Below, piece by piece: positions 1 through 64,000 of a stretch of DNA of 64,000 nt. The stretch comes from a virus. Below the pieces are notes generated by a model. That model was given only the letters and a program-made list of their open reading frames with translations. It was not told where the DNA came from and ran no database searches. Numbering within the stretch: position 1 is the stretch's first letter; each line of letters opens with the position of its first letter. Location of the stretch: positions 32,001 through 96,000 of IMG/VR virus record IMGVR_UViG_3300036790_000396, one strand, 5' to 3'. Position numbers and translations under genes: made by a program.

Positions 1-1
1 C

Positions 2-355
2 TCCACCGGGACGTTCCCGGTGCTGATCAGCGGCTACCAGTCCCGCCGCGACGGGGCGTCGTCGTCCAGCGGCAACTACGCGGGCCTGCAGGTGGACGCG
101 ACGTGCACGAGCCCCGTCATCGTCGACGGCATGACCTGCTTCCCCGGCTACAACGACCAGGGCACCGGCACCGAGTCACCCGAGTACGGGATCCGGGTGG
201 TGTCCGGCGCGACGTTCGTGCAGGTGACTAACGCCTACCTGCACGCCATCACGGCAGGGGTGAACGGGACGATCACCTGCACCCGCGCGGTCGCGTCCCG
301 TACAGGCCACTGGAACGCCTCCGGCGCGATCACGGTCGCCACGGACGCGTCCTGA
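2..355 (+). CDS. C-terminal fragment of a probable right-handed beta-helix (tailspike/fibre-like) protein, 5' truncated by the window
   Basis: Frame open from position 2 to TGA at 353-355; Gly/Thr/Val/Asn-rich beta-strand pattern (NYAGLQV, YGIRVV, FVQVTNAYL). Fold is inferred. Confidence 0.5.
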   Translation, partial: STGTFPVLISGYQSRRDGASSSSGNYAGLQVDATCTSPVIVDGMTCFPGYNDQGTGTESPEYGIRVVSGATFVQVTNAYLHAITAGVNGTITCTRAVASRTGHWNASGAITVATDAS

Positions 356-358
356 GAT

Positions 359-399
359 GCCGGGAGCCCGGAGAGGACCGTGCTCTCCGGGCTCCCGGC
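359..399. terminator. Bidirectional hairpin terminator between convergent genes
   Basis: Perfect 17-bp stem GCCGGGAGCCCGGAGAG (359-375) / CTCTCCGGGCTCCCGGC (383-399), 7-nt loop. Confidence 0.85.
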
Positions 400-406
400 C
401 TGCACG

Positions 407-2422
407 CTACCTGCTGCGGCCGAGGAACTTCGCTGCCTCGCGGATGTCCGTCGTAGACCGCGCCGGGGGCAGCGCCCGCAGGATATCCCAGCCGTAGCTC
501 TTGATGGACAGCCGCGGGTCCAGGATCGCGACGACGCCCCGGTCGGACTCGTGGCGCAGCAGGCGCCCCATCGCCTGCAGCAGCGGCCACGTCATCATCG
601 GGATGGACAGCTGCCGGAAGGAATTGCCGCCCCGGCTCGTGACGGCCTCCTCGCGGGCCGCGAACTGCAGGTCGGAGGGGACCGGGAAGGGGAGCTTGTC
701 GATGACCACGAGGCGGAGCGCGTCGCCGGGGATGTTGACTCCCTCGAAGAACGTCCGCAGCCCGAAGATGACCCCGTTGCCGCTGCGGCGGAACCGCTCC
801 ACCAGGACCTGCGGTGCCGCGTCGCCCTGCTTCATGATGTCCAGGTCCATCTGCCCGAAGGTCATCTGCAGCGCGCCGTAGGCGGCGTCCATCGCCGAGC
901 GGGAGGTGAACAGCAGGAGCGCGCCGCCGCCGGATTCCCGCACCAGCTCGGACATGGTGGCCTGCGCCCAGCCCTGCCACTCGTTCCGCGTGGATCCCGA
1001 GGGGACGGGGACGTCCGCCCTCGGGATGAACAGGAGCGCCTGGCTCCGGTAGTCGAACGGGCTGCCCGCGTCGAACGCGGTCATCCGGTCCGCGGGAATC
1101 CCGAACGTCCGCGCCGGGTAGGAGAAGTCGGGCTTCCCGGAATGGTCCTTGCCGGCCGCCAGGGTAGCGGACATCAGGATGACCGGGAATTCCTCGGACC
1201 ACACCCTGTCGCGCAGGAACGGGGCCGGGCTGACGGGGATGCTTGCCAGCATCACCTTGGAGTCGTGCTCCTCCACCCAGCGGACGGTGACGTCGTCCGG
1301 GTCGTCGAGGTAGGCGCGCAGCCGGGTGCGCAGGGAGGAGAGGCGGCGCACGATCCGGTCCTTGCGCCGCTGGACGTCCCGGTCAGCGTCGAAGCGCAGG
1401 GACAGCAGGACGTCGGTCACGGAGCCGGCGATGGCCTCGAAGCCGGGGCGCAGCATCGCGTCGCGCATTTCCTGCGGCAGCGGGAGCTGCCGGCTGTCGG
1501 CGCGGCGGCGCTGCTGTTCCTTCTGCCAGCGGGCGAACTCGGTCCCCACCGCCTCCCACAGCTTCTGCCCGTAGTAGCCGAGCCGGACGGCGGCCTCCGC
1601 GTCGGCGCCGTGCTGCATCAGCATCGCCTGCGCGTCGCCGGACAGGCGCGCGATCGTCCCGGCCGAGACCTGGTCCGACAGGGCGGAGCTGATCGCGCTG
1701 TCCAGGTTGTGGGCCTCGTCGAGGACCAGCTGGTCGATGCGGCCGAGCAGGTTCACGGCGCCCCCGGTCTCGGCTTTCAGCTTCAGGTCCGTCGCCAGGT
1801 ACGCGAGGTTGGTGATGATGATGTCGGACTGCGCGGCCTTCTCCTTGGCCTTCTCCACCATGCACTTGCCCTCCCGGCCGAAGGGGCAGTCCTTCGCGCC
1901 GGGGCACTCGCTGGAGGAGATCGACAGCTGGTACCACTCCCGGTCCTCGACCAGCGGGAGGGACTCCCGGCTCGCCACCTCGCCGTCGCTGAGGCCGTCC
2001 ACGACCGCGAGCAGCGCCCGCTGGGCCGCCGACGGGGCTGCCAGGTCCGCGATCCGGCTGGCGCACGGGTAGTTGCTGCGCCCCTTGATCTCGGCGTACG
2101 TGAAGTCCGCTCCGAGGTGCTGCGCCAGGAAGGGGAGATCGGACTCGATGTACTGGCGCTGCAGCATCTTGGTGGCCGTGGCGATGACGGTCTTGCGCCC
2201 GCTCAGGATCGCGGGGATCAGGGCGGCGAAGCTCTTGCCGATGCCGGTCCCGGCCTCGGCGAGGAGGATGCCGCCGCCGCCGAGAGTGTCCTCGATCGCG
2301 GCGGCGAGCGCCTGCTGGCGGGGGCGCACCTGGTAGGCATCCAGCGCCCCGGCGAGCTGCCGCTCGGCATCGGCGAAGGTGAGCATTTCCAGGAGGCTGT
2401 CTGCCGGGTCTGCCGTGTTCAT
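407..2422 (-). CDS. dinG: DinG/YoaA-family ATP-dependent DNA helicase with Fe-S cysteines
   Basis: EAGTGIGKS, DEAH, MSATL, FFEGVNIPGD..LVVIDKLPFP, QAMGRLLRHESDRG; Cys cluster NYPC...ECPGAKDCPF...KC; ATG at 2422 with GAGGGAG RBS. Confidence 0.92.
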   Translation of the reverse strand: MNTADPADSLLEMLTFADAERQLAGALDAYQVRPRQQALAAAIEDTLGGGGILLAEAGTGIGKSFAALIPAILSGRKTVIATATKMLQRQYIESDLPFLAQHLGADFTYAEIKGRSNYPCASRIADLAAPSAAQRALLAVVDGLSDGEVASRESLPLVEDREWYQLSISSSECPGAKDCPFGREGKCMVEKAKEKAAQSDIIITNLAYLATDLKLKAETGGAVNLLGRIDQLVLDEAHNLDSAISSALSDQVSAGTIARLSGDAQAMLMQHGADAEAAVRLGYYGQKLWEAVGTEFARWQKEQQRRRADSRQLPLPQEMRDAMLRPGFEAIAGSVTDVLLSLRFDADRDVQRRKDRIVRRLSSLRTRLRAYLDDPDDVTVRWVEEHDSKVMLASIPVSPAPFLRDRVWSEEFPVILMSATLAAGKDHSGKPDFSYPARTFGIPADRMTAFDAGSPFDYRSQALLFIPRADVPVPSGSTRNEWQGWAQATMSELVRESGGGALLLFTSRSAMDAAYGALQMTFGQMDLDIMKQGDAAPQVLVERFRRSGNGVIFGLRTFFEGVNIPGDALRLVVIDKLPFPVPSDLQFAAREEAVTSRGGNSFRQLSIPMMTWPLLQAMGRLLRHESDRGVVAILDPRLSIKSYGWDILRALPPARSTTDIREAAKFLGRSR

Positions 2423-2460
2423 CGTGCTCCCTCTCATCGGGCGATTCATTGCTCTGATAA

Positions 2461-2478
2461 TATCAAGGATTATTGTGA
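2461..2478. promoter_or_regulatory. 18-bp inverted-repeat operator/promoter element, TATCAA-ggatta-TTGTGA
   Basis: Between the divergent dinG and SNF2 genes; minus strand reads TGaTATTAT (extended -10). Confidence 0.7.
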
Positions 2479-4037
2479 TGATGCAAGCGGAAATACCGGA
2501 ATCACGGCCCCTGTACCATCCGCCGTGGCACGTCCCCTACCAGCTCGACCTCGCCGCCCGTGCCGAGGCCCTCAGGCGCTGCGCCCTGATCGCCGATCCC
2601 GGTACCGGGAAGACCAGTGTCGCGTTCGCCGTCGCCTGCTACTGCATCGGCACCGGCGAACGCGACATCCTGCTCGTCGTCTGCGAGAAGGCGAAGCTGC
2701 CCGACTGGAAGGAGGAAGCAGCTAAATTTACCGACCTGGGCCCCGTGCTGGCCTACGCCGGAACGGGCCGGGACGCGAAGCTCGCCGCCTCCGGTGCCCA
2801 GGTGGTGATCACCTCGTGGGAGACCGCACGGGAGAGCCTCGTCCGCAGGGTACCCGGGAAAAAGCGCACGCTGGAGAACGGCCCGCTGCTGGACTGGCTG
2901 GCCGCCCGCAGGCCCGTCGTCGTCTGGGACGAGGCGTCGGCCAAGCTGAAGAACCGCTCCAGCGCCCTCTACAAGGCTCATGCCCGCAGCGTGAAGGTAC
3001 TCGGCGCCGACCCCGGGCTGCGGCTGCTCGCGCTCACCGGGACGCCGCTGGAGCGCGACTACGAGACCGCCTACAATATGCTGCGCCTCACCGGCCCTGA
3101 CGGCTACATGCCGCTGGTGAAGGAGTTCGACGGGTTCATCCAGTACCGCGACGACTACGGGCGCCCGAAATTCCGCAGGGAACTCATGCCGGAGTTCGCC
3201 GCCCGCGCGGCCCCGAGGATCCTGCGCAAGCGCAAGACCGATCCTGACGTCCGTGACCAGTTCCCGCCCAAGACCGAGATCTTCGAGACGGTCGAGATGC
3301 ATTCCGACCAGATGCAGCTTTACCGCAAGTGCGAAGACCTCGCATGGAAGAACGGCGTGCCCCAGCAGGTTCCCGGCCTCTTCCTGGTCCTGCGGATGCT
3401 CGCCGGCCATCCCGCTGCCGTCCTGCGGGGGAAGTCTGCCCTGTCCCGGATCATGGCCGAGGAGATCGGGCCGCTGCTGCGCGGCTCCTCCTCGGCCAAG
3501 ACCGAGTTCCTGGTTTCCTACCTCACCCAGTCCCTGGACTGCGACCTCAAGTCGGTCGTGTTCACGTTCTTCGGCCAGACCGTCCTCCCGGTTCTCGCGG
3601 AGGAACTGCGCAGGAACGGGATGCCCGTGTTCGCCGTCCACGGGGGGATGAGCGCCGCTGACCAGCACGAGGAGCGGCAGCAGTTCCGGCGGGCAGACGG
3701 GGGTGCCGTGCTAGTCTCGTCCGATGCCGGGTCCCGCGGCGTGAACCTGCCCGAGGCCGCCTCCGTGACCGAGTACGAGTCCGGGCTGTCCAGCGCGGTG
3801 CGCACGCAGCGGTTCGACCGGGCCCACCGCCTGGGCCGCGGCGAGATTCCCCTCACCTGCCTCACCCTGGCCCTGGAGGGCACCTGCGAGATCCCTCTCC
3901 TGTCCAGTGCCCTCGACCGCAACGCCCAGCAGGATGTTCTCCTGGGCGATGATTCCGATGAGGCCCGCGCGGACGGCCTCGTCACCGCCGAGACAAGGAA
4001 GTGGCTGTTCAGTTGTTCGAGGAAGCGCCCGCGGTGA
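2478..4037 (+). CDS. SNF2-family SF2 helicase
   Basis: ADPGTGKT, WDEAS, LALTGTP, SSDAGSRGVNL, QRFDRAHRLG; start at ATG 2478 or 2481. Confidence 0.88.
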   Translation: MMQAEIPESRPLYHPPWHVPYQLDLAARAEALRRCALIADPGTGKTSVAFAVACYCIGTGERDILLVVCEKAKLPDWKEEAAKFTDLGPVLAYAGTGRDAKLAASGAQVVITSWETARESLVRRVPGKKRTLENGPLLDWLAARRPVVVWDEASAKLKNRSSALYKAHARSVKVLGADPGLRLLALTGTPLERDYETAYNMLRLTGPDGYMPLVKEFDGFIQYRDDYGRPKFRRELMPEFAARAAPRILRKRKTDPDVRDQFPPKTEIFETVEMHSDQMQLYRKCEDLAWKNGVPQQVPGLFLVLRMLAGHPAAVLRGKSALSRIMAEEIGPLLRGSSSAKTEFLVSYLTQSLDCDLKSVVFTFFGQTVLPVLAEELRRNGMPVFAVHGGMSAADQHEERQQFRRADGGAVLVSSDAGSRGVNLPEAASVTEYESGLSSAVRTQRFDRAHRLGRGEIPLTCLTLALEGTCEIPLLSSALDRNAQQDVLLGDDSDEARADGLVTAETRKWLFSCSRKRPR

Positions 4038-4300
4038 TCGGGTACGAGCGCCTGAAGAACCTGGTGGACATCGGCCTGGTCCGCTATGACGGAGGACAGC
4101 CGGTAATGCTTGCCAGCACCGAGGCAATCGACACCCTGAAGGCCGTCTGCGCCGTTCCCGGCCCGGAGTGCGTGCCGGCTGCCGCCGCCCTGACCGGCGT
4201 GCCTGTCATCGCCGACGCGACGCTCCCGTCCGGTGCGTGGAAGATCAAGCGCGGCGACCGCACGGTCCTGGAAGGGAATGTCCTCGGCTCGGAAGGATAG
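4034..4300 (+). CDS. hypothetical protein
   Basis: GTGA overlap with the upstream stop; normal codon bias. Confidence 0.65.
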   Translation: MIGYERLKNLVDIGLVRYDGGQPVMLASTEAIDTLKAVCAVPGPECVPAAAALTGVPVIADATLPSGAWKIKRGDRTVLEGNVLGSEG

Positions 4301-4327
4301 AGACCTGCAGTCCACTGAGGGAGTCCC

Positions 4328-4672
4328 GTGCGGATCAGCGGCAAGTTCGAGGAGCGCTTCCTGGAGGCGCTCAGGTCCCTGGCGAGCGAGAGGCAGCTCG
4401 CCGAGATCGATCACGAGTGCACTGCGGTGCAGTACCCGGTGCAGCAGCCCGACGGCACGATGTCCGCTGCCCTGGGCATCTCCGTCACCCTGGCCTGCCC
4501 GTCCGGCGTGATCGGCGACTGGGTGATGGTCACCGGCCTGTTCGAGGACCCGTACGGCACCCCCGAGTCGCTGAAGGCGAAGACGGGCATCCTCATCCAG
4601 GGCCTCTACCGCCAGCGCGCCGCGGCCCTGGCCCAGGGCGACGGCGGCCTGCTCATCCCGCAGGGTGCCTGA
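4328..4672 (+). CDS. hypothetical protein
   Basis: GGGAG RBS; TGATG coupling to the next gene. Confidence 0.7.
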   Translation: MRISGKFEERFLEALRSLASERQLAEIDHECTAVQYPVQQPDGTMSAALGISVTLACPSGVIGDWVMVTGLFEDPYGTPESLKAKTGILIQGLYRQRAAALAQGDGGLLIPQGA

Positions 4673-5523
4673 TGGCGACCGCGACCGTCCTGGGCTACGA
4701 CGCCACCACCTACAACGAGTCCCGGCTCCCGAAGGGGCAGGCCGCGGGCTACGACACGGGCAGCGGGATCGCCTGGACGGGCGCCCAGTGGGCTGCTCAC
4801 CCCGGCGCGCTGCACATCGACCAGGAGCCGTACGGCACTGACGCCACCGCCGACTACTTCGACGTGGAGAACGGCGCCGGGAGGATCAGCGATGTCGCCT
4901 CCTGGGCGGAGAAGGCGCTCGCCGCCTTCAGGGCCGGGAAGCGCCCCGGCCAGCGCTCGCCCGCTGTTTACTGCTCTGCGTCGAACGTCACCCCGGTCGC
5001 CAACGCCCTCGTCGCCGGCCGAGTCAAGTCCGGCGTGGGGCTCGTCGTCGCGAACTGGAACCTGAGCCAGGCCCAGGCGCAGGCCGAGGTGGCAGCCGGG
5101 TCCGGGCCCTACCCGGTCGTGGGCGTCCAGTTCCACGACGCGGGGCTGTACGACATCAACGTGTTCTCCGTGAACTGGCTGAATACCGTGTCTGAGGGGC
5201 CGCAGGCCCAGAACCTCTGGACGTACCCGGCCCCGTCCGGGCTGAAGGTCACTAAGATCACCGGTGACGGCTACGACCTCGCGTGGGACGCGGTGAAGGG
5301 GCCGAAGGGGCAGGCGCCCTCCGGCTACACGGTGCAGACCTTCCTGATCGGCACGCGCAGCGCCACCCAGGTCAACGAGCACACCTGCACGGGCACGTCC
5401 ACGTCCGAGTACGGGAAGGCCGGCAGCGGGCTGCCCGCAGGGGAGTACGCCTCGCACGTGTGGGGCAATGACGCGCCGGCTGCTCCCCCTCACGCCTCTG
5501 TCACCCTCACCCTGAGCAAGTAG
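4672..5523 (+). CDS. Probable endolysin: GH25-like muramidase plus C-terminal FN3-like domain
   Basis: N-terminal GYD, catalytic-type DVE (DYFDVENG), AVYCS, VGVQF...DINVF; C-terminal PAPSGLKV...LAWDAV...GYTV FN3 pattern. Confidence 0.65.
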   Translation: MATATVLGYDATTYNESRLPKGQAAGYDTGSGIAWTGAQWAAHPGALHIDQEPYGTDATADYFDVENGAGRISDVASWAEKALAAFRAGKRPGQRSPAVYCSASNVTPVANALVAGRVKSGVGLVVANWNLSQAQAQAEVAAGSGPYPVVGVQFHDAGLYDINVFSVNWLNTVSEGPQAQNLWTYPAPSGLKVTKITGDGYDLAWDAVKGPKGQAPSGYTVQTFLIGTRSATQVNEHTCTGTSTSEYGKAGSGLPAGEYASHVWGNDAPAAPPHASVTLTLSK

Positions 5524-5530
5524 GAGAGCC

Positions 5531-5764
5531 ATGAGCGTTACCTGGCCCGAGGATTACGGCGACGGGCAGCCGGCTGCGCTCGACTACCGGCCGGCGGACA
5601 CGACCCTCGTGCAGGCTGGCCACGACCTGGGCGAGCAGGCCGAGTGCGTGCTCGGCAGCGGCAGCAACTTCGCCTCCGGCACCAGCAGCACGGGCATGGT
5701 CGATACCTCCTACCTGCCGACGGAGGCGCAGATCCTGCACCAGACGACGACAGGCATGTACTGA
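5531..5764 (+). CDS. hypothetical protein
   Basis: AGGAG RBS, 77 aa, acidic. Confidence 0.7.
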   Translation: MSVTWPEDYGDGQPAALDYRPADTTLVQAGHDLGEQAECVLGSGSNFASGTSSTGMVDTSYLPTEAQILHQTTTGMY

Positions 5765-6045
5765 TGGCCCGCGAGATCATCATCGCCCCGTCGGCGAAGG
5801 CGCCTCCCGCTGCGGTGGCCGACGGGGACGAGTACGGCGAGCCGGGAGGGCCCTGGGAACCGTCGGAGGTGACGGTCCCGGCCGTGACGGACGGCCAGTA
5901 CGAGTTAGGAGCTGACTTCCCGCGTCGCCCCGCACTGGCACACTTCCACGCGGATCCTCTTGCCCTGGGCGTTCGTGTACTCGCGGCTCGGGCGCCACTG
6001 GTGCGTGTGGTTCTCATCGGGCATGATTTCCTCCAGGTGGTTTAA
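5764..6045 (+). CDS. hypothetical protein (3' half overlaps an antisense small ORF)
   Basis: TGATG coupling with the upstream gene; only the N-terminal half looks protein-like. Confidence 0.4.
   Translation: MAREIIIAPSAKAPPAAVADGDEYGEPGGPWEPSEVTVPAVTDGQYELGADFPRRPALAHFHADPLALGVRVLAARAPLVRVVLIGHDFLQVV
5905..6024 (-). CDS. 39-aa His/Cys microprotein, not in the ORF track
   Basis: GGAGG RBS; MPDENHTHQWRPSREYTNAQGKRIRVEVCQCGATREVSS*; lies just downstream of the 6048 element. Confidence 0.65.
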   Translation of the reverse strand: MPDENHTHQWRPSREYTNAQGKRIRVEVCQCGATREVSS

Positions 6046-6047
6046 AA

Positions 6048-6069
6048 TACCAAGGTTTATTGGTATAGT
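6048..6069. promoter_or_regulatory. Perfect inverted-repeat element TACCAA-ggttta-TTGGTA overlapping extended -10 TGgTATAGT
   Basis: Seen directly; divergent junction at the head of the replication operon. Confidence 0.8.
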
Positions 6070-6104
6070 GGAGTCATCAGCCTACACCAACCCGAGGAGA
6101 TCCG

Positions 6105-6839
6105 ATGACTGCCGAACTCAGCCCCGTCATCAGGGACGCAATCGCCTTCCTGCGCCGCAAGCCGGAGGCGACGCTTGACGAGCTGGCCGAGCAGGTCTAC
6201 CCGGCCCCGGCTCCGGCCCCGGCGGCTGAGGCCGTCCCCTTCCCGGCGCTCCCGGAAGCGAAGGCGCTCGGGGACGCTCAGCAGGATGCCCTGCACGAGC
6301 TGCCGCGCGTCTTCGGCCTCGTCGCCATGAAGGAGCGCCGCGAGCTGAGCCGCGCGGAGCTGAGGGCGCTGGAGCACGAGACCGAGATCCTGAAGACGAT
6401 CAAGACGATGGCCGCTGCCCGCGAGGAGGCCGTCAAGACCCTCGTCCGCACCTCGATCGACGTGCAGGCCGAGCGCGAGGGCATCGCCTTCCCGGCCGAC
6501 ACCCCCGGGCACGCCGCCACGCCGCGCGACCAGCACGGCCACTACCTGCTCGCCGCGCAGGGCGAGCCCTACAAGCTCCGCGCGGAGAGCCACGAGTGGT
6601 CCCAGCAGTACACCTCCGGCAGGGCCCTCCCCGTGGAGGGGACGCTCGGCGACCTGGCCGAGAAGGGGGAGATCGAGCGCGAGGAGTACCTCGCCTTCAC
6701 CGAGGCGAAGCGCGTCTTCTCCCGCGAGAAGGCCCTCCGGTTCATCGCGAGGAACCCGGCCCGCGGCATGGCGATCCTGCGCTCGATCACGACGCGCACC
6801 GCCCCCGGGTCCACGCTCACTTTCCGCAAGGCCAAGTAA
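6105..6839 (+). CDS. hypothetical protein
   Basis: AGGAG RBS; strong GC3 bias; 244 aa. Confidence 0.8.
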   Translation: MTAELSPVIRDAIAFLRRKPEATLDELAEQVYPAPAPAPAAEAVPFPALPEAKALGDAQQDALHELPRVFGLVAMKERRELSRAELRALEHETEILKTIKTMAAAREEAVKTLVRTSIDVQAEREGIAFPADTPGHAATPRDQHGHYLLAAQGEPYKLRAESHEWSQQYTSGRALPVEGTLGDLAEKGEIEREEYLAFTEAKRVFSREKALRFIARNPARGMAILRSITTRTAPGSTLTFRKAK

Positions 6840-6854
6840 GGTATCAATAATCTC

Positions 6855-7307
6855 ATGAATGACATCAGCAGGGCGGCGCCCGGGTTCATCCCCCTGGCGC
6901 CGCCTTCCGGGCGTTTCTGGCTGCACGCCGAGGACTTCAGGCGCGGCCGGGACGGCAAGATCAAGCCCTCGTTCTCCACCTCCGTGGTGGCGACGGCGTT
7001 CTTCGGCCGCAGCGCGGCCTGGATGCGCAAGGCGATGCGCCCCGACGCCGACCGCCCCGCCGGCAGCCTCATCCTCGACGGCAGGCCGTTCTCCGTGGCG
7101 CGGTCCGAGGCCGATGACCGCAAGTTCAGCCTCGTCGACATCGAGCGCGTGGCGCACGCGCTGCGGCAGCAGGACGTCATCGACGACGCGCGCCTCGCGG
7201 CGGCGGTCGCCTCCGTGGTGTCCTGCGCGGTCAGCTACAAGATCATCCCGGCCCCGTGGCCCGCGGAGCGCGCTCCCGCGAGCGCAGAGGCCTCCCCGGA
7301 TGAGTGA
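6855..7307 (+). CDS. Putative MerR-like winged-HTH DNA-binding protein
   Basis: FSTSVVATAFFGRSAAWMR...RSEADDRKFSLVDIE matches the MerR helix-turn-helix plus wing pattern. Confidence 0.55.
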   Translation: MNDISRAAPGFIPLAPPSGRFWLHAEDFRRGRDGKIKPSFSTSVVATAFFGRSAAWMRKAMRPDADRPAGSLILDGRPFSVARSEADDRKFSLVDIERVAHALRQQDVIDDARLAAAVASVVSCAVSYKIIPAPWPAERAPASAEASPDE

Positions 7308-8244
7308 GGGGGCAGAGGAGCACGTCGTCCTCATCGACGGCACCGGGCTGCTGGTGCGCTGCCTGCGGGCCGCACGGCATGCACCCCGCCTCTCCTACGA
7401 GGAAGCGGACACGACGGTCCTGACATTCTTCGCCGGCTCGCTGACGGCCGCCCTGGGCGACCTGGCCCCCACGCATGCCGTGACGTGCTGGGACGGCCCG
7501 AAGTTCATGACATGGCGCCGTGACGTGTGGCCGGAGTACAAGCCCCCGCGCAGCGGCTTCCTCGCCCCGGCCGCCATTTCCCCCGACGAGTCCCTGTGCC
7601 GGAGCTTCTGCGGGGAAGGCGGCCTCACGGTCAGCGAGAGCCTCCGCTTCGAGGGCGACGACCTGATCGCCGCCTGGTGGCGCCGGGCCCGCAGGGCAAT
7701 GCCGGAGGCACGGGTCACGATCCTCACTGCCGACCGGGACCTGTTCCAGCTGTGCGACGAGCGCACGGCAGTCCGCGACCTTGGAACGAAAGACCCCCAG
7801 GTCACCACGGAGCAGGACGTCCGGGACCACTGGGGGTGCGAGCCGCGGCGGCTGCCGCTGCTGCGCGCCCTCGCCGGCGACCCCGCAGACGGGATCCCCG
7901 GCGTCCGGGGCATCGGCGAGACAGGGGCCGTCAAGCTGGCAGCGGCTCATACGGGCGACGATGCCGCCCTGCTGGCCGGGATCATCGAGCAGCACGAGCG
8001 CCGTTACCCCGGTGACGAGAGCGCGAAGATGGCCGCGGTGTGGCGGGACCTGATGGACCTGCGCGAGCCCGCCCAGCGCCCGTGGGATGATGACGGGGAC
8101 GCGCCGCTGCTCTCCGCGGCGCGATGGGATCCCTCACGCCACGCCCGGCAGCTGGATGCCTTTCTCGCGGCCTTCGGCCTGAAGCGCCTGCGGGAACGCC
8201 TGTCGCGCGGGGATCTCCCGTGGCCTTCCCCGCCTCCTGACTAG
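7300..8244 (+). CDS. 5'-3' exonuclease / flap endonuclease (Pol I N-terminal-like)
   Basis: LIDG, CWDG..WRR..PEYK, EGDDLIA, TADRDLFQL, AGDPADGIPGVRGIG (H3TH motif). Confidence 0.9.
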   Translation: MSEGAEEHVVLIDGTGLLVRCLRAARHAPRLSYEEADTTVLTFFAGSLTAALGDLAPTHAVTCWDGPKFMTWRRDVWPEYKPPRSGFLAPAAISPDESLCRSFCGEGGLTVSESLRFEGDDLIAAWWRRARRAMPEARVTILTADRDLFQLCDERTAVRDLGTKDPQVTTEQDVRDHWGCEPRRLPLLRALAGDPADGIPGVRGIGETGAVKLAAAHTGDDAALLAGIIEQHERRYPGDESAKMAAVWRDLMDLREPAQRPWDDDGDAPLLSAARWDPSRHARQLDAFLAAFGLKRLRERLSRGDLPWPSPPPD

Positions 8245-8260
8245 CATTTATTGATATAAC
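8239..8260 (+). promoter_or_regulatory. Degenerate operator copy GACTAG-cattta-TTGATA with TGaTATAAC
   Basis: Right half-site and spacer match the consensus; upstream of the primase unit. Confidence 0.55.
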
Positions 8261-8372
8261 AAGGATGCTTGACCGGCAGCGCGGCCCGTCTTACGCTGCC
8301 GGATAGAGTTCCTCATCCCGGCGCCCTGCCTTCCCTGCGGCAGGGCATCCCTTCGTCACGCCAGGAGGAAGC

Positions 8373-8660
8373 ATGGCCACGCCTATGCCCGAGTGCCTTC
8401 TCAGGACGGGGGACGTGCTCGCGTACGTCACCGCGTCACTGTCATCCCGCTGGGGAGCCCAGCTTCCCGGCCCGGACCCGGAGAAGGTCATCGGGGAGTT
8501 CTGCGAGCGGTTCGGTCCCGACAAGGCGATGATCATCGCCCGTGCCGCGTTCGAGGACCACGGCGGCCTGTGGCAGGGAGCGCCTGTCACCATCCGCCGT
8601 TTCACCGAGGCCCATGACGGTTTCTTCGCCATCCCGCTGCTGTCCGGAGGCCATCTCTAA
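8373..8660 (+). CDS. hypothetical protein
   Basis: AGGAGG RBS, 95 aa. Confidence 0.75.
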   Translation: MATPMPECLLRTGDVLAYVTASLSSRWGAQLPGPDPEKVIGEFCERFGPDKAMIIARAAFEDHGGLWQGAPVTIRRFTEAHDGFFAIPLLSGGHL

Positions 8661-11150
8661 ATGACCGGCAAAGAAAACACCCCCGCGCCCCGTCCAGAGG
8701 GCGCGGGGGCAGTAAACCATTCCTCCGTCGAGCCCGACGATAGCATAATGCCAGCGGAAGTGTCAGCGGCCGAGGGGAATAATTTCCTCGCCGATGACTT
8801 CGTCGGCAACATCAGCCTCGATGACCTCGGCGGTTCCCCCGAGCGCCGCGCGGAGCTGCGAGAGGCGGCGGATCGCTACCGGCAGGCCGGGTACCGCATC
8901 ATCCCCGTGCACGACGTGGAAAGCGGCCGGTGCTCCTGCGGGGCCGCTGAAGGCGACTGCGCGGCCGGCAAGCACCCCGTCGAGCAGCAGTGGCAGAAGC
9001 CGAAAGAGGACCCGGCCTCTGACCTGCGGTGGTGGCGCGAGACCTCCGGCGAGAGCTATCCGCCGGATTCCCGCCCGGACGCGAATATCGGCATTCTCAC
9101 GGGAGAGCCCAGCGGGATCGTCGTCATCGATATCGATCCCGCTAACGGCGGCGATCTCCTGTGGGAAAGGCTGACCGCCCAGCACGGGGATATCCCTTCC
9201 ACCACTATTGCCCAGACCGGATCAGGAGGACGGCACTACCTCTTCCAGATGCCGTCTTTTCCCGTCCGCAACTGCAATCCCTGGGGCACCGGGATCGATG
9301 TCCGCGGCACCGGCGGCCAGGTCGTCGCCGCGCCGAGCATCTCGGGCAAGGGGCCGTACTCGGTCATCGACAGCTCGCCCCCGGCCCCGCTGCCCGAGTG
9401 GATCCGCGAGACGCTCGCCGCCTACCAGAAGGCCCAGCGCGGGGAGCCGTCCCCGCTCGCGCCCAAGGCAGCGCCGAACGGCATCCGGCGTGCCTACGGG
9501 CTGTCGGTCGTCGCGGCGCGGGCGAAGATGCTGAAGGAGACCGCGAAGGGCGGCCGGAACCAGGCCCTCAACGATGCCGCGTTCGCGTGCGGCCAGCTCG
9601 CGCCCGACCGGATCATCTCCGAGGCCGACGCCTGGGCGGCGCTGTCCGAGGCGGTGCTCGCGCCCGACTTCGGGATGGAGGAGGCCCGCCGCACGTTCCA
9701 CTCCGGCTGGTCCAGCGGCATGCTGCAGCCGTTTCATCCCCAGTGGACGGAGCGCGGCCATTTCGAGCCCCGCTCCTGGGACGATTTCGGGCTCGGCGAC
9801 CGGATGGGCGACCACTTCGGCGACATGCTCCGCTGGAACACCGACGTCGGGGTGTGGATGTTCTACCAGGCCGGGGTGTGGGTCAGCGAGGACGCGATGG
9901 CCGAGTGCCTCGCCCAGGCGATGATCGCCAGCCTCCCCGAGACCGAGGGCCCGGCCTACAGCAAGGACATCGACCCGAGCCAGGACGAGAAAGACTCGCC
10001 GCGGGACAGCTTCGAGGAGCAGTGCCGCAAGTGGCGCACGGCCGAGACGCCGGCCAAGGCAGTGAAGGTGGCCCGGCGCATGACGCTGATGGGGCTGCGC
10101 AAGTCCCATCTCGACATCGACCCTCTCGTGGTGAACCTCGCCAACGGCGCGTGGGACGCCCGGCGCCGTGCCTTCGCCGAGCACGCGCCCACCCAGTACC
10201 TGACGATGCAGTGCAGCTCCGTCTACGACCCGCACGCGGCGTGCCCGCAGTGGGATGCCTTCCTGGAGCGGGTGCAGCCCGACCCGGAGATGCGGGCGTA
10301 CCTGTACCGGATCTGGGGGTACTCGCTGACCGCGAGCCTGTCCGAGCAGGCGATGTTCCTGCACCACGGCTCCGGTGCCAACGGCAAGTCCGTCGCGAAC
10401 GACATCATCTCCCGGATCGCCGGGAGCTATGCCCAGATCGTGCCGGTGGAGACGCTGATCCTGTCCAGCAAGACCGGCCAGGTCCCGGTGGACATCGCCC
10501 GGATGGACGGGCGCCGCTACCTCGCCGCCAGCGAGACGAAGGCCGGCAAGCAGCTCAACGAGGCACTGATCAAGCAGCTCACCGGCGGCGACACCATCGC
10601 GGCCCGGTACCTGTACCGCGATTTCTTCGAGTTCAAGCCGACCGGCAAGATCCACCTGTTCTCCAACCACCTCGTGCACATCTCAGCCGACCCGGCGACC
10701 CACCGGCGGCTGCACCTGATCAAGTGGGGGGAATCCATCCCCGCAGCGGAGCAGGACAAGGATCTCGCGAAGAAAATCCTGGAGTCCGAGGGATCCGGCG
10801 TCCTCAACCGCCTCCTGGGCGGCCTCGCCGACTGGCTGGCCCTCGGTGATCTCGCGATGCCCGCCTGCGCGGTCGAGAGCAAGCAGGAGTACGTCCGCGA
10901 GGAGGACTGGCGCTACGCCTTCGTGGAGTCCTGCTGCGACGTCACAGAGCCCCAGGAGGGCGCTCCGGGCCGCAGCACCAGCGAGCTGTACGCCGTCTAC
11001 AAGATCTGGTACTCCCAGAACCAGCCGGGCAGCAAGCCCATGAGCATCAACGCCTTCTCGGCCAACCTCGCCGGAATGTATCCGCGGACGCGTATCGAGC
11101 GCTGGCGCGGATTCCCCACGCTGCAGGTGAAGCAGAATCCGGTTCAGTGA
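8661..11150 (+). CDS. Bifunctional primase-polymerase (Prim-Pol) fused to a P4/D5-like SF3 helicase
   Basis: CSC..GKHP, NIGILTG..VVIDID, TGSGGRHY, IDVRG.GG.VVAAPS; helicase GSGANGKS, ASE, KQLTGGDTI.AR, FSNH. Start may instead be 8748: an 11-bp hairpin lies at 8680-8709. Confidence 0.92.
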   Translation: MTGKENTPAPRPEGAGAVNHSSVEPDDSIMPAEVSAAEGNNFLADDFVGNISLDDLGGSPERRAELREAADRYRQAGYRIIPVHDVESGRCSCGAAEGDCAAGKHPVEQQWQKPKEDPASDLRWWRETSGESYPPDSRPDANIGILTGEPSGIVVIDIDPANGGDLLWERLTAQHGDIPSTTIAQTGSGGRHYLFQMPSFPVRNCNPWGTGIDVRGTGGQVVAAPSISGKGPYSVIDSSPPAPLPEWIRETLAAYQKAQRGEPSPLAPKAAPNGIRRAYGLSVVAARAKMLKETAKGGRNQALNDAAFACGQLAPDRIISEADAWAALSEAVLAPDFGMEEARRTFHSGWSSGMLQPFHPQWTERGHFEPRSWDDFGLGDRMGDHFGDMLRWNTDVGVWMFYQAGVWVSEDAMAECLAQAMIASLPETEGPAYSKDIDPSQDEKDSPRDSFEEQCRKWRTAETPAKAVKVARRMTLMGLRKSHLDIDPLVVNLANGAWDARRRAFAEHAPTQYLTMQCSSVYDPHAACPQWDAFLERVQPDPEMRAYLYRIWGYSLTASLSEQAMFLHHGSGANGKSVANDIISRIAGSYAQIVPVETLILSSKTGQVPVDIARMDGRRYLAASETKAGKQLNEALIKQLTGGDTIAARYLYRDFFEFKPTGKIHLFSNHLVHISADPATHRRLHLIKWGESIPAAEQDKDLAKKILESEGSGVLNRLLGGLADWLALGDLAMPACAVESKQEYVREEDWRYAFVESCCDVTEPQEGAPGRSTSELYAVYKIWYSQNQPGSKPMSINAFSANLAGMYPRTRIERWRGFPTLQVKQNPVQ

Positions 11151-11207
11151 CAATGAGTCACCGGGGGCATGTAGGGAAACGGACATTTCTTATCCCTCCC
11201 TCCCCCG

Positions 11208-11567
11208 GTGACGCACCCGGTGACGCACTTTAGTGACGCATCAAAGACAATTAATGATATGCCTGACCTGCAGTTATATGTTGGTGACGCAGGTGACGCA
11301 ACTTTTGGGAAACTACCCTGAGCGGCCATCGGCCGCTCTTTTTGATTACTTAGGGTAATATCATATCGAGCCAAAAGTTACCCGACAGTAGTGATAACAG
11401 CAACTAAGTCTAGAAGTAGCAATGGATACATCTGGCATCGCGCGTGCGTGCGCGAGAGAGTTTCCCAAAAGTTGCGTCACCTGCGTCACCTTCGACAAAA
11501 CTCCAGCTCAGACCCTACGAAATACCGACTCTGCTGCGTCACTCGGGTGCGTCACCGGGTGCGTCAC
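11208..11567. repeat. Mirror-symmetric iteron array, probable replication origin
   Basis: GTGACGCA at 11208, 11220, 11233, 11284, 11293 and inverted TGCGTCAC at 11473, 11482, 11535, 11548, 11560; perfect 32-bp inverted repeat 11283-11314 / 11459-11490; AT-rich centre; directly after the primase-helicase. Confidence 0.75.
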
Positions 11568-11746
11568 CTCTATGAATCTTCAACTTCATCTTCCGGCGTG
11601 GATACATTTTTCTTTACGCGTACGGAAAAGAAAAGGATGACGGAGAGAGAAGGTGCCCTCGGCTCCCGGTCTCCAGGTTCCGCGCTGCTGCGCCACCTGC
11701 GCCCGCCGGGTAGCCGCACGCGCGCTGGAAGGCTAGCTTTATTGAG

Positions 11747-12151
11747 ATGAGGCTCCCGCCGTACAATCCGCAGGATGTGTGCCCCAAGTGCAGTGCCGAG
11801 ATGCCTGACGTGACATGGCACCCGAGCCGCGTCGCCGGCAGCACCTTCCCCTGCGCGCGCGGCTGGCCCGCCGTTGCGCGCGAGCATCTGTGCCTGACGT
11901 GCCCGCGGTGCGATTACGGCTGGATGACTCTCACGGCAGACGCGGTTACGCTGCCTCAGGACGACGATGAAGGAGACGACATGCCGATCCGGAAGACCGG
12001 TGCCGCTGCCGACCAGCAGGTGACCGAAGTCAGCGAGGAGGAGCTGCCGCTGCAGTTCACCGCTTCCTCCCCCTCCTCCTCATCCCCCTGGTCCGCAGAG
12101 GACGAGGCCGGGCTGCAGGAGGAGAACCAGGAGGCGGACGGCGGCCGGTGA
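11747..12151 (+). CDS. hypothetical Zn-ribbon protein with acidic tail (possible internal start at 11981)
   Basis: CPKC...CPRC; AAGGAG before ATG 11981. Confidence 0.6.
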   Translation: MRLPPYNPQDVCPKCSAEMPDVTWHPSRVAGSTFPCARGWPAVAREHLCLTCPRCDYGWMTLTADAVTLPQDDDEGDDMPIRKTGAAADQQVTEVSEEELPLQFTASSPSSSSPWSAEDEAGLQEENQEADGGR

Positions 12152-13137
12152 GCCGCGATGACCGCGAGGGCCTGATGGCGTGGCTGACGGGGGCTGTGCG
12201 CCACGCGCCTGACGAGCGCCCCCGCCAGCGCCCTGATCTCGACCTGGGAGGCATCCTCGGCGGCGACCGGTCCCATTACGACGGCGTCCTGGGGCGCTCC
12301 GGGCTGTTCATCCTGGACTCGCCCGGCGAGTGGACGTGGGACCTGCAGGCCCTCCCTGGCGAGCGGTCCCCGTCGCACGCCGTCGCCCTCCCCGGTATCG
12401 AGCGGGCCGGCGGCCCCGCCGAGACGGCGTCCTCGTGCACGGCGCTGCAGCCATACCCGGCGGCGTGCTGGGACGTCTGCGGCTATTACCGGCGCCTGGG
12501 CATCGGCTGGCGCGCCGGCTGGAAGGAGATGCGCGAGGCGTACACCCGCCTGGGCGGCCAGGACGACCCGGACCTGACGTACGCGATGAAGCAGCTCCTC
12601 GACCCTGGCCTGCGCCGCGAGTACGACGCCCTCCCCCTGGGCGCCCTGTGGCTCCGCGACAGGGATACCGCCGACCGGGTGCGGCGCGACTCGATCCGGG
12701 AGTCAGCGCGCCGCCGCAGCCGGGGCTCCGGTATCTCCGCCGACGAGGTACTGGACGAGTGGGGCTACGGCACGACGCAGGACCGCCCGGACGCCGCGGA
12801 GGCCGCGGTCCTCCCGGACTGGGCGCGGCAGCGGGGCAGCCGCCCCTGGGACTGTGACTGGTCCTATTACGTCCTCGGCGACCCGGCAGCCCGGGGAGCC
12901 TTCGATCCGGTGCGCGTCCGTGAGGCGCTGCTGCCGCGCTGGCAGCAGGCCCTGGCCGCCGCGCTGTCCCGCGCGGGAAAGCACGTCTCGTTCGCGGTGG
13001 GCGTCAGTCCCGACACGCCGGACGGATTCTTCCTCGCCACTTCCCCTTACACGGATTCTTTGATAATCTTCCTCGCGAGCGACTACCCCGAAGGCATCAC
13101 CGCGGAACGTGCCGCGCAGGCAGTCAGCAGGGACTAG
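12148..13137 (+). CDS. DnaJ-like (J-domain-like) protein lacking the HPD motif
   Basis: YYRRLGI...EMREAY...AMKQLLDPGLRREYD matches J-domain helices I, II and IV. Confidence 0.6.
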   Translation: MSRDDREGLMAWLTGAVRHAPDERPRQRPDLDLGGILGGDRSHYDGVLGRSGLFILDSPGEWTWDLQALPGERSPSHAVALPGIERAGGPAETASSCTALQPYPAACWDVCGYYRRLGIGWRAGWKEMREAYTRLGGQDDPDLTYAMKQLLDPGLRREYDALPLGALWLRDRDTADRVRRDSIRESARRRSRGSGISADEVLDEWGYGTTQDRPDAAEAAVLPDWARQRGSRPWDCDWSYYVLGDPAARGAFDPVRVREALLPRWQQALAAALSRAGKHVSFAVGVSPDTPDGFFLATSPYTDSLIIFLASDYPEGITAERAAQAVSRD

Positions 13138-13181
13138 CTCACTTCACTTCAGGCCATCAGGTTCACCAGGGAGAAGGCTTC

Positions 13182-14129
13182 ATGCCGAGTTTCAGCAAGG
13201 GTGCCGCGTCCGCAAAGGCTGCCGCCGAGGCGGCTTCCGGCGGCGGCCGGGTCTCGTTCTTCCGCCTCAAGAGCGGCGAGGCCCCCAGGTACGTCCGGTT
13301 CATCACGGACCTGGACGATCTCATTCACGTCCAGATGCACAACGGCGTCCCGACGAGGGACGCTCCGAAGGGCGCCACCAACTGGCCCAAGCAGATGGGC
13401 GCCGTCTGCCAGAACGACATCGCGTTCCGGCTCCTGCACGCTGAGGGGGAGCCCCTCGATCCCCCGCAGTGGGAGGACGGCAAGGGATCCTGCTACATCT
13501 GCGAGTTCAAGAAAGGCGTGAAGGGCACCTACGGCGGCAGCGTCGCCGACACGCGCCCGTACGTCTGGGGGCTCGGCGTCGAGCGCCAGCCCGTCACGAA
13601 GGACCCCAAGAGCGGCAAGTTCCGCCCGGCCGCGCCCGATGAGAAGATCAGCGCCTTCGCCGACGTGACGGAGACCGTCAAGACCGATGACGGGGAAGTC
13701 AGGATCCCCAAGATCCTCGTCTTCACGCAGGGGTGGAGCAACTTCTGGGGCACCCTGTCGCAGGTCACCTACATGGCCGGCTCGGTGTGCCTGACCGACT
13801 TCCGGATCACCCGCCAGGACAACGCCTACGAGTTCGGCATGGGCCTGGAGACCCCGGACCTCAAGCCGGGTACCGAGGCGTGGGAGAAATACTCCGGGGC
13901 CCTGGAGATCCGCAAGCTCACGCTGGAGGACGCGGTCCTGGACCAGGCCAGCTCCGCGTACTACGGGCGGTTCTTCGACCACCGGGTCAAGCACGAGGAC
14001 AGCGACGACTCGCAGTCCGCCGGCGCGAAGGACGAGGGCGCGAAGGTGTCGGAAGAGGACGTCGCCGACGTGCGCGCCCGCATGGCCGAGACTTTCGGCT
14101 CCTCGGACGTGTTCGCCACGAAGTCCTGA
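13182..14129 (+). CDS. gp32-like single-stranded DNA-binding protein
   Basis: FFRLKSGE..YVRF, His/Cys..CYIC metal motif, acidic C-terminal region, position before dnaE. Confidence 0.7.
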   Translation: MPSFSKGAASAKAAAEAASGGGRVSFFRLKSGEAPRYVRFITDLDDLIHVQMHNGVPTRDAPKGATNWPKQMGAVCQNDIAFRLLHAEGEPLDPPQWEDGKGSCYICEFKKGVKGTYGGSVADTRPYVWGLGVERQPVTKDPKSGKFRPAAPDEKISAFADVTETVKTDDGEVRIPKILVFTQGWSNFWGTLSQVTYMAGSVCLTDFRITRQDNAYEFGMGLETPDLKPGTEAWEKYSGALEIRKLTLEDAVLDQASSAYYGRFFDHRVKHEDSDDSQSAGAKDEGAKVSEEDVADVRARMAETFGSSDVFATKS

Positions 14130-14140
14130 TCCTCCGGGCT

Positions 14141-14207
14141 CCTCTCGCCGGAAGCGGGGGCCAGGGTGCACGCCGGGAAACCGGGCCTGGCACTCCCCGG
14201 CGAGAGG
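14141..14207 (+). other. Nested multi-stem RNA structure with GAAA tetraloop
   Basis: 14141-14151 pairs with 14197-14207; 14160-14165 with 14186-14191; CCGG-GAAA-CCGG at 14173-14184. Confidence 0.45.
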
Positions 14208-14211
14208 GACC

Positions 14212-14252
14212 GCGCGGGAGCCCGTCCATGGGTGCGGGCTCCCGCGCTTTTT
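14212..14252 (+). terminator. Rho-independent terminator
   Basis: 13-bp stem GCGCGGGAGCCCG / CGGGCTCCCGCGC followed by TTTTT. Confidence 0.85.
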
Positions 14253-14269
14253 CATGAAAAGGGACTTTC

Positions 14270-17200
14270 ATGGCTTTTGCACATATTCATACGCACAGTG
14301 AGTACTGTGTAGCACCTGAGACCAAGATAGCGCTTGCTTCTCTTTCATGGAAGAAAGCGAGTGACATAGAAGTAGGAGAAGAAATCGTTGGATTTGACGA
14401 AGATCTTCGCCCTCTGGAGGGAGAAAAAGGTAATAGTCGATCAAAGATGCGTCGAGCTGTAGTCACCGGAAAAAAATCTGTTTTCCGCGAATGCTGGCGC
14501 ATATCTCTGGAGGACGGAACTGAAATAGTAGCTTCCAGTCTCCATGGATGGATATCTAACGGAACTACCAAGGGCTCTCTCGTGCGCCCAGGCGGCCCCA
14601 AGGGCGGCTATGGTACCAATACGCGTCGCTGGGTAATGACTCAGGACCTTACTCCGGGCAAAAGCCGTCTTATCAAGTGGGCATCCCCATGGGGAGATCT
14701 TCCGTCGGATCTTGCTCATGACGCGGGCTGGCTAGCAGGAATCGCAGATGGAGAAGCATGGCTGAACGGAGGCCAGTTTTCTTTTGCCCAGAATCCTGGA
14801 GTCGTGCTTGATCGCATCAAGGCGACATGTGAAAAGCTGGGATACGGGATCACTGCTGATCGTGCGCAATGGTCTGCTTCTCCTACGGACTGCCGTACGT
14901 TCCGGCTGAACGGATACGAGACTGTCCTGCGCTTTCTTTCTCAGTGCCGTCCTTCCCGGTTCATTGGCCGGTCCGACGAGGTATGGGCTGGCCGGCGAGC
15001 GGGGAGCAGGAACACTCGCCCTGTGCTGGTTTCTTCTCTAGAATACATAGGAGAAGCCGAGACTATAGCACTGGAAACTTCCACTGGGACTCTGGTAGCA
15101 GAAGGATTTCTCAGCCATAACTCCCCGATGGACGGTCTTTCCCGCTGCCGGGAGATCGCGGCCCGCGCGGCAGCCGACGGCCATGCTCACACCGCGATCA
15201 CCGATCATGGTAATTGCTCAGGGCACCCCGACTTCCAGCGGGCCTGCGACGAGTACGGCATCTCCCCCGTGTTCGGCATGGAGGGGTACTTCATCGCCGA
15301 CCGGACGGAGCAGCCCGGCCCGGGCGACAAGGAGGCCCAGAAGCGGCGCCGCTCCTACGCCCACCTGATTCTCCTCGCCCGTGACAACGCCGGGCTCCGC
15401 AACCTCTACTCCCTGTCCAGCGAGGCGTACACCAGCGGCTTCTACGCGAAGCCGTGCCTGGACTGGGAGCTGCTGGAAAAGTACGGCGCGGGCCTCACCG
15501 CCACCACCGCGTGCTTGGGCGGCATCATCAGCAAGCCGCTCCTCGCCGGGGACTGGGACACCGCCGCCGCCACGCTGCGGCGCATGCGCGGCATCTTCGG
15601 CGAGAACTTCTACCTCGAAGTGCAGCCCAACCTGATCCCCGAGCAGCAGCGCCTGAACATGCTGCTGAAGGAGGTCTCCGCTTCCTCCGGAATCCCCCTC
15701 GCCGCCGCCTCCGACGCGCATTACCCGTCCCCTGCCGAGGAGTCATTGCACCGCACCTGGATGGCCTGCCAGACCGGTACCGGCAACGACGATTACTGGC
15801 AGATGGATCCCATGCACGACGAGGCAGTCGTCCGCGACCGCCTCTCGCGTGCCCTCGGCCCCGATGCCGCCCGGCAGGCATGCGATAACACCGTCCGCAT
15901 CGCGGAGCAGTGCACCGCCAGGATCGGCGGCGAGATCGTGCCCCCGGTGTTCTCGTCCTCCTACGAGGAGGACAGCCGCGCCCTGTACCAGCGGGCCAGT
16001 GACGCGCTTGCTGACCGCCATTCCGCCGGGCTGCTGGCCGGCGGCAGCCTGGACGACTACGCGCGCCGGCTCGGCGAGGAGTTCTGCCTCGTCCGCGACA
16101 AGCGGCTGTCCGGCTGCTACCTGATGGTGGAGGACATCACCACCTGGGCGCGGGGCGAGGGCATCCTCGTGGGTCCCGGCCGCGGATCGGCCGCCGGATC
16201 CCTCATGTCGTGGCTGCTGGACATTACCGTGTCCGACCCGATCGACGCGGGCCTGATGTTCTCCCGGTTCCTCACCCCGGGCCGCGTGAGCCTCCCCGAC
16301 TTCGACCTGGACTTCCCCAGCTCCCAGCGCGGGAAGATCCAGGACCGGGTCATCGGCAAGTACGGCGCGGACAGCGTGGTCCGCGTCGGCACCCACATGC
16401 GCTACCGCGCCAAGTCGGTCCTGGACAAGCTCGCCGGCGTCGCCGTCAGCCGCGGCGAGCTGCCCGCCGAGGCCAGGACCGACATGAAGGCCGTCAGCGC
16501 CCTGATCGAGGAAGCCGAGTCTCACACCGCCGGCCTGGGCCTGCCGTGGGATGACCTGATGAGCCAGCTCTCGGACGGGCTGGAGCCGTACGTGCAGAAG
16601 TACCCGGAGATCTTCTCCACCGCCGCCGTGCTCGTCGGGCGCGTCCGCGGGTACGGCACGCACCCCGCCGGCCTGGTCATCTCCACCGGCCAGCCGCTGG
16701 AGGGCACGCTCCCCATGCGGATCGCCTCCGCCCAGGACCGGACCGTCGTCTCCCAGTGGGACTTCCGGGACATGGAGGCCCAGGGGCTCCTCAAGCTCGA
16801 CTTCCTCACCCTCCGCACGCTGGACAGCATCCAGGAGGCCGTCCGGCTGATCGGGCAGCGCACCGGTCACCGCCCGGACCCCTCACGGTGGACTGCCGAG
16901 TACCGGGACCCGCAGGTGTGGGAGGAGATCGGCACCGGCCGCACCCTCGGCATGTTCCAGGTGGAGACGAGCCTGGGTGCCCGGTTCTGCGGGGACATGA
17001 AGCCCCGCAGCATCGCGGAGCTGGCCCACCTCGTCGCCCTCGTCCGCCCCGGCCCGCGCAACTCCGGGATGGACCAGGCGTACCTGCGCCGCCGCGCCGG
17101 GAAGGAGGAGGTGCAGTACCCCCACCCGGCACTGGAGGACCGGCTGCGCGGCCAGCAGGGCATCATGATCTTCCAGGAGGACATCCTCTACGCCTGCACC

Positions 17201-18484
17201 GAGCTGGCCGGCTACGACGGCGCCGAGGCCGACGGCGTCCGCAAGATCCTCGGCAAGAAACTCACCGCGAAGATCGCCGCCGCCGGGGAGGAGTTTGCCA
17301 GGCGCTGCGAGGAAAACGGACATATCTCCCGTAAAGAGGCAGAAGACATATGGGAGACAATGGCGACCTTCGGGAAATACGGTTTCAACGCAAGCCATGC
17401 TTTTTCCTATTCTGTTCTTGCATTCTGGACGGGATGGCTTAAATCGCATTATCCCGCCGAAACGCTGGCCGCGATCTGCACCACCCTGTCCGAGAAGGAG
17501 AAGGACCGTATCGGCCTGTACGTGAACGAGGCGCGCCGCCTGGGCATCGACGTGCGCCCCCCCGACGTGAACCACCACGCCCGCGGGTTCGCCGTCGAGT
17601 GGCCCCGCGACGGGGAGGAGTCCCGCCCCTCGGTCCGCTACGGGCTCGACGCCATCACCGGCGTCGGCGACAGCGCCCTGAAGGCCCTCGCCGCCGGCGC
17701 CCCGTTCGCGAGCTGGGACGCGGTCCGCGGCACCGTCAACTCCGGCGTGCTGCGCGCCCTCGTCACCGGGGGCGCCCTCGATGCCCTCGTGCCGTCCCGC
17801 CGTGCCCTCGCCGAGCACCTCGACGCCGACCGGGCCGGCGACCTCGTCCGCTGCGTCCACAAGGACGAGACCGTCTCCGGTCCCAACGGGCTGCCCTGTA
17901 CCTATGAGTGGGACAAGGAGCCGGTGATCGAGCGCCTCAGCGAGAGGACGGGCCGCAGGCTGCAGCCCCTGATCAAGCCCCCCCCGGCCCGCTGCACGCG
18001 CTCCTGCCGCCGTTACCAGCCCCCGGACCTGTCCGGCCTCGACGGATCCCTGTCCTACGCCCCGGACGTGCTGTGGCGCCTGGAGACGGGGCTGTTCGGC
18101 ACGTGGCTGTCCCCGGACGCCTTCACCGCGCTCGACGCCCGGCTGCCCGGTGCCTCCAGGCTGGGCGCCGAGCTGACCGACATGTGGGACGATCTCCCGG
18201 CCGGCATCTACCAGGTTCCCGCGGTCTTCCAGGGACTGCGCGAGACGGTCACGAAGGCCGGGAACACGATGGGCTGGCTCACTCTCGCTTCCGTGACAGG
18301 GATTATTGATATAAGCTGCTTCCGGCCGCGTGATCCCGGCGAACCCGACCTGCTTGCCGTCGCCGGGCGCATCCGGCCCGGTACCCCCGTCGCGGTCCTT
18401 GCCGAGCGGTCCCGGTACCGTACCTCCTCCGGCTGGCGCACGTCAGGCCGGCTGCGCGACATCAGGAGCATCAGTGCCCGCTAA
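14270..18484 (+). CDS. dnaE: DNA polymerase III alpha subunit, intein-containing
   Basis: HTHSEY|S..DG, ITDHG, GPGRGSAAGS, PDFDLDF, HPAG, LKLDFL, FQ.E, RPGP, YGFNASH. Confidence 0.97.
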   Translation: MAFAHIHTHSEYCVAPETKIALASLSWKKASDIEVGEEIVGFDEDLRPLEGEKGNSRSKMRRAVVTGKKSVFRECWRISLEDGTEIVASSLHGWISNGTTKGSLVRPGGPKGGYGTNTRRWVMTQDLTPGKSRLIKWASPWGDLPSDLAHDAGWLAGIADGEAWLNGGQFSFAQNPGVVLDRIKATCEKLGYGITADRAQWSASPTDCRTFRLNGYETVLRFLSQCRPSRFIGRSDEVWAGRRAGSRNTRPVLVSSLEYIGEAETIALETSTGTLVAEGFLSHNSPMDGLSRCREIAARAAADGHAHTAITDHGNCSGHPDFQRACDEYGISPVFGMEGYFIADRTEQPGPGDKEAQKRRRSYAHLILLARDNAGLRNLYSLSSEAYTSGFYAKPCLDWELLEKYGAGLTATTACLGGIISKPLLAGDWDTAAATLRRMRGIFGENFYLEVQPNLIPEQQRLNMLLKEVSASSGIPLAAASDAHYPSPAEESLHRTWMACQTGTGNDDYWQMDPMHDEAVVRDRLSRALGPDAARQACDNTVRIAEQCTARIGGEIVPPVFSSSYEEDSRALYQRASDALADRHSAGLLAGGSLDDYARRLGEEFCLVRDKRLSGCYLMVEDITTWARGEGILVGPGRGSAAGSLMSWLLDITVSDPIDAGLMFSRFLTPGRVSLPDFDLDFPSSQRGKIQDRVIGKYGADSVVRVGTHMRYRAKSVLDKLAGVAVSRGELPAEARTDMKAVSALIEEAESHTAGLGLPWDDLMSQLSDGLEPYVQKYPEIFSTAAVLVGRVRGYGTHPAGLVISTGQPLEGTLPMRIASAQDRTVVSQWDFRDMEAQGLLKLDFLTLRTLDSIQEAVRLIGQRTGHRPDPSRWTAEYRDPQVWEEIGTGRTLGMFQVETSLGARFCGDMKPRSIAELAHLVALVRPGPRNSGMDQAYLRRRAGKEEVQYPHPALEDRLRGQQGIMIFQEDILYACTELAGYDGAEADGVRKILGKKLTAKIAAAGEEFARRCEENGHISRKEAEDIWETMATFGKYGFNASHAFSYSVLAFWTGWLKSHYPAETLAAICTTLSEKEKDRIGLYVNEARRLGIDVRPPDVNHHARGFAVEWPRDGEESRPSVRYGLDAITGVGDSALKALAAGAPFASWDAVRGTVNSGVLRALVTGGALDALVPSRRALAEHLDADRAGDLVRCVHKDETVSGPNGLPCTYEWDKEPVIERLSERTGRRLQPLIKPPPARCTRSCRRYQPPDLSGLDGSLSYAPDVLWRLETGLFGTWLSPDAFTALDARLPGASRLGAELTDMWDDLPAGIYQVPAVFQGLRETVTKAGNTMGWLTLASVTGIIDISCFRPRDPGEPDLLAVAGRIRPGTPVAVLAERSRYRTSSGWRTSGRLRDIRSISAR
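14306..15121 (+). mobile_element. Intein (272 aa) in the DnaE PHP domain
   Basis: Begins CVAPET, ends GFLSHN|S; one LAGLIDADG-like motif WLAGIADGEA; visibly lower GC. Confidence 0.93.
18294..18315 (+). promoter_or_regulatory. Degenerate operator copy TGACAG-ggatta-TTGATA inside the dnaE 3' end
   Basis: AT-rich island within GC-rich coding sequence, upstream of recA. Confidence 0.45.
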
Positions 18485-20516
18485 GCCCAGGCAGACCCCC
18501 CTGGAGAAGTTCCAGGAGGAGACCGACAAGCGCTACTCGGCCCAGGTCAAGGCTCCCGACGCCACCGCCGCGCGCTATGACGTGATCAGCACGGGCGTGT
18601 GGTCCCTGGACCGGGCGCTCATTCACGGCGGCTGGATCCGCGGCCGGATCCACGAGCTGGTCGGCCCCCCGGACAGCGGGAAAGGCCATCCTCTCGGCAC
18701 GAGGATCATGACTCCCTCCGGATGGGAGAAGCTGGGCAATCTCCGTCCTGGAGATGAAGCATCAGGATCAGACGGGAAGCCCACCCGGATATCTGATGTT
18801 TACAAGCGCGGCGTGCTGCCGGTGTACCGGGTCACCTTTTCGGATGGGGCGTCCGTACGGTGCGACGGTGATCATCTGTGGCGCGTGCAGACTCCCAAGA
18901 TGAAGAACACTTCCGGTGGCTCCTACGTGAAGTCCGTCAGGGATATTGCTTCCGGGTCTCTGCTCACTTCTGACGGCAGGAAGAAATGGTGGATCCCGGT
19001 CTGCTCCCCGGTATGGCATCCTCAGTCAGAGCTTCCCGTAGATTCTTACCTGGCCGGAGTTCTCCTGGGAAACGGTGGCTTCACGAGCAGAGGCTCTCTC
19101 GCTCTGCACTGGGATGACAGGAACATAATAGAGAGGATCGAGAGGAGGACTGGCCTGCGCGCTTCTGAATATAACCCTACTACTGCTCTCCGCTTCTACT
19201 TCCCGGGGAGTCCGTCGATGATAAGGAAACTCGGGCAGGAAGGGTGCAAGAGCGCTGATAAATTCATTCCTGAAGAATATCTTCGCGCTTCTGAACAGGA
19301 CAGGCGAGATCTCCTTGCCGGCCTGATGGACACGGACGGATCAGTTGTTCCTATTTCTAGCAACTCCGCCGGAAACGCTAGCTTCAGCTCTACGAGCCGC
19401 GATCTGGCAGAAGGCGTAATAGAAATAGTAAGGTCTCTCGGAGGAATATCCAGGATATACGAGAATACCTACGGAGACAGGGAAAACATTCTCTACGAAG
19501 TGTCTGTTCTTCTCCCTGAATGCCCTTTCTACTCTCCCCGCAAGGCTGAGAAATGGACGCCTCCCAAGCGCGGGATATCACGGGCCATCACGTCCGTCGA
19601 GCTTGAGTCTGAAGAGGAGGTCTGGTGCATCCGGGTAGAAGCAGATGATTCCCTTTACATTACTGAGGATTACCTGGTCACGCATAACACCACTCTCATG
19701 ATCAGCACCGCCGTGCAGGCCCAGGCCCTGAAGGACGGCCGGGCCGGGTACGTCGACATGGAGGGCACCTTCGATGACTTCTGGGCCCAGCAGAACGGCC
19801 TGGACCTGTCCCGGGGCAAGTGGGAGCACCAGTACCCCATGGACAGCGAGGACGCCTCGGACATGGCCCGCAAGCTCACCGGCAGCGGCCTGTTCCCCCT
19901 CGTCATCGTCGACTCGGTCGGTGGCATGGAATCCCGCAAGGCCCTCGCCCGCGACGCTGCCGACGACCTGGTCGGGAAGAACGCCCAGGTCATCAGCCGG
20001 ATGGTCAAGCACCTCGCCGCGCTGGCCCGCGAGGCGAACACTGCCGTGATCCTCGTCAACCAGCCGCGCTCCGCGATCGGCTCCATGGGCGGCGACGTCT
20101 CCGCCGGCCCGAAGGCGATGCAGCATTCCACCACCACCCGCGTCCAGATGGCGCGCTCCGGCGGTGGCGAGGGCTACGTGCAGATGGTGCTGGAGGAGGG
20201 CGAGAAGCCGGAGACCGTCTCCCAGGAGTTCACGGCCCGCATCACCCGGTCCAAGGCGTTCCCGGTCTCGCGCCGGGCCACGTTCTGGGTCAACAGGATG
20301 GACACCGGCGAGTACGGGCCCGCGGGCATCAACCACGTCCACGACTATGCCGAGACGGGCATCAAGGCGAAGGTGATCACCCAGTCGGGCTCGTTCTACA
20401 CGCTGCCCGGCGGCGGCAAGGTACAGGGGCGCAAGGCGGTCACCGAGCGCCTGCGCGACGACGAGAAAGAGCGCGCCCTGGTGCGCAGGCTGATCCTGGA
20501 GGCATCCAAGCTGTGA
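18474..20516 (+). CDS. recA: RecA/UvsX-like recombinase, intein-containing
   Basis: ISTG..LD.AL..GG..RGRI.ELVGPPDSGK|TT, YVDME, IVDSV, LVNQ.R, GPKA; GTG start with AGGAG. Confidence 0.93.
   Translation: MPAKPRQTPLEKFQEETDKRYSAQVKAPDATAARYDVISTGVWSLDRALIHGGWIRGRIHELVGPPDSGKGHPLGTRIMTPSGWEKLGNLRPGDEASGSDGKPTRISDVYKRGVLPVYRVTFSDGASVRCDGDHLWRVQTPKMKNTSGGSYVKSVRDIASGSLLTSDGRKKWWIPVCSPVWHPQSELPVDSYLAGVLLGNGGFTSRGSLALHWDDRNIIERIERRTGLRASEYNPTTALRFYFPGSPSMIRKLGQEGCKSADKFIPEEYLRASEQDRRDLLAGLMDTDGSVVPISSNSAGNASFSSTSRDLAEGVIEIVRSLGGISRIYENTYGDRENILYEVSVLLPECPFYSPRKAEKWTPPKRGISRAITSVELESEEEVWCIRVEADDSLYITEDYLVTHNTTLMISTAVQAQALKDGRAGYVDMEGTFDDFWAQQNGLDLSRGKWEHQYPMDSEDASDMARKLTGSGLFPLVIVDSVGGMESRKALARDAADDLVGKNAQVISRMVKHLAALAREANTAVILVNQPRSAIGSMGGDVSAGPKAMQHSTTTRVQMARSGGGEGYVQMVLEEGEKPETVSQEFTARITRSKAFPVSRRATFWVNRMDTGEYGPAGINHVHDYAETGIKAKVITQSGSFYTLPGGGKVQGRKAVTERLRDDEKERALVRRLILEASKL
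18684..19688 (+). mobile_element. Class 3-type intein (335 aa) with LAGLIDADG endonuclease, inserted in the RecA P-loop
   Basis: Starts with Gly (GHPLGTRIMTPSGW); block B DHLW, block F VWC, block G VTHN|T; YLAGVLLGNG and LLAGLMDTDG motifs. Confidence 0.9.
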
Positions 20517-21628
20517 CTGCAGACCGTACCAAAATGTCGAGAATGCACGAGGAGCATGTCTCCGAGCGCCTGGGAGGAAGCCGCCACAAGGGCAGCGGCA
20601 ACCAGTGGAACAGCCCCGGCGACGGCAGCGCCTCGGCCATGAAGCATCCCTACGGGTTCAACGTCGAGTGCAAGGCCACTTCCGGCAAGGCCGTCCCGAT
20701 GACCCGCGAGCTGGTGGAGAAGATCACCGAGGAGGCCAGCGGCGGCGACCGCCCGGCGATGGCGTTCCGCTGGTACGCGGACGAGTCGCTGCGCACCGTC
20801 GACCATGAGTGGTTCGCCCTCTCCTTCGAGGACTTCCTGGAGATCCTCCACGACGCCGGGCAGGCACAGCTGCTTGCCGGCCAGGTGACGGCCATGCAGG
20901 GCGAGCTGCAGGCCCTCCGGGCAGGGCAGGAATCTTCCCGGGCGCAGAGCGCCCGGGAGGTGATCACGAGCCTGCAGTCCGATCTTCGCGACCGCACGGC
21001 CGAGGTGCAGGATCTGCGCCGCCTGGCCGGGGAACACCAGTGCCCTCCTGCTGAGCAGGAATACCCGCGGCACGAGGGAGACATCACCGTCCTCGGCCCG
21101 GAGATCTTCGCTGACGCCGCGGGCGGCGTCATCGCGTGGAAGGGCGAGAACTATACCCGGCAGGCGGCTCCCGCGCCTCCCTCCGTCCCGGGGGACGGCA
21201 CGCGCTTGCTGCTGGACGAGATCCGCGCTCTCCAGGAGCGCGGGGATGCGTACGCGAGCCAGATCATAGCCCTGGAGGAGCAGCTAAGCGCCCTGGCGCT
21301 CCGCGCAGCCGTCGCCGAGCGCGGTCCTGCCGCCCCGCAGTCCGTGGCCGCGCCGAGCAGCGCCCTCCTGGAGATGCGGGAGGTGTTCGAGCCTTCTCCG
21401 CAGCTGTACCCCTGGACGGTGATCGACTTGCGCAATGGCGTTCACGCCGCCGAGCATGTCCTCCGCGCCTGGCACGTGGACGCCCGCGGCGAGGTGAGCC
21501 GGCTGGAGGCGCGCACGGTGCGGATCGATTCCGTCTCCGGCGGCAGCCGCCTGATGCTCAACGACGAGATAGTGCACCGCGGCACGCTGCTCGTCAACGG
21601 GCGCGTCTACTACCCGGTGCCGGCCTGA
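20513..21628 (+). CDS. Hjc-like PD-(D/E)xK Holliday junction resolvase with long C-terminal extension
   Basis: HEEHVSERLGG...GSG...GD...VECKAT; GTGA overlap with recA. Confidence 0.7.
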   Translation: MTADRTKMSRMHEEHVSERLGGSRHKGSGNQWNSPGDGSASAMKHPYGFNVECKATSGKAVPMTRELVEKITEEASGGDRPAMAFRWYADESLRTVDHEWFALSFEDFLEILHDAGQAQLLAGQVTAMQGELQALRAGQESSRAQSAREVITSLQSDLRDRTAEVQDLRRLAGEHQCPPAEQEYPRHEGDITVLGPEIFADAAGGVIAWKGENYTRQAAPAPPSVPGDGTRLLLDEIRALQERGDAYASQIIALEEQLSALALRAAVAERGPAAPQSVAAPSSALLEMREVFEPSPQLYPWTVIDLRNGVHAAEHVLRAWHVDARGEVSRLEARTVRIDSVSGGSRLMLNDEIVHRGTLLVNGRVYYPVPA

Positions 21629-22404
21629 TGCCGTCCTTCTCCAGGCCGCCGGACCTGGGCGCGGCAGGCTGCCTCGTCAAGCCGGTCCTCATGGCGTTCA
21701 TGTGCTCCGACCAGGCCGCCGAGCTGAAGGTACGCGCCGGGAAACCGGTCGAGCGCGCTCCGGACCGGTGGTTCCACTGCAGCACCCACGCGGTGATGCC
21801 CGAGGACAGGCTCGTCGCCTACCTCCGGCAGCCGGCGGAGACGCCCCCGGCCTCGCGGGACTATCCCCTGTCGATGTCGTTCGCGATGGGCACGATCATG
21901 GGGGACGTCGCCCGCCAGGTCCTGGAGAAGACCGGCTTCGCGATCGTGCCGTCCCGGGAGCCCTGCGATGTCTGCGGCCAGCAGCGCCCGAAGTGCCGCG
22001 AGCACGCGGCCAGCCAGCCGGAGCTGCGCTCCCGCGGCCACCTGGACAGCATCCTCAACTTCACCGGGCTGCCGACGGAGGGAATGCCGCGCACTGTCGC
22101 CGGGATGAATGAAGCGGGTATTATGTCCCTTCTACACGGTTATGATCACAAAACTGCCAACCCGATGACGCTGCGGGAGCTGCCCGAGATGGACGAGGAG
22201 GCGTTCAAGGCGAAGTACCCGAAGTACTGGTGGCAGTTCCAGGAGTACATGCGGCTGACCGGGCTGCGGAAGTACATCTGCCTCATCCAGGCCCTGGGCA
22301 GCCCGTGGACGGTGAAGGAGTACCACATCCCCTTCGACCCGGACGCTGCCGCCGACATCGAGCGCCGCTACAAGGGAGCCCTGGTGGCCTGTGGACTTGC
22401 CTGA
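21628..22404 (+). CDS. PD-(D/E)xK (Cas4/RecB-like) exonuclease
   Basis: FHCS, GT..G, GHLD, DHKT, WQFQEYM (QxxxY motif). Confidence 0.7.
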   Translation: MPSFSRPPDLGAAGCLVKPVLMAFMCSDQAAELKVRAGKPVERAPDRWFHCSTHAVMPEDRLVAYLRQPAETPPASRDYPLSMSFAMGTIMGDVARQVLEKTGFAIVPSREPCDVCGQQRPKCREHAASQPELRSRGHLDSILNFTGLPTEGMPRTVAGMNEAGIMSLLHGYDHKTANPMTLRELPEMDEEAFKAKYPKYWWQFQEYMRLTGLRKYICLIQALGSPWTVKEYHIPFDPDAAADIERRYKGALVACGLA

Positions 22405-22669
22405 CCCGCGCAGCCCCGGTATCCCCCCGTCCGGAACCCCGGAGCACGCCTGGTGGAAGCGCGGGGCGCAGGACGAGGCCGCCGCCGTCAGCGACGGCAT
22501 CAGCGATGCCAGCCAGCAGGTGATCGAGTACGCGCGTGTTCTTGCGCGCGCCCGGCCCGAGTGGACTTCTGAGCGGCTCGCACAGGCAATCGTGGCTGTC
22601 TTCGCCCCGTCGCTGCTGCGCCGGAGGTACCGCGCCCGTTCTTCCTGCCGCTGGCCCCGCCGTGGGTGA
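22391..22669 (+). CDS. hypothetical protein
   Basis: Overlaps both neighbours in operon fashion. Confidence 0.55.
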   Translation: MDLPDPRSPGIPPSGTPEHAWWKRGAQDEAAAVSDGISDASQQVIEYARVLARARPEWTSERLAQAIVAVFAPSLLRRRYRARSSCRWPRRG

Positions 22670-23273
22670 ATGGGAGCAGGAGGTCCGCGGGCAGCTGGCT
22701 GCCGTGCCCGTGCCTGCGCCGTGGGAGCCGCCGCAGCTCGCGGACTTCCGCCGCGACCACGAGACGATCGCCTTCGACCCGTCGCTGTCCTCGACCGGAT
22801 GGGTGCACTTCTGCGTGACCGCCGCTGCCGGCCTCCAGGTCTACGGGCACGGCACCCTGCGCGCGTCCTCGGACCGAACTGGGTACTGGGGCACCTACGA
22901 CAAGGCCCTGCAGATCAGTGACCAGGCGCAGGACGCTCTCATCACCGCCGCGCAGAAGGCGCTGCGCAGGGGGCGCACGGCAGACCGGGTATGGGAGGCT
23001 CCCGCTGTCCGCGGGCACCGCACCGAGTCCAGCCTCATCGCCGGGTACGCCGTCTGGCAGGCGTCCGGGTGCCACGGCACGACCGTGAACGCCCAGCACG
23101 CCAGCCGGGTGCTGTGCGGCAACCCGCGCCATGACAAGAAAGAGATCGGCGCCGCCGTCGCCCGCTACGTGCCGGAGACGGCGCGGCGGCCGTGGACAGA
23201 GCACGAGAGAGACGCTTTCGCCGTCGGCCTGGCCTACCTCTGGGACCTGGAGCACCCTGGTAAGCTTTCCTAG
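22662..23273 (+). CDS. ruvC: RuvC-like resolvase
   Basis: IAFDPSLSSTGW, VWE, G...DKKEI, HERDA.A. Confidence 0.8.
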   Translation: MGEWEQEVRGQLAAVPVPAPWEPPQLADFRRDHETIAFDPSLSSTGWVHFCVTAAAGLQVYGHGTLRASSDRTGYWGTYDKALQISDQAQDALITAAQKALRRGRTADRVWEAPAVRGHRTESSLIAGYAVWQASGCHGTTVNAQHASRVLCGNPRHDKKEIGAAVARYVPETARRPWTEHERDAFAVGLAYLWDLEHPGKLS

Positions 23274-23285
23274 GATTTATTGTTA
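23268..23285 (+). promoter_or_regulatory. Degenerate operator copy TCCTAG-gattta-TTGTTA
   Basis: AT-rich intergenic match to the spacer and right half-site. Confidence 0.4.
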
Positions 23286-23302
23286 CACAAGAAAGAGGCA
23301 CT

Positions 23303-23533
23303 GTGGGAGCCGTGGAAAAGCGCATCGTCACCATCACCTGCGATACCCCGGGCTGCATCATGCAGTTCACTACCGAGGACGTCCCGTCCTCGTCTTTCCG
23401 CACCGCGCGCAGGCAGGCCGCCGCCCAGGGATGGACCTGGCTGCGCAGCCCGCGCGACGGCGTGTACGCCGACACGTGCCCGGTGCACGTCCTGCTCGCG
23501 GCCCAGGGCGCCCCGGACAGGGCGGCCTCCTGA
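23303..23533 (+). CDS. small Zn-binding hypothetical protein
   Basis: TCDTPGC...GW...DTCPVH. Confidence 0.7.
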   Translation: MGAVEKRIVTITCDTPGCIMQFTTEDVPSSSFRTARRQAAAQGWTWLRSPRDGVYADTCPVHVLLAAQGAPDRAAS

Positions 23534-24240
23534 TGCCCGCCCGCAAGCCCCGCGGCAGCGAGGACCAGAAGGCGGACCAGGTTGAGCGCGTCCTGAAGGA
23601 CGCCGAGGGCACCGTCGACGCTCCCGACGGTCCCGTCGAGCCCGACATTGCGCCGGACCGCACCAGGTTCAGCCGGCTGAACTTCTCCCGCATGAAGCTG
23701 GCCTGGAACCCGTCTGAGATGGTGCTGATGCAGCAGATCGGCCTCATGGCCGACCGGGCGCTGAAGGATGCCTTCCCGGACGTGTACTGGTTCCTTGACA
23801 CCGAGCTGTACCCCCTCGTCCGCGAGCCGGCCGTCAATGAGGCAGGGGAGCAGGCCCGGAGCCCTCTCGGGCTCCTGGAGTGGCAGCGCGACGAGCACGG
23901 CCACTACATCGAGCGCTGGGCGCGCATCACCGACGGCGACCGGAGGCAGCTGCTGCACGTGATCACTGTCAGCCTGATCGCCTGGCGCCAGCAGCGCGAC
24001 ATGATGTGGTCCTCGGCGATGTTCGCGAAAGGACAGTGGGAGGAAGTGTATGCGAGGGGATACATAGAGCCAGAAGGAAGCAAGCTCACCATCGACGACC
24101 GCACGAACATGGCGAGAAGCTCCAGCATGGATCAGAGATATTTCGCGATCTTCGAGTCCGTGCTGTCCCGCCGCGCCGACTCTCTCGTGAAGTCAATGGA
24201 GCGTATCGAGGAGATGCTGCTGAAGACGGTGGGCTCGTGA
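23533..24240 (+). CDS. hypothetical protein
   Basis: TGATG coupling; strong codon bias. Confidence 0.8.
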   Translation: MPARKPRGSEDQKADQVERVLKDAEGTVDAPDGPVEPDIAPDRTRFSRLNFSRMKLAWNPSEMVLMQQIGLMADRALKDAFPDVYWFLDTELYPLVREPAVNEAGEQARSPLGLLEWQRDEHGHYIERWARITDGDRRQLLHVITVSLIAWRQQRDMMWSSAMFAKGQWEEVYARGYIEPEGSKLTIDDRTNMARSSSMDQRYFAIFESVLSRRADSLVKSMERIEEMLLKTVGS

Positions 24241-24536
24241 GGGATCCCGAATGGATGATCATCGGCATCCGCGACACTCTTCCTGACGGCACGGAGAGGG
24301 TGATGCTGACCGCCAGTTCCTCAGTGCGGCAGTTCGAGATGAAAACCAGCCTGGGAATGATCTCCTCGGCCTTCGGCTCGGCCTGGAGCTTCTCCTGCAT
24401 GCTGGGCGATTTCACGGTCGCGTACGGTAATGATTACGCCGAGGCACTGTCGAGGCTGTTCGGCACCTGGCAGCCTCCGGAGGCTTCCCCGGACGTGAAA
24501 GGGATCACTCAGGGTCCCGGAGAGCTTCCCGCATAA
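24237..24536 (+). CDS. hypothetical protein
   Basis: GTGA overlap with the upstream stop. Confidence 0.65.
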   Translation: MRDPEWMIIGIRDTLPDGTERVMLTASSSVRQFEMKTSLGMISSAFGSAWSFSCMLGDFTVAYGNDYAEALSRLFGTWQPPEASPDVKGITQGPGELPA

Positions 24537-24645
24537 GCTGCTATCTGCGGATAAATATCCTTGCCTGCGGCGACACGCGGTGCCGTTTTACGGTCCCCGT
24601 CTATGCTCATCCTTCCGAGGTGTTGCATACTCATGACAATGAATC

Positions 24646-25023
24646 ATGTCAGGAGGCCCCAGGTTGACCGATCCCGCTTACCTCGGCAGCATGCTCGCGC
24701 ACCTGCAGGACTTCCGCGTGCTGCACGAGACTGAGGGGATCAGTTTCCTCACCGGCCCGGGGGGAGAGACGTGGTCGCTCGCGGACATGGACCGCCTCGC
24801 CGCCCTGGCACCGCTGTTCCTGCCGGCGTGCCAGGCCGGGGCGGTCGAGGCGGCTATTGCGGGCCTGGACCCGCTGCCGTGCCTGCCGTCCGCGGTTTCC
24901 TCCCTCTCTCGCCTGTATGACATGGAGGGAATATGGAGGGAGACTCATGGGCCTGTACGAGATATCACCGGAGTTCGATGGCAGCCTGATCCCTGTCCCG
25001 GTCATCAAAGCGAGGCTGCGTAA
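24646..25023 (+). CDS. hypothetical protein
   Basis: First ORF after an intergenic gap; 125 aa. Confidence 0.6.
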   Translation: MSGGPRLTDPAYLGSMLAHLQDFRVLHETEGISFLTGPGGETWSLADMDRLAALAPLFLPACQAGAVEAAIAGLDPLPCLPSAVSSLSRLYDMEGIWRETHGPVRDITGVRWQPDPCPGHQSEAA

Positions 25024-25330
25024 CGGCACCTGCCGTGCCCTCGAAGACGCCGCTGACGAGTGGCTTTTCGGCTCCCTGAAGGGCGTCACCTCCCGCTCGG
25101 CCAAGGCTGACATCCTCACGCCCTGGAAGGCCGAGGACCGCGAGAAGCGCGAGATCCTCACCGGCACCGGCTACGCCGACCCTGCCGTGCGCCGCGGCAT
25201 GTACCACCGGGCCTGGAACAGCCGCCATGCCCACCTCAACAGCCGCGACGGCCACTACCCGTCGCGCCGCATTCCCGACTCGCCGGACTTCGCCTCCTCG
25301 GACGGCGATTACGACGCGCTAGCCGAATGA
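24947..25330 (+). CDS. hypothetical protein
   Basis: GGAGGGAG RBS before ATG 24947. Confidence 0.75.
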   Translation: MGLYEISPEFDGSLIPVPVIKARLRNGTCRALEDAADEWLFGSLKGVTSRSAKADILTPWKAEDREKREILTGTGYADPAVRRGMYHRAWNSRHAHLNSRDGHYPSRRIPDSPDFASSDGDYDALAE

Positions 25331-25953
25331 CCCGCACCGTTCCCGTCATGATCGACGGCGTCGAGCACCAGAAAGAGCACGACGACGCGTGCCCGGTGTG
25401 CGTCCATCCCCTGGGATTCCGCTCCGAGGGGCTCATCGCCCGGGGCCAGTCTTACGCGAAGGTCAGCGAGTTCACCCGCGAGTCCGGCGAGAGAGTCCTC
25501 ACGCCGTCCCAGCTCCGCGCGCACCTGCCGCACATGGTGGCGTTCCAGCGCATCGAGCGCGAGGCCCTCGACGCCGCCTCCGGCAGCCTCAACGACGAGC
25601 GCGGCTCCCTCGTCACGCCGGCCCAGCTGACGCGCCTGGCGCTGCAGAAGGCGTACGAGCGCCTCGCTGACGGCGCCGAGGTGCAGGTCCGCGACATCAC
25701 GGCGCTGCTGCGGCTGGAGCAGCAGGCCCAGGCCGGCGAGTCGGATGCCCGTGCCACGTCCCTGCAGTGGGAGTCTGCCGTCCGCGAGCTGATGTGGATC
25801 GTGCACCGGCACCTGCGCGGGGGCGCCTGGGGCGCGTTCATCGCCGACGTGAAGAACAGCGAGACCCTCAATGCCCTGATGCCCCAGTCCCCGGAAGGAG
25901 AGAAGTCTTCTCCGGCCGAAGGGAACGCGAGTGGCAGTCCAGCAGGAGCCTGA
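25327..25953 (+). CDS. Zn/HTH protein, candidate terminase small subunit
   Basis: CPVCVHP...GQSYAKVS...QLRAH..H followed by helical region; two genes upstream of terL. Confidence 0.5.
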   Translation: MTRTVPVMIDGVEHQKEHDDACPVCVHPLGFRSEGLIARGQSYAKVSEFTRESGERVLTPSQLRAHLPHMVAFQRIEREALDAASGSLNDERGSLVTPAQLTRLALQKAYERLADGAEVQVRDITALLRLEQQAQAGESDARATSLQWESAVRELMWIVHRHLRGGAWGAFIADVKNSETLNALMPQSPEGEKSSPAEGNASGSPAGA

Positions 25954-26347
25954 TCTTTTCAACCTGCTCGATTCGGAGGTTGACCAGATCCACATGGTGC
26001 TCGATGCGATGCGCCGCAAGTACGAGGGATCGGCGCATAACTACGAGACGTTCAGCCGCGAGGCGGAAGACCGGTTCGGGAAGCTCGGCTTCACCGTCAG
26101 CGTGAAGTGGTACGAGTACTCCGTGGAGGGCGCGAGGCAGGAGGGCGCCATGCCGGAGATCGAGATCACCGGCCGCACCGCCCCGAAGGCATTCGACCAC
26201 GACCAGATGGTGCACGAGGTCACGAATGACATCCTCGGCCTGGGTGACAAGGGCGTGATCACGACCGACCGCGACACCCTGAAGAACTTCCTGGGCAGCG
26301 GCCAGGGCAGCCACTCCCACGGCGACGGACACGCCCACTCCCACTAG
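25931..26347 (+). CDS. hypothetical protein with His-rich C-terminus
   Basis: Ends SHSHGDGHAHSH. Confidence 0.75.
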   Translation: MAVQQEPDLFNLLDSEVDQIHMVLDAMRRKYEGSAHNYETFSREAEDRFGKLGFTVSVKWYEYSVEGARQEGAMPEIEITGRTAPKAFDHDQMVHEVTNDILGLGDKGVITTDRDTLKNFLGSGQGSHSHGDGHAHSH

Positions 26348-26349
26348 CG

Positions 26350-29300
26350 ATGACCTCCGGCTTCTGGGACATCGTGCAGGAGGCCGACGGCCTGCCGATC
26401 CCCGACATCATCACCTTCACCACCGGGCCGCAGTGGCTCGCGCGCCCGAACCTGTACCCGCGGCAGGCCACCCTGCTGAAGGTGATCTTCCTCCGCTCGG
26501 ACCTGTTCACCGACTATGACCGCCAGGTCATCGGCGAGTGGATCGCCGCGTTCGGGGCCACCAACCCCAACGCGGGCGGCGACAACAAGTTCGAGGCGCA
26601 CACCAACGGAATCCAGCCTGACATCTACGAGCGCATCGAGTGGCTGCGCGCTCACGGCTACCGCTGGTTCAAGGAAGTCATTCTCGCGATCGGCCGCCGC
26701 GGGTCGAAGGGCTATACCTGCGCGATTGCCATGGCCTACGTGCTGTACCACTACCTGGCCAAGGGCAACCCGCAGGACTACTACGGGATCATGGACGACA
26801 AGGTCATCCAGGCGCTGATCTTCGCCGGAAAGAAAGACCAGGCCAAGGCCAACCTGTGGGGCGACCTCAACAATGTCATCACCGCGGCGCCGTGCTTCAC
26901 CGATTACATCTCGACTCCCCAGGCCGAGTCGCTGACCGTGTTCGCCCCGCATGACTTCGCCCGGATCGAGGCGATGGCCGCCCGCGGCATCCGGTCGACG
27001 AAGGACATGGCCAGCTTCGCCGTGCTGCCCAAGGAGTCCACGCTCCTGTCGAGCCGCGGCCCGACCACCGCGATCCTCGGTTTCGACGAGGCCGCGCACG
27101 TCAAGAACTCCGGCACGTCCCGCTCGTTCGGCGACGTCTACAACGCCGCCACCCCGAGCCTCGACCAGTTCGGCGCCGACGCCTTCATCTGCATCCCGTC
27201 CTCCACCTGGGAGATGACGGGCATGTTCTACGAGCTGTGGGTCCAGTCCCTGTCGGCCGAGCCCGACGCCTCGGGCGCGATGCATGGCATCTACGCCAAC
27301 AAGCTCATGGTCCAGCTGGAGTCCTGGGCGCCGTACATCGACTGGGAGCGCGCCCCGGAGCTGCCGCTGTTCCCGCCGGATTTCAGGGGGGACCTCGGCG
27401 AGTACTCCGACGGCAACCTCCCCCGCCTGCGGGAGATGCGCGGCCCGATCCAGTCCTATGACGATGAAATGCGCCGTCTTGAGCGTGCTAATCCCGATAT
27501 GTTCGCAGTCGAGCGCCGATCTCACTGGGCGACCAGCCTCGACGCCTACCTGAACCCGACGAAGGTCGACGAGATCTTCCATCCCTGGGCGGAGCGCAGC
27601 CCCCGGTTCGGCCCTCCGGAGATCAGCGCCCAGCAGCGCGGCATCATGACCATGAGCTACCGCGCCCACGGGGATCCGAGTAATGTCGGAGCGCGCTTCG
27701 GATTTGCAATTGCCCATAAAGAGCCTGATGATAGCGGGATGCAGCATTGCCTGGGCGCTGAGACGCGCTACCTCACTGACAAAGGAGTCAGGACCCTCGG
27801 AGAGACGGCAGGGACGGTGCAGAATGTTCTCACCTCTGATCATGAGGGAGGATTTACCGGAAAATGGGTTAAAGCAGAAATAAAGTCATTCGGGGTACAG
27901 AAGCTTTACAAGGTTACTCTGCAGCGCAACAAGAAAGAAAAGGTAATATACGCCACTGAGGGTCACCGGTGGATCGGGAGGACTGCCGGGCGTCCTGCTT
28001 CAGTGAGAAGTACTTCTGGCCTGAAGAGAAGCTCCCCGTTCTCCCTGACCGCTACTTTCACGCCCGGATGTGATGCCGGACTGACTCCGGATGAGGCCGG
28101 GATACGGCACGGAATGATGACCGGGGACGGAACCGTCTACGATGGTTACGGAGTGCTGCGGCTATTCGGTAAGAAAATAGAGCTTTCCAGGTATTTCGAG
28201 GATCTTGCGGGATATAAGCCCCGCTACTCATCTCTTCCCAGCGGATGCCCCGCCCTGTTCATGAACGGGATCGGCCGCCTCCTGACGAGAAAGAGCCCTC
28301 CCTTGCAGGAGGAAAGCGACGAGTATCTCCTCGGATGGCTATGCGGCTACTTCGCTACAGACGGGAACATTAACGAGCAGGGACAGGCGAGGATCTCATG
28401 CGCTGACAGGAACATCCTGGAAGAAACTCGCAGCATCGCGCAGCGCATAGGAATATCCTGCTACGGAATATCCGAAACAGTACGGCGGGGACTCGGGAAA
28501 GAAAATACCTCTCTTTACACGATTGAATTTATCGTCCCGACTCTTCCGGGAGCATCGTTCTTCATAAGATCGGATCAGAGAGAACGTTATGAGGCCGCCT
28601 GGGTAGAGAAGAAAAAGAAATTCCTCCAGGTTTCCTGGCGAGTGCGCTCCGTGGAGCCCACGGACCGTTGCGAGGAGGTATTCTGCGCCGTCGTGCCGGG
28701 AACGCAGGCATTCGTGCTGGAAGACAACGTGCTCACGGGAAACTGCGTTTTCGACCTAGTTAAATACTGGGACCCGGCCGACTACGAAGATCACTTCATC
28801 GACTATGACGAGGTAACCGACTGGATATTCACTAACGGAGTGAAGCCGTTCTGTCCTTCGCTCCTGACGTTCGACCAGTTCAATGTTCCGGCTACGGTCC
28901 GCGTGCTGCAGAAGAAAGTGCGGCAGGAGCGCCTGCCGAAGCAGGTAATGGTCGACGAGCGCGTCGCCACGCGGGATAACAGCTGGCGTGCCTACGAGAC
29001 GTTCAAGGGCGCCGTGAACATGGGATTCGTGCACGCGCCCTTCCATGAGGAAGCGCGTGACGAGCTGAAGTTCCTGCAGAAGAAAGCGGGAGCGCCGGTC
29101 GTAATACCGCCTGATTCCGGCCCTGTCGTGACAAAAGACATAGCCGACTGCATGGCCATCATCGTCTACGAGCTGATCGGCGACCAGATGGCCATGCTGG
29201 ACGACACCCTGGGCGGCATGCTCCCGGTCGGCGCGATGCACACGTCCGATACGGACCCCATGAACCGCTTCGATCCCGGCATGTCCGCTGCCAACCCTTA

Positions 29301-29448
29301 TGCTAACTCGCTCGGAGGGATGGCGCTGTCCCGCGGCGGCAGGCCGGGCCCCCAGGGGCAGTTCCGTCCCGGCACCGTCGGCACCCGCAGCTCCCAGTCC
29401 CGGATGCCGGGCCGCTCCGGCGCGTCGTTCCGCCGGGGGCGCTCGTAG
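26350..29448 (+). CDS. terL: Terminase large subunit, intein-containing
   Basis: PRQ Q-motif, Walker A IGRRGSKG, Walker B LGFDEAAH, PSS coupling motif, nuclease AHGDPS, TFDQFN, KDIADC. Confidence 0.9.
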   Translation: MTSGFWDIVQEADGLPIPDIITFTTGPQWLARPNLYPRQATLLKVIFLRSDLFTDYDRQVIGEWIAAFGATNPNAGGDNKFEAHTNGIQPDIYERIEWLRAHGYRWFKEVILAIGRRGSKGYTCAIAMAYVLYHYLAKGNPQDYYGIMDDKVIQALIFAGKKDQAKANLWGDLNNVITAAPCFTDYISTPQAESLTVFAPHDFARIEAMAARGIRSTKDMASFAVLPKESTLLSSRGPTTAILGFDEAAHVKNSGTSRSFGDVYNAATPSLDQFGADAFICIPSSTWEMTGMFYELWVQSLSAEPDASGAMHGIYANKLMVQLESWAPYIDWERAPELPLFPPDFRGDLGEYSDGNLPRLREMRGPIQSYDDEMRRLERANPDMFAVERRSHWATSLDAYLNPTKVDEIFHPWAERSPRFGPPEISAQQRGIMTMSYRAHGDPSNVGARFGFAIAHKEPDDSGMQHCLGAETRYLTDKGVRTLGETAGTVQNVLTSDHEGGFTGKWVKAEIKSFGVQKLYKVTLQRNKKEKVIYATEGHRWIGRTAGRPASVRSTSGLKRSSPFSLTATFTPGCDAGLTPDEAGIRHGMMTGDGTVYDGYGVLRLFGKKIELSRYFEDLAGYKPRYSSLPSGCPALFMNGIGRLLTRKSPPLQEESDEYLLGWLCGYFATDGNINEQGQARISCADRNILEETRSIAQRIGISCYGISETVRRGLGKENTSLYTIEFIVPTLPGASFFIRSDQRERYEAAWVEKKKKFLQVSWRVRSVEPTDRCEEVFCAVVPGTQAFVLEDNVLTGNCVFDLVKYWDPADYEDHFIDYDEVTDWIFTNGVKPFCPSLLTFDQFNVPATVRVLQKKVRQERLPKQVMVDERVATRDNSWRAYETFKGAVNMGFVHAPFHEEARDELKFLQKKAGAPVVIPPDSGPVVTKDIADCMAIIVYELIGDQMAMLDDTLGGMLPVGAMHTSDTDPMNRFDPGMSAANPYANSLGGMALSRGGRPGPQGQFRPGTVGTRSSQSRMPGRSGASFRRGRS
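27748..28743 (+). mobile_element. Intein (332 aa) with LAGLIDADG endonuclease in the TerL nuclease domain
   Basis: H|CLGAETRYLT...ATEGHRW...HGMMTGDG...WLCGYFATDG...EEVFCA...NVLTGN|C; lower GC. Confidence 0.93.
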
Positions 29449-29526
29449 CCCGGGAAGCAGCAGAGCCCGATCTGTTATTATCAAAAGATGTAGGGAAGGC
29501 TCTGCTGCGGGAGGAAGGAGACGACA

Positions 29527-29724
29527 ATGACCGCAGGAAGAATGATCTGCGCGGCGTGCCGCCACCCCAAGCCGCTCCACGGCAACGGGAAGACGGCATG
29601 CTCTGCCAAGGGCTGCCATTCCGGCCCGGAGGGGGCACCCTGCGCCGGCTTCGTGACCTCGATCCAGGAAGTGCCCGACGTGCCCCCGGTCATGTTCCAG
29701 CCGGCGCTCCCGCGGGCAGTCTGA
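29527..29724 (+). CDS. small Cys/His Zn-finger protein
   Basis: AAGGAG RBS; CAACRHPKPLH...C...C...CAGF. Confidence 0.7.
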   Translation: MTAGRMICAACRHPKPLHGNGKTACSAKGCHSGPEGAPCAGFVTSIQEVPDVPPVMFQPALPRAV

Positions 29725-29855
29725 CTTTCCCCTCACGGGCAGCCTGCCATCCGCAGGCGAGGGCGGCGCGGTGACCCGGGGCGACGCGGATTCCGCATGC
29801 GCCGGTCATGCCGAGGTCCCGGGTCCTGCGCCCCCGGAAGCTGCAGGAGGCACTG

Positions 29856-32800
29856 GTGACGACTGACATTCTCGCCCACTTCGAGGACGAGGGCGTGCGC
29901 AAGGCGGGGGGGCGTCCGCTGCAGCCGCTGCCCGTGGAGGACGGCCTGTACTACCGGGCTCACCATAAGGACGCGCCGTTCGGCCGCGAGCACGCCAGCA
30001 CGCAGAACATCGGCGAGCCGCCGTCCCCTGAGATGGCGAAGTACTGGGAACCGAAGCCGGGATACTCGGCCTTCTGGCATCCGCACCACCTGCGCCAGTA
30101 TCTCGATGAGATGGGCTGGTCAGATGCTGACGACATGAAAGGTCGGCGCGTGCTGATGTTCCGCGGTGCCCCGGTCGGTGAGGGCGCGGACGGAGAGCCG
30201 CGCGTGGTGCCGCATGCCGACAAGCCGGAAGCGTCGATGTCCCCGGGCCAGTTCCGCAGGCGGCTGGAGATCACGCCCGAGCCGGGCACGCGCTGGGACG
30301 ATCACACCTGGGGTCAGGGACCGTCCGGCCAGGTGGCAGATGACGGGTACCGCACTATCCTCGGGGCTGCCCGGCCCGGGCGCGGCCAGGAGACCTGCGG
30401 CTGCTGCCAGGGAAACGGCGAGCACCCTGACGGCACGGAATGCGACCGCTGCGACGGCTTCGGCCTGATGCACCGCGGCGACGACGCTCCGTACTGCCCC
30501 GGGCAGCCGCAGCCCCGCCGCCGGCACTGGCGCGAGGGTGCTGTCATCCCCGAGCCGAAGTGGGATCCGGAGCGCTATGAGAATGAGGGCCGCTCCTACT
30601 CCTCAGAGATGCTCGACAAGGGACACGAGTGGAAGCGCCAGGTCCGCAGGTCCCTCTCCCTGGGCACCATGACCAATGACGAGGCCCGCGAGTCCGGGTA
30701 TCACGGCCAGGGCCATGACCAGGGTGACGACGGGAGCGCGCGCCTGTCCTGGGAGCCGCTGCCGCAGCGCCTCTATCACGTCACCACTGACCTCGCCGGA
30801 GTCCGCGAGCACGGCCTGAAATCCCGCGACGAGCTGGGCCAGCAGCGCGGCGGCGGCCACGGCCTGGGCGGCGGGGAGGACGACACGATCTCCTTCACCG
30901 GTGATCCCGGCACCGCCCGCGGCATCCTGTCGTCCCTGCACGAGTTTCACCGCGCCCTCACCGGCCGCCTGTCCCCGCAGGCGATGTGGGACATGGCCCG
31001 CTCCGGCACCGGCGCCGCCCGTCCCTACCACGAGGGCATCGCGGAGAACTACCGGAGCGGGTGGAAGGACGGTGACCCGCTGCCCCTTCGCCTGCGCCAC
31101 GTCCTGAACGGGCGGGAGGGGGAACGCGAGCTGGCCACCCGCGAGGACATGGAACGCAGGAAAGGTCCCGGCTGGGAGCCCGAGGGCGAGCCCCTCATCG
31201 GAGATCACATGTTCAGCGAATGGTCCCGTCCCGCCTCGGAGGACTCCCGGCGCGAGTCAGCCGCCAGCCTCTACAAGGCATTCGCCTTCCACCGGATGCA
31301 CGCCGGCGGCCGGGAGGACCCGCTGTTCTTCGCGACGGACACGAAGTCGCTCGCGCGCAAGGATCCCCGCAACTTCGCCATCGTCCACGCCTCCCCCCGC
31401 CCCGGGGCCCGCGGCTACCGGGTCCACTCCCTGGGCGAGTGGCGCACCGCGGCCGGCGACGCCGTCAGCGTCCACCACTACGAGCGCCTGCGCGACAAGG
31501 GACAGCAGCGCGAGGCCGTTCGCGTCTCGGACGCTCCTCCTCCCGACCACGCGGAGTACTGCGGCCCCGGGGCGCGCACCGTCTGGCTGCACGAGGACGA
31601 CCGTGACCCGCGCTGCTCCGAGTGCGGCCACCGCGTCGCGGATCCCGCCACCGGGAAGCCGCCCGCCCGGACCCGCGAGCGTCCCCCTCGCCAGTGGGGT
31701 GCCGAGGTCGTCAACCGGCAGCGGGCGAAGCGCGCCCAGGGAGCACGCGGTCACTGGTCCCCGATGGACTGGGCAGCGGAGAACCCGCACCGGGCGGTCA
31801 CCCGCATCGCCCAGGACTCCCTCGCGGAGCAGTACCCGGACCTGGCCCGCACCATGCAGCTCCCGGACGAGCATGACATCTACCAGGAGAGCATGGAGGG
31901 GAACAGGCTGCTGCGCCGCATGCTCGGCCGCAACGGCTACCCGCAGCGGGAGGCTGCCCGGGCATTCGTCATGCCGCATGACCACCCGGAGGCCGGCGTC
32001 TCCCAGCCGGTTCTCGACGAGGACGGGCAGCCCGGCGTGGCACTGCTCCGTTCCCGGTTCACGCCCCTGATCCTCGCCCACGAGGCCGGGCACCTCCTGC
32101 ACGTCCACCACGCCGGGATCGACGCGGGCCCCTACTCCCACCGTCACGGGGAGGAGGCCGGGAGCAGGATGCCCGACGAGGCCATGCACGGCCCGGAGTT
32201 CTCCCGGCATTTCGCCGGAGCCCTCGATGCCATCTCGCCGGGCGCGGGCAGCGATCTCCTCCGCCACCGTGCCGATGCCGCCGCCCTGGTGAGCAACTAC
32301 CGCCGCCGGTTCCACAGTCTCCCCCCGGTGGAGGCGTCGATGCCCGAGCCCGACTACGACCCCTCCGAGCCGCTGCCCCAGGGACGCGGCCTCTTCTGGC
32401 GCCTGCACGACCCCGACGACCGCCCGCTCACGGAGCCGCACGCCCGCAGCCGCCGCGTGGACTGGGACTGGCTGAAGCCGGGTGAGACTGACCCGGACAC
32501 CGGCCTGAAGAACGTGCACATCCAGACGGGACTGCGCGGTTTCTCCGCATTCCAGTCACCGCACCAGCTGCACCGGTACATGGAGGAGTACGGCTGGTCG
32601 GAGGCGGGGCCGGACGGCGAGCACGCGTGGCCGGATTCCAGCCAGGTGGTCGCCTTCCACGGCAAGCAGGTGGGCCGGGGCGACGACGGCGAGCCTCTCG
32701 TCATCCCGCACCCGAACGAGAAGTGCTGCGGGCGCATCATCCACTCCGGCATGGACTGGGACGAGTTCGAGCACCACGTGCAGCGCACCATGGGCAGCGA

Positions 32801-35800
32801 CACCTCGTCTTCCCCCTGGAACCAGCAGCACGCGCACGAGAACTCCCCGGAGATCCGCTCGATCGAGCGGCATCATCACCCGCTGCGCCGCGGCCGGTTC
32901 TACCCGCGCGCGCTGCGCGGCGGCCGGTTCTACCCGCACGAGGGAGCGCTGATGCGTCACTTCGCGGCCGGCCCCGAGGACTACGGGATGGACCACCGGC
33001 CTGACACTGGCGGCCCCCCGCTGCATGACCTGACCGACAGCAGCGAGACGGACTGGAGCCTGCCCGCTGACTACTACGACCGGATGCACGAGTACAGCCA
33101 GAACTATGATGCCGATAACCGCTACGGCATCGCCGAGTCCGAGCGGAAAGTGCGCCGCTACCGGGGGCAGCCGGACAAGCGCGTGAGAGTCTGGCGCGCT
33201 GCGCCGGCCGTGAACCCGGAATCCCGTAACGGCAAGCGCGGCGAAATCAACCACGGCGACTGGATCGGGCTGAGCAGGCAGAAAGCCGTCATGGAGGCTG
33301 CGAAGGAGAACGACCCTCCGTCCGGCAGCCTGCCCGCAGACCATCCGCGCCGCTATCACATCTGGTCCGCGATGGTTCCGGCGAAGCACGTCCGCAACGC
33401 GGACGGGGATCTCACCGAGTGGGGCTATGCCGGCCCCGACATCAAGGACATCACGCACTTCAGCGAGTACTGCAGCCACCGCGCCCGCGCGAAGCGCGAG
33501 GGGATCCTCCGGCACTTCGCCGGGGATTCTCCCGCGACCGGGCACTACGAGGAGCCCACGGGCGGATCGCTCTACCCGGTGCGGCACGTGTTCACCGCCG
33601 TCCACCCGGACGGCACCCGCGCCGACCTCCGGTACGTCCTGTCAAAGTCGGGGCGGAAGGGCGCGATGGACTCGCGCTTCCATATTCCGGCCGGCTACGG
33701 CGAGTCCCTCGGAGTCCCGCTCGCGCGGGCCGCCCGGCGCATGCACCCGCAGGCGAGGATCACCGGCATGCCCGGCGTCGGCCAGGACTGGGACTCGCTC
33801 CTGCCCTCGGTCACCTCACTGCACCGCGGCCTGACGCTGCGCCTCCCCCAGCCGGATCACTCTTTCCTCCACGACGACTCGGTGCCGAAGTCACGCCGGG
33901 CCGCGCGCCTGATGGAGCTGATGGCGGGGCACCCGTCGATGCACTGGGCCAGCCGCCGCGGGCTGGCCGCCGCCGAGGAGGATTTCGGCAATCACGAGTT
34001 CCGCAGGCCCGGCGATACCCAGGTGATGCTCAGCGCGGACGCGCCGCGCCGTGAGGACGTGGAGACGGATCCCGAACGGCTGCTCGCGCAGGACGTCCAC
34101 GAGCACGCGGCCCCGCACTGGGAGGTGCCGCTGAGAGAAGGCGCCCCCGTGAGCGTCACCTCCGTGCGCTGGCGGCAGGGCAGCGGCCCGTGGAGCAAGC
34201 ACCTGTTCCGGGGCGGCCGGCCGTTCACCGCCGCCCGGCAGCGGGAGGGCGACGAGCGCGAGTGGAACGGCTACACGCTGCGCTACCGCACCGAGGACCA
34301 GGGCGAGCGCAAGCCCAGGCACGTCATCGAGGCGTTCCCCGCGGACGGCACGGTCGCCGGGCGGCTCACCTGGTACGGCGCCACCGGGAAGATCCACCGG
34401 ATCGAGACGGCCGGCCCTGAGGACGCCCGCGGTGAGTCCGGCGACGGCTTCGGCAACGGCGCCGATCACCGCCGCAAGGGGCTCGCGACCGCGATGTGGG
34501 ACTGGTCGCAGGAGATGACCCCCAGGGCCCGCCATTCCGGTGACCAGACCGGCATGGGCACGGAATGGGCCCGCTCCCTGCGCCGCAAGGGCGCCCGCCG
34601 TGACCCGGCGCTTCCCAACCCGCACACGGGCGGCGACGAGTGGTTTCATGGCAGCCCCTGGAAGTTCGGCCAGTTCGGGGAGAACAGCAGCACGCTGGAA
34701 TTCGAGGATGATCCTCATGACACCAGCCACTGGAACGCCCTCCTGGGCCACCATTTCGCGGCCAGCCACAAGACCGCCGAGGAGTTCGCGGGCGCCGAGC
34801 ACTCCGCAGATCCTGACGGCAGCTACGACGATGGCGAGCCGGCGCGGAACATCATCCACGCCCGGCTGCACCTCACGAACCCGAAGATCTATGCCTCCGA
34901 GCACGACATGGACCAGGAGGCATACGAGCACGAGTGGAAGGCCGGCAACCACCACGACCTCCATCATGAGCCCGAGCTGCGCGATGATGAATGGGGCGGC
35001 GAATACGATCCCGATTATGACGAGCGGCCCCCGACCTACCAGTACGCCGGGCACGGCGACCGGATGCGCTCCCAGGAAGAATCTGACCCGTCCTACTGGA
35101 ACCAGTCACGTTCCTACCACCCGTACGCCACCGGCTGGCTGAATACCCACCCGGACAAGTACTCCATTGCGCAGCGCTTCAGGGACCGGCTGAAGGCCAG
35201 GGGCCACGACGGCATCGTCTACGGCAACGAGTTCGAGGGCTCCCAGATCGGCAAGGGCGACAAGCATCACCTGGCGGCGATTGCCTTTCACCCGCACCAG
35301 GTCGACGTGACCCAGCGGCACAGCGGCCCGGAGTGCATCGAGCCGGAGGCAGCCGGGCGCTCCTGGCCGGGCAGCCAGCAGCACCCTCTCCCCGGCATGC
35401 CGCGCGTGAGCGTCCTGCGGCACTTCGCTTCCGGCTATTTCGATGAGGTGAACTGGGACGAGATCCACCCCGAGATCGCGGGAGAGCCCCTCCACCGCGG
35501 CGTCGGCGTGACCCTTCCCGGTCACCTGCACCGCTTCGTCCACGACAGGGCGCTGCCCCGCCAGCAGCGCGCGGAGGCGCTCCTGGACTACCTGGGCGAC
35601 TCGGAGAAGCACGGCTACGGACGGGATTCGCAGGCGGGCCTGGGCACTCACTGGTCGATGCGCCGGGACACGGCCGAGAACTTCGCCGAGAACGCCGCGA
35701 AGCACGAGGGCGGGGGCGAGCCCCACCCTGACTACGGGATGATCCCCGGCGAGCGCGAGCACGCCGTCTACACGCCGCCGCCGCGGCCCGCGTCCAGGCC

Positions 35801-36674
35801 CGGCACCGCCGTGGTCTTCCATTCCCGCGTTCCGGACCGTGACGACATCGACGAGCGCGCCGGCGACGACATGGGCGTCTACCACCCCTACTCGCATGAC
35901 GAGGCGGAGGTGCCCGTGCGCTCCGGGGCCGGGATCGGCCTGACCGGCGTCTCCTGGGCACCGGTCCACGACGAGGACGACCCGCGCTCGTGGGACGGCC
36001 CGCAGTACGAGCACCACGAGTTCGGGGAGCCCGACTACCGTACGGCAGCCCGGTCGGGGAGCATGCCGCACCCGGACTACGATCCGTCGGAGGAACTGCC
36101 CGAGGGGCGCGGGATCTTCTATCGGGCGCACGACATGCGCCGTCCGCTCGATGAGCAGCACGCCCGCAGCGCCCCGCTCAGCCACGGCTACCGCCCGTTC
36201 CAGCAGAACCCCGTCTTTTCTGTCGGCCAGCGCGGCTACTCCTCTTTCCGCAGCCCGCACATGCTCAGCTCGTACATGGACGAATACGAGTGGGAGCCCG
36301 CGAAGGACCGGGAAGCAGTTGCCTTCCACGGGAAGCAAGTCGGGGTCGGGGAGGATAACGAGCCGCTCGTAGTCCCGGCCCCGGATCCGCATTGCTGCGG
36401 GCGCGTGATTCATTCCAGGATGCCGTGGGAGGAGTTCGAGCGGAAGACGTGGCCCTCGCACCTTAATGACCCGGAGTCGGAGGAGCACGGCTACCATGAC
36501 GTCGGCGCGCTCCCGCAGCCGTTGCGCCAGCCCTGGGCACCGGAACGCTGGGTGCCTGGTGCCCGCCCCTGGGAAAGCCCGGGGGACCGGTCGGAGCGCC
36601 GTCACCAGGAGAAGGAAGACCGCCGCCGCGAGCGCCGGGCATCCGCGCTGACCCTTACGGAGGCCATGGCATGA
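29856..36674 (+). CDS. Giant polyvalent protein (about 2270 aa): multiple ART-like domains, CXXCXGXG Zn finger, zincin peptidase, GNAT acetyltransferase
   Basis: GTG 29856 with AGGAGG; HEAGH...HGPEF; RRKGLATAM; FHGS...HFA...GHDGIVY.N.FEG; LHRG...HWS...EAEV; three YR.H...GYS.F...DGEP repeats. Confidence 0.85.
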   Translation: MTTDILAHFEDEGVRKAGGRPLQPLPVEDGLYYRAHHKDAPFGREHASTQNIGEPPSPEMAKYWEPKPGYSAFWHPHHLRQYLDEMGWSDADDMKGRRVLMFRGAPVGEGADGEPRVVPHADKPEASMSPGQFRRRLEITPEPGTRWDDHTWGQGPSGQVADDGYRTILGAARPGRGQETCGCCQGNGEHPDGTECDRCDGFGLMHRGDDAPYCPGQPQPRRRHWREGAVIPEPKWDPERYENEGRSYSSEMLDKGHEWKRQVRRSLSLGTMTNDEARESGYHGQGHDQGDDGSARLSWEPLPQRLYHVTTDLAGVREHGLKSRDELGQQRGGGHGLGGGEDDTISFTGDPGTARGILSSLHEFHRALTGRLSPQAMWDMARSGTGAARPYHEGIAENYRSGWKDGDPLPLRLRHVLNGREGERELATREDMERRKGPGWEPEGEPLIGDHMFSEWSRPASEDSRRESAASLYKAFAFHRMHAGGREDPLFFATDTKSLARKDPRNFAIVHASPRPGARGYRVHSLGEWRTAAGDAVSVHHYERLRDKGQQREAVRVSDAPPPDHAEYCGPGARTVWLHEDDRDPRCSECGHRVADPATGKPPARTRERPPRQWGAEVVNRQRAKRAQGARGHWSPMDWAAENPHRAVTRIAQDSLAEQYPDLARTMQLPDEHDIYQESMEGNRLLRRMLGRNGYPQREAARAFVMPHDHPEAGVSQPVLDEDGQPGVALLRSRFTPLILAHEAGHLLHVHHAGIDAGPYSHRHGEEAGSRMPDEAMHGPEFSRHFAGALDAISPGAGSDLLRHRADAAALVSNYRRRFHSLPPVEASMPEPDYDPSEPLPQGRGLFWRLHDPDDRPLTEPHARSRRVDWDWLKPGETDPDTGLKNVHIQTGLRGFSAFQSPHQLHRYMEEYGWSEAGPDGEHAWPDSSQVVAFHGKQVGRGDDGEPLVIPHPNEKCCGRIIHSGMDWDEFEHHVQRTMGSDTSSSPWNQQHAHENSPEIRSIERHHHPLRRGRFYPRALRGGRFYPHEGALMRHFAAGPEDYGMDHRPDTGGPPLHDLTDSSETDWSLPADYYDRMHEYSQNYDADNRYGIAESERKVRRYRGQPDKRVRVWRAAPAVNPESRNGKRGEINHGDWIGLSRQKAVMEAAKENDPPSGSLPADHPRRYHIWSAMVPAKHVRNADGDLTEWGYAGPDIKDITHFSEYCSHRARAKREGILRHFAGDSPATGHYEEPTGGSLYPVRHVFTAVHPDGTRADLRYVLSKSGRKGAMDSRFHIPAGYGESLGVPLARAARRMHPQARITGMPGVGQDWDSLLPSVTSLHRGLTLRLPQPDHSFLHDDSVPKSRRAARLMELMAGHPSMHWASRRGLAAAEEDFGNHEFRRPGDTQVMLSADAPRREDVETDPERLLAQDVHEHAAPHWEVPLREGAPVSVTSVRWRQGSGPWSKHLFRGGRPFTAARQREGDEREWNGYTLRYRTEDQGERKPRHVIEAFPADGTVAGRLTWYGATGKIHRIETAGPEDARGESGDGFGNGADHRRKGLATAMWDWSQEMTPRARHSGDQTGMGTEWARSLRRKGARRDPALPNPHTGGDEWFHGSPWKFGQFGENSSTLEFEDDPHDTSHWNALLGHHFAASHKTAEEFAGAEHSADPDGSYDDGEPARNIIHARLHLTNPKIYASEHDMDQEAYEHEWKAGNHHDLHHEPELRDDEWGGEYDPDYDERPPTYQYAGHGDRMRSQEESDPSYWNQSRSYHPYATGWLNTHPDKYSIAQRFRDRLKARGHDGIVYGNEFEGSQIGKGDKHHLAAIAFHPHQVDVTQRHSGPECIEPEAAGRSWPGSQQHPLPGMPRVSVLRHFASGYFDEVNWDEIHPEIAGEPLHRGVGVTLPGHLHRFVHDRALPRQQRAEALLDYLGDSEKHGYGRDSQAGLGTHWSMRRDTAENFAENAAKHEGGGEPHPDYGMIPGEREHAVYTPPPRPASRPGTAVVFHSRVPDRDDIDERAGDDMGVYHPYSHDEAEVPVRSGAGIGLTGVSWAPVHDEDDPRSWDGPQYEHHEFGEPDYRTAARSGSMPHPDYDPSEELPEGRGIFYRAHDMRRPLDEQHARSAPLSHGYRPFQQNPVFSVGQRGYSSFRSPHMLSSYMDEYEWEPAKDREAVAFHGKQVGVGEDNEPLVVPAPDPHCCGRVIHSRMPWEEFERKTWPSHLNDPESEEHGYHDVGALPQPLRQPWAPERWVPGARPWESPGDRSERRHQEKEDRRRERRASALTLTEAMA
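32883..32937 (+). repeat. Imperfect 30-bp-period tandem duplication (LRRGRFYP / LRGGRFYP)
   Basis: ctgcgccgcggccggttctacccgc ... ctgcgcggcggccggttctacccgc. Confidence 0.8.
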
Positions 36675-39600
36675 GCAGCCGGCAGGCAGCGTGGACGCCG
36701 TCCGAGCGCATCTTCGGCCGAACATGGGGCCTGGATCACCGGCTGTTCAGCGGGGACCGCATGCGCCCGGAAGTCCGCAGGACACTCCTGGCGCGGCTGG
36801 ACAGCGCGCTGGAGCCCGTCCTCGGCCCGCAGTGGCAGGTCTTCACCCGCGCCTACCTCATGGGCTCGCAGGCGTCCCGCTGGACCTCCCCGGAGCTGGA
36901 GGGCAACGGGGACCTCGATGTCATCCTCGCGGTCGACCCGGGTCATCCCCACGAGGACGCCGGGCACATCAACGGCATCCTGCGGCGCACGTTCGACCGC
37001 GGGGACTGGCACCCGCCGTTCGATCCCCGGGGCACCTACGACCTGACGGGCTACGTCAACCCGCTGGCCTGGAACGTCACGGACATCAGCCCCTACGCTG
37101 CCTATGACCTGACCGGAGACCGCTTCGCCGTGGACCCCCCCGACCTTCCCGACTGGTCCCCGGACCAGTTCCCGCAGGGAAAGGCCCTGCTGCAGGAGGG
37201 CCGGGCTCTCGGTGCCCAGGCCCGCGCGCTGCTGCGGATGCCCGAGCCGTTCCGCTCGCAGGAGGCGCGGCGGCTGTGGGACTACATCCGCTCCGGCCGC
37301 GACGAGGGATTCGCTCCCGGCGGGCTGGGCTGGCAGTCTGCCGGGAATGTACTCGAAAAGATGCTCGACCAGATGCCCGGCAACCTCGTCGGCCGCCTGA
37401 AGGAAGCCGTCTACGGCAGGCAGGTCACTGCCGGCGCCTACGACTGGGCTGCTGACGAGGGGCCGTACACCTGGGAGGAGATCGGCGACCGGTACCCGCG
37501 CGTCTACGGCGAGGACTCCGGCGACAGCGAGGGAATCGGCTGGGCGGCCTCGCACCTGTACCACGACCGTCCCGGCCATTCGCAGGACGACAGCACGGGC
37601 GAGGAGTCCGCCGACGACATGGAGTTCCACCCGCGGACGGTCGACCCGGCCCGGATTGACTACATGCGCTCCGAGCCGGGAGACCCGCGCGTGACCCGGG
37701 CCCGCAGGGGATATGAGAGCCAGCAGCCGGAAAAGGTCCCGCCGCTGATCCTGGTGCACCGTAACGGCGTGTTCATGCCAGCCGACGGCCATCACCGGGC
37801 AGAGGGCGCGGCCAGGGCCCGCAAGCCGGTGCGTGCCTACGTGGCCTATTCCCCGCACGATGCCGAGCCGTTCTCCGACGGGGAGCGGGGCCCGTTCAAC
37901 GGTGCCGGGACCAGGGAACGGCCCCCGCTGACGGACCAGGACGGCCGGCAGTTCCGGATATCCTACCCCGGGTTCCCGCATACGGCCGAGACGGAGATCC
38001 CGCCGCGGGAGGCGTCGCTCCTGAGCCACTTCGCGGCCTGGGAGGACGAGTACGACGATGACCATGGCGACGGCCAGGATCCCGATCGCTACGTCGAGTG
38101 CGACCAGGGCCACCGCCACTGGGGCGCCGCCGGGGCCGCTGGCCTCCTGATCCGCCATAAGCGCCCCTCGGGCGAGCACGAGTACCTGCTGCAGAAGCGG
38201 TCCCCGTACGTGCAGCACGGCGGCACCTGGTCCACGCCCGGCGGTGCCCTGGGCCACGGCGAGACGCCCGAGGAAGGCGCGGTGCGCGAGGGCGAGGAGG
38301 AGCTTGGCGGGCTGCCCGACGATCTCTGGCACAGCCACACGAGCCATGACGAGCACGGCGGATGGAAATACTCGACTGTCGTCATGGACTCCCCGCGCCG
38401 GTTCGAGCCTGAGGGCGGCGGCGAGAGCGACTGGGAGCACGGCGGCCACGGCTGGTTCACGCCGGAGGAGATGAAGGACCTCCCGCTGCACCCCGGATTC
38501 GCGGCGAGCTGGGACCGGGTCCGCAAGTCCGGGGCCCTGCGCCAGGCCGTCGTCGATCCCGCCAGCCTGCCCCGCGACCAGCTGAACGGGATCACGCGTG
38601 CCCGCGTCTACTACCCGCCGGGCCAGTCGGAGGACCGGCGCCTCCTCGACGTGGCGAGCAGGCCGCGCCCCGGCACCCGCGTGTGGCGCGGCGAGCTGCG
38701 CCCGGAGGGGGAGAACCCGGGGAACGTGCAGTCGGTCGGCATGCACTGGACCGTGAACCCCAGGGCGCTGCTGCTGCGCGGCAATGAGCCGGGGTGGAGG
38801 CAGCACGTCTGGCAGGGCGTCGTCGATGACTTCGGCTCCCAGGCGTTCCCCCGCAGCCATGATGTGTGGAGGGCGGTGCGCAGCGGCGACGGGGAGCACG
38901 AGATCCGTTTCCGCCCCGGTGCCCGGGTGCGCCTGGAAGGCGCCTACGTGTCCGGCAGCGGCACGGGGGACCGCCGGGAGCCGATGGGGATCCTGGATCC
39001 CCTCCACCCGGAGAGTACCGACCCGCGCTGGGAATGGCACCCGATGGACCGGCCCGTGACCGTCCGGCACCGCCCCGGGGCGCCCGGCTCTCCCTCGCGG
39101 GGAGGTGCTGACTACGCGTCCCTGGGCATCAGCCACGAGGGCGTGGCCCACGATGACTCCAACCCGTACCTGATGGTGGCCGTCGTCCCGCCCGAGCATG
39201 TCTCCGCCGCCCTCGCGGAGTCGATGGAGCCCCTTACCCGCCATGACCCGGAGCCGCCGGAGGAGCATCACGTCACGATGCTGTACCTGGGCAAGGAGAA
39301 GGACCACACCCCGGCGCAGCGCGCGAAGCTGCCCGGCCTGGTCCGGGAGTGGGCGTCCTGCCAGCAGCCGTTCACCGTCCGCGTGCAGGGCGCGGGGACG
39401 TTCGCTAACGAGGGCGAGCACACCGTCCACGCCCTGGTCGACATGCCCGACGGCCATCACCTCCGCACGTCACTGGAGGAGCACCTCGCCGGCCATGGCA
39501 TCTCGTGGCCGCGGGATCACGGGTTCGCCCCGCACCTGACGCTGGCCTACTCGCAGCAGCCGGTCCGGTTCCTGCCCAGTGTCCCGCGCTCGGAATGGAC

Positions 39601-39679
39601 CGCCGGCCAGGTGCACTGGTGCCGCGGGAAGGACTGGCAGCCTGTCCCGCTGGGCCGCGCGCCTGCTAAGGTTAATTGA
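36671..39679 (+). CDS. Multi-domain protein: Pol-beta nucleotidyltransferase, ParB/Srx, NUDIX, ART-like, 2H phosphoesterase
   Basis: MGS...GDLDV; ADGHHR; GGALGHGETPEEGAVREGEEELG; VWRG..MHWT..EHEI; HVT (39269) and HLT (39533). Confidence 0.88.
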   Translation: MSSRQAAWTPSERIFGRTWGLDHRLFSGDRMRPEVRRTLLARLDSALEPVLGPQWQVFTRAYLMGSQASRWTSPELEGNGDLDVILAVDPGHPHEDAGHINGILRRTFDRGDWHPPFDPRGTYDLTGYVNPLAWNVTDISPYAAYDLTGDRFAVDPPDLPDWSPDQFPQGKALLQEGRALGAQARALLRMPEPFRSQEARRLWDYIRSGRDEGFAPGGLGWQSAGNVLEKMLDQMPGNLVGRLKEAVYGRQVTAGAYDWAADEGPYTWEEIGDRYPRVYGEDSGDSEGIGWAASHLYHDRPGHSQDDSTGEESADDMEFHPRTVDPARIDYMRSEPGDPRVTRARRGYESQQPEKVPPLILVHRNGVFMPADGHHRAEGAARARKPVRAYVAYSPHDAEPFSDGERGPFNGAGTRERPPLTDQDGRQFRISYPGFPHTAETEIPPREASLLSHFAAWEDEYDDDHGDGQDPDRYVECDQGHRHWGAAGAAGLLIRHKRPSGEHEYLLQKRSPYVQHGGTWSTPGGALGHGETPEEGAVREGEEELGGLPDDLWHSHTSHDEHGGWKYSTVVMDSPRRFEPEGGGESDWEHGGHGWFTPEEMKDLPLHPGFAASWDRVRKSGALRQAVVDPASLPRDQLNGITRARVYYPPGQSEDRRLLDVASRPRPGTRVWRGELRPEGENPGNVQSVGMHWTVNPRALLLRGNEPGWRQHVWQGVVDDFGSQAFPRSHDVWRAVRSGDGEHEIRFRPGARVRLEGAYVSGSGTGDRREPMGILDPLHPESTDPRWEWHPMDRPVTVRHRPGAPGSPSRGGADYASLGISHEGVAHDDSNPYLMVAVVPPEHVSAALAESMEPLTRHDPEPPEEHHVTMLYLGKEKDHTPAQRAKLPGLVREWASCQQPFTVRVQGAGTFANEGEHTVHALVDMPDGHHLRTSLEEHLAGHGISWPRDHGFAPHLTLAYSQQPVRFLPSVPRSEWTAGQVHWCRGKDWQPVPLGRAPAKVN

Positions 39680-39681
39680 TA
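39664..39681. promoter_or_regulatory. Operator copy TGCTAA-ggttaa-TTGATA
   Basis: Overlaps the upstream stop and the ATG at 39681. Confidence 0.55.
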
Positions 39682-39941
39682 TGAACGACCTCAGCATGAA
39701 GCCCGGCATGTCCCGTGAGGACCGTACCGCGATCCGCCAGCGCATCGAGGACGAGCTGGTGCAGGCGGCCCGCGCCCAGGCAGTCCGCCTGTCCCGCTCC
39801 CCGCGCTGTGCCGCTGTCGCCCCGGAACTGCCGCGTCCCGGGGGAATGACCGGGGACCAGGCGAAAGCCGAGCACGCGAAATGCCTTGCCGAGATGTCAG
39901 GGAACGGGTGCCTGTGCCCGTGCCATGACCCGGACGAGTAG
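39681..39941 (+). CDS. hypothetical protein with C-terminal CLCPCH motif
   Basis: Start ATG 39681 or the next in-frame ATG. Confidence 0.65.
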   Translation: MNDLSMKPGMSREDRTAIRQRIEDELVQAARAQAVRLSRSPRCAAVAPELPRPGGMTGDQAKAEHAKCLAEMSGNGCLCPCHDPDE

Positions 39942-39942
39942 C

Positions 39943-40185
39943 ATGCCCGGTCCTGAGACGGGGACCGGCCGCTACCGGGACATCGCCGGCGGCCAGTCCG
40001 CTGCCGCCGTCCCGGCCGGTACCCGCAAGGTGGTTGACGGGCTGCGAGAATACCGGGCGTGGCGCGGCATGCGCGATCCCCTCGTGAAAGCCGCTCTCGC
40101 CGCTGGCATTCCCGTGCACCGCATCTGCGAGGAATCCGGTCTCCACAAGGACACGGTGCGCCGCATTAAGGACGGTCACAGATGA
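39943..40185 (+). CDS. small HTH DNA-binding protein
   Basis: RDPLVKAALAAGIPVHRICEESGLHKDTVRRI. Confidence 0.7.
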   Translation: MPGPETGTGRYRDIAGGQSAAAVPAGTRKVVDGLREYRAWRGMRDPLVKAALAAGIPVHRICEESGLHKDTVRRIKDGHR

Positions 40186-40415
40186 AATCTGCGGAGTACC
40201 CTCAGAGAAAATGCCGGGAGCGAGTCCCCGGCGACTTTCAGGATTACCTGTGCCCTATCCGCGAGCACCACGCCGGGCCGTGTGCCGCATTCGAGGTCCC
40301 GCGTTCGGTCCAGGCCCGCGATAAATGGGAAGAGGCTCATCCCTCCTGGGAGAAGATGAGCGTATTCGACGATCCTTTCGCCGAGGCTGAGAAGATCATG
40401 AAGGGGGAACAGTGA
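40182..40415 (+). CDS. hypothetical protein
   Basis: ATGA overlap; C..C..H..C motif. Confidence 0.7.
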   Translation: MKSAEYPQRKCRERVPGDFQDYLCPIREHHAGPCAAFEVPRSVQARDKWEEAHPSWEKMSVFDDPFAEAEKIMKGEQ

Positions 40416-40561
40416 TCACTCTTCACCTATGGTCCGTGATCAGCATCGGGACCGCCGGCATTCTCGTCGGCATTATTCTCGGTGCCTGCGCGCTGATGGC
40501 CGGGATCCGCTCCGGCGAGCGCCGCCGTACCGTGCGGGCGCGAAGGGAATGGACGCCGTGA
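40412..40561 (+). CDS. 49-aa single-TM membrane protein, not in the ORF track
   Basis: GTGA overlap; MITLHLWSVISIGTAGILVGIILGACALMAG followed by a basic tail. Confidence 0.6.
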   Translation: MITLHLWSVISIGTAGILVGIILGACALMAGIRSGERRRTVRARREWTP

Positions 40562-41178
40562 CCGGCAGCCGCATCCTGCGGCCGGTGCCGCTGTCGCATC
40601 GCAGGATACTCGGCGCCTATGCCTCCGCGGCACTCGTCTTCTCCGAGAAAGAGCTGGACGACGATGATCCCGGGACTGAGCGGCGCAAGTTCCTCGCCGA
40701 GTTCAGCACGACCGTGCTGTCCGGGCGGCGCATCGAGCAGCATCCCTCCGTCACCCACCAGGTGCCCGCCTCGTGGTGGCAGCATCTCAAGGACGACTGC
40801 CTCCCTGCCTGGGCGCGGCGGCGCTGGCCCGTCCGCTACCGCGAGCTGAAGACCACCCTGCTGCTGGAGCAGGACATTCTCTTTCCCTATGCCGATTTCG
40901 TTCCGCCGCCGCCGGACCAGTTCGGCCGTCCCGTCCTGTGGGAGAGCCTCTCCGCCGAGAGCGGCCCGGGGATCCTCCAGCAGGGAGAGGGCCGGTTCCT
41001 GGACCGGCTCGACGTCCTGCACTACTTCTACCTGTGGCTGGAGCGGACGCGCCCGGCAGGCACGCGCGTCGTCCGGGACCCGTACGAGATCATCGCGCAG
41101 TTCTTCGAGTGGCTGGAGCTGTCGGGCGTGAACCCGGACGAGCTGGTGTGCCGCGGCTACGAGAAGAGGCCGCTGTGA
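40549..41178 (+). CDS. hypothetical protein
   Basis: Start ATG 40549 or GTG 40558. Confidence 0.7.
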   Translation: MDAVTGSRILRPVPLSHRRILGAYASAALVFSEKELDDDDPGTERRKFLAEFSTTVLSGRRIEQHPSVTHQVPASWWQHLKDDCLPAWARRRWPVRYRELKTTLLLEQDILFPYADFVPPPPDQFGRPVLWESLSAESGPGILQQGEGRFLDRLDVLHYFYLWLERTRPAGTRVVRDPYEIIAQFFEWLELSGVNPDELVCRGYEKRPL

Positions 41179-41801
41179 GCCCGCAGGAGGAAGACGCTGC
41201 CGTGGGAATGGCCGCGCTGCTGGCCGATCCCCGGCTGCGGGAGATCAGCAGCTGCCGCGACGGCGGTTTCGTTCCCTCCTCGGGCCCTCCCCGCGCTCCC
41301 GTCATGCTCGTCGGCGAGGCGCCGGGCGAGGAGGAGGCCCGGCAGGCAAAGCCGTTCTGCGGCCCGTCTGGTGCTTTCCTGGACGAGATGCTGGCGCTGG
41401 CCGGGATCGAGCGGCGCCTCTGCTACGCCGCCAATGTCGTCCCGTTCCGGCCGCCCGGCAACCGGACGCCGTTCCCGTCCGAGATCGGCGCGTGCATGCC
41501 CAGGCTGGAAACGGAAATCTCCTTCGTCTCCCCGGTCCTGATCATCGCCCTGGGCGCGACCGCGTGGAAGGCGCTGGGCGGCCCGCGCAGCGTCACGGCG
41601 ATGCACGGGCAGAGGACGCAGTACCGCCAGGGTGCCGGTGCGAATATCCTGGTGCCCGTGACGCGAACGGCCCCGGCTGAGTTCAGCTGCTCGCTCATGT
41701 GCTCCTACCACCCGGCCGCCGCCCTGCGCGACCGCGTCCGCGACAGGGAGATGCGCGAGGACTTCACGGAGCTGCGGAATATCCTGGAGAGGAAGAAATG
41801 A
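41175..41801 (+). CDS. Uracil-DNA glycosylase, family 4-like
   Basis: VGEAPGEEE...PFCGPSG, NVV.FRPPGNRTP, LGATA, YHPAA. Confidence 0.9.
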   Translation: MSPQEEDAAVGMAALLADPRLREISSCRDGGFVPSSGPPRAPVMLVGEAPGEEEARQAKPFCGPSGAFLDEMLALAGIERRLCYAANVVPFRPPGNRTPFPSEIGACMPRLETEISFVSPVLIIALGATAWKALGGPRSVTAMHGQRTQYRQGAGANILVPVTRTAPAEFSCSLMCSYHPAAALRDRVRDREMREDFTELRNILERKK

Positions 41802-41959
41802 TTCCCGTCATCGTGTCTGCCGTGCTCCTGGTCGAGACGGTTGCCAACACCGTCGTCTACTTCTGGCAGAAGTCAGTGATCTCCCGCCTGAACCGGGAAA
41901 CCGGGGGCCTGCGGGAGCATATCCGCGAGCTGCAGGAAACGATGGACCGGCAGTGGTGA
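41798..41959 (+). CDS. small membrane/coiled-coil protein
   Basis: ATGA overlap; hydrophobic N-terminus. Confidence 0.6.
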   Translation: MIPVIVSAVLLVETVANTVVYFWQKSVISRLNRETGGLREHIRELQETMDRQW

Positions 41960-42471
41960 CTGACAGCATCATCTCGCAGCCGGGCGAGCCGGGCGAGCCC
42001 GACGACACCGTCGAGACCGAGTGGTGTCCCCTCGGCCAGTGGCCGTCCGACATCGCCGCGGTGCGCCGCACGATAGAGGAATGCGACGAGGTGATCCCCC
42101 TCCTGGAGAACGCCTCCGACGACTTCGCCGTCCACACGGCCCTGGACTTCGTCCGGACCGTCCGCGGGGAGGCCAAGGCCGCCCTGGCCATGGGGCTGCT
42201 GGCCATGCACCGCATCGAGCTGCCCGAGCGCGGGGACTGGAAGACGCCCCAGGAGATGATCCAGGCGAACCTCCGCAAGGTCGCTGAGGACGCGAAGGCC
42301 CGCCAGGACATCCGCCCGGAGGACGTCGGCATGAAGCAGCCGCCCGCGTCCCGTGCCCGCCTGCGCTCCAGCCTCGGAAGTAACGGAGGCGATGGCGATG
42401 GCAGGGATCACGGGCAACCTCGACACGGACACGGTGTGCCCGGCATGCCACCTTCCGGTCCCTCTCGGTGA
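41956..42471 (+). CDS. hypothetical protein
   Basis: GTGA overlap; strong codon bias. Confidence 0.65.
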   Translation: MTDSIISQPGEPGEPDDTVETEWCPLGQWPSDIAAVRRTIEECDEVIPLLENASDDFAVHTALDFVRTVRGEAKAALAMGLLAMHRIELPERGDWKTPQEMIQANLRKVAEDAKARQDIRPEDVGMKQPPASRARLRSSLGSNGGDGDGRDHGQPRHGHGVPGMPPSGPSR

Positions 42472-42847
42472 CCCTCTTGCTTACGGGCGCCACCTGGCAT
42501 GCCAGGAGGCCCGGGTTCCCGACGGCACCGGGGACGCTGTTGCTGCCGCTGACGCTGCCCTCGGCCGCGGCGGCCGGGTCAGCATCTCCAAGACCCACCT
42601 GCGCGCTCTCGCCCTGGCAGCATCGGTCTCCCCGGTGCGCCATCCCGACAGGGGCACCCGGGGAGTGAAATGGTACGGGCGGCTGCCCGGGTGGTCAGCC
42701 GCCCGCGTGGAGCAGGGCCTTGCCCTGGATGAGGTCGCCGGCATGTGGCTCGACGCCCTCGACACCGGCCGCACCCCGCCCGTCAGCCACGGGCACCTCC
42801 GCATGATCGCGGAGGCGGCCCGCATGGCGCTAGCTGCCCCCGCCTGA
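42392..42847 (+). CDS. hypothetical protein with CPAC...HLAC Zn motif
   Basis: GGAGG RBS before ATG 42392. Confidence 0.65.
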   Translation: MAMAGITGNLDTDTVCPACHLPVPLGDPLAYGRHLACQEARVPDGTGDAVAAADAALGRGGRVSISKTHLRALALAASVSPVRHPDRGTRGVKWYGRLPGWSAARVEQGLALDEVAGMWLDALDTGRTPPVSHGHLRMIAEAARMALAAPA

Positions 42848-43369
42848 CTCAGCTTCCGCGATGTGCGCCGCGATTGCGGGCAGCACGTCCGACCGGAACC
42901 ACTCGCCTGCTTTCTTCCCGCTGCGGCCCAGGTCTTCGAGCCCCTCGAACTGCCGGCGGATCTCGCCGGTGAACTCGTTGCGCCAGCACCACGGGACATC
43001 CCCCTGGCTGAGCCACTGCCCGAACTGGGCGACGAGGCGCGCGTGCAGGTCCCCGCATCCGCCTTCCGGGCCCTGGTAGCCGTAGCCGGTATCGATGCTG
43101 ACGCTGATCCAGCAGGGAGGATCAGGCTCGCAGCTGCTGTCCTCGCCGGACACGGCGACGGCCCCGGCGGCTGTGTACGGCTTCTCCCCCTGCGGGTCCC
43201 CGTAGGTGATCACCCACGCGCTGAATCCCTGCCCTGGCTCGTTAACCAGGCCGTCGGGATCCTCCCGGACCTTCGCAGTCTCCGGGATGCCGGCCAGCTC
43301 GTTCATCTTCGCGTGGGCGGCACGGATGCTCACCTTGTCCTGCACGTAGATCTTGGTAGACAGTGTCAT
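42830..43369 (-). CDS. hypothetical protein
   Basis: Last gene of leftward island 1; GAAGGA RBS. Confidence 0.8.
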   Translation of the reverse strand: MTLSTKIYVQDKVSIRAAHAKMNELAGIPETAKVREDPDGLVNEPGQGFSAWVITYGDPQGEKPYTAAGAVAVSGEDSSCEPDPPCWISVSIDTGYGYQGPEGGCGDLHARLVAQFGQWLSQGDVPWCWRNEFTGEIRRQFEGLEDLGRSGKKAGEWFRSDVLPAIAAHIAEAESGGGS

Positions 43370-43812
43370 GATCGTGTTCCTTCTCCGGTGATGCGGGGGA
43401 TCCGGCGCACCGTGGCGACCGCCGAGTGCTCCCGGAACCGCCAGCCGTCTGCGTGCTCGAAGCCGCCGGCGGCGAGCAGGGCGTCCAGGTCGGACCGCGG
43501 GCTGGACGCGGCTCCGCCGCCTTCCGGTGCCTGCGACCTGGTGTAGGCGAGCCTGCCGTCAGTGTCGGTGATGTCAATCTTGCGGTAGAGGGGGTGCTCC
43601 GTGAAGTACCCGAACGCCTGCAGGGGACGGTCGGCCCTCGCAGCGGCGCGCTTGTCCAGGGCCGCGATCAGCGCCATGGTGAACTCCGGGCGCCAGCCCT
43701 CGAACGCGGTCTCGTATTCCTCCTCGATGTAAGCGAGGACGGGCATGTTTCTTTCCTGCGCCTCGCTGATGAGGAAATCGGCGGAGGCGCCTTCCGGGAT
43801 GCTTCCGGTCAT
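43366..43812 (-). CDS. hypothetical protein
   Basis: AAGGA RBS, ATG 43812, ATGA coupling. Confidence 0.7.
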   Translation of the reverse strand: MTGSIPEGASADFLISEAQERNMPVLAYIEEEYETAFEGWRPEFTMALIAALDKRAAARADRPLQAFGYFTEHPLYRKIDITDTDGRLAYTRSQAPEGGGAASSPRSDLDALLAAGGFEHADGWRFREHSAVATVRRIPRITGEGTRS

Positions 43813-43822
43813 GAGGGGGTCC

Positions 43823-44374
43823 TTACCGTGAGACCGTGGGAACGGGAATGTCGGGCGATATCTCCCGGCCGCCGCCGTCACCCCAGCGGCACCACGGGCA
43901 CCAGGGCTGCAGGCGCTTGTGGATCTCGGTGATCACGACGGAAGAGAAAGAGCAGGCGAACATGACCGCGAGGCCGATGCTGTCGGCCCGGTGATCTTTC
44001 ACGAGAAAGAGGAACACGAGCCATGCGGCGGTTACCGGGACCGGGAAAAAGCGCCAGCGGGAATGAGAGAACCGGAGCGCCCACCGCCGCCGGGAAGCTT
44101 TCTCCTGGGCGTTAACCGGAAGCTTTCTCAGGCAGCGCTCGCACAGCCGGCGCGAGTGCGCGAAGACATCAGCGAACATGGATGCCAGGAACGCGTAGAG
44201 CACGACGTCGCCGGGGATGTAGAAAGGGCTCGCGGAACTGAGGGGAAGGACCGCCTGCACGACGACGACGGCAAATCCCGCTGCCATGAAGCCCGGGCAG
44301 TAATGGCCGCCCCACATCAGGAGCCGGTCCAGCCAGGGGGGAAGCTCGCGGCCTCCCGGTGCCAGCACGGGCAT
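43823..44374 (-). CDS. multi-pass membrane protein
   Basis: About 4 hydrophobic segments; H...CERC and H...CPWC motifs. Confidence 0.75.
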   Translation of the reverse strand: MPVLAPGGRELPPWLDRLLMWGGHYCPGFMAAGFAVVVVQAVLPLSSASPFYIPGDVVLYAFLASMFADVFAHSRRLCERCLRKLPVNAQEKASRRRWALRFSHSRWRFFPVPVTAAWLVFLFLVKDHRADSIGLAVMFACSFSSVVITEIHKRLQPWCPWCRWGDGGGREISPDIPVPTVSR

Positions 44375-44646
44375 CAGCGGTTTCCTTTCCTCAGTCTCGC
44401 GATGATCTCCCGGCCCTCATCCGTGAGGCGGTCCGTGAAGACCAGGATTCCCCGGCGCTCGGTCAGGCCACCCCTTTCCAGGCGCTGCAGCAGCGTCATG
44501 GCTGCCATCGGCCCGATGACGGCATCTCCCCTGTCGTGCTTCATCGAGCGCACGAGAACGGTTTCTTCCTCGCCCTCGCTGCGGGCGACGGCGCGGAGCG
44601 CCTGGAGCATCCTGGCCGTGATGACGGTCCCGTTGCGGCTTCTCAC
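44374..44646 (-). CDS. small winged-helix-like protein
   Basis: TLLQRLERGGL...LTDEGRE; GTGA coupling. Confidence 0.55.
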   Translation of the reverse strand: MRSRNGTVITARMLQALRAVARSEGEEETVLVRSMKHDRGDAVIGPMAAMTLLQRLERGGLTERRGILVFTDRLTDEGREIIARLRKGNR

Positions 44647-44870
44647 AGCGCTACCCGCACGATCCGCGTCTTCACCCAGTACCAGCCGTCGAAGTTCCAC
44701 TCGACCTGGCCGCCGGCGCAGTGGTACCGCTCGTGCGCCTGCGCCTTCAGCTGCACCTGGCGGATCGTCTCGTCCGGTCGCGTGTCGCCCGACCGCAGCA
44801 GGTGCTCGCGCAGCTCCCCGCGCGTGAGGCGCACCAGGTGATCCTCCGGCACGCTGATGGTGCTTCCCAT
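44643..44870 (-). CDS. hypothetical protein
   Basis: AAGGAG RBS. Confidence 0.7.
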   Translation of the reverse strand: MGSTISVPEDHLVRLTRGELREHLLRSGDTRPDETIRQVQLKAQAHERYHCAGGQVEWNFDGWYWVKTRIVRVAL

Positions 44871-44983
44871 TACTTCTCCTTCAGGATGCGGTCGCTCAGC
44901 CGGCTGAACACCATCATGGCGAGGGTGCCGCCCGCAGCGACAAGAGCGAGGACGGCGAGGATGCGCGCGCTTCCTTCCCTTTT

Positions 44984-45005
44984 ACTGTACCAATGTTTAT
45001 TGATA
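44984..45005. promoter_or_regulatory. Operator TACCAA-tgttta-TTGATA with leftward extended -10 TGgTACAGT
   Basis: Divergent junction. Confidence 0.8.
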
Positions 45006-45065
45006 AAAGCTAGTCATTGCCGAAGCCGCCCCGGAAGGACAGAAGACCACCGTGAGGGAGAACGC

Positions 45066-46574
45066 ATGGACGAGCAGCGCGGCGCCCTGCTCCGGGCTAT
45101 CACCGCGGCGCGCACCGGGGGCGATCAGGCCGCAGCCGTCGCTGCCCTCGACCGGCATGACCGGATGCAGCGCCAGGCGGCAGCCGGAGACCGGGAGCTT
45201 GACCTTTCCGCGACCGCTGTCAGGCAGGCGCTGGCCCCGGTCGCGGTGCACGAGCACCACACCGCCGCCACCGACTGGCTCGGCGAGATCCCCGAGCCGT
45301 CCCCGGACTTCCGGACGGCGATGATCGCCCAGGCCGGCTCCTGGTACCGCAGTGTCCCCGCCGAGGTCCGCGCCGACGGCGAGGAGTTCGCCGAGCAGGC
45401 GCGGCTGCGCGCCTACACCGCCGCCTCCTCCTACGGCGACGCCGCGCTCCCGGCCCGGCGCGAGTTCCTGCAGGCGGTCGGCTACCTGTCCCGCGGCGCC
45501 GCATCGGGCCTCCCGCAGGTCGACCAGGTCATCGACCCGAACAACCAGCCGTCCCCCACGCCGTACCCGACCGAGGTCTTCGACAACTTCGCGCCGCAGC
45601 AGAACGATTTCAACGCGCCGGTGGAGTCGCCGGACCACCAGAGCCAGGTTTCCAGCGAGCAGGCCCCCATGCTGCAGCAGGTCCAGCAGCAGGACGGGTC
45701 CGGATCCGGGTTCGGCAGCGGCCCCGAGCTGCCCGACCAGCACGACACGGCGATGGACACCCAGTACGGCTACGCCGAGGTGCCGCTGGGCCCTCCCGGC
45801 GTCATCCCCACCGTCCCCGCGGCCACCGATCAGGGCGGCGCGATGCCGCAGGGCCAGAGCACTCCCAACCCCGTCGCCGGGTCGGACCAGGTCGCCGATG
45901 CGGAGCCTCTCGATGACGAGGACGTGCAGCCGGGAGCCCGGAGCGCGTCGCTGACGCCCCCGGACTGGCAGGGGTACCGCTGGCGCACCGCCATGGCGCA
46001 GCCGCCGCTGGACGCCCCCTGGCACGCGCGCTGCGGCTCCCTGCACTGGCCCACGGACCCGTGCGGGAGCCAGGGGCACACCGCCGCCGTCTCCTGGGCG
46101 CAGACCGCCGAGACGTTCGCCCGGACCGCCTCCCTCCAGGCAGGGGGCTTCGCGGAGGGCACGCAGGTGATGGCCGCCGCCCGGATGAGCGTCCCCGCCG
46201 TCGCCTCGCACCACAACCAGCTCCTGGGCGCCTTCACCGCCGCCGCCCGCACCGAGGACGAGGTCCACTGGCTGCACGGCTACCTCGCCGCCGTCCGCCC
46301 CCTCCTCGCCTCGGCCGGCAAGTGCTCCGGCTGCGGCGGCTCCTGCCGCCAGGACCAGGACAAGTGCGAGGCCTGCCGGCAGAAGGAGAAGACCGCTTCC
46401 CTCCGCGCGCTCGCCAACCAGTACATCAAGCAGCGCGGGGACAAATGGGTCATCCTGCAGAAGGGCACCGGCAAGGTCCTCTCCCACCATGACTCGCAGG
46501 AGAAGGCGGAGGCCAGCTTCCGTGCCATGATGCAGTCCAAGCACGGCTCCCGGGGGCGCCTGGATTTTCAGTAG
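45066..46574 (+). CDS. Probable head/prohead-associated low-complexity protein
   Basis: GAGGGAG RBS; Pro/Gln/Asp-rich; CSGC..CEAC; recurrent R/K-x-A linkers; lies between terL and the portal gene. Confidence 0.75.
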   Translation: MDEQRGALLRAITAARTGGDQAAAVAALDRHDRMQRQAAAGDRELDLSATAVRQALAPVAVHEHHTAATDWLGEIPEPSPDFRTAMIAQAGSWYRSVPAEVRADGEEFAEQARLRAYTAASSYGDAALPARREFLQAVGYLSRGAASGLPQVDQVIDPNNQPSPTPYPTEVFDNFAPQQNDFNAPVESPDHQSQVSSEQAPMLQQVQQQDGSGSGFGSGPELPDQHDTAMDTQYGYAEVPLGPPGVIPTVPAATDQGGAMPQGQSTPNPVAGSDQVADAEPLDDEDVQPGARSASLTPPDWQGYRWRTAMAQPPLDAPWHARCGSLHWPTDPCGSQGHTAAVSWAQTAETFARTASLQAGGFAEGTQVMAAARMSVPAVASHHNQLLGAFTAAARTEDEVHWLHGYLAAVRPLLASAGKCSGCGGSCRQDQDKCEACRQKEKTASLRALANQYIKQRGDKWVILQKGTGKVLSHHDSQEKAEASFRAMMQSKHGSRGRLDFQ

Positions 46575-46603
46575 CCGCCGGATGGCAGCCCGCTGCCGCC
46601 GGC
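46562..46603 (+). other. Putative programmed -1 ribosomal frameshift signal
   Basis: In-phase G GAT TTT (46562-46568) just before TAG; hairpin 46577-46603; -1 frame open to 47101. Confidence 0.65.
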
Positions 46604-47101
46604 CCGCTCAGCCGCGAGGCCGTCTCCCGGGAGACCGAGCATCACGTCACCCAGTACGACCCCGAACGTCTCCGCGGCCACCTGGAGAGCGAGCACTCCA
46701 GCTACGGACTGCTGGGGCGCACGGTCCCCAGCGATCCCGCAGGGATGGAGCAGGCGCACCGCAGCGCGCACGAGCGCGAGGACCCGTTCTTCGGCGCGTG
46801 GCACGGGAACACCGAGCCCGCTGACCCGCAGGACTTCACGGCGATGCACGCCGAGCACCCCGACGAGGAAGACCACTACCGCGCCTACGAGACCGGCGAG
46901 CACCAGCCCCACGGCCTCGGCGCCCACCTGCTGAACGATCACGGCTACACGCCGCAGGCGGTCGAGGAGTCCTGGAAGGGCTACGACCCGGACGAGCCCC
47001 GCGACCCGTCGCTGGGCTTCCACCGGCTGCGCGAGATGCACCGGCAGGCGCACGACTACGAGCACGACGTCTACGGCGTGAACCCCTGGAGGAGCCAGTG
47101 A
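46568..47101 (+). CDS. His-rich -1 frame extension of the 45066 protein (ORF track starts it at 46745)
   Basis: 59 sense codons with no start codon upstream of ATG 46745; contain the SREAV linker and LRGHLESEH motif. Confidence 0.65.
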   Translation, partial: SVAAGWQPAAAGPLSREAVSRETEHHVTQYDPERLRGHLESEHSSYGLLGRTVPSDPAGMEQAHRSAHEREDPFFGAWHGNTEPADPQDFTAMHAEHPDEEDHYRAYETGEHQPHGLGAHLLNDHGYTPQAVEESWKGYDPDEPRDPSLGFHRLREMHRQAHDYEHDVYGVNPWRSQ

Positions 47102-49026
47102 CCGAGCCGGAGCGGTCGTTCCTGCGGCACATGAGGCAGGCGGCCAGCGAGCTGCCCCAGGTGCAGCAGGTCACCGACCCCAACAACGTCCCGACGCCGC
47201 AGGCGGACATGCTGCCGCCGGATGTCATGTTCCCCCTCGACCCGGCGTTCCAGGTCCGGTGGGAGACCGGGCCGCAGGGTGCCCGGCCCGTCCGGGCCCA
47301 GGCCGCTGCGGGCTCCAGTCCCTACCGCCCCGAGGGCGCCCCTCCCGGCTACGGCCCCGACCCGCGCCTCGTCGACACCGTTCCCGCGCTCACCCTCCCC
47401 ACCGGCGAGCCGGTCGGCGACCAGGACGGCGACCTGTGGGGCGGCCGGACCCCTCCCGGCGCCCCCGCCGTCTCCAACGCCGGCAAGGGCGCCTGGGGTG
47501 ACGGCCCGATCGCCAGCCGCCGTGTGCGCCGTACCGCGCGTACCGAGCACGCGGAATGCGGCGGCTCCGTGGAGAACGGGCGCTGCCGGAGCTGCGGGGA
47601 GGAAGCCGCCCCGTGGATGTTCGGGCAGCGCGGCAAGGCTTATACCGTGGTGCGGGGCATTGAGGCCCAGGACATCGATCCCGGTCTCAGTTCCGAGGAT
47701 GACGAGTTCCTGGGCGGCCACGGCATCCAGGCATCCCGCCGTGTGCGCCGCACTGCGGACTTCATGTCCCGGCCGCTGCAGTCGACCGACGACCTGAACG
47801 CGCCTTACAACTCGCCGCAGACGACGCCGGACCCGTTCTCCTCCAACGCGAGCCCGCAGTCCGGTGACTACCAGGCCGGGTTCTCCGAGGGCCAGCAGGA
47901 CCGCGGCCGGGGCGACGCCCCTACCTTCAGCGACAACTCCAGCCACGTCTCGCCCTACGTGCAGGGCTACGCCGCGGGCTACGGCGCCGCGCCGCCGTCC
48001 GTGCCGCAGGACGTTCCCGGTTCCGCAGGCGGTGATTCCGGCCAGGGAGTGAACGTGCAGGAGGCCCAGCGGGAATGGCAGACCGCGCAGGCCGGCCTGC
48101 GCCGCCGCGCCCATGACTTCACCGAGTCCGGGCGGGAGAACGCCGCGCATTCCCTCGGCCCGGACGACAAGCTGCCCGTCAACAGCCTGCAGGACCTGAA
48201 GAACGCGCACCGCCGTGCCCACCAGGTGGAAGGCGAGCCCGAGTCCGCCGTGGACTCCTACCTGAGCCGTCTCGACGACCAGTACGGCTACCACCCCGGG
48301 AAGGAGTCGTCGCTGCGCGTTTCCGCCGCCCTCGTCGCGCAGTCCGAGACCCGCAGCGGGGACTTCCGCAAGGGCTACCGGTTCGCGTCCCGGTGGAAGC
48401 CGGGGCAGAAGCTTGCCTCCCGCGGCCCCGCCGCGTTCGAGGCGGGGATGTATGCCGCCATGTGCGACGCTCCGGGGCCGCAGCGCAGGGCGTGGATCGG
48501 CGCCCACCAGCGCCTGTCCCGCCGGCAGCCGGATGCCGTGTGGCGCCTGGAGCGCACCCTGTCGTTCACCCGGCAGGCCGTGCGCGACAGCCAGCTGCTG
48601 AAGATGGCCCGTGACGGCTACTTCCCGCGGCTGGCCGGCGTCTCCACCGACCTGATCACGGACGGCCCCGGCACGAGTCCCGACCCGATGGGCCAGACGC
48701 CGCTGAACGGGCCCGGCACTCCGCCTCCGTCCGGCGGCGGCGAGAACCCGGCCCGTCCCGGCGGAATCCCCCCGTACCAGGGAGGGCAGCCCGTCGTCGC
48801 CGACGACGGGCTGGGGCCCGCCCAGGAGCCGCCCCACGAGAACGGCCCCTTCACGCAGACGTTCTCCGGCCGCCAGCCCGGCAACATCGACCTCGCGCCG
48901 GCGGCTCCCAACAACGCGGACGGCCCCGGCTACGAGAATCCCGGAGCCTATCCCTCGGACATGCGCCGGGCGCAGGCATTCCGGGCGCGGGTCCAGGCAT
49001 CGCTGCGGGCGCGCCAGCCGGCCTGA
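47098..49026 (+). CDS. Probable head/prohead-associated low-complexity protein
   Basis: GTGA coupling; ASRRVRRTA twice; shares LPQV.QV.DPNN with the 45066 protein. Confidence 0.8.
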   Translation: MTEPERSFLRHMRQAASELPQVQQVTDPNNVPTPQADMLPPDVMFPLDPAFQVRWETGPQGARPVRAQAAAGSSPYRPEGAPPGYGPDPRLVDTVPALTLPTGEPVGDQDGDLWGGRTPPGAPAVSNAGKGAWGDGPIASRRVRRTARTEHAECGGSVENGRCRSCGEEAAPWMFGQRGKAYTVVRGIEAQDIDPGLSSEDDEFLGGHGIQASRRVRRTADFMSRPLQSTDDLNAPYNSPQTTPDPFSSNASPQSGDYQAGFSEGQQDRGRGDAPTFSDNSSHVSPYVQGYAAGYGAAPPSVPQDVPGSAGGDSGQGVNVQEAQREWQTAQAGLRRRAHDFTESGRENAAHSLGPDDKLPVNSLQDLKNAHRRAHQVEGEPESAVDSYLSRLDDQYGYHPGKESSLRVSAALVAQSETRSGDFRKGYRFASRWKPGQKLASRGPAAFEAGMYAAMCDAPGPQRRAWIGAHQRLSRRQPDAVWRLERTLSFTRQAVRDSQLLKMARDGYFPRLAGVSTDLITDGPGTSPDPMGQTPLNGPGTPPPSGGGENPARPGGIPPYQGGQPVVADDGLGPAQEPPHENGPFTQTFSGRQPGNIDLAPAAPNNADGPGYENPGAYPSDMRRAQAFRARVQASLRARQPA

Positions 49027-49030
49027 CAAG

Positions 49031-49065
49031 GGAAAAGCCCCGCCGTGAAGCGGGGCTTTTCCTTT
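49031..49065. terminator. Bidirectional intrinsic terminator
   Basis: GGAAAAGCCCCGC / GCGGGGCTTTTCC stem with A and T tracts, between convergent genes. Confidence 0.9.
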
Positions 49066-49137
49066 CGCAAGACGGGGATCTCGCATTACTGATGGGGTCT
49101 TACTGCCCTGCCAGCGTAGGACGCGGCGGGGGAATGG

Positions 49138-49668
49138 TCAAGAACGGGGCTCCCCGTCCTCACTGTGGTCCGCTATCCACTGGGCGTGCTCCGCCACGCG
49201 GGTGGCGGTCTCCAGGTCGGCCTCGCGCTGCTCCAGCTCCGCCTCCTGCCGCTTCAGGCGCGTCTCGTGCTCGCGCAGCGCGATGGCCGCCCGCGCCTGC
49301 TTCTCGTCGGCGCGGTCCCGCTGCCCCCTGACGATCAGGGCGAGGAACAGGACGAAGACGAGCCACAGCGGCCAGACGGCGCCCGTGAGCACGCTGATGC
49401 CGACCGCCTTCTCCGCGGTGTGCCCGCCGTAGCAGGAGTCCTGCTTGCCTGCCGGGACGTGGCCGTCCTGGTCGAGCCCCAGCCTTTCTATGTGCCGGGC
49501 CCATTTCTGGTCCCGGCCGCTGAATTTCCACGCGTCCTCGCGGTCGCTGCGTGCGTAATGGACCTCCCCGCACAGCGGCACCCGGCTGGGGCGCGCGGTG
49601 CCGTAGGATCTCCGTGCGATCACGGTGAACCCGGCGAGGTAGACGGCAAGGATGATGATCGCGGTCAC
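49138..49668 (-). CDS. membrane protein with C-terminal coiled coil
   Basis: AGGAGG RBS, GTG 49668; two hydrophobic segments. Confidence 0.75.
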   Translation of the reverse strand: MTAIIILAVYLAGFTVIARRSYGTARPSRVPLCGEVHYARSDREDAWKFSGRDQKWARHIERLGLDQDGHVPAGKQDSCYGGHTAEKAVGISVLTGAVWPLWLVFVLFLALIVRGQRDRADEKQARAAIALREHETRLKRQEAELEQREADLETATRVAEHAQWIADHSEDGEPRS

Positions 49669-49916
49669 TGTTCCTCCTGAATAATCATTACGTTCCGGAT
49701 CCGCGGAGGTTCCCGTCTCTGCAGCTTCGGCGTGAACTCGCGAAGTCGTGCAGCCTCTTCCGGGTACTTCTCGTCCCATGCCTCGTGCATGGCGTGCCTG
49801 ACTGTGCAATCCTCCGCGTGAGAGCTGATCTCGCCGGAATATCCCTGCCCGCACTCCCCGCAGCAGGGATTCCCGTGCCCGTCTGCGGGCCACTCGCCCG
49901 CGACGCCGGAGTTCAT
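49665..49916 (-). CDS. small Cys/His hypothetical protein
   Basis: CCGECG...H.EDC; ATGA coupling. Confidence 0.6.
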   Translation of the reverse strand: MNSGVAGEWPADGHGNPCCGECGQGYSGEISSHAEDCTVRHAMHEAWDEKYPEEAARLREFTPKLQRREPPRIRNVMIIQEEQ

Positions 49917-50395
49917 GCGAGCCGACGGCGCGCGGCCTCGCACAGCACCGCGTAGGCGGCGGGATTGGTCATGCCGTCCGGCAGCTGCCCGAACGGCATC
50001 GCCATCAGTGCTTTCGCCATGGCCGCCGTGTCCTCGTCGTCCAGCTCCCGCGCCCGCTCGCCGGACTTGCGGCCCTCGAACGACTTCGCGATGCGGGCGA
50101 GCCGGTCGGCGCTCCCGGCGGCGGAGTCCTCGCCGAGGGTCATGTCATCGCACGCCTCGCGGATAATGCCGTCGACCAGCTGCGCCTGCTCGCGCCCCTT
50201 GGCCGTGAGGGCCACCGGGTACCATCCGCCGCTGACGGGCCCGAGGGTGACGAGCTTGCGCTGCAGGAGCCGCTTCGCGATGACGTAGGACTGCTCTCCG
50301 GGCCTCACCCGGCTGGCGCCGTCCAGGGTCAGGACCGTCAGCAGGATCTGCTCCCTGCTGCTGAGCCGCATCCTGCGTGGCTTCGTGCTGGTCAT
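49913..50395 (-). CDS. hypothetical protein (N-terminal winged-helix-like)
   Basis: AGGAG RBS; LSSREQILL...RLLQRKLV...LTAKGRE. Confidence 0.75.
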   Translation of the reverse strand: MTSTKPRRMRLSSREQILLTVLTLDGASRVRPGEQSYVIAKRLLQRKLVTLGPVSGGWYPVALTAKGREQAQLVDGIIREACDDMTLGEDSAAGSADRLARIAKSFEGRKSGERARELDDEDTAAMAKALMAMPFGQLPDGMTNPAAYAVLCEAARRRLA

Positions 50396-50424
50396 CGGGG
50401 TCTCCTCTGCTCAGTGCCTGTAGC

Positions 50425-50449
50425 TTGACAATATCAATAAACCTTGCTA
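50425..50449. promoter_or_regulatory. Operator TATCAA-taaacc-TTGCTA with leftward TGaTATTGT; TTGACA on the plus strand
   Basis: Divergent junction. Confidence 0.8.
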
Positions 50450-50506
50450 TCTACAAGAACTGCCGGTGACGAGTCCCCGGAAGGATCAGGACTGCCTGCG
50501 AGAGGG

Positions 50507-51700
50507 ATGACCGTGACCGACGATTTCGGCTACTCACTTTGGACGGAGGCGTCTGCGGACCATGACGCCGAGCGGCATGCCGCGGCGCTCGACGAGGCCG
50601 GGGCGCACCTCGCGTCCGTGATGCCGTTCCTGCTGCAGGCGGAAACCGAGCGGGAGCTGGGCCACCGCCTGTCGTTCGCCGGCATGCGGCTGCGCACCAT
50701 CGAGGCGTCCACCGGCGTCCCCGTCCCCGAGCTGGAAGACATGGCCCGGCGCCACTTCGCCCTGCTCAAGGAGGCCCTCCCCGAGGGCGTCGATCCCCTC
50801 CAGCAGCTCATGCAGTCCGGGCACTCCTACGGCTCCGGCCCGGAGAAGCCCGACGAGCACGATGAGGGCCCCGACTTCTCCGGCGGCTACTCCGAGGTCC
50901 CGATGGGCTACCCCGGGGGTCCCGACCCGTCCGTCGTCACGCCGTACCTCACGCAGCCCGGTCCCGTCCAGGAGGCCACCGGGTCCCGGCACCGCCGCCA
51001 CGCCCAGGGCGGCAGTGACGTCTCCCTCGCCGAGACGCCCCCCGACACCGATACCGGATTCGGCTCCGTCGACCTCGACCCCGCCGACCAGTCCAGCACC
51101 CAGTCCGGCCGCAGCGCCACGTCCGCGCGCCGCTACGCGTCCCGCCGCTACGCGGACTCCACCGCCGGCTCGCCGGCGGGCGGCATGAGCACCGTCCCCG
51201 CAGGCGTGGGCGGCATGCCCTCCAGCCCGGACGGGTCGTCGTCCTCCCCCGCGGCGCAGCCGCTGCCGCCCCTGGACCAGACCGTCACCAGCCAGGGACC
51301 CGACACCAGCTTCGACCTCACCCCGACGCCCAGTGCCGGCGCGACGTCCGGCACCGACTCGGGCACGTCGGCGATCACCGGCACCGGGTCGCGCCGCGAC
51401 CCTGTCGCCGCGCAGATCCGCGCGGTGGCCAGCTCCGTGGCGGTGTCCAACCCGCAGCTCCCCGCCAGCGAGTGCCGCCGCGTGGCGCGCCGCGTGGTCG
51501 GCGGCTACCTGCGCCGCGCCGACCTGGACAGCTCCGTCATGTCGGATGATCCCGGTGACGGGGACGGCCCCGCAGGCGGCGCCGCCCCCCAGGGCGGCGG
51601 TGGCAACGCCGTGGAGCACGGCGCGGAGTTCCAGGTCGGCAAGTCGGTGGCCCGCGGCCTGATGGGCGGCGCCGAGGATGCCGCCGCGGCGGCCTTCTAG
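50507..51700 (+). CDS. Probable head/prohead-associated low-complexity protein
   Basis: Ser/Gly/Pro-rich; RRHA, RRYA, RRA linkers; shares GSGPE.PD.HD and GY.EVP.G.PG with the 45066 protein. Confidence 0.8.
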   Translation: MTVTDDFGYSLWTEASADHDAERHAAALDEAGAHLASVMPFLLQAETERELGHRLSFAGMRLRTIEASTGVPVPELEDMARRHFALLKEALPEGVDPLQQLMQSGHSYGSGPEKPDEHDEGPDFSGGYSEVPMGYPGGPDPSVVTPYLTQPGPVQEATGSRHRRHAQGGSDVSLAETPPDTDTGFGSVDLDPADQSSTQSGRSATSARRYASRRYADSTAGSPAGGMSTVPAGVGGMPSSPDGSSSSPAAQPLPPLDQTVTSQGPDTSFDLTPTPSAGATSGTDSGTSAITGTGSRRDPVAAQIRAVASSVAVSNPQLPASECRRVARRVVGGYLRRADLDSSVMSDDPGDGDGPAGGAAPQGGGGNAVEHGAEFQVGKSVARGLMGGAEDAAAAAF

Positions 51701-51701
51701 C

Positions 51702-51830
51702 ATGCGGAAGCCGAAGCTGCCCTCCCCGAAGAGGAGCAAGAGCGAGGCGGTCAACGTGAAGTCGGCGCGTCCGGCTAAGTATCCCGAGCCGCCCGTCAGC
51801 GCCAGGCTGCCGGAGGCTCCCCCGCGCTAG
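51702..51830 (+). CDS. small basic hypothetical protein (42 aa)
   Basis: Starts 1 nt after the upstream stop; K/P-rich. Confidence 0.4.
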   Translation: MRKPKLPSPKRSKSEAVNVKSARPAKYPEPPVSARLPEAPPR

Positions 51831-51839
51831 GCTGGCCGC

Positions 51840-52118
51840 ATGGACCTGACTTCCCCGCTGATGGACCGCGTCTTGTGGGACCGCCGCGCGTTCACCTGGG
51901 CGGGATGCTTCGCGTGGAAATGCGCGGACTGCGGGCGCATGGTGATGCCCGGCGAGGACGCCGTCCGCGGCATGCACCTGCTGACGGGCCTGTTCATCGT
52001 CCACGCCTGGCATCACGGCCTGGGCCGCGACCGGGCACGCCTCATCGACGAGGGCATGGCGATGGCGGCTGCGCGCTGGCCGTCCCTGCAGGAGCGCGCA
52101 GCGGCGCTGCGGCCCTAG
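51840..52118 (+). CDS. hypothetical protein
   Basis: CADCG...HAWHH motif. Confidence 0.55.
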   Translation: MDLTSPLMDRVLWDRRAFTWAGCFAWKCADCGRMVMPGEDAVRGMHLLTGLFIVHAWHHGLGRDRARLIDEGMAMAAARWPSLQERAAALRP

Positions 52119-52195
52119 ATCGCGCGGACCAGGAACAGGATCAGCAGGATGATCACGACCAGGACCAGCAGGCCCCAGAGGCTGTAGGCAGGCAT
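52115..52195 (-). CDS. 26-aa single-TM micropeptide, not in the ORF track
   Basis: GAGGAG RBS; MPAYSLWGLLVLVVIILLILFLVRAI*. Confidence 0.7.
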   Translation of the reverse strand: MPAYSLWGLLVLVVIILLILFLVRAI

Positions 52196-52245
52196 CGTTC
52201 TCCTCTCGTCCCGCTGCTGCTGCCCGCGGTCGCGGGAATCATGCG

Positions 52246-52279
52246 AAAAAGCCGGGTGCGCCCCTCGTGCACCCGGCTT
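52246..52279 (-). terminator. Intrinsic terminator
   Basis: AAGCCGGGTGC / GCACCCGGCTT stem with an A5 tract (U tract on the minus strand). Confidence 0.75.
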
Positions 52280-52294
52280 CTCTGACGGCCTGCG

Positions 52295-52483
52295 TTACCA
52301 GAACGGGATCAGGAAGGCCAGTGCCAGCGACGCCAGGCCGCCCGGCAGCAGCCAGCCCCAGGAGCCGCTCGTCCCGAGCCCGGTCACGATCGCGTCGATG
52401 AGGAACAGCAGGAACGCGATGAACATGAACAGCCGCGACACGGCTGCCGGGTGCGGTCCCGGTACTTGCTGGGGCGTCGTCAT
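52295..52483 (-). CDS. small two-TM membrane protein
   Basis: Two hydrophobic helices. Confidence 0.7.
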   Translation of the reverse strand: MTTPQQVPGPHPAAVSRLFMFIAFLLFLIDAIVTGLGTSGSWGWLLPGGLASLALAFLIPFW

Positions 52484-52493
52484 GACAAGGTTC

Positions 52494-52697
52494 CTACCCA
52501 CCGGTGACGGGCGTATCCTCGCTGACCTCTTCCCATCCCCACGGGCAGGCGTTGTTCACGGCCTCCGCAGCGTAGGTCTGCAGCCATTCCTGCTGCTGCC
52601 CGTCCGTCATGCCCTCAAGTTCCCCGTCAGGGATCTCGACGATCATGGTCTTGTGGTCGATCGTCCAGCTCGGCTCGATGGTGACTTCGATCTTCAT
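52494..52697 (-). CDS. small acidic hypothetical protein
   Basis: GAGGG RBS. Confidence 0.7.
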   Translation of the reverse strand: MKIEVTIEPSWTIDHKTMIVEIPDGELEGMTDGQQQEWLQTYAAEAVNNACPWGWEEVSEDTPVTGG

Positions 52698-52706
52698 GAC
52701 TGGCCC

Positions 52707-53078
52707 TCACTCTTCGGGGCGTAGCGGGTAGACGTGAACGGTGTTGACAGAGGAGGGGACGATCCGCAGGGCCGGGTGCCCGAAGATCACGACGTGATCG
52801 TCCTGGGCCTTGACGGAGACGTGCCGCCGGAACTTGCGGTACTCCTTCTCGCTGTCGGGGTGCGCGGGCCAGAAGTTCACCGTCTCGTCCTGGCTCAGCA
52901 TCAGGTCCGGCTGGATGCTGTACCCCTCGGTCTGCGTGTTGGTGGGAGCGCCCGTGCTGCTCAGCTCGGCGATCCGCGCCCGCGCTTCCCCGAGGGTCTT
53001 CTCCAGGTGCGCGATGTAGGACCGGACCTTGCGCGTGCAGCGCGCCAGCTCCTCCGGTGTCGGCTCGTCCGTGCTCAT
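52707..53078 (-). CDS. hypothetical protein
   Basis: Strong codon bias. Confidence 0.75.
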   Translation of the reverse strand: MSTDEPTPEELARCTRKVRSYIAHLEKTLGEARARIAELSSTGAPTNTQTEGYSIQPDLMLSQDETVNFWPAHPDSEKEYRKFRRHVSVKAQDDHVVIFGHPALRIVPSSVNTVHVYPLRPEE

Positions 53079-53085
53079 CGTCTTC

Positions 53086-53244
53086 TCATCCCTCGTCGAA
53101 TCCGCCGCAGCGCGGTCCGTCCTGGACGCGGCTCATGCCGAGCAGCCGGCACGGCCACGCGTGGATCCCGGCAGCGGAGCGGCAGCGCGGGCGCAGCGGC
53201 CACGCCCGGTAGAGCGCGACCGCGCCGGCCACGACTGCCCGCAT
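53086..53244 (-). CDS. small hypothetical protein (52 aa)
   Basis: TGATG coupling to the upstream gene; fills the operon gap. Confidence 0.4.
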   Translation of the reverse strand: MRAVVAGAVALYRAWPLRPRCRSAAGIHAWPCRLLGMSRVQDGPRCGGFDEG

Positions 53245-53561
53245 CAGTTTTTCTCCGCGGCGATCTCGTCCGCCAGCGCGGCGATCTCCGCCGCGATCGT
53301 GACAGCCTGCGCGAAGGCCCTCGCGTCCTCGCTGCCGAACACGGCTGACGTGGAAGCCCAGCTGACGTGCGCCGGCTGCTCGGTGCCGTAGCGCCGGTCC
53401 CGGGCGTAGACCTCGACGAGATCATGCTCGTCGCCGTCGGTATCGGTGAAGGTGATGAGGACCCGGCCGCCGTCCCGGACGGCCAGCGCCCGGGCGGCTG
53501 TCGGCCGGGTGATGTTCCTGGCGATGCCGTCTCCGGTGACGAGATCGATCGTGTACTTCAT
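53244..53561 (-). CDS. hypothetical protein
   Basis: AAGGAG RBS, ATG 53561. Confidence 0.75.
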   Translation of the reverse strand: MKYTIDLVTGDGIARNITRPTAARALAVRDGGRVLITFTDTDGDEHDLVEVYARDRRYGTEQPAHVSWASTSAVFGSEDARAFAQAVTIAAEIAALADEIAAEKN

Positions 53562-54058
53562 GACTGCTCCTTGGATGCATCGAAGTCCGCGAGCGCCAGG
53601 ACGGCCTCGCGGTGCTGCTCCGCGGCGGCTTCCAGCATCCGCCGGGATTCCTCCACGCGCTCCTGCAGCTGGCGTTTCCGCCCGAGGGTGATGACTTCCG
53701 GGTGAGCCGCCTGGTATGCCTCCGCGACCGGGGTGAGGACGGAGGCAAGTGCCGTCACTTCCTTGTGCGTGAGGGAGGTTCCGGTGGCTGCCCGGTTCAT
53801 CGCGCCGTAGAAGTGAGGCGACAGGGCCAGGTCCCCGCCGCACGGCTCCAGGAAGAGGATCCCGCTCAGCCGGGCGCCGCGCCCGCCGGTGAGGATGCCC
53901 TTCTCCGGCTGTGACCTGTCGGCGAGACTCTGCACGCCGATGCTGCCGCCGGTGTTCCAGCGGAAGACTGCAGTGCCGTGGCCGGGCACGTCGAGGAGGA
54001 CTTCGGGGCCGTTGACGCTCATGGCCCACGGCCGGCTGGTGTTCTCGGTGTCGCTCAT
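53558..54058 (-). CDS. hypothetical protein, probably leaderless
   Basis: ATG 6 nt downstream of the TATTAT -10; no Shine-Dalgarno. Confidence 0.75.
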   Translation of the reverse strand: MSDTENTSRPWAMSVNGPEVLLDVPGHGTAVFRWNTGGSIGVQSLADRSQPEKGILTGGRGARLSGILFLEPCGGDLALSPHFYGAMNRAATGTSLTHKEVTALASVLTPVAEAYQAAHPEVITLGRKRQLQERVEESRRMLEAAAEQHREAVLALADFDASKEQS

Positions 54059-54064
54059 GCCACG

Positions 54065-54086
54065 ATAATATCAATAAACCTTAGTA
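54065..54086 (-). promoter_or_regulatory. Operator TATCAA-taaacc-TTAGTA with extended -10 TGaTATTAT
   Basis: Seen directly. Confidence 0.8.
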
Positions 54087-54133
54087 AAAAGCAAGAGGAC
54101 CGGCGGATCCGCATACGCCGGTCCCCTTGCCGC

Positions 54134-54862
54134 TCATATCCGGGCAGAATCGGAGAGGTACCTCCGGTACTCCTCGTCGCATGCCGCGGAGCACACCGTG
54201 CCGTTTCCCCACTCTTCCGTGAGCTGGTACCGATCGCCGCAGTTGGCGCACCTGGACCAGTTCTCCCCGCGGTCGCGGATCCCGATGCTGATCTCCGCGA
54301 TCTGCCTGTGGATCTCCGGTGCCTGCGGGTCCGCCAGGATCGCCTCGGGATCGTACGGCGCGCCCTGATCCCGCGATGCGGGGACGTACTCCGGGGGCTG
54401 CGACGGCAGCCCCAGGCGCTGGCGCAGCCGCATCCTCAGCGCCTCCAGCGAGACCGGCCTGCTGACGGTGACCCCCTCGCCGTGCGGCATCCGCCGGGCC
54501 TCCGCCGTGGCCTTCTCGTCTGCTTGCCACCCCGGGAGTCCCGGCATCTCCCCCGGCATCTCCGGCAGCCCGACGGTCTCCGTCCCGCGCGCCTGCTTCC
54601 CCGGATCGGGAGCGTCGCCGTCCGGCATCTCCCGGTCGAAGCACTCCCCGTGCATCCCGGTCAGGATGATCTCCCGCTCCTCGTCGCTTGCTGCCGGGAA
54701 TGCCTCGTGCAGCCGGAGGGTGCGGTAGGCGTAGTAGCCGTCCCACGCCGCCCGCGACAGGCCGCTGACGACGGCCTCCCGGCCGCAGGACGGGCAGACG
54801 TAGGTCACGGTCACTTCCGTCCCGCCGCCGGCGACGGTGACGTCCTTCGGGAGCGCGCTCAT
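54134..54862 (-). CDS. hypothetical protein with two Zn-binding motifs
   Basis: CPSCG...HGEC; CANCG...CSAAC; ATGA coupling. Confidence 0.7.
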   Translation of the reverse strand: MSALPKDVTVAGGGTEVTVTYVCPSCGREAVVSGLSRAAWDGYYAYRTLRLHEAFPAASDEEREIILTGMHGECFDREMPDGDAPDPGKQARGTETVGLPEMPGEMPGLPGWQADEKATAEARRMPHGEGVTVSRPVSLEALRMRLRQRLGLPSQPPEYVPASRDQGAPYDPEAILADPQAPEIHRQIAEISIGIRDRGENWSRCANCGDRYQLTEEWGNGTVCSAACDEEYRRYLSDSARI

Positions 54863-55392
54863 CCCAGTACCGCGCTTCGCCCGTCGCCTGAAGGGGCGCC
54901 GGCGTCGAGGAGGTCCAGGATCCGCGTGCTCCTGCCCGGGCCGAGCATGTTCTGGGCGTCCAGCACCTCGCTCCGGATGGCGGCGGTGTCCTCCGGCCAC
55001 AGCACTGACGGCTCCTCGAACGCCACCTGCGCCCCGCTGGTGCCGTCCGCCTTCACGTACCGCACGCGCCAGGCGAGACCGTCGTCGGTGACGCCCCGGA
55101 TCGAGCCGGCCAGGGTGCGCTCCGGTGTACCGATCTCCTCCAGGATCGCTCTCAGCTCCAGGTCGATGCCCTCTACGCTGGTGTGCCTGTCCCCGGGGAC
55201 GATGCGCCGCGCGCTCCAGCGCGTCAGCACGCCGTCGGGAGTGGTCTCCTCGGCCGTTTCCACCGGGATGAGGACCGAGTGGGCCTCCGACCGGCGGAAG
55301 GCGTCCGTGCGGTCGCCCAGGGCGCGGATCTCGTCCGCGTTCAGGGGCGGGTCGATGGTGATCTCCCCGCTGAGGATGCTCTGCGTTCCCAT
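54859..55392 (-). CDS. hypothetical protein
   Basis: AGGAG RBS. Confidence 0.75.
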   Translation of the reverse strand: MGTQSILSGEITIDPPLNADEIRALGDRTDAFRRSEAHSVLIPVETAEETTPDGVLTRWSARRIVPGDRHTSVEGIDLELRAILEEIGTPERTLAGSIRGVTDDGLAWRVRYVKADGTSGAQVAFEEPSVLWPEDTAAIRSEVLDAQNMLGPGRSTRILDLLDAGAPSGDGRSAVLG

Positions 55393-55422
55393 GCTGTCTC
55401 CTGTCGTCTGAGGGATGCTCCA

Positions 55423-55444
55423 ACTTTACTATAGATTATTGATA
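55423..55444 (-). promoter_or_regulatory. Operator copy TACTAT-agatta-TTGATA with leftward -10 (TATAGT or TAAAGT)
   Basis: AT-rich intergenic site. Confidence 0.65.
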
Positions 55445-55448
55445 TTTC

Positions 55449-55721
55449 CTAGAGCGGCTTGTTCTCTTCCGCGTGGTAGAAGAGGACGGCCGAGACCGCG
55501 AACCTGGCGGAGAACTCACCCGCCTGCTTCATCACGTCCGCTATGACGGCGGTGAACAGCATCTCCGGGGTCGGTGACCTCGCGCTGACCGTTCCCTGCG
55601 CGCGCATGAGCCGCGTTCCGGTGCCCGCGTGCTGCAGCGTGATGATGTAGAACCACTCCCGCTCCGGCTCCTCAGTCGGGCCAGCGGAGGTCGTACCAGT
55701 CGTCTCCGGCTGGGTCTTCAT
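55449..55721 (-). CDS. hypothetical protein
   Basis: GGAG RBS, ATG 55721. Confidence 0.6.
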   Translation of the reverse strand: MKTQPETTGTTSAGPTEEPEREWFYIITLQHAGTGTRLMRAQGTVSARSPTPEMLFTAVIADVMKQAGEFSARFAVSAVLFYHAEENKPL

Positions 55722-56022
55722 GATGCTCTCCCAGGATGTAGACGAACTTCTGCCCGTGGTCATCGGACACCGTGAGCTTCACGCCGCTTGCGGGAGCACC
55801 GTCGTTCCCCGCTATCAGGGCCACCCAGGCCGCGCCGGCTTTCACCAGGGGATCGGCCCGGGTGATCGTCCCGCGCATGCGGATCTCGGCGCTCCTCAGG
55901 ACCGGGCCGTCGAAGGTGGCGATTCCGTCCAGCCTCATCTCGCCCACGTGCCCGGTGGCGAGGATCTCCCCGTACTCCTCAGCATTCACGGAGCCGCTCC
56001 AGGACCGGGGGAACCAGGGCAT
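55672..56022 (-). CDS. hypothetical protein
   Basis: Overlaps both neighbours in operon fashion. Confidence 0.6.
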   Translation of the reverse strand: MPWFPRSWSGSVNAEEYGEILATGHVGEMRLDGIATFDGPVLRSAEIRMRGTITRADPLVKAGAAWVALIAGNDGAPASGVKLTVSDDHGQKFVYILGEHHEDPAGDDWYDLRWPD

Positions 56023-57294
56023 GCCATGCCATGAACGCCTGGGCCGCGACGACCCCGTTGCCGATGATCTTCAGCTGCGCCGACCGGGACAGGCCCGGCA
56101 CTCCCGTCACCCAGCCCGGCGGCATGCCCATCATCCACTCCGCGAACGCCGCCGCCAGCCGGGGCTGCCCCTTCACCCCCGTCTCGACGGGGGCCGGGAC
56201 CGTCCTGCCGGTCACCAGCTCCCAGCGCCGGATCGCCGGCCCGTACTGCCGCCAGTCCCACTGCGGACCGTCCTGCGCCCGGTCCAGGCCGATCACCTCG
56301 CCGGTCAGCATGGTGTCCCCGCGGGTGCGGTGCTGGCCGGGCGAGCCGTGGCGGGCCTCCCCCGTCAGCGGCGTCGGGAGCAGTGACAGCACGTCCCCGG
56401 CCGCCGGGTCGCCCTTCACCCCGGGATGGCTCATGCTGCCCGCCGCGCCCCCGGACTGCACCCGCAGCGCGGCCAGCAGGGCGATGTCCTTCACCACGTC
56501 GGGCAGGTACTGGTCTCCCGGCCCGCGGACGCGCCCGTCATTGCGCACCCGGCCGACCGGCCTCGTCGTCCCCTTGGCGTCGCGGGCTGTCGGCGAGGGC
56601 ATGAGCGTCAGCCGGCGCGTTCCGTCTCCTGCGGATCCGGCTGCGGCAGCAGGAACGACACCTCGTCCTCCAGTGTCGGCCCGTGGCCGCCTGCTTTCCT
56701 CTTCTCCGGGTGCTGAGGCCCCCCGTTCGATCCCAGCTGCGCGGTCGGCGATTTCAGCAGACCGCCGGAGGAGGGCAGGGCCGCCGCTGCGGGGATGGAC
56801 GGCGAGCAGGAACCACCGCTTGCGTAGATGCGGGGCTCCGGCCTCGGCTGCGCTGTAAATCCCGTAGGACCCCACGTACCCGAGGCGGGCCAGCCCTCCG
56901 GTGACCTGCGCGAGCGCCGCGCCCCTGCTGACCCGGAGGAGGTTGGGGACGTTTTCGAGGAAGATGACGCCGGGGGGTTCCTGAACCTGGTGATCCCGTC
57001 CTCGATGTACGGCCAGAGCCAGCGGTCATCCTCGATCCCCTTCTGCTTTCCGGCGGAAGATGCTGGTTGGCATGGAAATCCGCCGCAAAGTATATCTATG
57101 TCCGGTATTCTGTTCCACGGTATCAGCTTGATGTCGTCGTACAGCGGCATCCACGGGTGCCGTGCGCCGAGCACCTGGCGCGCGGCCGGGTCGATCTCCG
57201 CCATCCAGGCCAGCCCGGCGCCCGCGGCTGCTTCCACGGCCCGGCCGAGCTGTCCCGTCCCGGCGCATATCTCGCCGATCGCCTGCTGCGTCAC
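55979..57294 (-). pseudogene. C5-cytosine DNA methyltransferase split by a -1 frameshift at a G6 run (56972-56977); pseudogene, phase-variable or recoded
   Basis: Motifs I-IV (EICAGTG, EID, GGFPCQ) in the 57294 frame; motif VI FLENV, VIII APHLRKRWF, IX-X EWMMG...IIGNGVV in the 55979 frame; one extra C restores N-P-P-G-V-I-F-L-E-N-V. Confidence 0.85.
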
Positions 57295-57674
57295 GGGCGC
57301 GGCCACCCGGGCAGCCCTTCGAGCCGCAGCACGTCCATCCCCGGCAGCCGCGGGCTGCTGCTGTATCCCGCGCGGAGCCCGAGCAGCTCCGCGTCGAGCA
57401 CCCGGCGGGCGAGTTCCAGCACGTCGTCTTCCACCTGAGATGGGCTGAGCGCAGCACCGTAGAGTCTCGCGCCGGGGGTGCCGTCCTTTCTCACGCGCTG
57501 GGCCTCGTTCAGCCGGATCATGTGAAGCCGGGGCTCGCCGCCGTGGAGCTGCCGGAACTGGAAGTTAATTGACCTGGCCCGCATGCTGTAGCCGGAGAAG
57601 GGCATCCTCACGTCAGGCAGGTCACCGCTGAACGTGAGTTCCCAGTGACAGTAGCCCGAGGAGCTGATGTCCAT
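57291..57674 (-). CDS. hypothetical protein
   Basis: AGGAG RBS; coupled to neighbours on both sides. Confidence 0.7.
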   Translation of the reverse strand: MDISSSGYCHWELTFSGDLPDVRMPFSGYSMRARSINFQFRQLHGGEPRLHMIRLNEAQRVRKDGTPGARLYGAALSPSQVEDDVLELARRVLDAELLGLRAGYSSSPRLPGMDVLRLEGLPGWPRP

Positions 57675-58192
57675 CAGGGCTCCTCTCCCGCGCTCAGCTT
57701 CCGGGAGGCGAGTCCGGTTTCCGCGAGGAACAGCCGCAGGAGCGCCTGCATGTCCATGATCTCCCGCCGTGCCGCCGCCGCGTGCTCCCTGAACCGGTCC
57801 TGGTCGAAGTCCGTGACCAACTCGGCATGATGGAGCGAGCCGGCCTTGCGGCTCGCGTCGGCGAGGGCCCTGTGCGCCGTGTCGAGCACTCCCGCGAGGG
57901 TGCCCGCGCGTACCGCGTCCTGGTCGAGGAACTCCAGGTCGCTCTCGCTGTCCTCGGTCCAGTCTGCGTGATGCCTGCGGAGCGTGCTGATCTCCGTGCC
58001 CGCTCCTTCGTCCGGGACGTGATCCCGGATGGTGTAGTCGCCCGCGTGCACTTTCCGGTAATTCCCGTCGGTGCCGATCGCGTAGACGTCCAGCCCGGCG
58101 GAGACGATGACGACGACTGCGGCCCCGGCTCCCGCGTTCTTCTGCAGGTCGATGATGTCCCCGGATTCGGGGACCCTGGTCTGGTAGCTCAT
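57674..58192 (-). CDS. hypothetical protein, probably leaderless
   Basis: Likely start ATG 58192, 7 nt after the TAATAT -10. Confidence 0.75.
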   Translation of the reverse strand: MSYQTRVPESGDIIDLQKNAGAGAAVVVIVSAGLDVYAIGTDGNYRKVHAGDYTIRDHVPDEGAGTEISTLRRHHADWTEDSESDLEFLDQDAVRAGTLAGVLDTAHRALADASRKAGSLHHAELVTDFDQDRFREHAAAARREIMDMQALLRLFLAETGLASRKLSAGEEP

Positions 58193-58199
58193 GCCCTGC

Positions 58200-58221
58200 A
58201 TATTACCAATAAATCTTGGTA
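58200..58221. promoter_or_regulatory. Perfect operator TACCAA-taaatc-TTGGTA with leftward TGgTAATAT
   Basis: Divergent junction. Confidence 0.85.
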
Positions 58222-58267
58222 TATGCCACTCGTCTGCGGCCCGTCCTCGGAAGCAACGGGAGGCACG

Positions 58268-61200
58268 ATGCCACAGCAACGTTTTGTCCGTATAGCGCAT
58301 GATCCCGGAGACCCGCAGCTTTGTTCCCATTGCTTCGGGCCTGAGACGAGATACCTCACGCCGGATGGCGTCAAGACCTTGGGCGAGACGGTCGGGACTG
58401 CCCAGCGGGTAATGACCGCGGATTCCCTCCAGTCTCACGACGGGCGCTGGGCCGATGCTGAGATCCGCTCGTTCGGCGTACAGCAGCTGCACCGGATCAC
58501 CCTGAAGCGCAACAAGGTAACCAAGGTGATCCGGGCGACTGCCGGGCACCGCTGGCTGGTGCGCCGCCCGGATCGCATTGTCACGACGGATCGTCTTCTC
58601 CCGGGCCACCGGCTGGCCACTGCCCGGCTCCCGCGCCAGGAGCTGGCGATGGACCGTGAGGGCATCTGCCATGGTTTCTTTTTCGGCGACGGAAGCCTGC
58701 GCCGCACGGAGAACGCTGATTACGGCAAAGTGATCCTGTGGGGGCAGAAGCGCGAGCTTGCTTCTTATTTTGAGGAAATAGCAGGTCGTCCCGGCGTCGA
58801 GAAGCACACTCCGAATGGCGTTCCCGGTCTTGCGTTCCAGGCCGGGATGAAGGGCTATGCCAAGTCGCTGCCGCTGCTGACGATGCCGCCCGAGTACCTT
58901 TACGGCTGGCTGGCCGGCTACTTTGCCGCAGACGGGTGGAGCGGGGGCACCAACGCCTCTCTCTCGTCTGCGGTGCGCGCTCACCTGGAGCACGTACGCG
59001 ATATCTGCACGCTGCTCGGCATAGGTACTTACGGTATTACCTCGAAGACGCGCACTGGATTCGGGAAGGAATCTGAGATCTTCGAGGTCGGGTTCAGCCA
59101 GTCCGACCTCAATACGGATTTTTTCCTTCGCAGTGATCACCGCGAGGCCCGCAGGCCGCCGCCCCAGGAACGTTTCGGATGGACAGTCGTCTCCGTCGAG
59201 CCAGATGCTGAAGAAGAAGTCTTCTGCGCGATTGTTCCGGAGAATGAGCGCTTCGCGCTCGAAGACAACATCCTCACCATGAACTGTCCTTTTTGCGGCT
59301 CCGGTCAGATTACGGGCAGATCTGACGGGGGCATAGACTGTGCTTTCTGCGGACAAAGCTTCATAGTTCGGGTACAGCCCGCTTTCCCAGGCATGCCGCA
59401 AGCGCCCGGAATGGGCGCTCCCACCGATGCCGGGCCCGAGGGCATCCCGGTGGGCCTTCCCCCCGGTGCCGGGCCCGAGGGCCTTCCCCCCGGTGCCGAC
59501 GGCGGCATGCCTCCCGGCGGGGACGAGGAAGGCGGCGGCTTCCCGCCCGGCGGTGACGAGGACGAAGAGGCCCCTCCCGGCGCGGATGACGAAGACGAGG
59601 ACGACGGTGCTCCTCCCTTCGCGAAGAAATCATCGCGCCGCCTGGGCGCCCACGAGCATCCTGATGACGACCTGCGCCGTCACCTCGCCGAGGAGCACGG
59701 CCACGGCTGGATCGAGTACCCCGGCGTCAGCGAGATCAGCCGCATCCACGATGCCGACCACCGCAACCGCGGCGCCGCCGCCCACCGCGGGGACATCGCC
59801 CCGCCGCTGCAGTCTCTTCCCGAGCCTGCGGCCAGGCACTGGCCGGCCCACCGCCGCGAGCGCTTCGACGATCCTCGCCTCGGCGACAGCTACGGCGACC
59901 GCTTCGGGGCTGAGGATGTTGCGGACCAGTACCGCCGCGAGACGCACGGACAGCCTTCCCCGGACTCGGACTACGGCCGGTTCGCCCCCGCGCCCCCGGA
60001 GCGCCGTCACCTGTCCGTCCGCCGCTACCGCACCATTTCCGGCGACGTGCTCCCCGAGGACGCCTACATCCGCCATCTCGCCGTCCTGCACTCCGGCGGC
60101 AGCTCCCGCGTGCTGGCGCTGCTGCGCCGCGAGGCGGCATCCGGGGGCGACGACGGCAGGCTGCCCCCCCGCAGCGTCATGACGCAGCGCCAGCACCTGC
60201 AGGCGACCCGGGACATGCGCGACCGTCTCGCCGCGTCCGGGTTCCCGATGGACGCCCCGTCAGGCGACGAGGACATGCGGATGAACCCGTCGTGCAGGCT
60301 GGAGACGGGGCATCACATCTCATTCGGCGTGGAGCTGCGCGGCGGGAAGCACTCGATGTTCATCACCCACCCGGCGGACATGGGCCAGGGCCGCACGTTC
60401 CTGGAAGTCGGCCTGGGGCGTGACCCGTCCCGCGTGGCGGATCTCGCCCGCCGCGAGCTGGGCTGCCCTCATGTTGCGGGGGAAATGACGGAACAGCTCC
60501 GCGGCCACGGCGACGAGCCCCTCAGGCAGCCGCCCTCGGCCCGGTCGGTGAGGCACGAGGCGGAGGGCACGCAGCCGCGCGAGGCGTCCCTGCGGTACCG
60601 TGCCGCGTTCGACTGGGACAATGCCACCGAGGACGAGGCCGACCGTGAGTTCCAGCGCCGTGAGGACGGGATGCAGGATGCGGTAGAACGCCACGGCGTG
60701 GACAGCATCCTGCGTCCCAACCGCGTGAACCGGATAGAGACCGGTCACGAGATCTCTTTCGAGCACCATCCCGCGGAGGGGGAGGGAGATGATTACTGGA
60801 CGGTCGGCGTCAACCATCCGGCTGACTCCTGGACCGGGGATGCGGAGCGCTACCCGCGCTACTACTGGAAGGGCTTCCGCGGTCCTGACGACGACGTGGT
60901 CCGCCAGGCGGTGCAGCACCTGCGCTCTCCCCGGACGATGGACGTGATGCGCGAGCAGTCCCGCCGTGCGATGAGCCGCGAGGCATCCCTGCGGCGCCGG
61001 GCCGACCTGGATTACGACGAGGTCCCTGAGGGGCACGCGATGTCCAAGCGGGAGCAGATCAGCCGGCTGCGCGAGATGCGCGGGCGCCTGGAGGACCACG
61101 GGATCCGGATGCTGCCGTCTGATAGCGGCATGGCTCCCTACTTCGACCTGGAGACCGGGCACCGCATCCTCCTGGGCCTTTCGCAGCAGCACGGGGACTG

Positions 61201-61465
61201 GCACATGTACGTCAACCACGCCCGCTCCGGCCCCGCAGCCGGCATGCTGGCCGTGAACCTGGGCCCTGACTCCGGCCGCGTCCCGGACCTCATGCACCGC
61301 GAGCTGGGCTGCCGTACCGTCATGAATGCGATGATGAGCCAGTCGGCGAACGCGGCGAGGACGGAGCCGGGGGAAAGGCAGCCTAGGGTGCGCCATGTCG
61401 CCGAGGGCGTCATCCCGAACGAGCTGCGGCAGCGTGAGGCATCGGCACGACGGAGGATCGCGTGA
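58268..61465 (+). CDS. Head-region polyprotein: Zn ribbon (intein-interrupted), acidic Pro-rich linker, His module, three tandem repeat domains
   Basis: GGGAGG RBS; spliced SH-CPFCGS...CAFCG; REAA/REAS linkers between the ETGH repeats; directly upstream of the portal gene. Confidence 0.8.
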   Translation: MPQQRFVRIAHDPGDPQLCSHCFGPETRYLTPDGVKTLGETVGTAQRVMTADSLQSHDGRWADAEIRSFGVQQLHRITLKRNKVTKVIRATAGHRWLVRRPDRIVTTDRLLPGHRLATARLPRQELAMDREGICHGFFFGDGSLRRTENADYGKVILWGQKRELASYFEEIAGRPGVEKHTPNGVPGLAFQAGMKGYAKSLPLLTMPPEYLYGWLAGYFAADGWSGGTNASLSSAVRAHLEHVRDICTLLGIGTYGITSKTRTGFGKESEIFEVGFSQSDLNTDFFLRSDHREARRPPPQERFGWTVVSVEPDAEEEVFCAIVPENERFALEDNILTMNCPFCGSGQITGRSDGGIDCAFCGQSFIVRVQPAFPGMPQAPGMGAPTDAGPEGIPVGLPPGAGPEGLPPGADGGMPPGGDEEGGGFPPGGDEDEEAPPGADDEDEDDGAPPFAKKSSRRLGAHEHPDDDLRRHLAEEHGHGWIEYPGVSEISRIHDADHRNRGAAAHRGDIAPPLQSLPEPAARHWPAHRRERFDDPRLGDSYGDRFGAEDVADQYRRETHGQPSPDSDYGRFAPAPPERRHLSVRRYRTISGDVLPEDAYIRHLAVLHSGGSSRVLALLRREAASGGDDGRLPPRSVMTQRQHLQATRDMRDRLAASGFPMDAPSGDEDMRMNPSCRLETGHHISFGVELRGGKHSMFITHPADMGQGRTFLEVGLGRDPSRVADLARRELGCPHVAGEMTEQLRGHGDEPLRQPPSARSVRHEAEGTQPREASLRYRAAFDWDNATEDEADREFQRREDGMQDAVERHGVDSILRPNRVNRIETGHEISFEHHPAEGEGDDYWTVGVNHPADSWTGDAERYPRYYWKGFRGPDDDVVRQAVQHLRSPRTMDVMREQSRRAMSREASLRRRADLDYDEVPEGHAMSKREQISRLREMRGRLEDHGIRMLPSDSGMAPYFDLETGHRILLGLSQQHGDWHMYVNHARSGPAAGMLAVNLGPDSGRVPDLMHRELGCRTVMNAMMSQSANAARTEPGERQPRVRHVAEGVIPNELRQREASARRRIA
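58331..59284 (+). mobile_element. Intein (318 aa) with LAGLIDADG endonuclease
   Basis: H|CFGPETRYLT...ATAGHRW...HGFFFGDG...WLAGYFAADG...EEVFCA...NILTMN|C. Confidence 0.92.
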
Positions 61466-64000
61466 AGGTCAGGTTCTCGCCGACGGCGGCGCTCCAGCGC
61501 GACCAGGCGGTCGCCCAGGGCATGAGCCGGATGCTCGCCCGCGGCGCGGAAGGCGCCCGCGATGACATGACCCCCGAGGTCGCCGAGGCCCGCATCAACC
61601 GGCGGGCATCGCTGCGCCGGACCGGCAGCTACGGCGGGGGAGGAGGCGGCGGAGCCTCTGGAGGCTTCTCGGACATTCAGTTCGCAACCGGGAGGCCCAG
61701 GGATCCTCTCTTCTACTGGAGGCAGAACAACCTCCCGTACGACTTCAGCCAGAACGAGGAGCTGGCGAAAGTCCGTGCCTTCTGCCGGCTGCTGTACCAG
61801 ACCGACCCGATTGTCGGGTCCTGCATCGACATCTTCACGAAGTTCCCCACGATCGGGATGAACCTGGAGTGCCTCGGGCGTGACACGGGAGTCCTGACGC
61901 GCCAGGGCATGCGTCCTATCGGCGAGCTAGCCGGATCTGCCCAGGAGATCCTGACCGTCGGCGGCAAGTGGGCTACGGCGAAGTTCGAGAATTACGGCAG
62001 CAGGCGCCTTTACAAGATCACCCTGCGCCGTAACCGTCGTGAGAAGACGATTTACGCCACAGAAAATCACCGCTGGTTCCGCTGGAATGCGGACAAGGAA
62101 GCAAGGCGCTACGAGGGATCTTTCAATCCTGCTTCTAAGGTTTCGTGGGAGGATGTTCGAGAAATAAGGCTTAAATACGCTGAAGGCGATATTACTCAGA
62201 AGGACCTGGCTTCAGAGTACGGGATAACTCAGCCGGCGATCGGCCAGATAATCAGGCATGGCACCTGGAAGAATCCTCCCGCTGAGAAAAAGGAGCAGGC
62301 AACTAGAGCCTTTCCGGTGAAGGAAGAGGCAGTCACCGCTGACCTCATGCCGGGAGACCGGCTTGTCAGCGGGTGGTCGAAGAACCTCATCCATTCGACG
62401 TTTCCTTCTCCTTTTGGGATCGCGCATGGCATGACGTACGGAGACGGTTCTCTGGAGACATCCGGAGGCGGCTCCTACATCACGCTGTACGGGGTGAAGG
62501 ATCTCCAGATGCTGCCGTATTTCAACGGCTGCCATGTGACGGATCCTCCCTCTGAAGCTCGCCGGAACGGAAGGCGCGTCAGCGGCCTTCCGTCTTCGTT
62601 CAGGCAGCGCCCGACCTTGGACGAAGGGACTTCCTACCTGTACGGCTGGCTGGCTGGCTACTTTGCGGCAGACGGCACCGTGTCCAGTGGCGGAGAGTGC
62701 TACCTAGATACTGCTTTTGAAGACAATGCCAGGTTCATTCAGCATCTCTGCACAGTCTTGGGAATCAAGACCTATGACTATTACGCGTACACGGTGCCCT
62801 TTGTTCAGACGCCTCAGGGAGCTGTCTACGAAAATCACGAATCATACCGCGTGCCCATCGATTCTGCGTCTCTTACGAAGGATTTCTTCTGCATCAGCGA
62901 GCATCGTGCGCGATGGGAAGGGCGCAAGGAACGTCAGCGACGAGAAGAATGGACTGTCATAGGAGTAGAGCGTACAGACCAGGTCGAAGAGGTTTTCTGC
63001 GCTAAGGTTCCCGAAACGGAATCTTTTGTCATCGAGGGAAATATCCTCACCGGAAACTGCAAGGACAGCCGGCTGGAGGATTTCCACGGCGGCCTGTTCT
63101 TCGACGAGGACCATCTCGACTACGAGGAGTTCCTCGTCGACATCGGCCGCGAGTACTGGACTTCCGGGGAGGCGTGGCCGTTCGCCACGTTCAACGAGGA
63201 TCTCGGCATCTGGGATGACGAGGAGCTGCTCAACCCCGACGACGTCAAGGTCGAGCGCAGCCCGTTCCTGAAGGAGCCCCGCTACTTCATCCGGCTCCCG
63301 TGGACCATCCGGCAGATCCTGCAGACGCGCCAGCCCCAGTACGAGTACTCCCGCCTCGTGCAGGAGTACCCCGAGCTGACCGCCTACACGGCGGAGAACA
63401 CGTTCATGCCCGTGTCGAACGTGCTGCTGCGCCAGCTGAAGTTCCGCGGCGACACGTTCAACGTCCGCGGCCTCCCGCTGCTGACCCGCGCCATGCGCGC
63501 GATGCTGCAGAAGGAGATGCTCAACACCGCGCTGGACTCGATCGCGGACCGGCTCTACACGCCGCTGATCCTGTGCAAGCTCGGCGCCTCCGCCACCGAC
63601 CTCGGGACCAGCCAGCCGTGGATCCCCACCGAGGACGACATGGAGAACTTCGAGCTGGCCCTCGACGCCGCCCTCGCCGGGGACTTCCGTGCCCTGATCT
63701 ACAACTTCGCCGTCGACATGGCGCCCGTCCTGGGCCGCGAGCAGATGCCCGACCTCACCCCTGACTTCGAGCGGATCGAGGACACGGTGCTGCAGGTCTT
63801 CGGGCTGTCCCGCACGCTGCTCACCGGTGCCGGGGCCGGGCAGACCTACGCCGCCGACGCGCTGAACAAGGATCTCGTCACCCAGCTGATGAGCCGGTAC
63901 CAGAAGTTCCTTGCCCGCCACTTCCGGCAGCGCGCCCAGGTCGTCGCCGAGGCCCAGGAGCACTACGACTACCGCGAGCACGGCGGCAAGAGGTACGTCA
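61462..64000 (+). CDS. Probable portal protein, intein-containing, 3' truncated; absent from the ORF track because it has no stop in the window
   Basis: GTG 61462 with GGAGG; frame read open through the intein and into the C-extein; DPIVGSCIDIF..FP, YWTSGEAWP, LLNPDDV, RGLPLL.R portal-like motifs. Confidence 0.75.
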   Translation, partial: MKVRFSPTAALQRDQAVAQGMSRMLARGAEGARDDMTPEVAEARINRRASLRRTGSYGGGGGGGASGGFSDIQFATGRPRDPLFYWRQNNLPYDFSQNEELAKVRAFCRLLYQTDPIVGSCIDIFTKFPTIGMNLECLGRDTGVLTRQGMRPIGELAGSAQEILTVGGKWATAKFENYGSRRLYKITLRRNRREKTIYATENHRWFRWNADKEARRYEGSFNPASKVSWEDVREIRLKYAEGDITQKDLASEYGITQPAIGQIIRHGTWKNPPAEKKEQATRAFPVKEEAVTADLMPGDRLVSGWSKNLIHSTFPSPFGIAHGMTYGDGSLETSGGGSYITLYGVKDLQMLPYFNGCHVTDPPSEARRNGRRVSGLPSSFRQRPTLDEGTSYLYGWLAGYFAADGTVSSGGECYLDTAFEDNARFIQHLCTVLGIKTYDYYAYTVPFVQTPQGAVYENHESYRVPIDSASLTKDFFCISEHRARWEGRKERQRREEWTVIGVERTDQVEEVFCAKVPETESFVIEGNILTGNCKDSRLEDFHGGLFFDEDHLDYEEFLVDIGREYWTSGEAWPFATFNEDLGIWDDEELLNPDDVKVERSPFLKEPRYFIRLPWTIRQILQTRQPQYEYSRLVQEYPELTAYTAENTFMPVSNVLLRQLKFRGDTFNVRGLPLLTRAMRAMLQKEMLNTALDSIADRLYTPLILCKLGASATDLGTSQPWIPTEDDMENFELALDAALAGDFRALIYNFAVDMAPVLGREQMPDLTPDFERIEDTVLQVFGLSRTLLTGAGAGQTYAADALNKDLVTQLMSRYQKFLARHFRQRAQVVAEAQEHYDYREHGGKRYV
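61870..63057 (+). mobile_element. Intein (396 aa) with LAGLIDADG endonuclease and an inserted HTH
   Basis: E|CLGRDT...ATENHRW...HGMTYGDG...WLAGYFAADG...EEVFCA...NILTGN|C; lower GC. Confidence 0.92.

Follow-up and report, generated by a model that had tools for sequence, protein, structure and literature searches.

A giant polyvalent protein with up to eight ADP-ribosyltransferase-like modules, encoded beside the terminase gene of an uncultured soil phage

Phage T4 carries the ADP-ribosyltransferase (ART) Alt in its capsid. Alt, about 680 aa in length, consists of one ART of the R-S-E type; it is delivered with the DNA and modifies host RNA polymerase as well as other proteins. T4 takes control of its host by means of such injected ARTs, and enzymes of this type play a central part in conflicts between phages and defence systems. 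Fusion to MuF is the classical route for loading an enzyme into the capsid. Polyvalent proteins combine between 2 and 15 domains of various kinds in one polypeptide, and surveys find that ARTs are the commonest of their modifying enzymes, often encoded by the terminase and portal genes (PMC5512222, PMC9503650). The same surveys argue for head packaging of the ARTs, NUDIX domains and 2H domains that are encoded by terminase or portal genes (PMC5512222, PMC9503650).

The giant protein described here is a polyvalent protein of this known kind (Iyer et al., 2017), with several unrelated effector and enzyme domains in one polypeptide, encoded by a phage with a terminase-portal system. Taken as a whole, our analysis moderately favors reading it as a phage-type polyvalent effector with up to eight ART-fold modules that would be packaged, cut and injected.

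Gene and genome context

The genome is a complete viral record of 146,944 bp with direct terminal repeats, belonging to an uncultured soil phage of about 147 kb. The window, i.e., the whole stretch of 64,000 nucleotides that was analyzed, covers bases 32001-96000 of that record and has roughly 70% G+C; coordinates are given in window numbering. In the ORF list, an uninterrupted plus-strand frame runs from 29808 to 36674, with an ATG at 29808. We take the giant gene to start at the GTG at 29856 (29856-36674, plus strand), because an AGGAGG (29845-29850) lies 5 nt upstream of it and because the product from this GTG, of 2,272 aa, is identical to an entry of the same length in the protein collection. 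This is also the start that the preliminary description of this DNA had chosen. Residue numbers refer to P0001, a 2,288-aa translation that is 16 residues longer than the 2,272-aa product. The GC3 of the gene (0.89) is in line with that of genuine genes of the same genome.

Directly upstream lies the gene for the large terminase (26350-29448, plus strand), which was recognized by PHROG terminase matches and contains a LAGLIDADG intein (Pfam LAGLIDADG_3). Intein-type LAGLIDADG inserts are found in three genes, namely, this terminase gene, a RecA-like gene (18330-20516) and the gene for a 1,227-aa pre-portal protein (57782-61465). The terminase is 31-34% identical to those of Rhodococcus (phage E3), Gordonia and Mycobacterium phages, the nearest cultured relatives by this gene, whose genomes measure 135-151 kb; for phage E3 and the Gordonia phages the identity is 32-34%. 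The portal gene is found 25 kb downstream of the giant gene, whereas the terminase-portal interval of the cultured relatives is far shorter and holds only hypothetical proteins of 700-800 aa. A replication block at 8661-18484 encodes a primase-polymerase/D5-like helicase and a 1,404-aa DnaE-type polymerase III alpha subunit, a combination that fits a large actinophage-like genome.

The next gene downstream (36671-39679, plus strand) encodes a 1,002-aa NUDIX and 2H phosphoesterase protein (Pfam NUDIX, 7.9e-14; 2_5_RNA_ligase2, 8.4e-12). The stop codon of the giant gene shares an ATGA (36671-36674) with the ATG of this gene, and the overlap suggests that the two are translationally coupled. The gene order of terminase, small ORF, giant protein and a second giant protein with NUDIX, 2H, Arr and GNAT domains recurs in at least seven relatives.

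Searches with the whole protein and with ten segments of it against Pfam and PHROGs returned almost no matches. Those obtained from these standard libraries are ART-PolyVal on module F (sub-threshold), DUF6098 on module A3 (weak) and the PHROG "ParB C-terminal domain" on module D. The whole protein had no tblastn match in 50,697 deposited phage genomes, and the profiles of the A, B, C, D, F and zincin families retrieved nothing useful from the PDB sequences.

Modules, repeats and shuffling

Family HMMs divide the giant protein into 13 modules from 10 families, in the order A1, zinc finger, C, S, zincin, A2, D, EN, B1, GNAT, F, B2 and A3. The preliminary description had read the locus as one gene with such a string of modules, and every coordinate it gave falls inside the matching HMM-placed module. 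A search of 5.8 billion proteins recovered about 40 giant homologues of 1.3-4 kaa, all metagenomic, in which the same modules are present in varying order and number. Since each module recurs, shuffled, in these proteins, we consider the module boundaries to be biological and not due to chance. The Arr-ms domains of the homologues could not be aligned to any part of the giant protein.

Self-BLAST detects the internal repeats A1/A2/A3 and B1/B2 at E values of 1e-12 to 3e-26. Within the protein, A1 is 33-38% identical to A2 and A3, and B1 is 29% identical to B2. Across phages the identities are higher, with A1 being about 80% identical to modules of two homologues (P0016 and P0025) and A3 73-79% identical to modules of two others (L007 and L011). 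Judged by these identities, the paralogues are old shuffled cassettes and not recent duplicates; because the copies are closer to modules of other phages, the shuffling of cassettes between phages explains the layout better than duplication in place. An earlier view of the protein as expanded by domain duplication is thus correct only in part.

Several modules are not ART-like. A DnaJ-type zinc finger with two CxxCxGxG units (30366-30542, plus strand) is evident in the sequence and is 53-72% identical in homologues, and the small Cys-rich module S (31506-31745, plus strand), zinc-ribbon-like in sequence, is kept in the homologues P0013 and P0024. The zincin-like metallopeptidase module (31770-32273, plus strand) has HEAGH at aa 758 of P0001 and HGPEF downstream; in 13 sequences there is no variation in HExxH, in an H upstream of it or in an H/D downstream. 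Against the Pfam peptidases it gives weak M66/reprolysin matches alone, all below threshold, and its profile had no match among PDB sequences. For the probable GNAT acetyltransferase module (34245-34589, plus strand), 6 of 15 family members match Pfam Acetyltransf_1 (best, 4.8e-6), the window's own copy having no Pfam match, and the family profile retrieves solved GNATs first (E = 0.0015); the module sequence contains R-x-x-G-x-A. By this family evidence, both assignments, already made in the preliminary description, are probable.

Module EN, of about 85 aa (33537-33794, plus strand, placed by its family HMM), always sits just before B1-type modules. It scores P = 91.5% against the GNAT family in hhalign, from iterated profiles, the kind of offline comparison whose scores were inflated elsewhere in the giant protein (B-F and A-zincin); EN is possibly a degenerate GNAT. 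A kinship between module A and the zincin was dropped, as its hhalign score of 98.4% with iterated profiles fell to 11% with clean alignments.

ADP-ribosyltransferase-like families

Module C (30624-31487, plus strand) is almost certainly an ART, as judged from its predicted structure. The AlphaFold model, built on a 53-sequence alignment, reaches a pLDDT of 93 and a pTM of 0.89 and displays the ART fold with helical inserts. The candidate triad of H (LYHVT), S/T (ISFT) and E (GEWRT) is invariant and falls on three predicted strands, namely, the first, the second and a late one. When 1.84 billion representatives were searched with a profile, the module proved to belong to a family of 704 clusters (50% identity), which include many stand-alone proteins of about 330-360 aa. 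None of these clusters matches Pfam, the source names of the C-family proteins (P0046-P0185) are all "hypothetical," and tblastn of the module against the 50,697 deposited phage genomes gave no match.

Module D (32964-33449, plus strand) was modeled jointly with A2 (32355-32804, plus strand, placed by its family HMM), and its predicted model likewise displays the ART fold. R (VWRAAP), GDW..S and E (EWGY) are invariant, giving a candidate triad of R (VWRAAP), S (GDWIGLS) and E (EWGY), and we consider module D very likely to be an ART on the strength of the model. D-type modules occur in at least 80 viral contigs, either alone or within other polyvalent proteins. Four deposited records from three phages, including Rhodococcus phage E3 gp206 and Gordonia phage CherryTomatoes gp109, contain the module under the names "ParB C-terminal domain" (the label of PHROG 2579 and of RefSeq), "aminotransferase" or "DNA repair protein."

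Models were made for A2+D and for C, since sequences combining several module families are scrambled when aligned by MAFFT. The ART pattern in both models is shown by VIA-align alone, and Foldseek against the PDB returned no match at E <= 0.001 for either of them. The check by AlphaFold and Foldseek that had been proposed for the modules is therefore favorable for C and D in its fold comparison by VIA-align and gives no match at this cut-off in its Foldseek part. A weak structural match to a cyanophage A4 pre-ejectosome protein was discarded, its paper making no mention of an ART.

Module F (34602-35390, plus strand; FHGS ... LGHHFA ... GIVYGNEFE) is ART-PolyVal-like and is itself likely to be an ART by sequence comparison. 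It scores 16.8-17.7 bits against ART-PolyVal PF18760 (E = 0.0065 at 17.7 bits for the segment), below the curated cut-off of 31.2 bits, whereas a region of the homologue P0029, aligned to F+B2 at an E value of 6e-66, passes the cut-off with 34.6 bits. We therefore treat F as a relative and not as a scored member of ART-PolyVal; among 17 F modules, a single one attains E = 0.1 with this family's model.

The two B modules (B1, 33774-34235; B2, 35442-36050; both plus strand), found by self-BLAST to each other and by HMM, keep R (HRG), W[ST] and ExE[VI]P, arranged as in R-S-E ARTs, and R, W, E-x-P and W are invariant across 40 sequences. None of the 40 B modules matches a Pfam ART model, nor any Pfam model at all. 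Clean HMMs of B and F match each other reciprocally and collinearly (5 of 17 and 12 of 40 at E < 0.01), which is the case for no other pair of families. The relation between B and F is kept solely on these reciprocal matches, because the hhalign score of 97.9% from iterated profiles dropped to P = 24% in a clean profile-profile comparison. On present sequence evidence, we lean towards B being an R-S-E-type ART.

Module A occurs as A1 (29913-30290), A2 and A3 (36078-36473), all on the plus strand and linked by self-BLAST and the family HMM. Its matches to MbcT and a DUF952 structure span the whole domain; these are its two best structural matches, both of which we take to belong to the ART clan, and the non-ARTs ERH and PC4 are matched at equal score. 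The language-model neighbors of A3 are Tse2-ART, Arr and DUF6098. Neither the whole protein (19.4 bits) nor the homologue P0016 (26.5 bits) reaches the DUF6098 (PF19593) cut-off of 27.2 bits, and 4 of 13 A-family members match this model weakly (E <= 0.1). A1 retains the family-invariant R, H, S and E, and a search for further A-family loci found almost none. We judge it reasonably probable that module A is a minimal ART-like fold.

All five ART-like families have invariant H/R, S/T/Y and acidic candidates in the classical order, and in A, C and D these candidate catalytic residues are positioned on predicted strands. We thus regard the ART modules F, C and D as well supported and the three A and two B modules as probable. 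The count of about seven or eight ART-like domains in the preliminary description is in keeping with this grading: C and D are backed by their folds and F by its ART-PolyVal homologue, A and B remaining just probable. As ART-like families without a Pfam model, A, C and D appear in no domain catalogue searched; this and the number of modules are what is new here. Families C and D are common yet uncatalogued, and recognition of their ART folds corrects existing labels and supplies candidate catalytic residues that can be tested across a large set of phage proteins. Up to eight ARTs in one protein would, if models and sequence comparisons are right, give the phage a small collection of host-targeting activities that are probably distinct.

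Packaging, processing and comparison with described systems

The same genome carries further copies of these modules among its head genes. Past the window end (genome coordinates are +32000), four more B modules are found at 65583-68866, in the two ORFs right after the portal gene, and one D module, at 82447-82827, lies inside an 1,800-aa ORF whose N-terminal domain (79618 onward) shares 44% identity with the capsid maturation protease of Stormageddon. Therefore, ART-like modules also appear to be fused to head proteins. Among viral proteins, the best match to module C in structure (E = 7.5e-5) comes from an uncultured phage, is 848 aa long and carries the annotation of a phage head morphogenesis domain. 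The Pfam MuF and S78 protease models found nothing in the whole genome. The conserved placement after the terminase, the fusions of B and D to head proteins, the head-morphogenesis relative of C and the published surveys together lend circumstantial support to virion packaging.

Short motifs mark several module borders. The linkers LMRHFA (32949-32966), ILRHFA (33504-33521) and VLRHFA (35412-35429), all on the plus strand, lie at the A2/D, D/EN and F/B2 borders, respectively. RHFA occurs 5 times in the predicted proteome, compared to an expectation of 0.3; 4 of these 5 occurrences are in the giant protein, and 3 are situated exactly at module borders, as [LIV][LM]RHFA. A related LLSHFA (at approximately 38022-38039) is found just before the NUDIX domain in the adjoining gene, and other module borders finish in TAA or VEA. 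The homologues do not share the LRHFA motif at their borders, and a role as universal linker was rejected on account of this absence. One homologue begins with LRHFA, and the motif may for this reason cap a module instead of marking a cleavage site. It is possible that the [LIV][LM][RS]HFA, TAA and VEA borders are processing sites or module caps specific to this genome.

The mechanism that we propose starts from one polypeptide with up to eight putative NAD+-using ART-fold modules of five families (three A, two B, C, D and F), together with two small modules, the DnaJ-type zinc finger and the putative zincin peptidase and GNAT acetyltransferase. This polypeptide would be produced late, along with the products of the head genes, and taken up into the procapsid, where its own zincin or the capsid protease may cleave it at the linkers into single enzymes, the LRHFA and TAA/VEA junctions being the candidate cut sites. 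The fragments would enter the host with the DNA, each ART acting on its own host target or component of a defence, and immune signals derived from NAD+ or ADP-ribose could be removed by the NUDIX/2H partner. In its most far-reaching form, which we consider doubtful, the giant gene would form a cargo-polyprotein system with its NUDIX/2H partner, the protease ORF and the ORFs behind the portal, in which a linker code of xLRHFA, xTAA and VEA|S, specific to the phage, is read by the capsid protease or zincin, a dozen enzymes are cut inside the head, and A, C and D are undescribed ART clades with their own targets.

The same enzymes might instead remain unpackaged, as a cytoplasmic multi-enzyme that acts late, for instance by modifying RNA, DNA or proteins of host or phage while assembly proceeds. 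The giant ORF has no MuF or portal fusion, and nothing larger than the 700-800-aa hypothetical proteins lies between terminase and portal in the cultured actinophage relatives, as would suit such a role. However, we hold this to be improbable given that the post-terminase position is conserved and the gene coupled to the next cargo-like gene, that head proteins of the same genome carry fused B and D modules, that a relative of C bears a head morphogenesis domain and that published context statistics favor packaging. Very improbable, in our view, is that the ART-fold modules for the most part lack transferase activity and serve as NAD+/ADP-ribose binders, as NADases or sponges, or as inert internal-capsid filler. 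Every copy retains the family-invariant polar residues at the three classical positions, which argues for catalysis, and five families in one chain suit distinct targets better than one shared ligand. These observations have to be set against the best matches of A and some of those of C and D, which are NAD+-degrading or non-canonical (MbcT, RES and Tpt1/KptA), the low identity to characterized ARTs (2-18% in one set of structural matches) and the coupled NUDIX/2H partner, which suits metabolite-directed chemistry.

A further possibility concerns the assignments themselves, namely, that F, C and D are the only ARTs and that A and B are unrelated small alpha/beta domains, serving as adaptors, in packaging or in target binding, with the R-S-E order arising by chance. 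The reciprocal, collinear HMM matches that B shares with F and with no other family, the coverage of the entire A domain by its two best matches and the ART families among the language-model neighbors of A all speak against this, and we consider it somewhat unlikely.

Among described systems, the ART domain of the RNA 2'-phosphotransferase KptA/Tpt1 is comparable at 4-17% identity; from it C differs by a helical insert of about 150 residues and an H...S/T...E triad and D by an R...S...E triad. The architecture of the giant protein is unrelated to that of T4 Alt, which we liken to it by description, as a precedent from the literature. MuF-fused phage effector and toxin proteins resemble the 848-aa viral structural match of C with its head morphogenesis domain, whereas the modules described here are strung together or fused to protease and post-portal proteins. 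The closest counterparts are the polyvalent proteins (Iyer, Burroughs, Anand, de Souza and Aravind 2017, PMC5512222; PMC9503650), which are likewise large, combine ARTs with a zincin-like peptidase (a putative one in the giant protein) and other enzymes, are encoded beside terminase and portal genes, have domains shuffled among relatives and are predicted to be head-packaged and injected. The typical polyvalent hub domains ParB, SNF2 and methylase are missing from the giant protein, although ParB is present in its relatives. What sets the giant protein apart from polyvalent proteins is that up to 8 of its 13 modules are ART-like, drawn from five families, three of which (A, C and D) lack a Pfam model.

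Follow-up and report, generated by a model that had tools for sequence, protein, structure and literature searches.

A conserved, head-protein-specific peptide motif at module joints of polyvalent head-region proteins in a Bxz1-like actinophage, a candidate processing and targeting signal

The 64,000-nucleotide window analyzed here contains the head-cargo region of a Bxz1-like actinophage whose complete genome measures 147 kb. The large proteins of this region are polyvalent, i.e., strings of unrelated or repeated enzyme modules, and all window features located below are on the + strand. A giant polyvalent protein of 2272 aa is encoded from GTG 29856 (29856-36674), followed by a 1002-aa NUDIX and 2H-phosphoesterase protein (36671-39679) and by proteins of 502 aa (45066-46574), 642 aa (47098-49026), and 397 aa (50507-51700). 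A 1065-aa protein with three tandem modules and an intein (58268-61465) is encoded directly 5' of the portal gene, which begins at 61462 and continues past the window end at 64000 to window-equivalent 64842 (genome 93462-96842). Beyond the window, the genome encodes a protease fusion (genome 111714-117020, window-equivalent 79714-85020), a cement protein (121335-122072), and the capsid protein (122104-123123). The polyvalent-protein genes directly precede those for the portal, protease-scaffold, and capsid proteins and are also interspersed among them.

In the 36671 protein, two unrelated enzyme domains (NUDIX and 2H phosphoesterase, both above the Pfam cut-offs) share a single polypeptide, as is characteristic of polyvalent proteins. 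The giant protein contains an HExxH zincin-like motif, a ParB-C-like module (by PHROG match), and three DUF6098-like repeats, and its ART-PolyVal match is below the cut-off (E 0.01). The start codon GTG 29856, proposed in an earlier note on this DNA, is backed by an AGGAGG 5 nt upstream, and the start proposed there for the 1065-aa protein (ATG 58268) is backed by its position ahead of the intein. A blastn search of cultured phages with the giant gene gave no match.

A family of short peptides recurs in these proteins, with the rough consensus (R-E)-(A/G)-S-L-R-x-(R/H)-(R/F/T)-A followed by A, S, or D and often by an acidic stretch, and with the short forms R-T-A-(A/S) and L-x-R-H-F-A. The copies occupy three kinds of places, namely the N-terminus of proteins or modules, the joints between modules, and the C-terminus of two proteins; every peptide that the earlier note had listed was found where it had placed it. 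The giant protein carries the N-terminal tag DILAHFE at aa 4-10 (M-T-T-D-I-L-A-H-F-E; 29865-29885), which resembles the M..DLIRHFAS that starts stand-alone proteins in relatives. Further along (aa numbering for the homology blocks from ATG 29808), WRTAAG (31440-31457) closes a homology block (HSP 239-555), and the ParB-C-like module is exactly bracketed by two copies, HEGALMRHFAA directly 5' (32937-32969) and REGILRHFAG directly 3' (33495-33524). After another copy, SLRRKGA (34575-34595), come two joints in a region with 13 HSPs (aa 1872-2109): SVLRHFAS (35409-35432), where 12 HSP ends fall at aa 1872-1883, and YRTAARS (36036-36056), where 12 HSP ends fall at aa 2073-2109, ahead of the third DUF6098-like repeat.

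The same peptides occur in the other head-region proteins of the window. REASLLSHFAA (38006-38038) separates two homology blocks of the 36671 protein, and the 45066 protein has ARTASLQ (46119-46139) and KTASLRALA (46389-46415). The 47098 protein carries FLRHMRQAAS at its N-terminus (47119-47148), ASRRVRRTA twice (47512-47538 and 47731-47757), and ASLRARQPA at its C-terminal end (48997-49023). Weaker copies are found in the 50507 protein, as RRYASRRYA (51128-51154) and RRHFAL. In the 58268 protein, the N-terminal tag is RFVRIAH (in MPQQRFVRIAH), and each of three tandem modules is followed by a copy: REASLRYRAA (60578-60607), REASLRRRAD (60977-61006), and, at the C-terminus of the protein, REASARRRIA (61433-61462). 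The portal leader contains RRASLRRTG (61600-61626), and a Gly-rich linker comes next.

Both the 58268 protein and the portal are interrupted by inteins of the same type (58331-59284, aa 22-339, and 61870-63057, respectively). The portal intein (C137...N532|C533) includes a LAGLIDADG domain (PF14528) above its cut-off, and portals of relatives that lack it are uninterrupted over the junction (...LE|CKD...). The assignment thus rests on four features: Cys at position +1, an Asn-Cys pair at the end of the intein, a LAGLIDADG domain inside it, and orthologues that lack it.

Enrichment depends strongly on how the motif is written. The earlier note had proposed that [RK]-x-A is the cleavage rule, which is too loose, with 85 occurrences against 75.2 ± 7.5 expected from composition-preserving shuffles of seven window proteins and z = 2.0 in twelve head proteins. 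The longer forms far exceed the expectation from the same kind of shuffles: L.{1,2}HFA occurs 6 times against 0.11 expected and R[ER]ASL 4 times against 0.05 in the seven window proteins. Among head proteins, [RK].A[AS] is observed 54 times against 21 expected, and R[TE]A[AS] 18 times against 2.1, compared with 2 against 5.6 in the remaining 145 proteins. Overall, proteins of the head region show an 8- to 50-fold enrichment of ASLR, L-x(1-2)-HFA, and R-[TE]-A-[AS], forms that are missing or underrepresented in the other proteins, and the head specificity that the note had supposed thus holds in the shuffle tests. The 8 ASLR copies in the genome are all in head-region proteins, 3 of them outside the window, where motifs are present in a second giant protein, the protease-scaffold fusion, and the N-terminus of the major capsid protein. 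As the patterns were refined after inspection of the data, the replications in out-of-window proteins, in mycobacteriophage Bxz1, and across the family carry the weight.

These counts bear on the reading that the peptides share no function and reflect Arg/Ala-rich composition, tandem duplication of peptide-bearing modules, and pattern-picking by eye. It is true that the generic [RK]-x-A is at chance, that the three copies behind the 58268 modules belong to tandem repeat units, and that an unbiased count of recurrent 8-mers by BLOSUM neighbors did not single out the motif (real maximum 11, shuffled 10); this count is dominated by words rich in Pro, Asp, His, Trp, and Cys, which are rare, high-scoring residues, and exact 5-mer counts are dominated by tail-fiber repeats. 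However, the observed counts were never reached by composition-preserving shuffles, non-head proteins of the same composition lack the motif or have fewer copies than expected, held-out proteins and Bxz1 confirmed it, and its aligned positions are conserved while the flanks vary. The reading is therefore very improbable, being already largely refuted by the shuffle, specificity, and replication computations.

The motif also marks module boundaries, as the earlier note had suggested: of 91 homology-block boundaries, 15 are no more than 12 aa from a motif, where 6.5 ± 2.1 would be expected (P about 2e-4), and about 5 of 19 internal motif positions have no detectable homology boundary. Codons vary between copies (Ser is encoded by TCG, TCC, or AGC), and there is no conserved DNA word, which indicates that the peptide is under selection rather than a repeat in the DNA; an explanation as a DNA repeat was rejected for this reason. 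A linker acting at the DNA level to promote module shuffling by recombination would fit the movement of modules among carrier proteins but not this freedom of codons. Similarly, RRASL, REASL, and RTAS match the R-x-x-S site of basophilic Ser/Thr kinases, but many copies have no Ser (RTAA, RHFAG, RRVAA) and the phage genome has no Pkinase match. A phosphorylation site or a recombination linker is the least probable explanation of the motif.

The motif forms are kept in about 100 related loci and in Bxz1. RTA[AGS] occurs 9 times in Bxz1 head proteins against 0.5 expected, and 124 times against 22 expected in 304 head-protein homologues of relatives, compared with 3 against 6.4 in non-head homologues; the relatives share phylogeny, which inflates z-scores at the scale of the family. 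The capsid protein begins with GLRRVAARKSDDY, conserved as GGL(R/K)xRVA(S/K)xKSDDYV in about 28 relatives, and the counterpart in Bxz1 gp97 is GLGRFAKASDDYV. The portal leader NRR..AS(L/V)GRRTA, ahead of the Gly-rich linker, is kept down to 34% portal identity. The protease-scaffold fusion has six R[TE]A[AS] copies, and several RTA-type sites align with conserved counterparts in relatives and, in part, in Bxz1. The N-terminus of the protease, M-L-R-K-Y-A-S, is conserved in about 45 relatives.

The earlier note had separated a cleavage site from an HF-containing tag, a division that the relatives do not bear out. The module repeated in the 58268 protein behind REASLRRRAD is a stand-alone protein of 161-170 aa in relatives, starting with M..DLIRHF(A/G); a word-based homologue search for it found only 3 proteins. 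The stand-alone homologues start with M..DLIRHFAS, and the LxxHFA form behaves in this respect as an N-terminal module tag, in line with the tag that the note had proposed. As homologous modules, stand-alone in relatives and fused in this phage, follow DLIRHFAS and ASLRRRAD alike, the HFA and RRRA forms are variants of one interchangeable motif family. Cassettes of tag plus module are found in different carrier proteins in different relatives; for example, two related loci (L091 and L096) have a GLLEHFAS tag and a ParB-C-like module directly after the protease domain. The motif is thus real, specific to head proteins, conserved, located at module boundaries, and represented by equivalent variants.

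The prohead protease is encoded outside the window and 3' of the portal gene, both as the earlier note had expected, 15.7 kb beyond the window end and between the portal and major capsid genes (genome 111714-117020). It makes up the N-terminal domain (genome 111714-112361) of the protease-scaffold fusion, which is 1.77 kaa long and has a scaffold-like tail. At the sequence level, it is matched only by the PHROG family of head maturation proteases and by homologues in Bxz1, phage G, and Erwinia jumbo phages; the domain had no Pfam match even at E ≤ 10, Peptidase_S77 (PF03420) had no match anywhere in the genome, and a PDB sequence search with the protease gave no match. An AF2 model from a 42-sequence alignment reached a pLDDT of 81.8, whereas a model from 4 sequences was unusable (pLDDT 38.6). 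The best PDB match of the former is T4 gp21 (5jbl_A, Z 10.4, rmsd 2.8 Å over 128 residues), followed by herpesvirus assemblins (Z 6-7.5), and on this model the predicted fold is the T4 gp21/assemblin beta-barrel (clan SH). H79, S137 (in TSMG), H163, and E189 are invariant across the 42 sequences.

Bacillus phage G offers a reference for the bond that might be cut. Its protease gp19 is 38% identical to the protease described here, and its capsid protein (PDB 6wkk) is a homologue of the capsid protein of this phage. By N-terminal sequencing, the phage G capsid protein loses 27 of its 282 residues on maturation, leaving 255 aa (PMC5646251); read against the phage G sequence, this places the cut after EGRVALA27. 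By analogy, this site supports Ala as the P1 residue in place of the Glu used in T4 and phiKZ. In the earlier proposal of a cut after [RK]-x-A, the Ala agrees with the phage G capsid N-terminus (PMC5646251), and the [RK]-x-A rule as written is near chance. The phage G site aligns with HGFRRLG71 of the capsid protein here, and not with its GLRRVAA copy. The characterized proteases of the gp21 family (T4, phiKZ, SPN3US) all cut after Glu (PMC5694885), and many motif copies have a Glu two to three residues upstream (RE|AS, HE|GA), after which the scissile bond could instead be located.

A motif at the termini of proteins may also act as an uncleaved docking or targeting peptide, basic and amphipathic, that binds DNA, the portal, the scaffold, or the inside of the capsid and thereby recruits modules into the prohead. 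Short peptides are indeed found at the extreme N-terminus of head-region proteins in the manner of the T4 capsid-targeting sequence (CTS), in the giant, the 58268 protein, the protease itself (VLRKYAS), and the stand-alone proteins of relatives (M..DLIRHFAS), and the motif forms the extreme C-terminus of the 58268 and 47098 proteins, with nothing beyond it to remove. The terminal copies in these two proteins and the protease start suit docking at least as well as cleavage, and the motif is basic, often with an acidic run next to it. On the other hand, it is also present in the capsid N-terminus, in the portal leader, and repeatedly in the scaffold-like tail, which are classic trimmed regions, and the phage G capsid protein is cut beside a similar peptide (PMC5646251). 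Docking alone would leave unexplained that the peptide sits precisely where unrelated enzymes are joined into one chain, and we consider it rather unlikely as the whole account.

Processing could in principle be carried out by another enzyme, either a host protease or the zincin-like domain embedded in the giant protein, as self-processing by such peptidases has been predicted for polyvalent proteins (Iyer et al., 2017; PMC5512222). The giant has a single HExxH motif, LILAHEAGHLLH, and weak M66/reprolysin matches (E 0.1-0.25), but these are far under the Pfam cut-offs. Moreover, the head proteins of Bxz1 are equally enriched in the motif yet have no HExxH, and the motif extends to capsid, portal, and scaffold proteins over about 100 loci, which makes this route improbable.

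The explanation that we favor, with some reservation, is that the motif serves polyvalent head cargo as a signal for both processing and targeting. The prohead protease encoded by the phage itself would recognize the motif and cut behind its final small residue (P1 Ala or Gly), which would trim the capsid protein, portal leader, and scaffold, and free individual cargo modules within the prohead, while the peptide probably doubles as a capsid-targeting tag like the CTS of T4 internal proteins. The motif-bearing capsid N-terminus, portal leader, protease-scaffold fusion, and protease N-terminus would be the same substrate set as in the T4 and phiKZ systems. From the sequence comparisons we infer cleavage, the bond cut, and the packaging and ejection of the modules.

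That one protease and one short motif serve many head proteins is textbook for T4 and phiKZ, and any advance over this principle is in specifics and breadth, not in kind. Shared with T4 are the protease fold (Z 10.4 to 5jbl) and a short N-terminal peptide on proteins packed in the prohead, with a motif common to capsid, scaffold, and internal proteins. In contrast to the (L/I)-x-Glu of T4, this motif is built on Arg and Ala, with Ala or Gly as its probable P1 residue, recurs at many internal positions where unrelated enzyme modules are joined into giant polyproteins, and accompanies a protease that the Pfam Peptidase_S77 model does not match. Herpesvirus assemblin, with a shared protease fold (Z about 7), cuts at Ala|Ser, and a similar cut after Ala and before Ser, Ala, or Asp is suggested here by the motif and the phage G datum; herpesviruses have two sites in one scaffold precursor, with no code repeated over many cargo proteins. 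Phage G is AT-rich, with a single known cut site, that of its capsid protein.

In phiKZ, 201phi2-1, and SPN3US, one short motif is cut in the portal, capsid, ejection proteins, and the protease itself, with several sites per propeptide (PMC5694885). The present case is alike in having one short motif over many head proteins, but those phages cut after Glu at (A/S/G)-x-E and have no protease-scaffold-cargo fusions of this kind. Iyer, Burroughs, Anand, de Souza, and Aravind (2017; PMC5512222) predicted that polyvalent proteins are delivered with the DNA and processed, and proposed embedded zincin or assemblin-like peptidases; their study describes neither a linker between domains nor a tag motif, and the word 'linker' is absent from it (0 occurrences). 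The proteins here, predicted to be virion-associated, likewise combine NUDIX, 2H phosphoesterase, and ParB-related modules, with sub-threshold matches to ART-like and zincin-like ones, and differ in a defined, conserved joint peptide shared with capsid, portal, and scaffold proteins. The 'plug-and-play' payload idea is likewise already established for the T4 CTS, behind which foreign proteins are packaged when fused (PMC5694885).

If the motif is the protease and targeting signal, the mature virion proteome would be predictable from sequence in a large, mostly uncultured phage family that includes the Cluster C mycobacteriophages of laboratory use. It would also explain the swapping of enzyme modules among carrier proteins, bring Ala specificity into the gp21/assemblin protease family, with P1 Ala being a specificity not yet described for a phage protease of the gp21 fold, and furnish a defined peptide, comparable to the CTS of T4, with which proteins could be loaded into actinophage capsids. 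Neither the motif nor a Bxz1 cleavage site was described in the literature searched, and the string 'GYIHGW', from the peptide KVGPKGYIHGW of another lineage with an S78-like protease, was likewise not found there. More tentatively, and with less confidence than in the signal itself, Bxz1-like actinophages and many soil relatives may possess a transferable cassette of tag and P1 Ala cut site for the encapsidation and release of any module, so that modules could be stand-alone, within giants, or on the portal, protease, or scaffold without loss of function, and other lineages may have evolved unrelated codes, such as KVGPKGYIHGW in one provirus (L009).

The source record is a complete IMG/VR virus genome of 146,944 bp that has direct terminal repeats and a G+C content of 68%; the window spans its bases 32001–96000. 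In the genome, 157 genes were called with a codon-usage model. Its portal is approximately 38–40% identical to the portals of Cluster C mycobacteriophages (Bxz1 group), and >100 loci of related, mostly uncultured high-GC phages were collected via the portal and protease.

The head-region proteins carry a family of short Arg/Ala-rich peptides (forms ASLR, L-x(1-2)-HFA, R[TE]A[AS], and RRRA). The peptides listed in an earlier note on this DNA are all present, within 3 nt of where it had placed them, and the generic [RK]-x-A, after which the note had proposed cleavage, is not significantly enriched (85 observed vs. 75.2 ± 7.5 expected from per-protein shuffles of seven window proteins). In the same shuffles, L-x(1-2)-HFA (6 observed vs. 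0.11 expected) and R[ER]ASL (4 vs. 0.05) are far in excess, and neither has a copy among the other 150 proteins of the genome. Across twelve head proteins, R[TE]A[AS] occurs 18 times against 2.1 expected (z 11; elsewhere 2 vs. 5.6) and [RK].A[AS] 54 times against 21. Since the longer patterns were refined after inspecting the data, the hold-outs carry the most weight. All eight genome copies of ASLR are in head-region proteins, and the three outside the window fall in a second giant protein (genome 98419–106116) and a protease fusion, neither of which was seen when the note was written; these two make up about 17% of out-of-window residues, and the chance of such a placement is about 0.005. 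In Bxz1, a cultured phage of a different genus, gp87, gp89, gp94, gp95, and gp97 have 9 copies of RTA[AGS] (0.5 expected), whereas twelve neighbouring proteins are at chance level. Among 304 ORFs of relatives homologous to head proteins, RTA[AGS] (124 vs. 22) and [RK].A[AS] (820 vs. 389) are again in excess, with z-scores inflated by kinship, and both are at or under expectation in 147 homologues of non-head proteins. Non-head proteins of the genome and relatives are mildly depleted in the motif (R[TE]A[AS], 2 vs. 5.6; [RK].A[AS], 60 vs. 80, z −2.6), a small effect that would be expected if accidental cut sites were avoided.

The codons vary freely between copies (Ser is TCG, TCC, or AGC), which shows that the motif is defined at the peptide level and is no DNA repeat. 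The same variation excludes a DNA-level linker, just as the shuffles and hold-outs exclude chance or composition. Motif copies without Ser do not fit a kinase site, and the phage genome gave no Pkinase match.

The giant multi-module protein (window 29856–36674) begins at the GTG chosen in the note, a start supported by an AGGAGG 5 nt upstream. It contains a ParB-C-like module, DUF6098-like repeats, one HExxH motif, and a sub-threshold ART-PolyVal match, and has the same multi-module architecture as the polyvalent proteins, a term of Iyer et al. (PMC5512222). An embedded zincin is unlikely to do the processing as a general mechanism, because Bxz1 head proteins carry the motif but lack HExxH. 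The second giant (2565 aa, window-equivalent 66419–74116), just beyond the portal, has at least four paralogous ‘LHRG...W(S/T)’ modules, which are shared with the first giant and with a 396-aa protein at genome 97232 and match ART-PolyVal only below threshold. The protein at window 36671–39679 has NUDIX and 2H phosphoesterase domains, both above Pfam cut-offs, and no family assignment was obtained for the proteins starting at 45066, 47098, and 50507. The protein p58268 (window 58268–61465), encoded just upstream of the portal, carries an intein and three tandem modules, and the portal (window 61462 onward) also contains an intein. These are related LAGLIDADG inteins (portal, window 61870–63057, aa 137–532; p58268, window 58331–59284, aa 22–339) with Cys at +1, a terminal Asn followed by Cys, and LYGWLAGYFAADG common to both; the portal intein is absent from most relatives' portals, whose sequence continues uninterrupted over the junction.

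Module boundaries were defined by blastp of eight head-region proteins against all relatives' ORFs and clustering of the local-alignment ends. The claim that motifs mark domain boundaries is borne out, as 15 of the 91 boundary clusters have a motif no more than 12 aa away, against 6.5 ± 2.1 when motifs are placed at random (P about 2e-4), and a boundary coincides with about 14 of the 19 internal motif positions. In the giant (numbered from ATG 29808), a ParB-C-like block (1048–1225) is flanked by HEGALMRHFAA and REGILRHFAG, another block starts (1872–1883) exactly at SVLRHFAS and ends (2073–2109) at YRTAARS, and a third (239–555) has WREGA at its start and WRTAAG at its end. REASLLSHFAA of the 36671 protein stands between a block ending at 412–418 and one starting at 452–483.

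The note had distinguished a cut site from a separate HF tag, but these are one motif family. The repeated module of p58268 stands behind REASLRYRAA and REASLRRRAD, and in three relatives (L012, L014, and L016) it is a stand-alone protein of 161–170 aa beginning with V-N-D-L-I-R-H-F-A-S or M-A-R-G-D-D-L-I-R-H-F-A-S; the HFA and RRRA forms thus head the same module and are interchangeable. In L091/L096, GLLEHFAS and a ParB-C-like module follow directly behind the protease domain, while in the source phage this module is inside the giant, and tag and module therefore move jointly between carriers. Motif copies also stand at the N-termini of the giant (M-T-T-D-I-L-A-H-F-E), p58268 (MPQQRFVRIAH), p47098 (FLRHMRQAAS), and the protease (V-L-R-K-Y-A-S; about 45 relatives have the conserved form M-(L/I)-(R/L)-K-(Y/F)-A), and in two proteins the motif forms the C-terminus (REASARRRIA and ASLRARQPA). 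Such true N- and C-termini make a docking peptide without cleavage the main rival reading.

For cleavage at the motif, the candidate enzyme is the prohead protease, which, as the note stated, is outside the window. This N-terminal domain belongs to a protein whose gene lies about 15.7 kb beyond the window end (genome 111714–117020, window-equivalent 79714–85020). The domain has a match to the ‘head maturation protease’ family of PHROG but none to Pfam S77, and its homologues include Bxz1 gp95, gp19 of phage G, and Erwinia jumbo-phage head proteases. In the PDB, the structure predicted from 42 sequences (pLDDT 81.8) is closest to T4 gp21, the prohead protease (Z 10.4), with herpesvirus assemblins next (Z about 7). 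The remainder of the protein includes further modules (ParB-C-like, Zn ribbons), a variable middle part whose length differs by >700 aa between relatives, and a conserved coiled-coil, scaffold-like C-terminus. This remainder has six R[TE]A[AS] copies, and several RTA-type sites of the fusion keep their aligned positions in relatives and, in part, in Bxz1. Close to its N-terminus, the capsid protein (genome 122104–123123) carries GLRRVAARKSDDY, which is conserved in Bxz1 gp97 and about 28 relatives. Portals down to 34% identity retain the leader motif in the form NRR..AS(L/V)GRRTA, followed by a Gly-rich linker. Exactly the same substrate pattern is found in T4, phiKZ, and SPN3US, where capsid, portal, scaffold, protease, and internal proteins have one short motif that is the protease cut site (PMC5694885).

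Characterised relatives of the protease cut after Glu (PMC5694885). The only experimental anchor for the cut position here is phage G, whose capsid protein, a homologue of the one here (PDB 6wkk), is shortened on maturation from 282 to 255 residues, as N-terminal sequencing showed (PMC5646251). These data place the cut in gp27 after E-G-R-V-A-L-A27, with Ala at P1 (the residue before the cut bond) and an upstream basic residue, resembling SLRALA of p45066 and the second giant. The natural C-termini ending in the motif Ala fit a cut there, and together with the phage G site they weakly favour cleavage at the bond that follows the terminal Ala or Gly, in line with the note, although many copies have Glu two to three residues earlier and the phage G site aligns with HGFRRLG71 of the capsid protein and not with its GLRRVAA copy.

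The mechanism class, in which a single prohead protease and a single short motif go with targeting peptides at N-termini and with packaged enzymes, is already known, as are polyvalent proteins and their predicted processing. In the literature searched, we found no description of the Arg/Ala motif, of its repeated use to join unrelated modules, of its forms being equivalent, of how it is conserved over the Bxz1-like lineage, or of a gp21-fold phage protease with the likely P1-Ala specificity. By analogy, we infer that the modules may be packaged and injected, as the note had read them. An unrelated 52%-GC provirus (L009, IMGVR_UViG_3300027795_000039, 805–20119) encodes polyproteins fusing portal, MuF, ART, and NUDIX modules with a quite different conserved linker, KVGPKGYIHGW(I/V), which was not found in the literature searched and occurs about 11 times between modules. 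The family of the prohead protease described above was not matched in that record, which has a weak Peptidase_S78 match within a 1376-aa frame.

Follow-up and report, generated by a model that had tools for sequence, protein, structure and literature searches.

Polyvalent proteins, which are encoded by phages or conjugative elements and join 2–15 distinct and mostly enzymatic domains in one polypeptide, have been described with ART, GNAT, NTase, ParB and 2H domains among their parts, and early-acting, virion-delivered roles have been predicted for them (Iyer et al. 2017, PMC5512222). ART and Nudix genes are also found grouped with those for terminase and portal (Iyer et al. 2022, PMC9503650), and T4 Alt, an R-S-E-type ART of a large phage, provides a precedent for an ART that is injected with the DNA (PMC9503650). 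For single domains of these kinds, RenU, a NUDIX enzyme of M. smegmatis, hydrolyses ADP-ribose, FAD and NADH (PMC4401782), the phage 2H enzyme Acb1 is able to destroy cyclic-nucleotide immune signals (PMC9117128), and the DdrB-like ParB domains of polyvalent proteins have a conserved Arg together with an Asp that ends the preceding strand (PMC5512222).

Here we analysed a gene, P0001, that lies in a 64,000-nt stretch (the window) of a 147-kb phage genome and whose product fits this published class as a further example. The protein is phage-encoded, has multiple enzymatic domains, and these domains are recombined among its relatives. As in the described polyvalent proteins, unrelated effector domains of the same repertoire (with GNAT found in the relatives) are strung along a giant chain, shuffled between proteins and encoded near packaging genes. 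P0001 differs from them in that we detected no MuF, MPTase, RNAP or lysozyme anchor domain, and in that Pfam, including its ART-PolyVal family, does not recognise the families of modules A, B and D. Moreover, whereas the NTases of the published set are minimal and come mainly from Firmicute conjugative elements (PMC5512222), module A has an extra helical domain and belongs to actinophages.

P0001 is a genuine gene of a large soil actinobacterial phage. Its frame is one uninterrupted ORF of 1002 aa that begins at the first in-frame start codon past the preceding stop, and GC3 is 0.89 along its entire length, as for the coding frames of this 70% GC genome. Many long spurious ORFs occur in high-GC genomes, and the long fusion could in principle be an assembly chimera or a chance read-through of several genes. 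However, the GC3 across the frame, an independent metagenome contig that carries the same architecture at 96–99% identity, and the fusion of the same modules in other orders in dozens of relatives make such an artefact scarcely credible. The ATG of P0001 shares the ATGA at 36671–36674 with the TGA of the 2288-aa ORF upstream (P0002), so that the two genes are translationally coupled, as the earlier note on this DNA had proposed. A promoter and terminator scan of 25.5–42.5 kb was uninformative. The features of the locus are collected in Table 1.

Table 1 Features of the P0001 locus, with positions given in window coordinates
Feature	Position	Strand	Description and evidence
Large terminase subunit with LAGLIDADG intein	26350..29448	+	Directly upstream of the polyvalent pair; tblastn, PF14528
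Upstream polyvalent ORF P0002, 2288 aa	29808..36674	+	Six h-x-x-HF[AE] linkers, HEAGH zincin-like motif
GGAGG ribosome-binding site and start	36659..36674	+	GGAGG at 36659-36663, 7-nt spacer, ATG; read from the sequence
Whole gene P0001, five-module polyvalent protein, 1002 aa	36671..39679	+	ORF and translation, GC3, modular relatives
Module A, aa 1-255	36671..37435	+	Pol-beta-type nucleotidyltransferase fold (aa ~30-150) and helical bundle (aa ~160-250), from fold and motifs
Exchangeable cassette, aa ~250-442	37417..37995	+	blastn of L002 against the window, BLASTP of P0001 against P0003, junction sequences
Module B, aa 256-460	37436..38050	+	Helical N-part, then ParB/sulfiredoxin core (aa ~319-400); invariant DGHHR 372-376
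Linker motif LLSHFA, aa 450-455, between modules B and C	38018..38035	+	h-x-x-H-F-[AE]
Module C, aa 461-630	38051..38560	+	RenU-type NUDIX hydrolase; Nudix box aa 525-546
Module D, aa 631-828	38561..39154	+	Predicted ART fold, R-S-E type: R673; H692-W693-T694; E742-H-E744
Module E, aa 829-1002	39155..39676	+	LigT/ThpR-type 2H phosphoesterase; H867-V-T869, H955-L-T957

The protein is built of five separate enzyme modules (A to E) on one polypeptide with poorly structured linkers, and their key residues are conserved across homologues, module by module. NTase, ParB, NUDIX, ART and 2H domains had been read from the sequence in this order, and all five were found there by the combination of Pfam, Foldseek and conserved residues, with Pfam detecting just modules C and E. 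We accepted a NUDIX domain where the box GX5EX7REUXEEXGU was accompanied by a family HMM match above cut-off, and module C has both: PF00293 matched at 7.9e-14 (52.3 bits against a cut-off of 21.1) and the box is intact (G525-E531-R539-E540-E543-E544), with a G at the U position 541. Its closest match was RenU (PDB 6uuf; E 1.4e-25), with aa 470–620 aligned to residues 4–156 of 167. The alignment to RenU is thus nearly full-length and the Nudix box is conserved, but module C sits in a phage multidomain protein, outside the PknG/L13 context of RenU.

Module E is a 2H phosphoesterase by its two H-x-T/S motifs and an HMM match above cut-off (PF13563, 8.4e-12, 45.8 bits against a cut-off of 27; PF02834 matched at 1.3e-7). 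H867xT869 and H955xT957 were invariant in 46 homologues, and a search with NCBIfam models added only the ThpR model TIGR02258 at 1e-10, under its cut-off. The module resembles the LigT/ThpR 2',3'-cyclic phosphodiesterases both in sequence (1iuh, 1.4e-11; 5h7e, 1.6e-5) and in being a 2H protein with two HxT motifs. A parallel to Acb1, which had been drawn in the earlier note, holds loosely: the two share the 2H class and its two HxT motifs, whereas the sequence similarity of module E is to LigT/ThpR. Because the PDB sequence search returned LigT-type chains only and no Acb1 chain at E values up to 10, the link to Acb1 is one of fold-class analogy.

Module D carries the residue pattern of the R-S-E clade of ARTs, for which a strand-1 Arg, a middle motif resembling S-T-S and a catalytic E-x-E are expected. 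R673 and E742-x-E744 were invariant in 43 homologues, and the middle motif reads H692-W693-T694, not STS. Foldseek against the PDB gave nothing significant for this module. Its fold scores are weak, but nearly all entries in the match list are ARTs. The Pfam Arr-ms matches seen in relatives were considered as the identity of module D and rejected, for they map to another module. With T4 Alt, module D shares the R-S-E type and the setting of a large phage; it differs in having no detectable sequence similarity to Alt and in being one of five fused modules, the packaging of which is predicted.

Modules A and B were recognised from their folds. In structural models, module B has the core alpha+beta fold of the ParB/Srx superfamily: Foldseek matched it to sulfiredoxin and to the N-domains of CTP-binding ParB proteins with a probability of 1.00 (rmsd 3.3–3.8 Å over about 82 residues), and the DGHHR at 372–376, which includes the conserved active-site arginine R376, was invariant among its homologues. 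It thereby resembles the DdrB-like ParB domains in core fold, in the Arg within DGHHR and in the Asp that ends the preceding strand, but differs from partition ParB, as it has neither HTH nor dimerisation domain and Pfam ParB_N (PF02195) gave no match to P0001 at E values up to 1. A profile of module B searched against the PDB was dominated by NUDIX columns contributed by long homologues and has no bearing on the ParB assignment. For module A, fold and motifs point to a Pol-beta nucleotidyltransferase fold: G65-S66 and D81-x-D83 supply the hG[GS] and [DE]h[DE]h motifs on an NTase fold. We did not locate the third catalytic carboxylate, strand 3 having conserved T126 and N130 and no conserved acid, and a profile search against the PDB gave no match. 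Further, P0001 and the near-identical P0003 have F152 and R207 at positions that are W in 113/115 and H in 112/115 homologues, respectively. Position 135, which is D in 104/115 sequences and N in P0001, was weighed as an inactivating change and dropped, since it varies in other homologues too. The view that all catalytic motifs are intact is therefore borne out for the Nudix box and the 2H HxT motifs and slightly overstated for the NTase, given F152, R207 and the third carboxylate that was not found.

This combination of enzymes might alternatively form a kit for RNA or tRNA repair, in which the 2H module would heal the ends with 2',3'-cyclic phosphate that anticodon nucleases produce, the NTase would rebuild 3' ends in the manner of CCA addition, and the NUDIX and ART-fold modules would clear 2'-phosphate and ADPr by-products. 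The LigT/ThpR type of module E is in keeping with such a role, as are the CCA-adding enzymes among the weak fold matches of module A and the occurrence of 2H and Nudix enzymes alongside NAD-using ones in the RNA-repair neighbourhoods of phages (PMC9503650). On balance, we regard a repair function as improbable.

To place P0001 among its homologues, we used a set of 186 proteins, 184 of which are its relatives. The five modules appear in many orders and combinations across this set, and they recombine freely among the relatives. In the 19 long relatives, Pfam found GNAT in 11, NUDIX in 7, Arr in 6, 2H in 6 and ParB in 2. A megablast search of the gene against the phage collection gave no match, and tblastn against phages and plasmids gave single-module matches only, at 29–41% identity; those of module A fell in the Streptomyces phages BRock and LuckySocke and in one Streptomyces plasmid, and those of the NUDIX module in actinobacterial plasmids. 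When the rest of the phage genome was searched by BLAST and HMM, none of the five modules turned up again.

The same census bears on a further alternative, namely that the protein inactivates anti-phage small molecules of actinomycetes, for example aminoglycosides or rifamycin-like compounds. The repertoire of the family (Arr-like ARTs, GNATs and an ANT(9)-like NTase) mirrors three classic antibiotic-modifying chemistries, of the domains that can be recognised in the relatives, Arr-ms and GNAT are the most frequent, and module A gave weak Foldseek matches to ANT(3'')(9) and AAD(9) over ~277 columns. P0001, however, has neither Arr nor GNAT, these ANT matches reached a probability of only 0.18–0.23 at an rmsd of 13–14 Å, and its ART module belongs to the toxin-like R-S-E type. 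For the protein as a whole, nothing points to a drug substrate. We thus consider a role against chemical defence very doubtful.

How modules are exchanged can be seen by comparing P0001 with its counterpart on a metagenomic phage contig of 97–99% DNA identity (L002), in which 324 bp encoding an Arr-like ART stand in place of 579 bp of P0001 (the exchangeable cassette in Table 1). P0003, the protein counterpart, has an Arr-ms match at aa 261–341 (Pfam, 4.4e-6), and the unit swapped between these near-identical phages is a ParB module against a rifampin-ART-like (Arr) module. The h-x-x-H-F-[AE] motif was found 48 times in the 186-protein set against 4.35 expected, and 47/48 matches lie outside modules A to E. 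The earlier note had the same linker motifs separating the domains; the motif indeed marks the B/C junction, and it is at no other junction inside P0001, with six more copies in P0002 and none elsewhere in the genome. At the DNA level, no long repeats join the linkers within P0001 and P0002, where we found just ~27-nt matches at 81%, and so recombination at conserved linker DNA is not shown.

The genome that carries this locus is distantly related to Bixzunavirus and Stormageddonvirus, and its phage genes include TerL, portal, PrimPol/D5, DnaE and helicases. TerL matched the terminases of Rhodococcus phage E3 and of Gordonia phages Stormageddon and RedWattleHog in tblastn at ~1e-60, and the portal gene, 22 kb downstream of P0001, encodes a protein with 40% identity to Bixzunavirus portals. 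In a relative, a 165-kb soil contig (L001), an inteinless TerL that is 60% identical to the intein-bearing one is followed by three overlapping giant genes with Arr, NUDIX, 2H and ParB matches. From this position, directly after TerL and upstream of the portal and in the same order in the relative, we infer that P0001 is packaged into the virion. Pfam found no MuF, portal, capsid-targeting or peptidase domain in P0001 or the 19 long relatives. Polyvalent proteins are tied to the delivery apparatus either by fusion to MuF, portal or MPTase or by a late or virion gene context; for P0001, fusions lend no support to packaging, and the association is one of gene order.

It is also possible, if less likely, that the same five-enzyme protein stays unpackaged, as a cytoplasmic accessory enzyme that is expressed alongside the late genes or under its own promoter and acts in the producing cell, for example against abortive infection late in the cycle. 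The absence of any MuF, portal or peptidase fusion would agree with this, as would the occurrence of such genes in early as well as virion-linked contexts (Iyer et al. 2022, PMC9503650). Moreover, because a minus-strand accessory island, which includes a C5 methylase, lies between P0001 and the portal, the terminase-to-portal region is not purely structural, and P0001 shares this interval with accessory genes. Against it, P0001 follows TerL closely on the same strand, the order persists in a relative whose TerL is only 60% identical, and packaging has precedents in T4 Alt and the P1 Dar proteins (PMC5512222, PMC9503650).

Taken together, we favour, with some confidence, the reading that P0001 is a polyvalent five-enzyme effector of the phage, head-delivered or acting in trans, that serves host takeover and blunts nucleotide-based defence. 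The protein would be expressed together with the head genes and enter the host along with the DNA, or would at least work in trans. It might be cut at its linkers, and it would then affect the host by chemistry on NAD+/ADP-ribose and nucleotides. Like T4 Alt, module D may use NAD+ to ADP-ribosylate a host macromolecule, and module C may hydrolyse ADP-ribose, NADH or ADPr-derived signal molecules. Module E could open phosphodiester bonds of the 2',3'-cyclic or 2'-5' kind, whether at RNA ends or in signalling nucleotides. Module B may be an NTP-dependent nickase or NTPase, and module A may nucleotidylate either a protein or the end of an RNA. The net outcome would be host takeover and weakened nucleotide-based defence. 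A multi-enzyme, nucleotide- and NAD-handling phage effector is what published work would lead one to expect of this class (PMC5512222, PMC9503650), and this reading is reasonable but unproven. The earlier interpretation, of a packaged counter-defence kit, is hence supported in part: the domain list, order and coupling stand, whereas both packaging and the counter-defence role are inferred.

A bolder version, which we think rather unlikely, would make the post-terminase genes a hypervariable effector locus with in-frame exchange of whole cassettes, in which short conserved linker peptides such as h-x-x-HFA would be the points at which cassettes recombine and also those at which the protein is cleaved. 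The packaged polyprotein would be cut after injection, and the freed NUDIX and 2H modules would break down immune signals, either ADPr-derived ones or cyclic nucleotides, or would join the Arr, GNAT and NTase modules that sister genes encode in neutralising anti-phage small molecules of the host.

Large phages are believed to use polyvalent proteins as first-strike toolkits, yet almost none of these proteins have been tested biochemically. As the concept is already published, the value of P0001 is that of a good test case rather than of a new principle: it offers five well-delimited modules with clear catalytic residues for mutation, and its modules A, B and D represent large phage families that go undetected by standard domain libraries. 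The exchange of ParB for Arr is in effect a natural experiment, in which near-identical phages differ by a single module of one protein; this pair of phages could reveal what one module contributes, and it directly shows how such genes diversify.

The plus-strand reading frame at 36671-39679 encodes P0001, a phage-encoded fusion of five enzyme modules that has conserved active-site residues, lies beside the packaging genes and evolves through cassette exchange. The window, bases 32001-96000 of one 146,944-bp contig, has a GC content of 70%. The product of 1002 residues begins at the first start codon past the preceding in-frame stop, and its ATG overlaps the TGA of a 2288-aa ORF (29808-36674, plus strand) as ATGA. 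GC3 across the whole frame is 0.89, matching other real genes of the window. Together with a GGAGG upstream, these features show that this is a real gene, translationally coupled to the ORF before it. The earlier note's description of this ORF as a five-module fusion was confirmed.

Features of the window around the two giant genes
Feature	Position	Strand	Remark
DinG-type helicase			neighbouring gene
SNF2-type helicase			neighbouring gene
PrimPol/D5 primase-helicase			neighbouring gene
DnaE-type polymerase			neighbouring gene
Resolvase and exonuclease genes			neighbouring genes
RecA/UvsX-like protein with intein	18330-20516		LAGLIDADG-type insertion
Large terminase with LAGLIDADG intein	26350-29448		matches to phage terminases
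GGAGG	36659-36663	+	upstream of P0001 ATG
DUF6205 protein	within 49913-57025	-	minus-strand block
C5 cytosine methylase fragment-like ORF	55979-57025	-	within minus-strand block
1227-aa pre-portal protein with intein-like LAGLIDADG-type insertion	57782-61465
Portal with intein	from 61462 (61462-64000 in window)		Bixzunavirus portals, 40% identity

Two modules were assigned by direct family matches. Module C is a NUDIX domain (Pfam PF00293, 7.9e-14) with an intact Nudix box, and its alignment to mycobacterial RenU (6uuf, 1.4e-25) spans nearly all of that enzyme, which accepts ADP-ribose, FAD and NADH and does not hydrolyse NAD+ (PMC4401782). Module E is a LigT/ThpR-type 2H phosphoesterase (PF13563, 8.4e-12; PDB 1iuh, 1.4e-11) with both HxT motifs invariant; its likeness to Acb1 is probably one of fold class only.

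The other three were judged from folds and conserved residues. In module A an NTase fold is joined to a helical bundle. Foldseek gave weak matches to CCA-adding enzymes, CdnE and ANT(9), and in the protein atlas its neighbours are viral clusters that bear the name nucleotidyltransferase, with PF01909 present on 58% of the members of one of them. G65-S66 and D81-x-D83 are invariant across 115 homologues, a search for a third carboxylate found none assignable, and P0001 and its near-twin P0003 have F152 and R207 where homologues carry W (113/115) and H (112/115). Module B, modelled jointly with module A (AF2, mean pLDDT 74), has the ParB/Srx fold, and its DGHHR (372-376) does not vary among 20 homologues; the Pfam ParB_N model did not match it. 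Module D, modelled on its own (pLDDT 81, pTM 0.81), is predicted to have an ART fold. A Foldseek search against the PDB returned nothing significant for this module, and the reading gains weight from residues invariant in 43 homologues, namely R673 (VWRGE, first strand), H692-W693, E742-x-E744 and, after it, R746, which is the R-S-E clade pattern. BFVD matches of the model place the same ART-like fold in isolated actinophages, namely in unannotated proteins of Gordonia phages Pupper and Stormageddon and Mycobacterium phage Myrna, and also in multidomain proteins of phages Stubby and Bigswole labelled only 'ParB-like nuclease domain protein'.

These modules behave as independent units. A phmmer search with P0001 against 1.8 billion representative proteins (E up to 0.001) matched 3607 proteins, in stretches resolving into five blocks (aa 1-255, 256-460, 461-630, 631-828 and 829-1002), each found independently elsewhere. 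Among 186 proteins re-analysed locally (184 relatives, P0001 and the upstream product), which range from 211 to 3306 aa, the blocks occur in many orders and combinations. The linker motif h-x-x-HF[AE] occurs 48 times in this set against 4.35 in shuffles, a roughly ten-fold enrichment, and 47 of the 48 lie outside modules A-E. Within this genome it is confined to the two giant genes, where linker DNA shares short, imperfect matches only. The linkers may have a part in recombination or in proteolysis. Further boundary peptides recur in the relatives' alignments: module A is preceded by [RH]-T-A-A-[WF]-x-P, the NUDIX module is followed by RKSGA-x-x-K-[TA]-A, and module D by G-I-x-R-E-[AS]. The start codon of P0001 coincides exactly with the boundary before module A (M-SSRQA-AWTP).

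The upstream ORF, to which Pfam is nearly blind, contains six such h-x-x-HF[AE] linkers and a zincin-like HEAGH motif that lacks a family match. An Arr/DUF6098-like unit occurs in it as three repeats, and its aa 1049-1216 match the PHROG 'ParB C-terminal domain' (6e-17).

Direct evidence for in-frame module exchange between very close relatives comes from P0003, the closest relative (917 aa, JGI sample 3300036818), which is 96% identical to P0001 over aa 1-254 and 99% over aa 447-1002, with an unrelated stretch between. Its contig, L002, is 97-99% identical in DNA to window 36588-49347 save at 37417-37995, where the 579 bp encoding the ParB module are replaced by 324 bp encoding a Pfam Arr-ms domain of the rifampin ADP-ribosyltransferase family (4.4e-6). 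The left junction lies at the end of module A and the right one 22 nt ahead of the LLSHFA linker codons. L002 also has 545 extra bases (8773-9317) at window 44967/8 and lacks 47539-47735. Each site is internal to a large ORF with no assigned function (44625-46574 and 46825-49026, respectively), and further modules may have been gained or lost there. Its identity falls to 84% at 35949-36446, vanishes at 36447-36587 and returns to 97% from 36588, so the last module of the upstream ORF, too, appears to be an allele that has diverged or been exchanged.

The source is a large actinobacterial phage with only distant kin among isolated phages. Its terminase matches those of Rhodococcus phage E3 and Gordonia phages Stormageddon and RedWattleHog (~1e-60), and the nearest phage homologue of its DnaE is ~34% identical. 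The giant genes lie directly 3' of the terminase and 22 kb ahead of the portal; in RedWattleHog, only ~7 kb separate terminase and portal. The terminase of L001, a 165-kb soil metagenome contig, lacks the intein and shares 60% identity with that of the window. Three giant genes that overlap one another come after it (1618, 1363 and 945 aa), and they give Arr, NUDIX, 2H and ParB matches. The array is conserved in position and not in content. Intein-like LAGLIDADG-type insertions interrupt four essential-looking genes (terminase, RecA/UvsX-like, pre-portal and portal), that of the terminase (~aa 469-786) being missing from the L001 TerL. A minus-strand block at 49913-57025 breaks up the plus-strand terminase-to-portal region.

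From family knowledge, the ART module would modify a host macromolecule using NAD+, the RenU-like NUDIX would cleave ADP-ribose, NADH or ADPr-derived molecules, and 2',3'-cyclic or 2'-5' linkages would be the target of the 2H module; the ParB/Srx module may be an NTP-dependent nickase or NTPase, and the NTase may nucleotidylate a protein or RNA end. Gene context and the polyvalent-protein literature (PMC5512222, PMC9503650) suggest that P0001 would be made with the head genes and delivered with the DNA; the main weakness of this reading is that a search for MuF, portal and peptidase domains found none in P0001 or 19 long relatives, and that the upstream ORF offers only its HEAGH motif. The earlier note's proposal of a packaged counter-defence kit is plausible.

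P0001 belongs to the already known class of polyvalent proteins by its number of domains, its origin in a mobile element and its shuffled architectures; a link to delivery comes from gene context only. Pfam misses the families of modules A, B and D, and the value of P0001 lies mainly in the P0001/P0003 swap pair and in offering a tractable test case.

Follow-up and report, generated by a model that had tools for sequence, protein, structure and literature searches.

The DNA analyzed here (the window, 64,000 nucleotides in length) belongs to the 147-kb genome of an uncultured phage with a GC content of 68%. Between the terminase large subunit gene (window positions 26350-29448) and the portal gene (61462-64842) lies a gene that we call A, followed by a reading frame in the -1 register (module B) and by a third coding region, gene C (Table 1). 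A protein record, P0003, is 100% identical to the gene A product across 502 aa, and about 150 homologs were retrieved. An AlphaFold2 model of this product comprises a predicted helical N-terminal domain (residues 1-142), a disordered linker (146-293), a Cys/His-rich domain with CxxC pairs (295-440) and a small alpha/beta domain (444-492). Gene A does not encode the major capsid protein: the major head protein (phrog_2522, E = 6e-98) maps to genome positions 122104-123123, 43 kb from gene A. Genes A and C have the motif ...LPQV.QV.DPNN... in common, and homologs of gene C in other phages form either the frameshift extension of A or, fused in frame, its C-terminal half. A further frameshift at the transition from B to C was also considered and was rejected, as a slippery site is absent there and gene C has its own GGAGGA element and GTG start.

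Table 1. Features of the gene A to gene C locus, in window coordinates.
Feature	Position	Strand	Description
Gene A, 0 frame	45066..46574	+	502-aa short isoform, C-terminus ...GRLDFQ
G-rich Shine-Dalgarno-like run GGGGG	46552..46556	+	5 nt upstream of the heptamer; candidate upstream stimulator
Slippery heptamer G GAT TTT	46562..46568	+	In phase with gene A
-1 frame extension (module B)	46565..47101	+	178 codons from the re-read Phe, then stop
Start-less part of the extension	46565..46744	+	Without ATG, GTG or TTG for 59 codons after the heptamer
0-frame stop TAG	46572..46574	+	One sense codon past the heptamer
GC-rich hairpin GCCGG-AT-GGCAG-CCCG-CTGCC-G-CCGGC	46577..46603	+	Candidate downstream stimulator, 8 nt past the heptamer
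ATG chosen by gene callers	46745..46747	+	Stand-alone 118-aa product P0123
Gene C	47098..49026	+	642 aa; starts at its own GTG, which overlaps the B stop (GTGA); GGAGGA at 47088-47093

A DNA similarity search with positions 44600-49100 against phage and plasmid records returned no match, and neither did tblastn searches with A and B against phage isolates or a pattern scan of IMG/VR with module B. Pfam, PHROGs and NCBIfam held no match for A, B, C or the extensions of their relatives, save that the small C-terminal domain of A weakly matched one PHROG of unknown function. At the level of structure, a profile search with A against PDB sequences gave no match, ESM Atlas gave no usable match for A or C, and Foldseek found no match at E <= 0.001 for the A model in PDB and BFVD, nor any for the module B model. 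VIA-align scores for module B (Z <= 4.6) were at the noise level for helical models.

Gene A ends in the codons CTG GAT TTT CAG TAG (46560-46574). A first, sequence-only reading of this DNA had proposed a programmed -1 frameshift here on the strength of an in-phase G GAT TTT one sense codon before the stop, a hairpin 8 nt downstream, and a -1 frame of 177 codons to 47101 whose first 59 codons lack a start; every element that it listed was found in the sequence. An in-phase GGATTTT occurs once in ~32,500 codons of the genome, where TTT accounts for 7% of Phe codons and GAT for 19% of Asp codons, and the dipeptide D-F is coded in these genomes by GACTTC 47 times, GATTTC 17 times and GATTTT three times. 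As a bare string, GGATTTT is not rare in the window (three copies vs 1.4 expected), and the weight of the heptamer evidence rests on phase, position and conservation, not on rarity of the string. Upon slippage, tRNA-Phe would re-pair perfectly on UUU, and tRNA-Asp would move from GAU to GGA. The heptamer departs from the pattern X XXY YYZ, its P-site codon being the non-canonical part; at the equivalent position, relatives have A AAT TTY or G GGT TTT, both of which are canonical. To our knowledge, there is no bacterial example of G GAU UUU as a shift site. The sequence-only reading had named it as a known viral slippery sequence; in pea enation mosaic virus RNA2 (PEMV2), G_GAU_UUU has been documented and studied experimentally as a -1 shift site, and the stop lies 3 nt downstream there too (PMC5009743, PMC4737148).

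Candidate stimulatory elements flank the heptamer on both sides. The downstream hairpin has a folding energy of -22.2 kcal/mol (z = -2.0; 6/200 shuffles were equally stable), ranks in the top 0.6% among local 34-nt windows, is identical in an independent contig (L073), and falls within the 5-9 nt spacing downstream of a slippery site at which stimulatory structures are sought. The hairpins downstream of the heptamer in relatives are only modestly above background: their median is at the 17th percentile of local windows, and the combined signal is modest (Fisher p = 7.5e-4, from loci that are non-independent). RNAalifold found no consensus structure across 16 junctions because the hairpins differ in register and sequence, and an Rfam search of 46300-46900 returned no match. 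Upstream, the G-rich run has counterparts in relatives (GGGAG, GGAGG or AGGAG) 5-7 nt from the heptamer; by analogy with E. coli dnaX, it may act as a stimulator.

The -1 frame is open from 46493 to 47101. Third-position GC moves to the -1 frame directly after 46575 and holds at 0.83-1.0 from there. An ATG in the +1 frame at 46582 was considered as a start and rejected, the third-position GC pattern being wrong for that frame. The predicted products are a short form of 502 aa and a long form of 678 aa with the junction ...RLDF-SVAAGWQ..., and the junction peptide of the predicted long form is LDFSVAAGWQPAAAGPLSR. Module B is predicted by modeling to be all-helical, with eight helices, two of which lie in the start-less stretch, and its alignment contains 12 invariant histidines in paired H-x3/4-H motifs.

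Gene callers place the start of B at the ATG at 46745, behind a weak purine-rich stretch, from which a stand-alone product could indeed be made, and report exactly the 118-aa P0123. This could mean that A and B are separate genes, that there is no recoding, and that the 59 start-less codons are the untranslated remnant of a recent gene split. Several properties of the start-less stretch argue against such an arrangement, which we consider quite improbable. Its third-position GC in the -1 frame is 0.83-0.93, and it is homologous to an internal part (residues 150-205) of the 1267-aa protein P0124. It also encodes an invariant histidine pair of module B (H39/H44) that pairs with the next motif, and P0123 on its own would be without half of the first His motif unit. 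Between contig L073 and the window, the stretch differs only by a 3-nt in-frame insertion and by two SNPs, both at third positions of the -1 frame. Between two relatives (L004 and L013), 34 of 43 residues are identical, 12 of these with synonymous codon changes, and nucleotide differences are distributed 6/4/17 over the three codon positions. Lastly, the start-less layout recurs in most of 22 diverged protein clusters, always behind a slippery heptamer. Judged by these substitution patterns, the start-less stretch is under purifying, protein-level selection.

Conservation of the heptamer in homologs had been put forward as a check on the frameshift, and 18 distinct relative loci read at the DNA level do retain it at the junction, in the form G GAT TTT, A AAT TTY or G GGT TTT, against a strong bias away from codons that end in T. 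Among 120 homologous protein clusters, 22 end 1-4 codons past the motif, and in 17 of these the spacing is exactly one codon. In the eight motif-ending loci that were read at the DNA level, the -1 frame continues for 171-832 codons, and in seven of the eight no start codon is reached until 38-173 nt beyond the stop. Some extensions begin with a PFAGY..DF..C..AYCG.IKH module that is absent from this genome. This module also heads an XkdF-type prohead protease and scaffold-like small proteins.

In ten relatives, A and the extension are fused in frame. According to the sequence-only reading, homologs of this kind would speak against a frameshift; they exist, but they support it, as the heptamer is retained in all ten and is followed in the -1 frame by a stop within 1-10 codons; only ~14% of random positions in those fused ORFs have a -1 stop so near. 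When the -1 extension of L004 is aligned with the fused homologs, it matches their in-frame continuation right from its first residues. In a tree of the A domain, extension and fused configurations are interleaved, and the form without a site makes up one clade.

Could B instead be translated alone, from a non-canonical start such as CTG or by termination-reinitiation after the TAG? In-frame CTG codons are present in the start-less stretch, and some relatives have starts near the stop: in L075 a GTG overlaps the stop, making independent initiation possible in that locus, and in L016 a start lies at +38 nt. The window, by contrast, is without a near-cognate start close to the stop. Moreover, frameshift loci share conserved residues encoded right after the heptamer, FS[VL][TA]A..., and fused loci have matching residues in frame, and therefore coding begins at the heptamer. 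Independent translation of B would also leave unexplained why the rare GAT TTT and AAT TTT are retained and why fused loci carry immediate -1 stops. We regard this explanation as very unlikely.

The heptamer might also be kept for other reasons, either for the peptide LDF or PNF (as a protease site, for example) or as a DNA or RNA signal, with the frame break being a tolerated indel and no fusion being expressed. Proteins fused in frame likewise preserve the peptide (S/G)RLDF, and the nucleotides GCCGCCT just upstream of the heptamer are conserved as well. Selection on the peptide, however, would favor GAC TTC, by far the most frequent D-F coding in the counts given above, and LDF, PNF and LGF are unlike as peptides while all are encoded by slippery sequences. 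In L074, the change to G GGT TTT replaces Asp by Gly yet yields a more slippery site, and therefore selection acts on the RNA and not on the LDF peptide. The stops also fit the production of isoforms: the 0-frame stop follows after one codon in 17/22 clusters, and the -1 stop falls within 10 codons in 10/10 fused loci. Retention of the heptamer for a constraint other than frameshifting is accordingly given little credence.

A short run of T in the site and the existence of in-frame fused homologs might suggest that the gene is truly fused and that its frame break is an indel introduced by sequencing or assembly. The junction is, however, identical in three independent assemblies, namely the record from which the window was taken and two contigs from other samples, one of a JGI metagenome (L073) and one assembled by Logan from another run, and sequencing error is excluded on this ground. 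Many samples contributed to the 22 protein clusters with the same configuration, and several of these were assembled more than once (L002/L003, L004/L005, L013/L042-46); an artifact is hardly credible as an explanation. Transcriptional slippage was likewise rejected, a run of four T being too short for it.

Collectively, these comparisons make it highly probable that gene A is decoded in two ways, giving a 502-aa product by termination and a 678-aa product by -1 frameshifting, and that the site is ancestral to the gene family. Site conservation, coding selection, fused homologs and independent assemblies lend strong support to the proposal that a programmed -1 frameshift, in a setting other than that of the tail chaperones, yields an isoform with a C-terminal extension. 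In our model, most or some ribosomes would read GAU UUU CAG, stop at UAG and release the 502-aa protein. A fraction would slip by -1 with GAU and UUU of G GAU UUU in the P and A sites and would read 177 codons more, to 47101, giving a 678-aa protein that consists of A and the helical, His-rich module B. The hairpin probably promotes the slip, and the G-rich stretch and the nearby stop may help. The anatomy of the site, its conservation and the coding selection are established by the sequences; the occurrence of slippage, its efficiency and a joint action of the two isoforms are points that we infer.

Within the family, the ancestral site would then be used in different ways. In the window's arrangement, the short form would be made in the 0 frame and the long form by the -1 shift. 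Where the two parts are fused in the 0 frame, the short form would arise by a -1 shift into an immediate stop, in the manner of dnaX. In the third arrangement, which has lost the site, the parts would be separate genes that are coupled in translation. It is possible, at somewhat less than even probability, that the ancestral site acts as a two-way isoform switch across the family and that single-base indels repeatedly swapped which isoform is read in the 0 frame, slippage serving for extension in one state and for truncation in the other. Were this so, a swap would be most easily tolerated at slippage near 50%, where the short:long ratio would survive it. Such a switch, if real, would also be the first case known to us in which a prokaryotic system uses the umbravirus-type site G GAU UUU followed by a stop after one codon.

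Several known systems bear a likeness to this one. In E. coli dnaX (tau/gamma), a -1 frameshift takes place at A AAA AAG, with an SD-like element 10 nt upstream and a downstream stem-loop. As in dnaX, tandem -1 slippage would give one protein in two isoforms, full-length and shorter, and the fused relatives resemble it further in having a -1 stop within 1-10 codons, an upstream G-rich element and a hairpin 5-8 nt downstream. In the window, by contrast, the polarity is the opposite one, with the short form coming from the 0 frame: the -1 frame runs for 177 codons there and does not close within a few codons, as it does in the ten fused relatives. The heptamer is also a different one, the SD-like element lies 5-7 nt and not 10 nt upstream, and there is no sequence relation. 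Frameshifts at the 3' end of a gene are found in phage T7/T3 gene 10A/10B and in Listeria phage capsid and tail genes, which are late-region phage genes that, as is proposed for gene A, have a C-terminal extension on a fraction of the copies. Unlike those extensions, that of gene A is an independent domain of 177 residues, and in relatives a protein of 570-830 residues.

The lambda G/GT pair likewise has a -1 heptamer shift shortly before the stop that is conserved across diverged phages and sets a short/long ratio. Gene A differs from it in lying between terminase and portal genes, not between tail tube and tape measure, and has no chaperone family match in Pfam or PHROGs. Annotated frameshifts in the actinophage genomes of SEA-PHAGES are nearly all in chaperones (2397/2476; PMC10885494). 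The closest likeness in the site itself is that to the umbravirus PEMV2 (G_GAU_UUU_UGG_UAG), with the same non-canonical heptamer, a stop exactly one codon downstream and a nearby hairpin; PEMV2 is a eukaryotic plus-strand RNA virus that uses 80S ribosomes to make an RNA polymerase product, and the analogy is mechanistic only.

As for function, the long form might tether the downstream module to whatever assembly A joins, and the terminase-portal location suggests that this assembly may be the head. The sequence-only reading took module B for a cargo domain with its copy number controlled by a sub-stoichiometric long isoform, and such a role is conceivable; from the same location, B could be packaged head cargo or an internal virion protein.

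For annotation, these results mean that current gene calls in this phage group miss the start-less coding stretch and give a truncated 118-aa protein, with at least 22 protein clusters from soil metagenomes affected. For the study of recoding, the family is a natural comparison set of one site with three heptamer variants in three genomic configurations, which could be used to test how frameshift efficiency in high-GC bacteria depends on the heptamer, on the closeness of the stop and on flanking elements. For the biology of these phages, the results tie together two proteins whose genes lie between those for terminase and portal, and the covalent or stoichiometric coupling of these proteins appears important enough for three different genetic solutions to have preserved it.

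Gene A, the upstream partner at this junction, lies in a virus record of 146,944 bp with 68% GC, and its 3' end reads ...CGC CTG GAT TTT CAG TAG. The -1 frame is free of stops from 46493 to 47101, and its earliest ATG, GTG or TTG is at 46745; GC3 passes from the frame of A to the -1 frame directly past the stop and is 0.83–1.0 thereafter. TTT makes up 7% of Phe codons and GAT 19% of Asp codons in this genome, where a single in-phase GGATTTT was counted in ~32,500 codons. Compared with the 34-nt windows up to 3 kb away, the hairpin downstream of the site is among the top 0.6%. The sequence-only reading had described an in-phase heptamer, a stop, a hairpin 8 nt downstream and a start-less -1 frame. 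Every detail of it is present in the sequence, and the observation holds in full since heptamer phase, stop, hairpin, open -1 frame, GC3 shift and codon rarity were all found.

Features of the junction and its flanking packaging genes (window coordinates)
Feature	Position	Strand	Remarks
Terminase large subunit gene	26350-29448		weak match; LAGLIDADG_3 match
Gene A, 502 aa	45066-46574	+	start set by identical database protein and aligned homolog N-termini
G-rich, Shine-Dalgarno-like run	46552-46556	+	candidate stimulator
Heptamer G GAT TTT	46562-46568	+	in phase with gene A
0-frame stop of gene A (TAG)	46572-46574	+	
Hairpin	46577-46603	+	onset 8 nt 3' of heptamer; -22.2 kcal/mol, z = -2.0
Gene C	47098-49026	+	own GGAGGA and GTG overlapping the stop of module B
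Portal gene	61462-64842		reaches genome position 96842; LAGLIDADG_3 match

Homologs of gene A number ~150, metagenomic in every case and many on 100–166 kb contigs; none of the ~150 comes from a cultured phage. The junction was read as DNA in loci (L numbers) obtained by exact protein look-up and by scanning IMG/VR and contigs of JGI metagenomes, and three arrangements were seen. In the first (the window, L001, L002/3, L004/5, L013 with five identical copies in other samples, L016, L074 and L075), the 0 frame gives the short form and the -1 frame the long form. The heptamer (G GAT TTT, A AAT TTT, A AAT TTC, or G GGT TTT in L074) lies 3–15 nt ahead of the 0-frame stop, and the -1 frame stays open for another 171–832 codons; the earliest canonical start is 38–173 nt past the stop in all but L075, which has a GTG overlapping the stop. 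In the second (L007, L008, L018, L019, L020, L021, L035, L036, L056 and L058), A runs on in frame into a protein of 950–1430 aa. Such in-frame fusions had been taken by the sequence-only reading to speak against a frameshift. They do occur, in 10 loci, but CTG GAT TTT or CCA AAT TTT is still in phase and a -1 stop follows within 1–10 codons of the site in all ten; at random positions in the fused ORFs, a -1 stop is equally near only ~14% of the time (median distance 27–97 codons). In the third, the genes are separate: A ends ...EYHVAPVGGK without a heptamer, and the next gene begins at an overlapping ATGA or GTGA. The heptamer is thus conserved in the first two arrangements and lost in the third. 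Among 120 homolog clusters, 22 end 1–4 residues past LDF or PNF, 17 of them exactly one residue past. In a tree of the A domain, in which rows from contigs breaking off before the junction were put under "other" and inflate that class, the first two arrangements interleave, requiring at least 4–5 changes, and the third forms a single clade. We also noted that in L006 (2730-7804) A ends early without a heptamer; here a 1267-aa protein, in which an additional N-terminal part is fused to module B, to an insert rich in Cys and to C, has its GTG in the -1 frame once more, with an overlap of 28 nt onto the end of A.

Codon choice argues that selection at the site acts on RNA, because rare T-ending Asp, Asn or Phe codons sit here in every locus and because the peptide differs (LDF, PNF, LGF) while slipperiness stays. 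At this position, one codon ahead of the stop, L074 (4160-4183) has G GGT TTT in place of G GAT TTT; this Asp-to-Gly change makes the heptamer a canonical X XXY YYZ and reads as a naturally occurring improvement. The pattern of substitution indicates translation of the start-less stretch. Of 43 codons aligned between L004 and L013, 34 specify the same residue, 12 of them by different codons, and differences at codon positions 1/2/3 number 6/4/17. L073, an independent contig that encodes an identical A protein, departs from the window here by two SNPs, each on a third position of the -1 frame, and a 3-nt insertion; from its fourth residue the window's own stretch aligns with residues 150–205 of P0124, a 1267-aa database protein from another contig in which modules B and C are fused. 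Alignments likewise argue that A joined to its extension is a genuine protein architecture: from residues 1–3 on, the L004 extension in the -1 frame aligns with the in-frame continuation of L018 and L058, and the post-site peptide (F-S-[VL]-[TA]-A... or ...AAEAA) is common to the -1 frame of the first arrangement and the 0 frame of the second. Sequencing error as the cause of the frame break, a check proposed at the outset, is excluded by an identical junction in three assemblies of the window's lineage and by repeated assembly of other lineages.

When GAU occupies the P site and UUU the A site, tRNA-Phe would re-pair perfectly one base back, and tRNA-Asp on GGA would keep one Watson-Crick position plus a possible G-U. 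The same geometry has been described for G_GAU_UUU of pea enation mosaic virus RNA2, where a stop lies one codon downstream and matters for efficiency (PMC5009743, PMC4737148). In the window, the hairpin and the G-rich run are candidates for stimulators. GGGAG, GGAGG or AGGAG stands 5–7 nt upstream in relatives, and their short GC hairpins, which vary in sequence, lie 5–8 nt downstream; the hairpin signal over relatives is only modest, and no consensus fold was found across their junctions. Two products are predicted: A, with 502 aa, and A-B, with 678 aa and joined at ...RLDF/SVAAGW.... Because the family flipped repeatedly between the two polarities, we infer that the short:long ratio would not be extreme.

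Module B, modeled as all-helical (pTM 0.69), carries paired H-x3/4-H motifs with 12 histidines that are invariant. Because the first of these pairs falls in the start-less part, the annotated 118-aa product would be incomplete. B-type modules occur in the window's own clade only (L001, L002/3, L006). In the AlphaFold2 model of A (mean pLDDT 72.5), the helical N-domain is predicted with confidence; it is accompanied by a long linker that is disordered, a domain rich in Cys and His, and a small alpha/beta domain. Foldseek matched A to nothing in PDB or BFVD at E <= 0.001, and for B neither Foldseek nor VIA-align gave a match above noise. Homologs of gene C form the extension or fused half in other lineages. 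Disordered regions of A (45510-45600) and C (47152-47250) share A-S-x-L-P-Q-V-x-Q-V-x-D-P-N-N-x-P-x-P followed by P..V.F; the 147 kb of the genome hold no other copy of this motif, so A and C may bind a common partner.

A, B and C sit between the terminase large subunit and portal genes, with protease and major head protein genes further downstream. The proposed designation of A as a head-region protein is apt as a description of location; association with the virion is no more than possible. In some relatives, the extension opens with a PFAGY..DF..C..AYCG.IKH module. This ~40-residue module (PFAGY.DF.DC...DK.DP.AYCG.IKH; L013:6524-6700, L004:5620-5770, P0139, P0147, P0149, P0150) also occurs at the N-terminus of an XkdF-type prohead protease (PF14550) and at that of small proteins resembling scaffolds; no model in Pfam, PHROG or NCBIfam covers it, and it is absent from the window's genome. 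Its occurrences hint at head assembly, and it may be an uncharacterised head-assembly docking module.

Elsewhere in the genome, the terminase large subunit, a 1227-aa protein (57782-61465) and the portal protein (61462-64000) probably contain inteins, because each has a LAGLIDADG_3 match. Directly 3' of the terminase gene, 29808-39679 encodes two giant multi-domain proteins, one of 2288 aa without a confident Pfam match and then one of 1002 aa with NUDIX and 2H-phosphoesterase (LigT-like) domains. The replication module lies upstream of the packaging genes; its DnaE-like DNA polymerase III alpha, 34% identical to Gordonia phage homologs, is accompanied by a primase/helicase (window 14270-18484 and 8661-11150). 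Two further canonical heptamers are in phase close to where an ORF ends: GGGAAAG at window 12975 (genome 44975), with 53 codons left in an open frame of 388, and GGGAAAA at genome 11461, with 32 codons left in a frame of 210.

These comparisons give good support to a site that behaves like the -1 frameshifts known from bacteria and phages. Its polarity is like that of T7 10A/10B and lambda G/GT, and the fused relatives show a likeness to dnaX; gene A, however, is neither a tail chaperone gene, as in lambda, nor a capsid gene, as in T7. Chaperones account for almost every frameshift annotated in actinophage genomes (PMC10885494). In a limited literature search, no published account of the site or of its gene family came up. 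Collectively, site conservation, the start-less coding stretch and the fused relatives strongly support a programmed -1 frameshift outside the tail-chaperone context. It is unusual in that a prokaryotic site would use a non-canonical heptamer, and in that a single conserved site would serve extension in some relatives and truncation in others.
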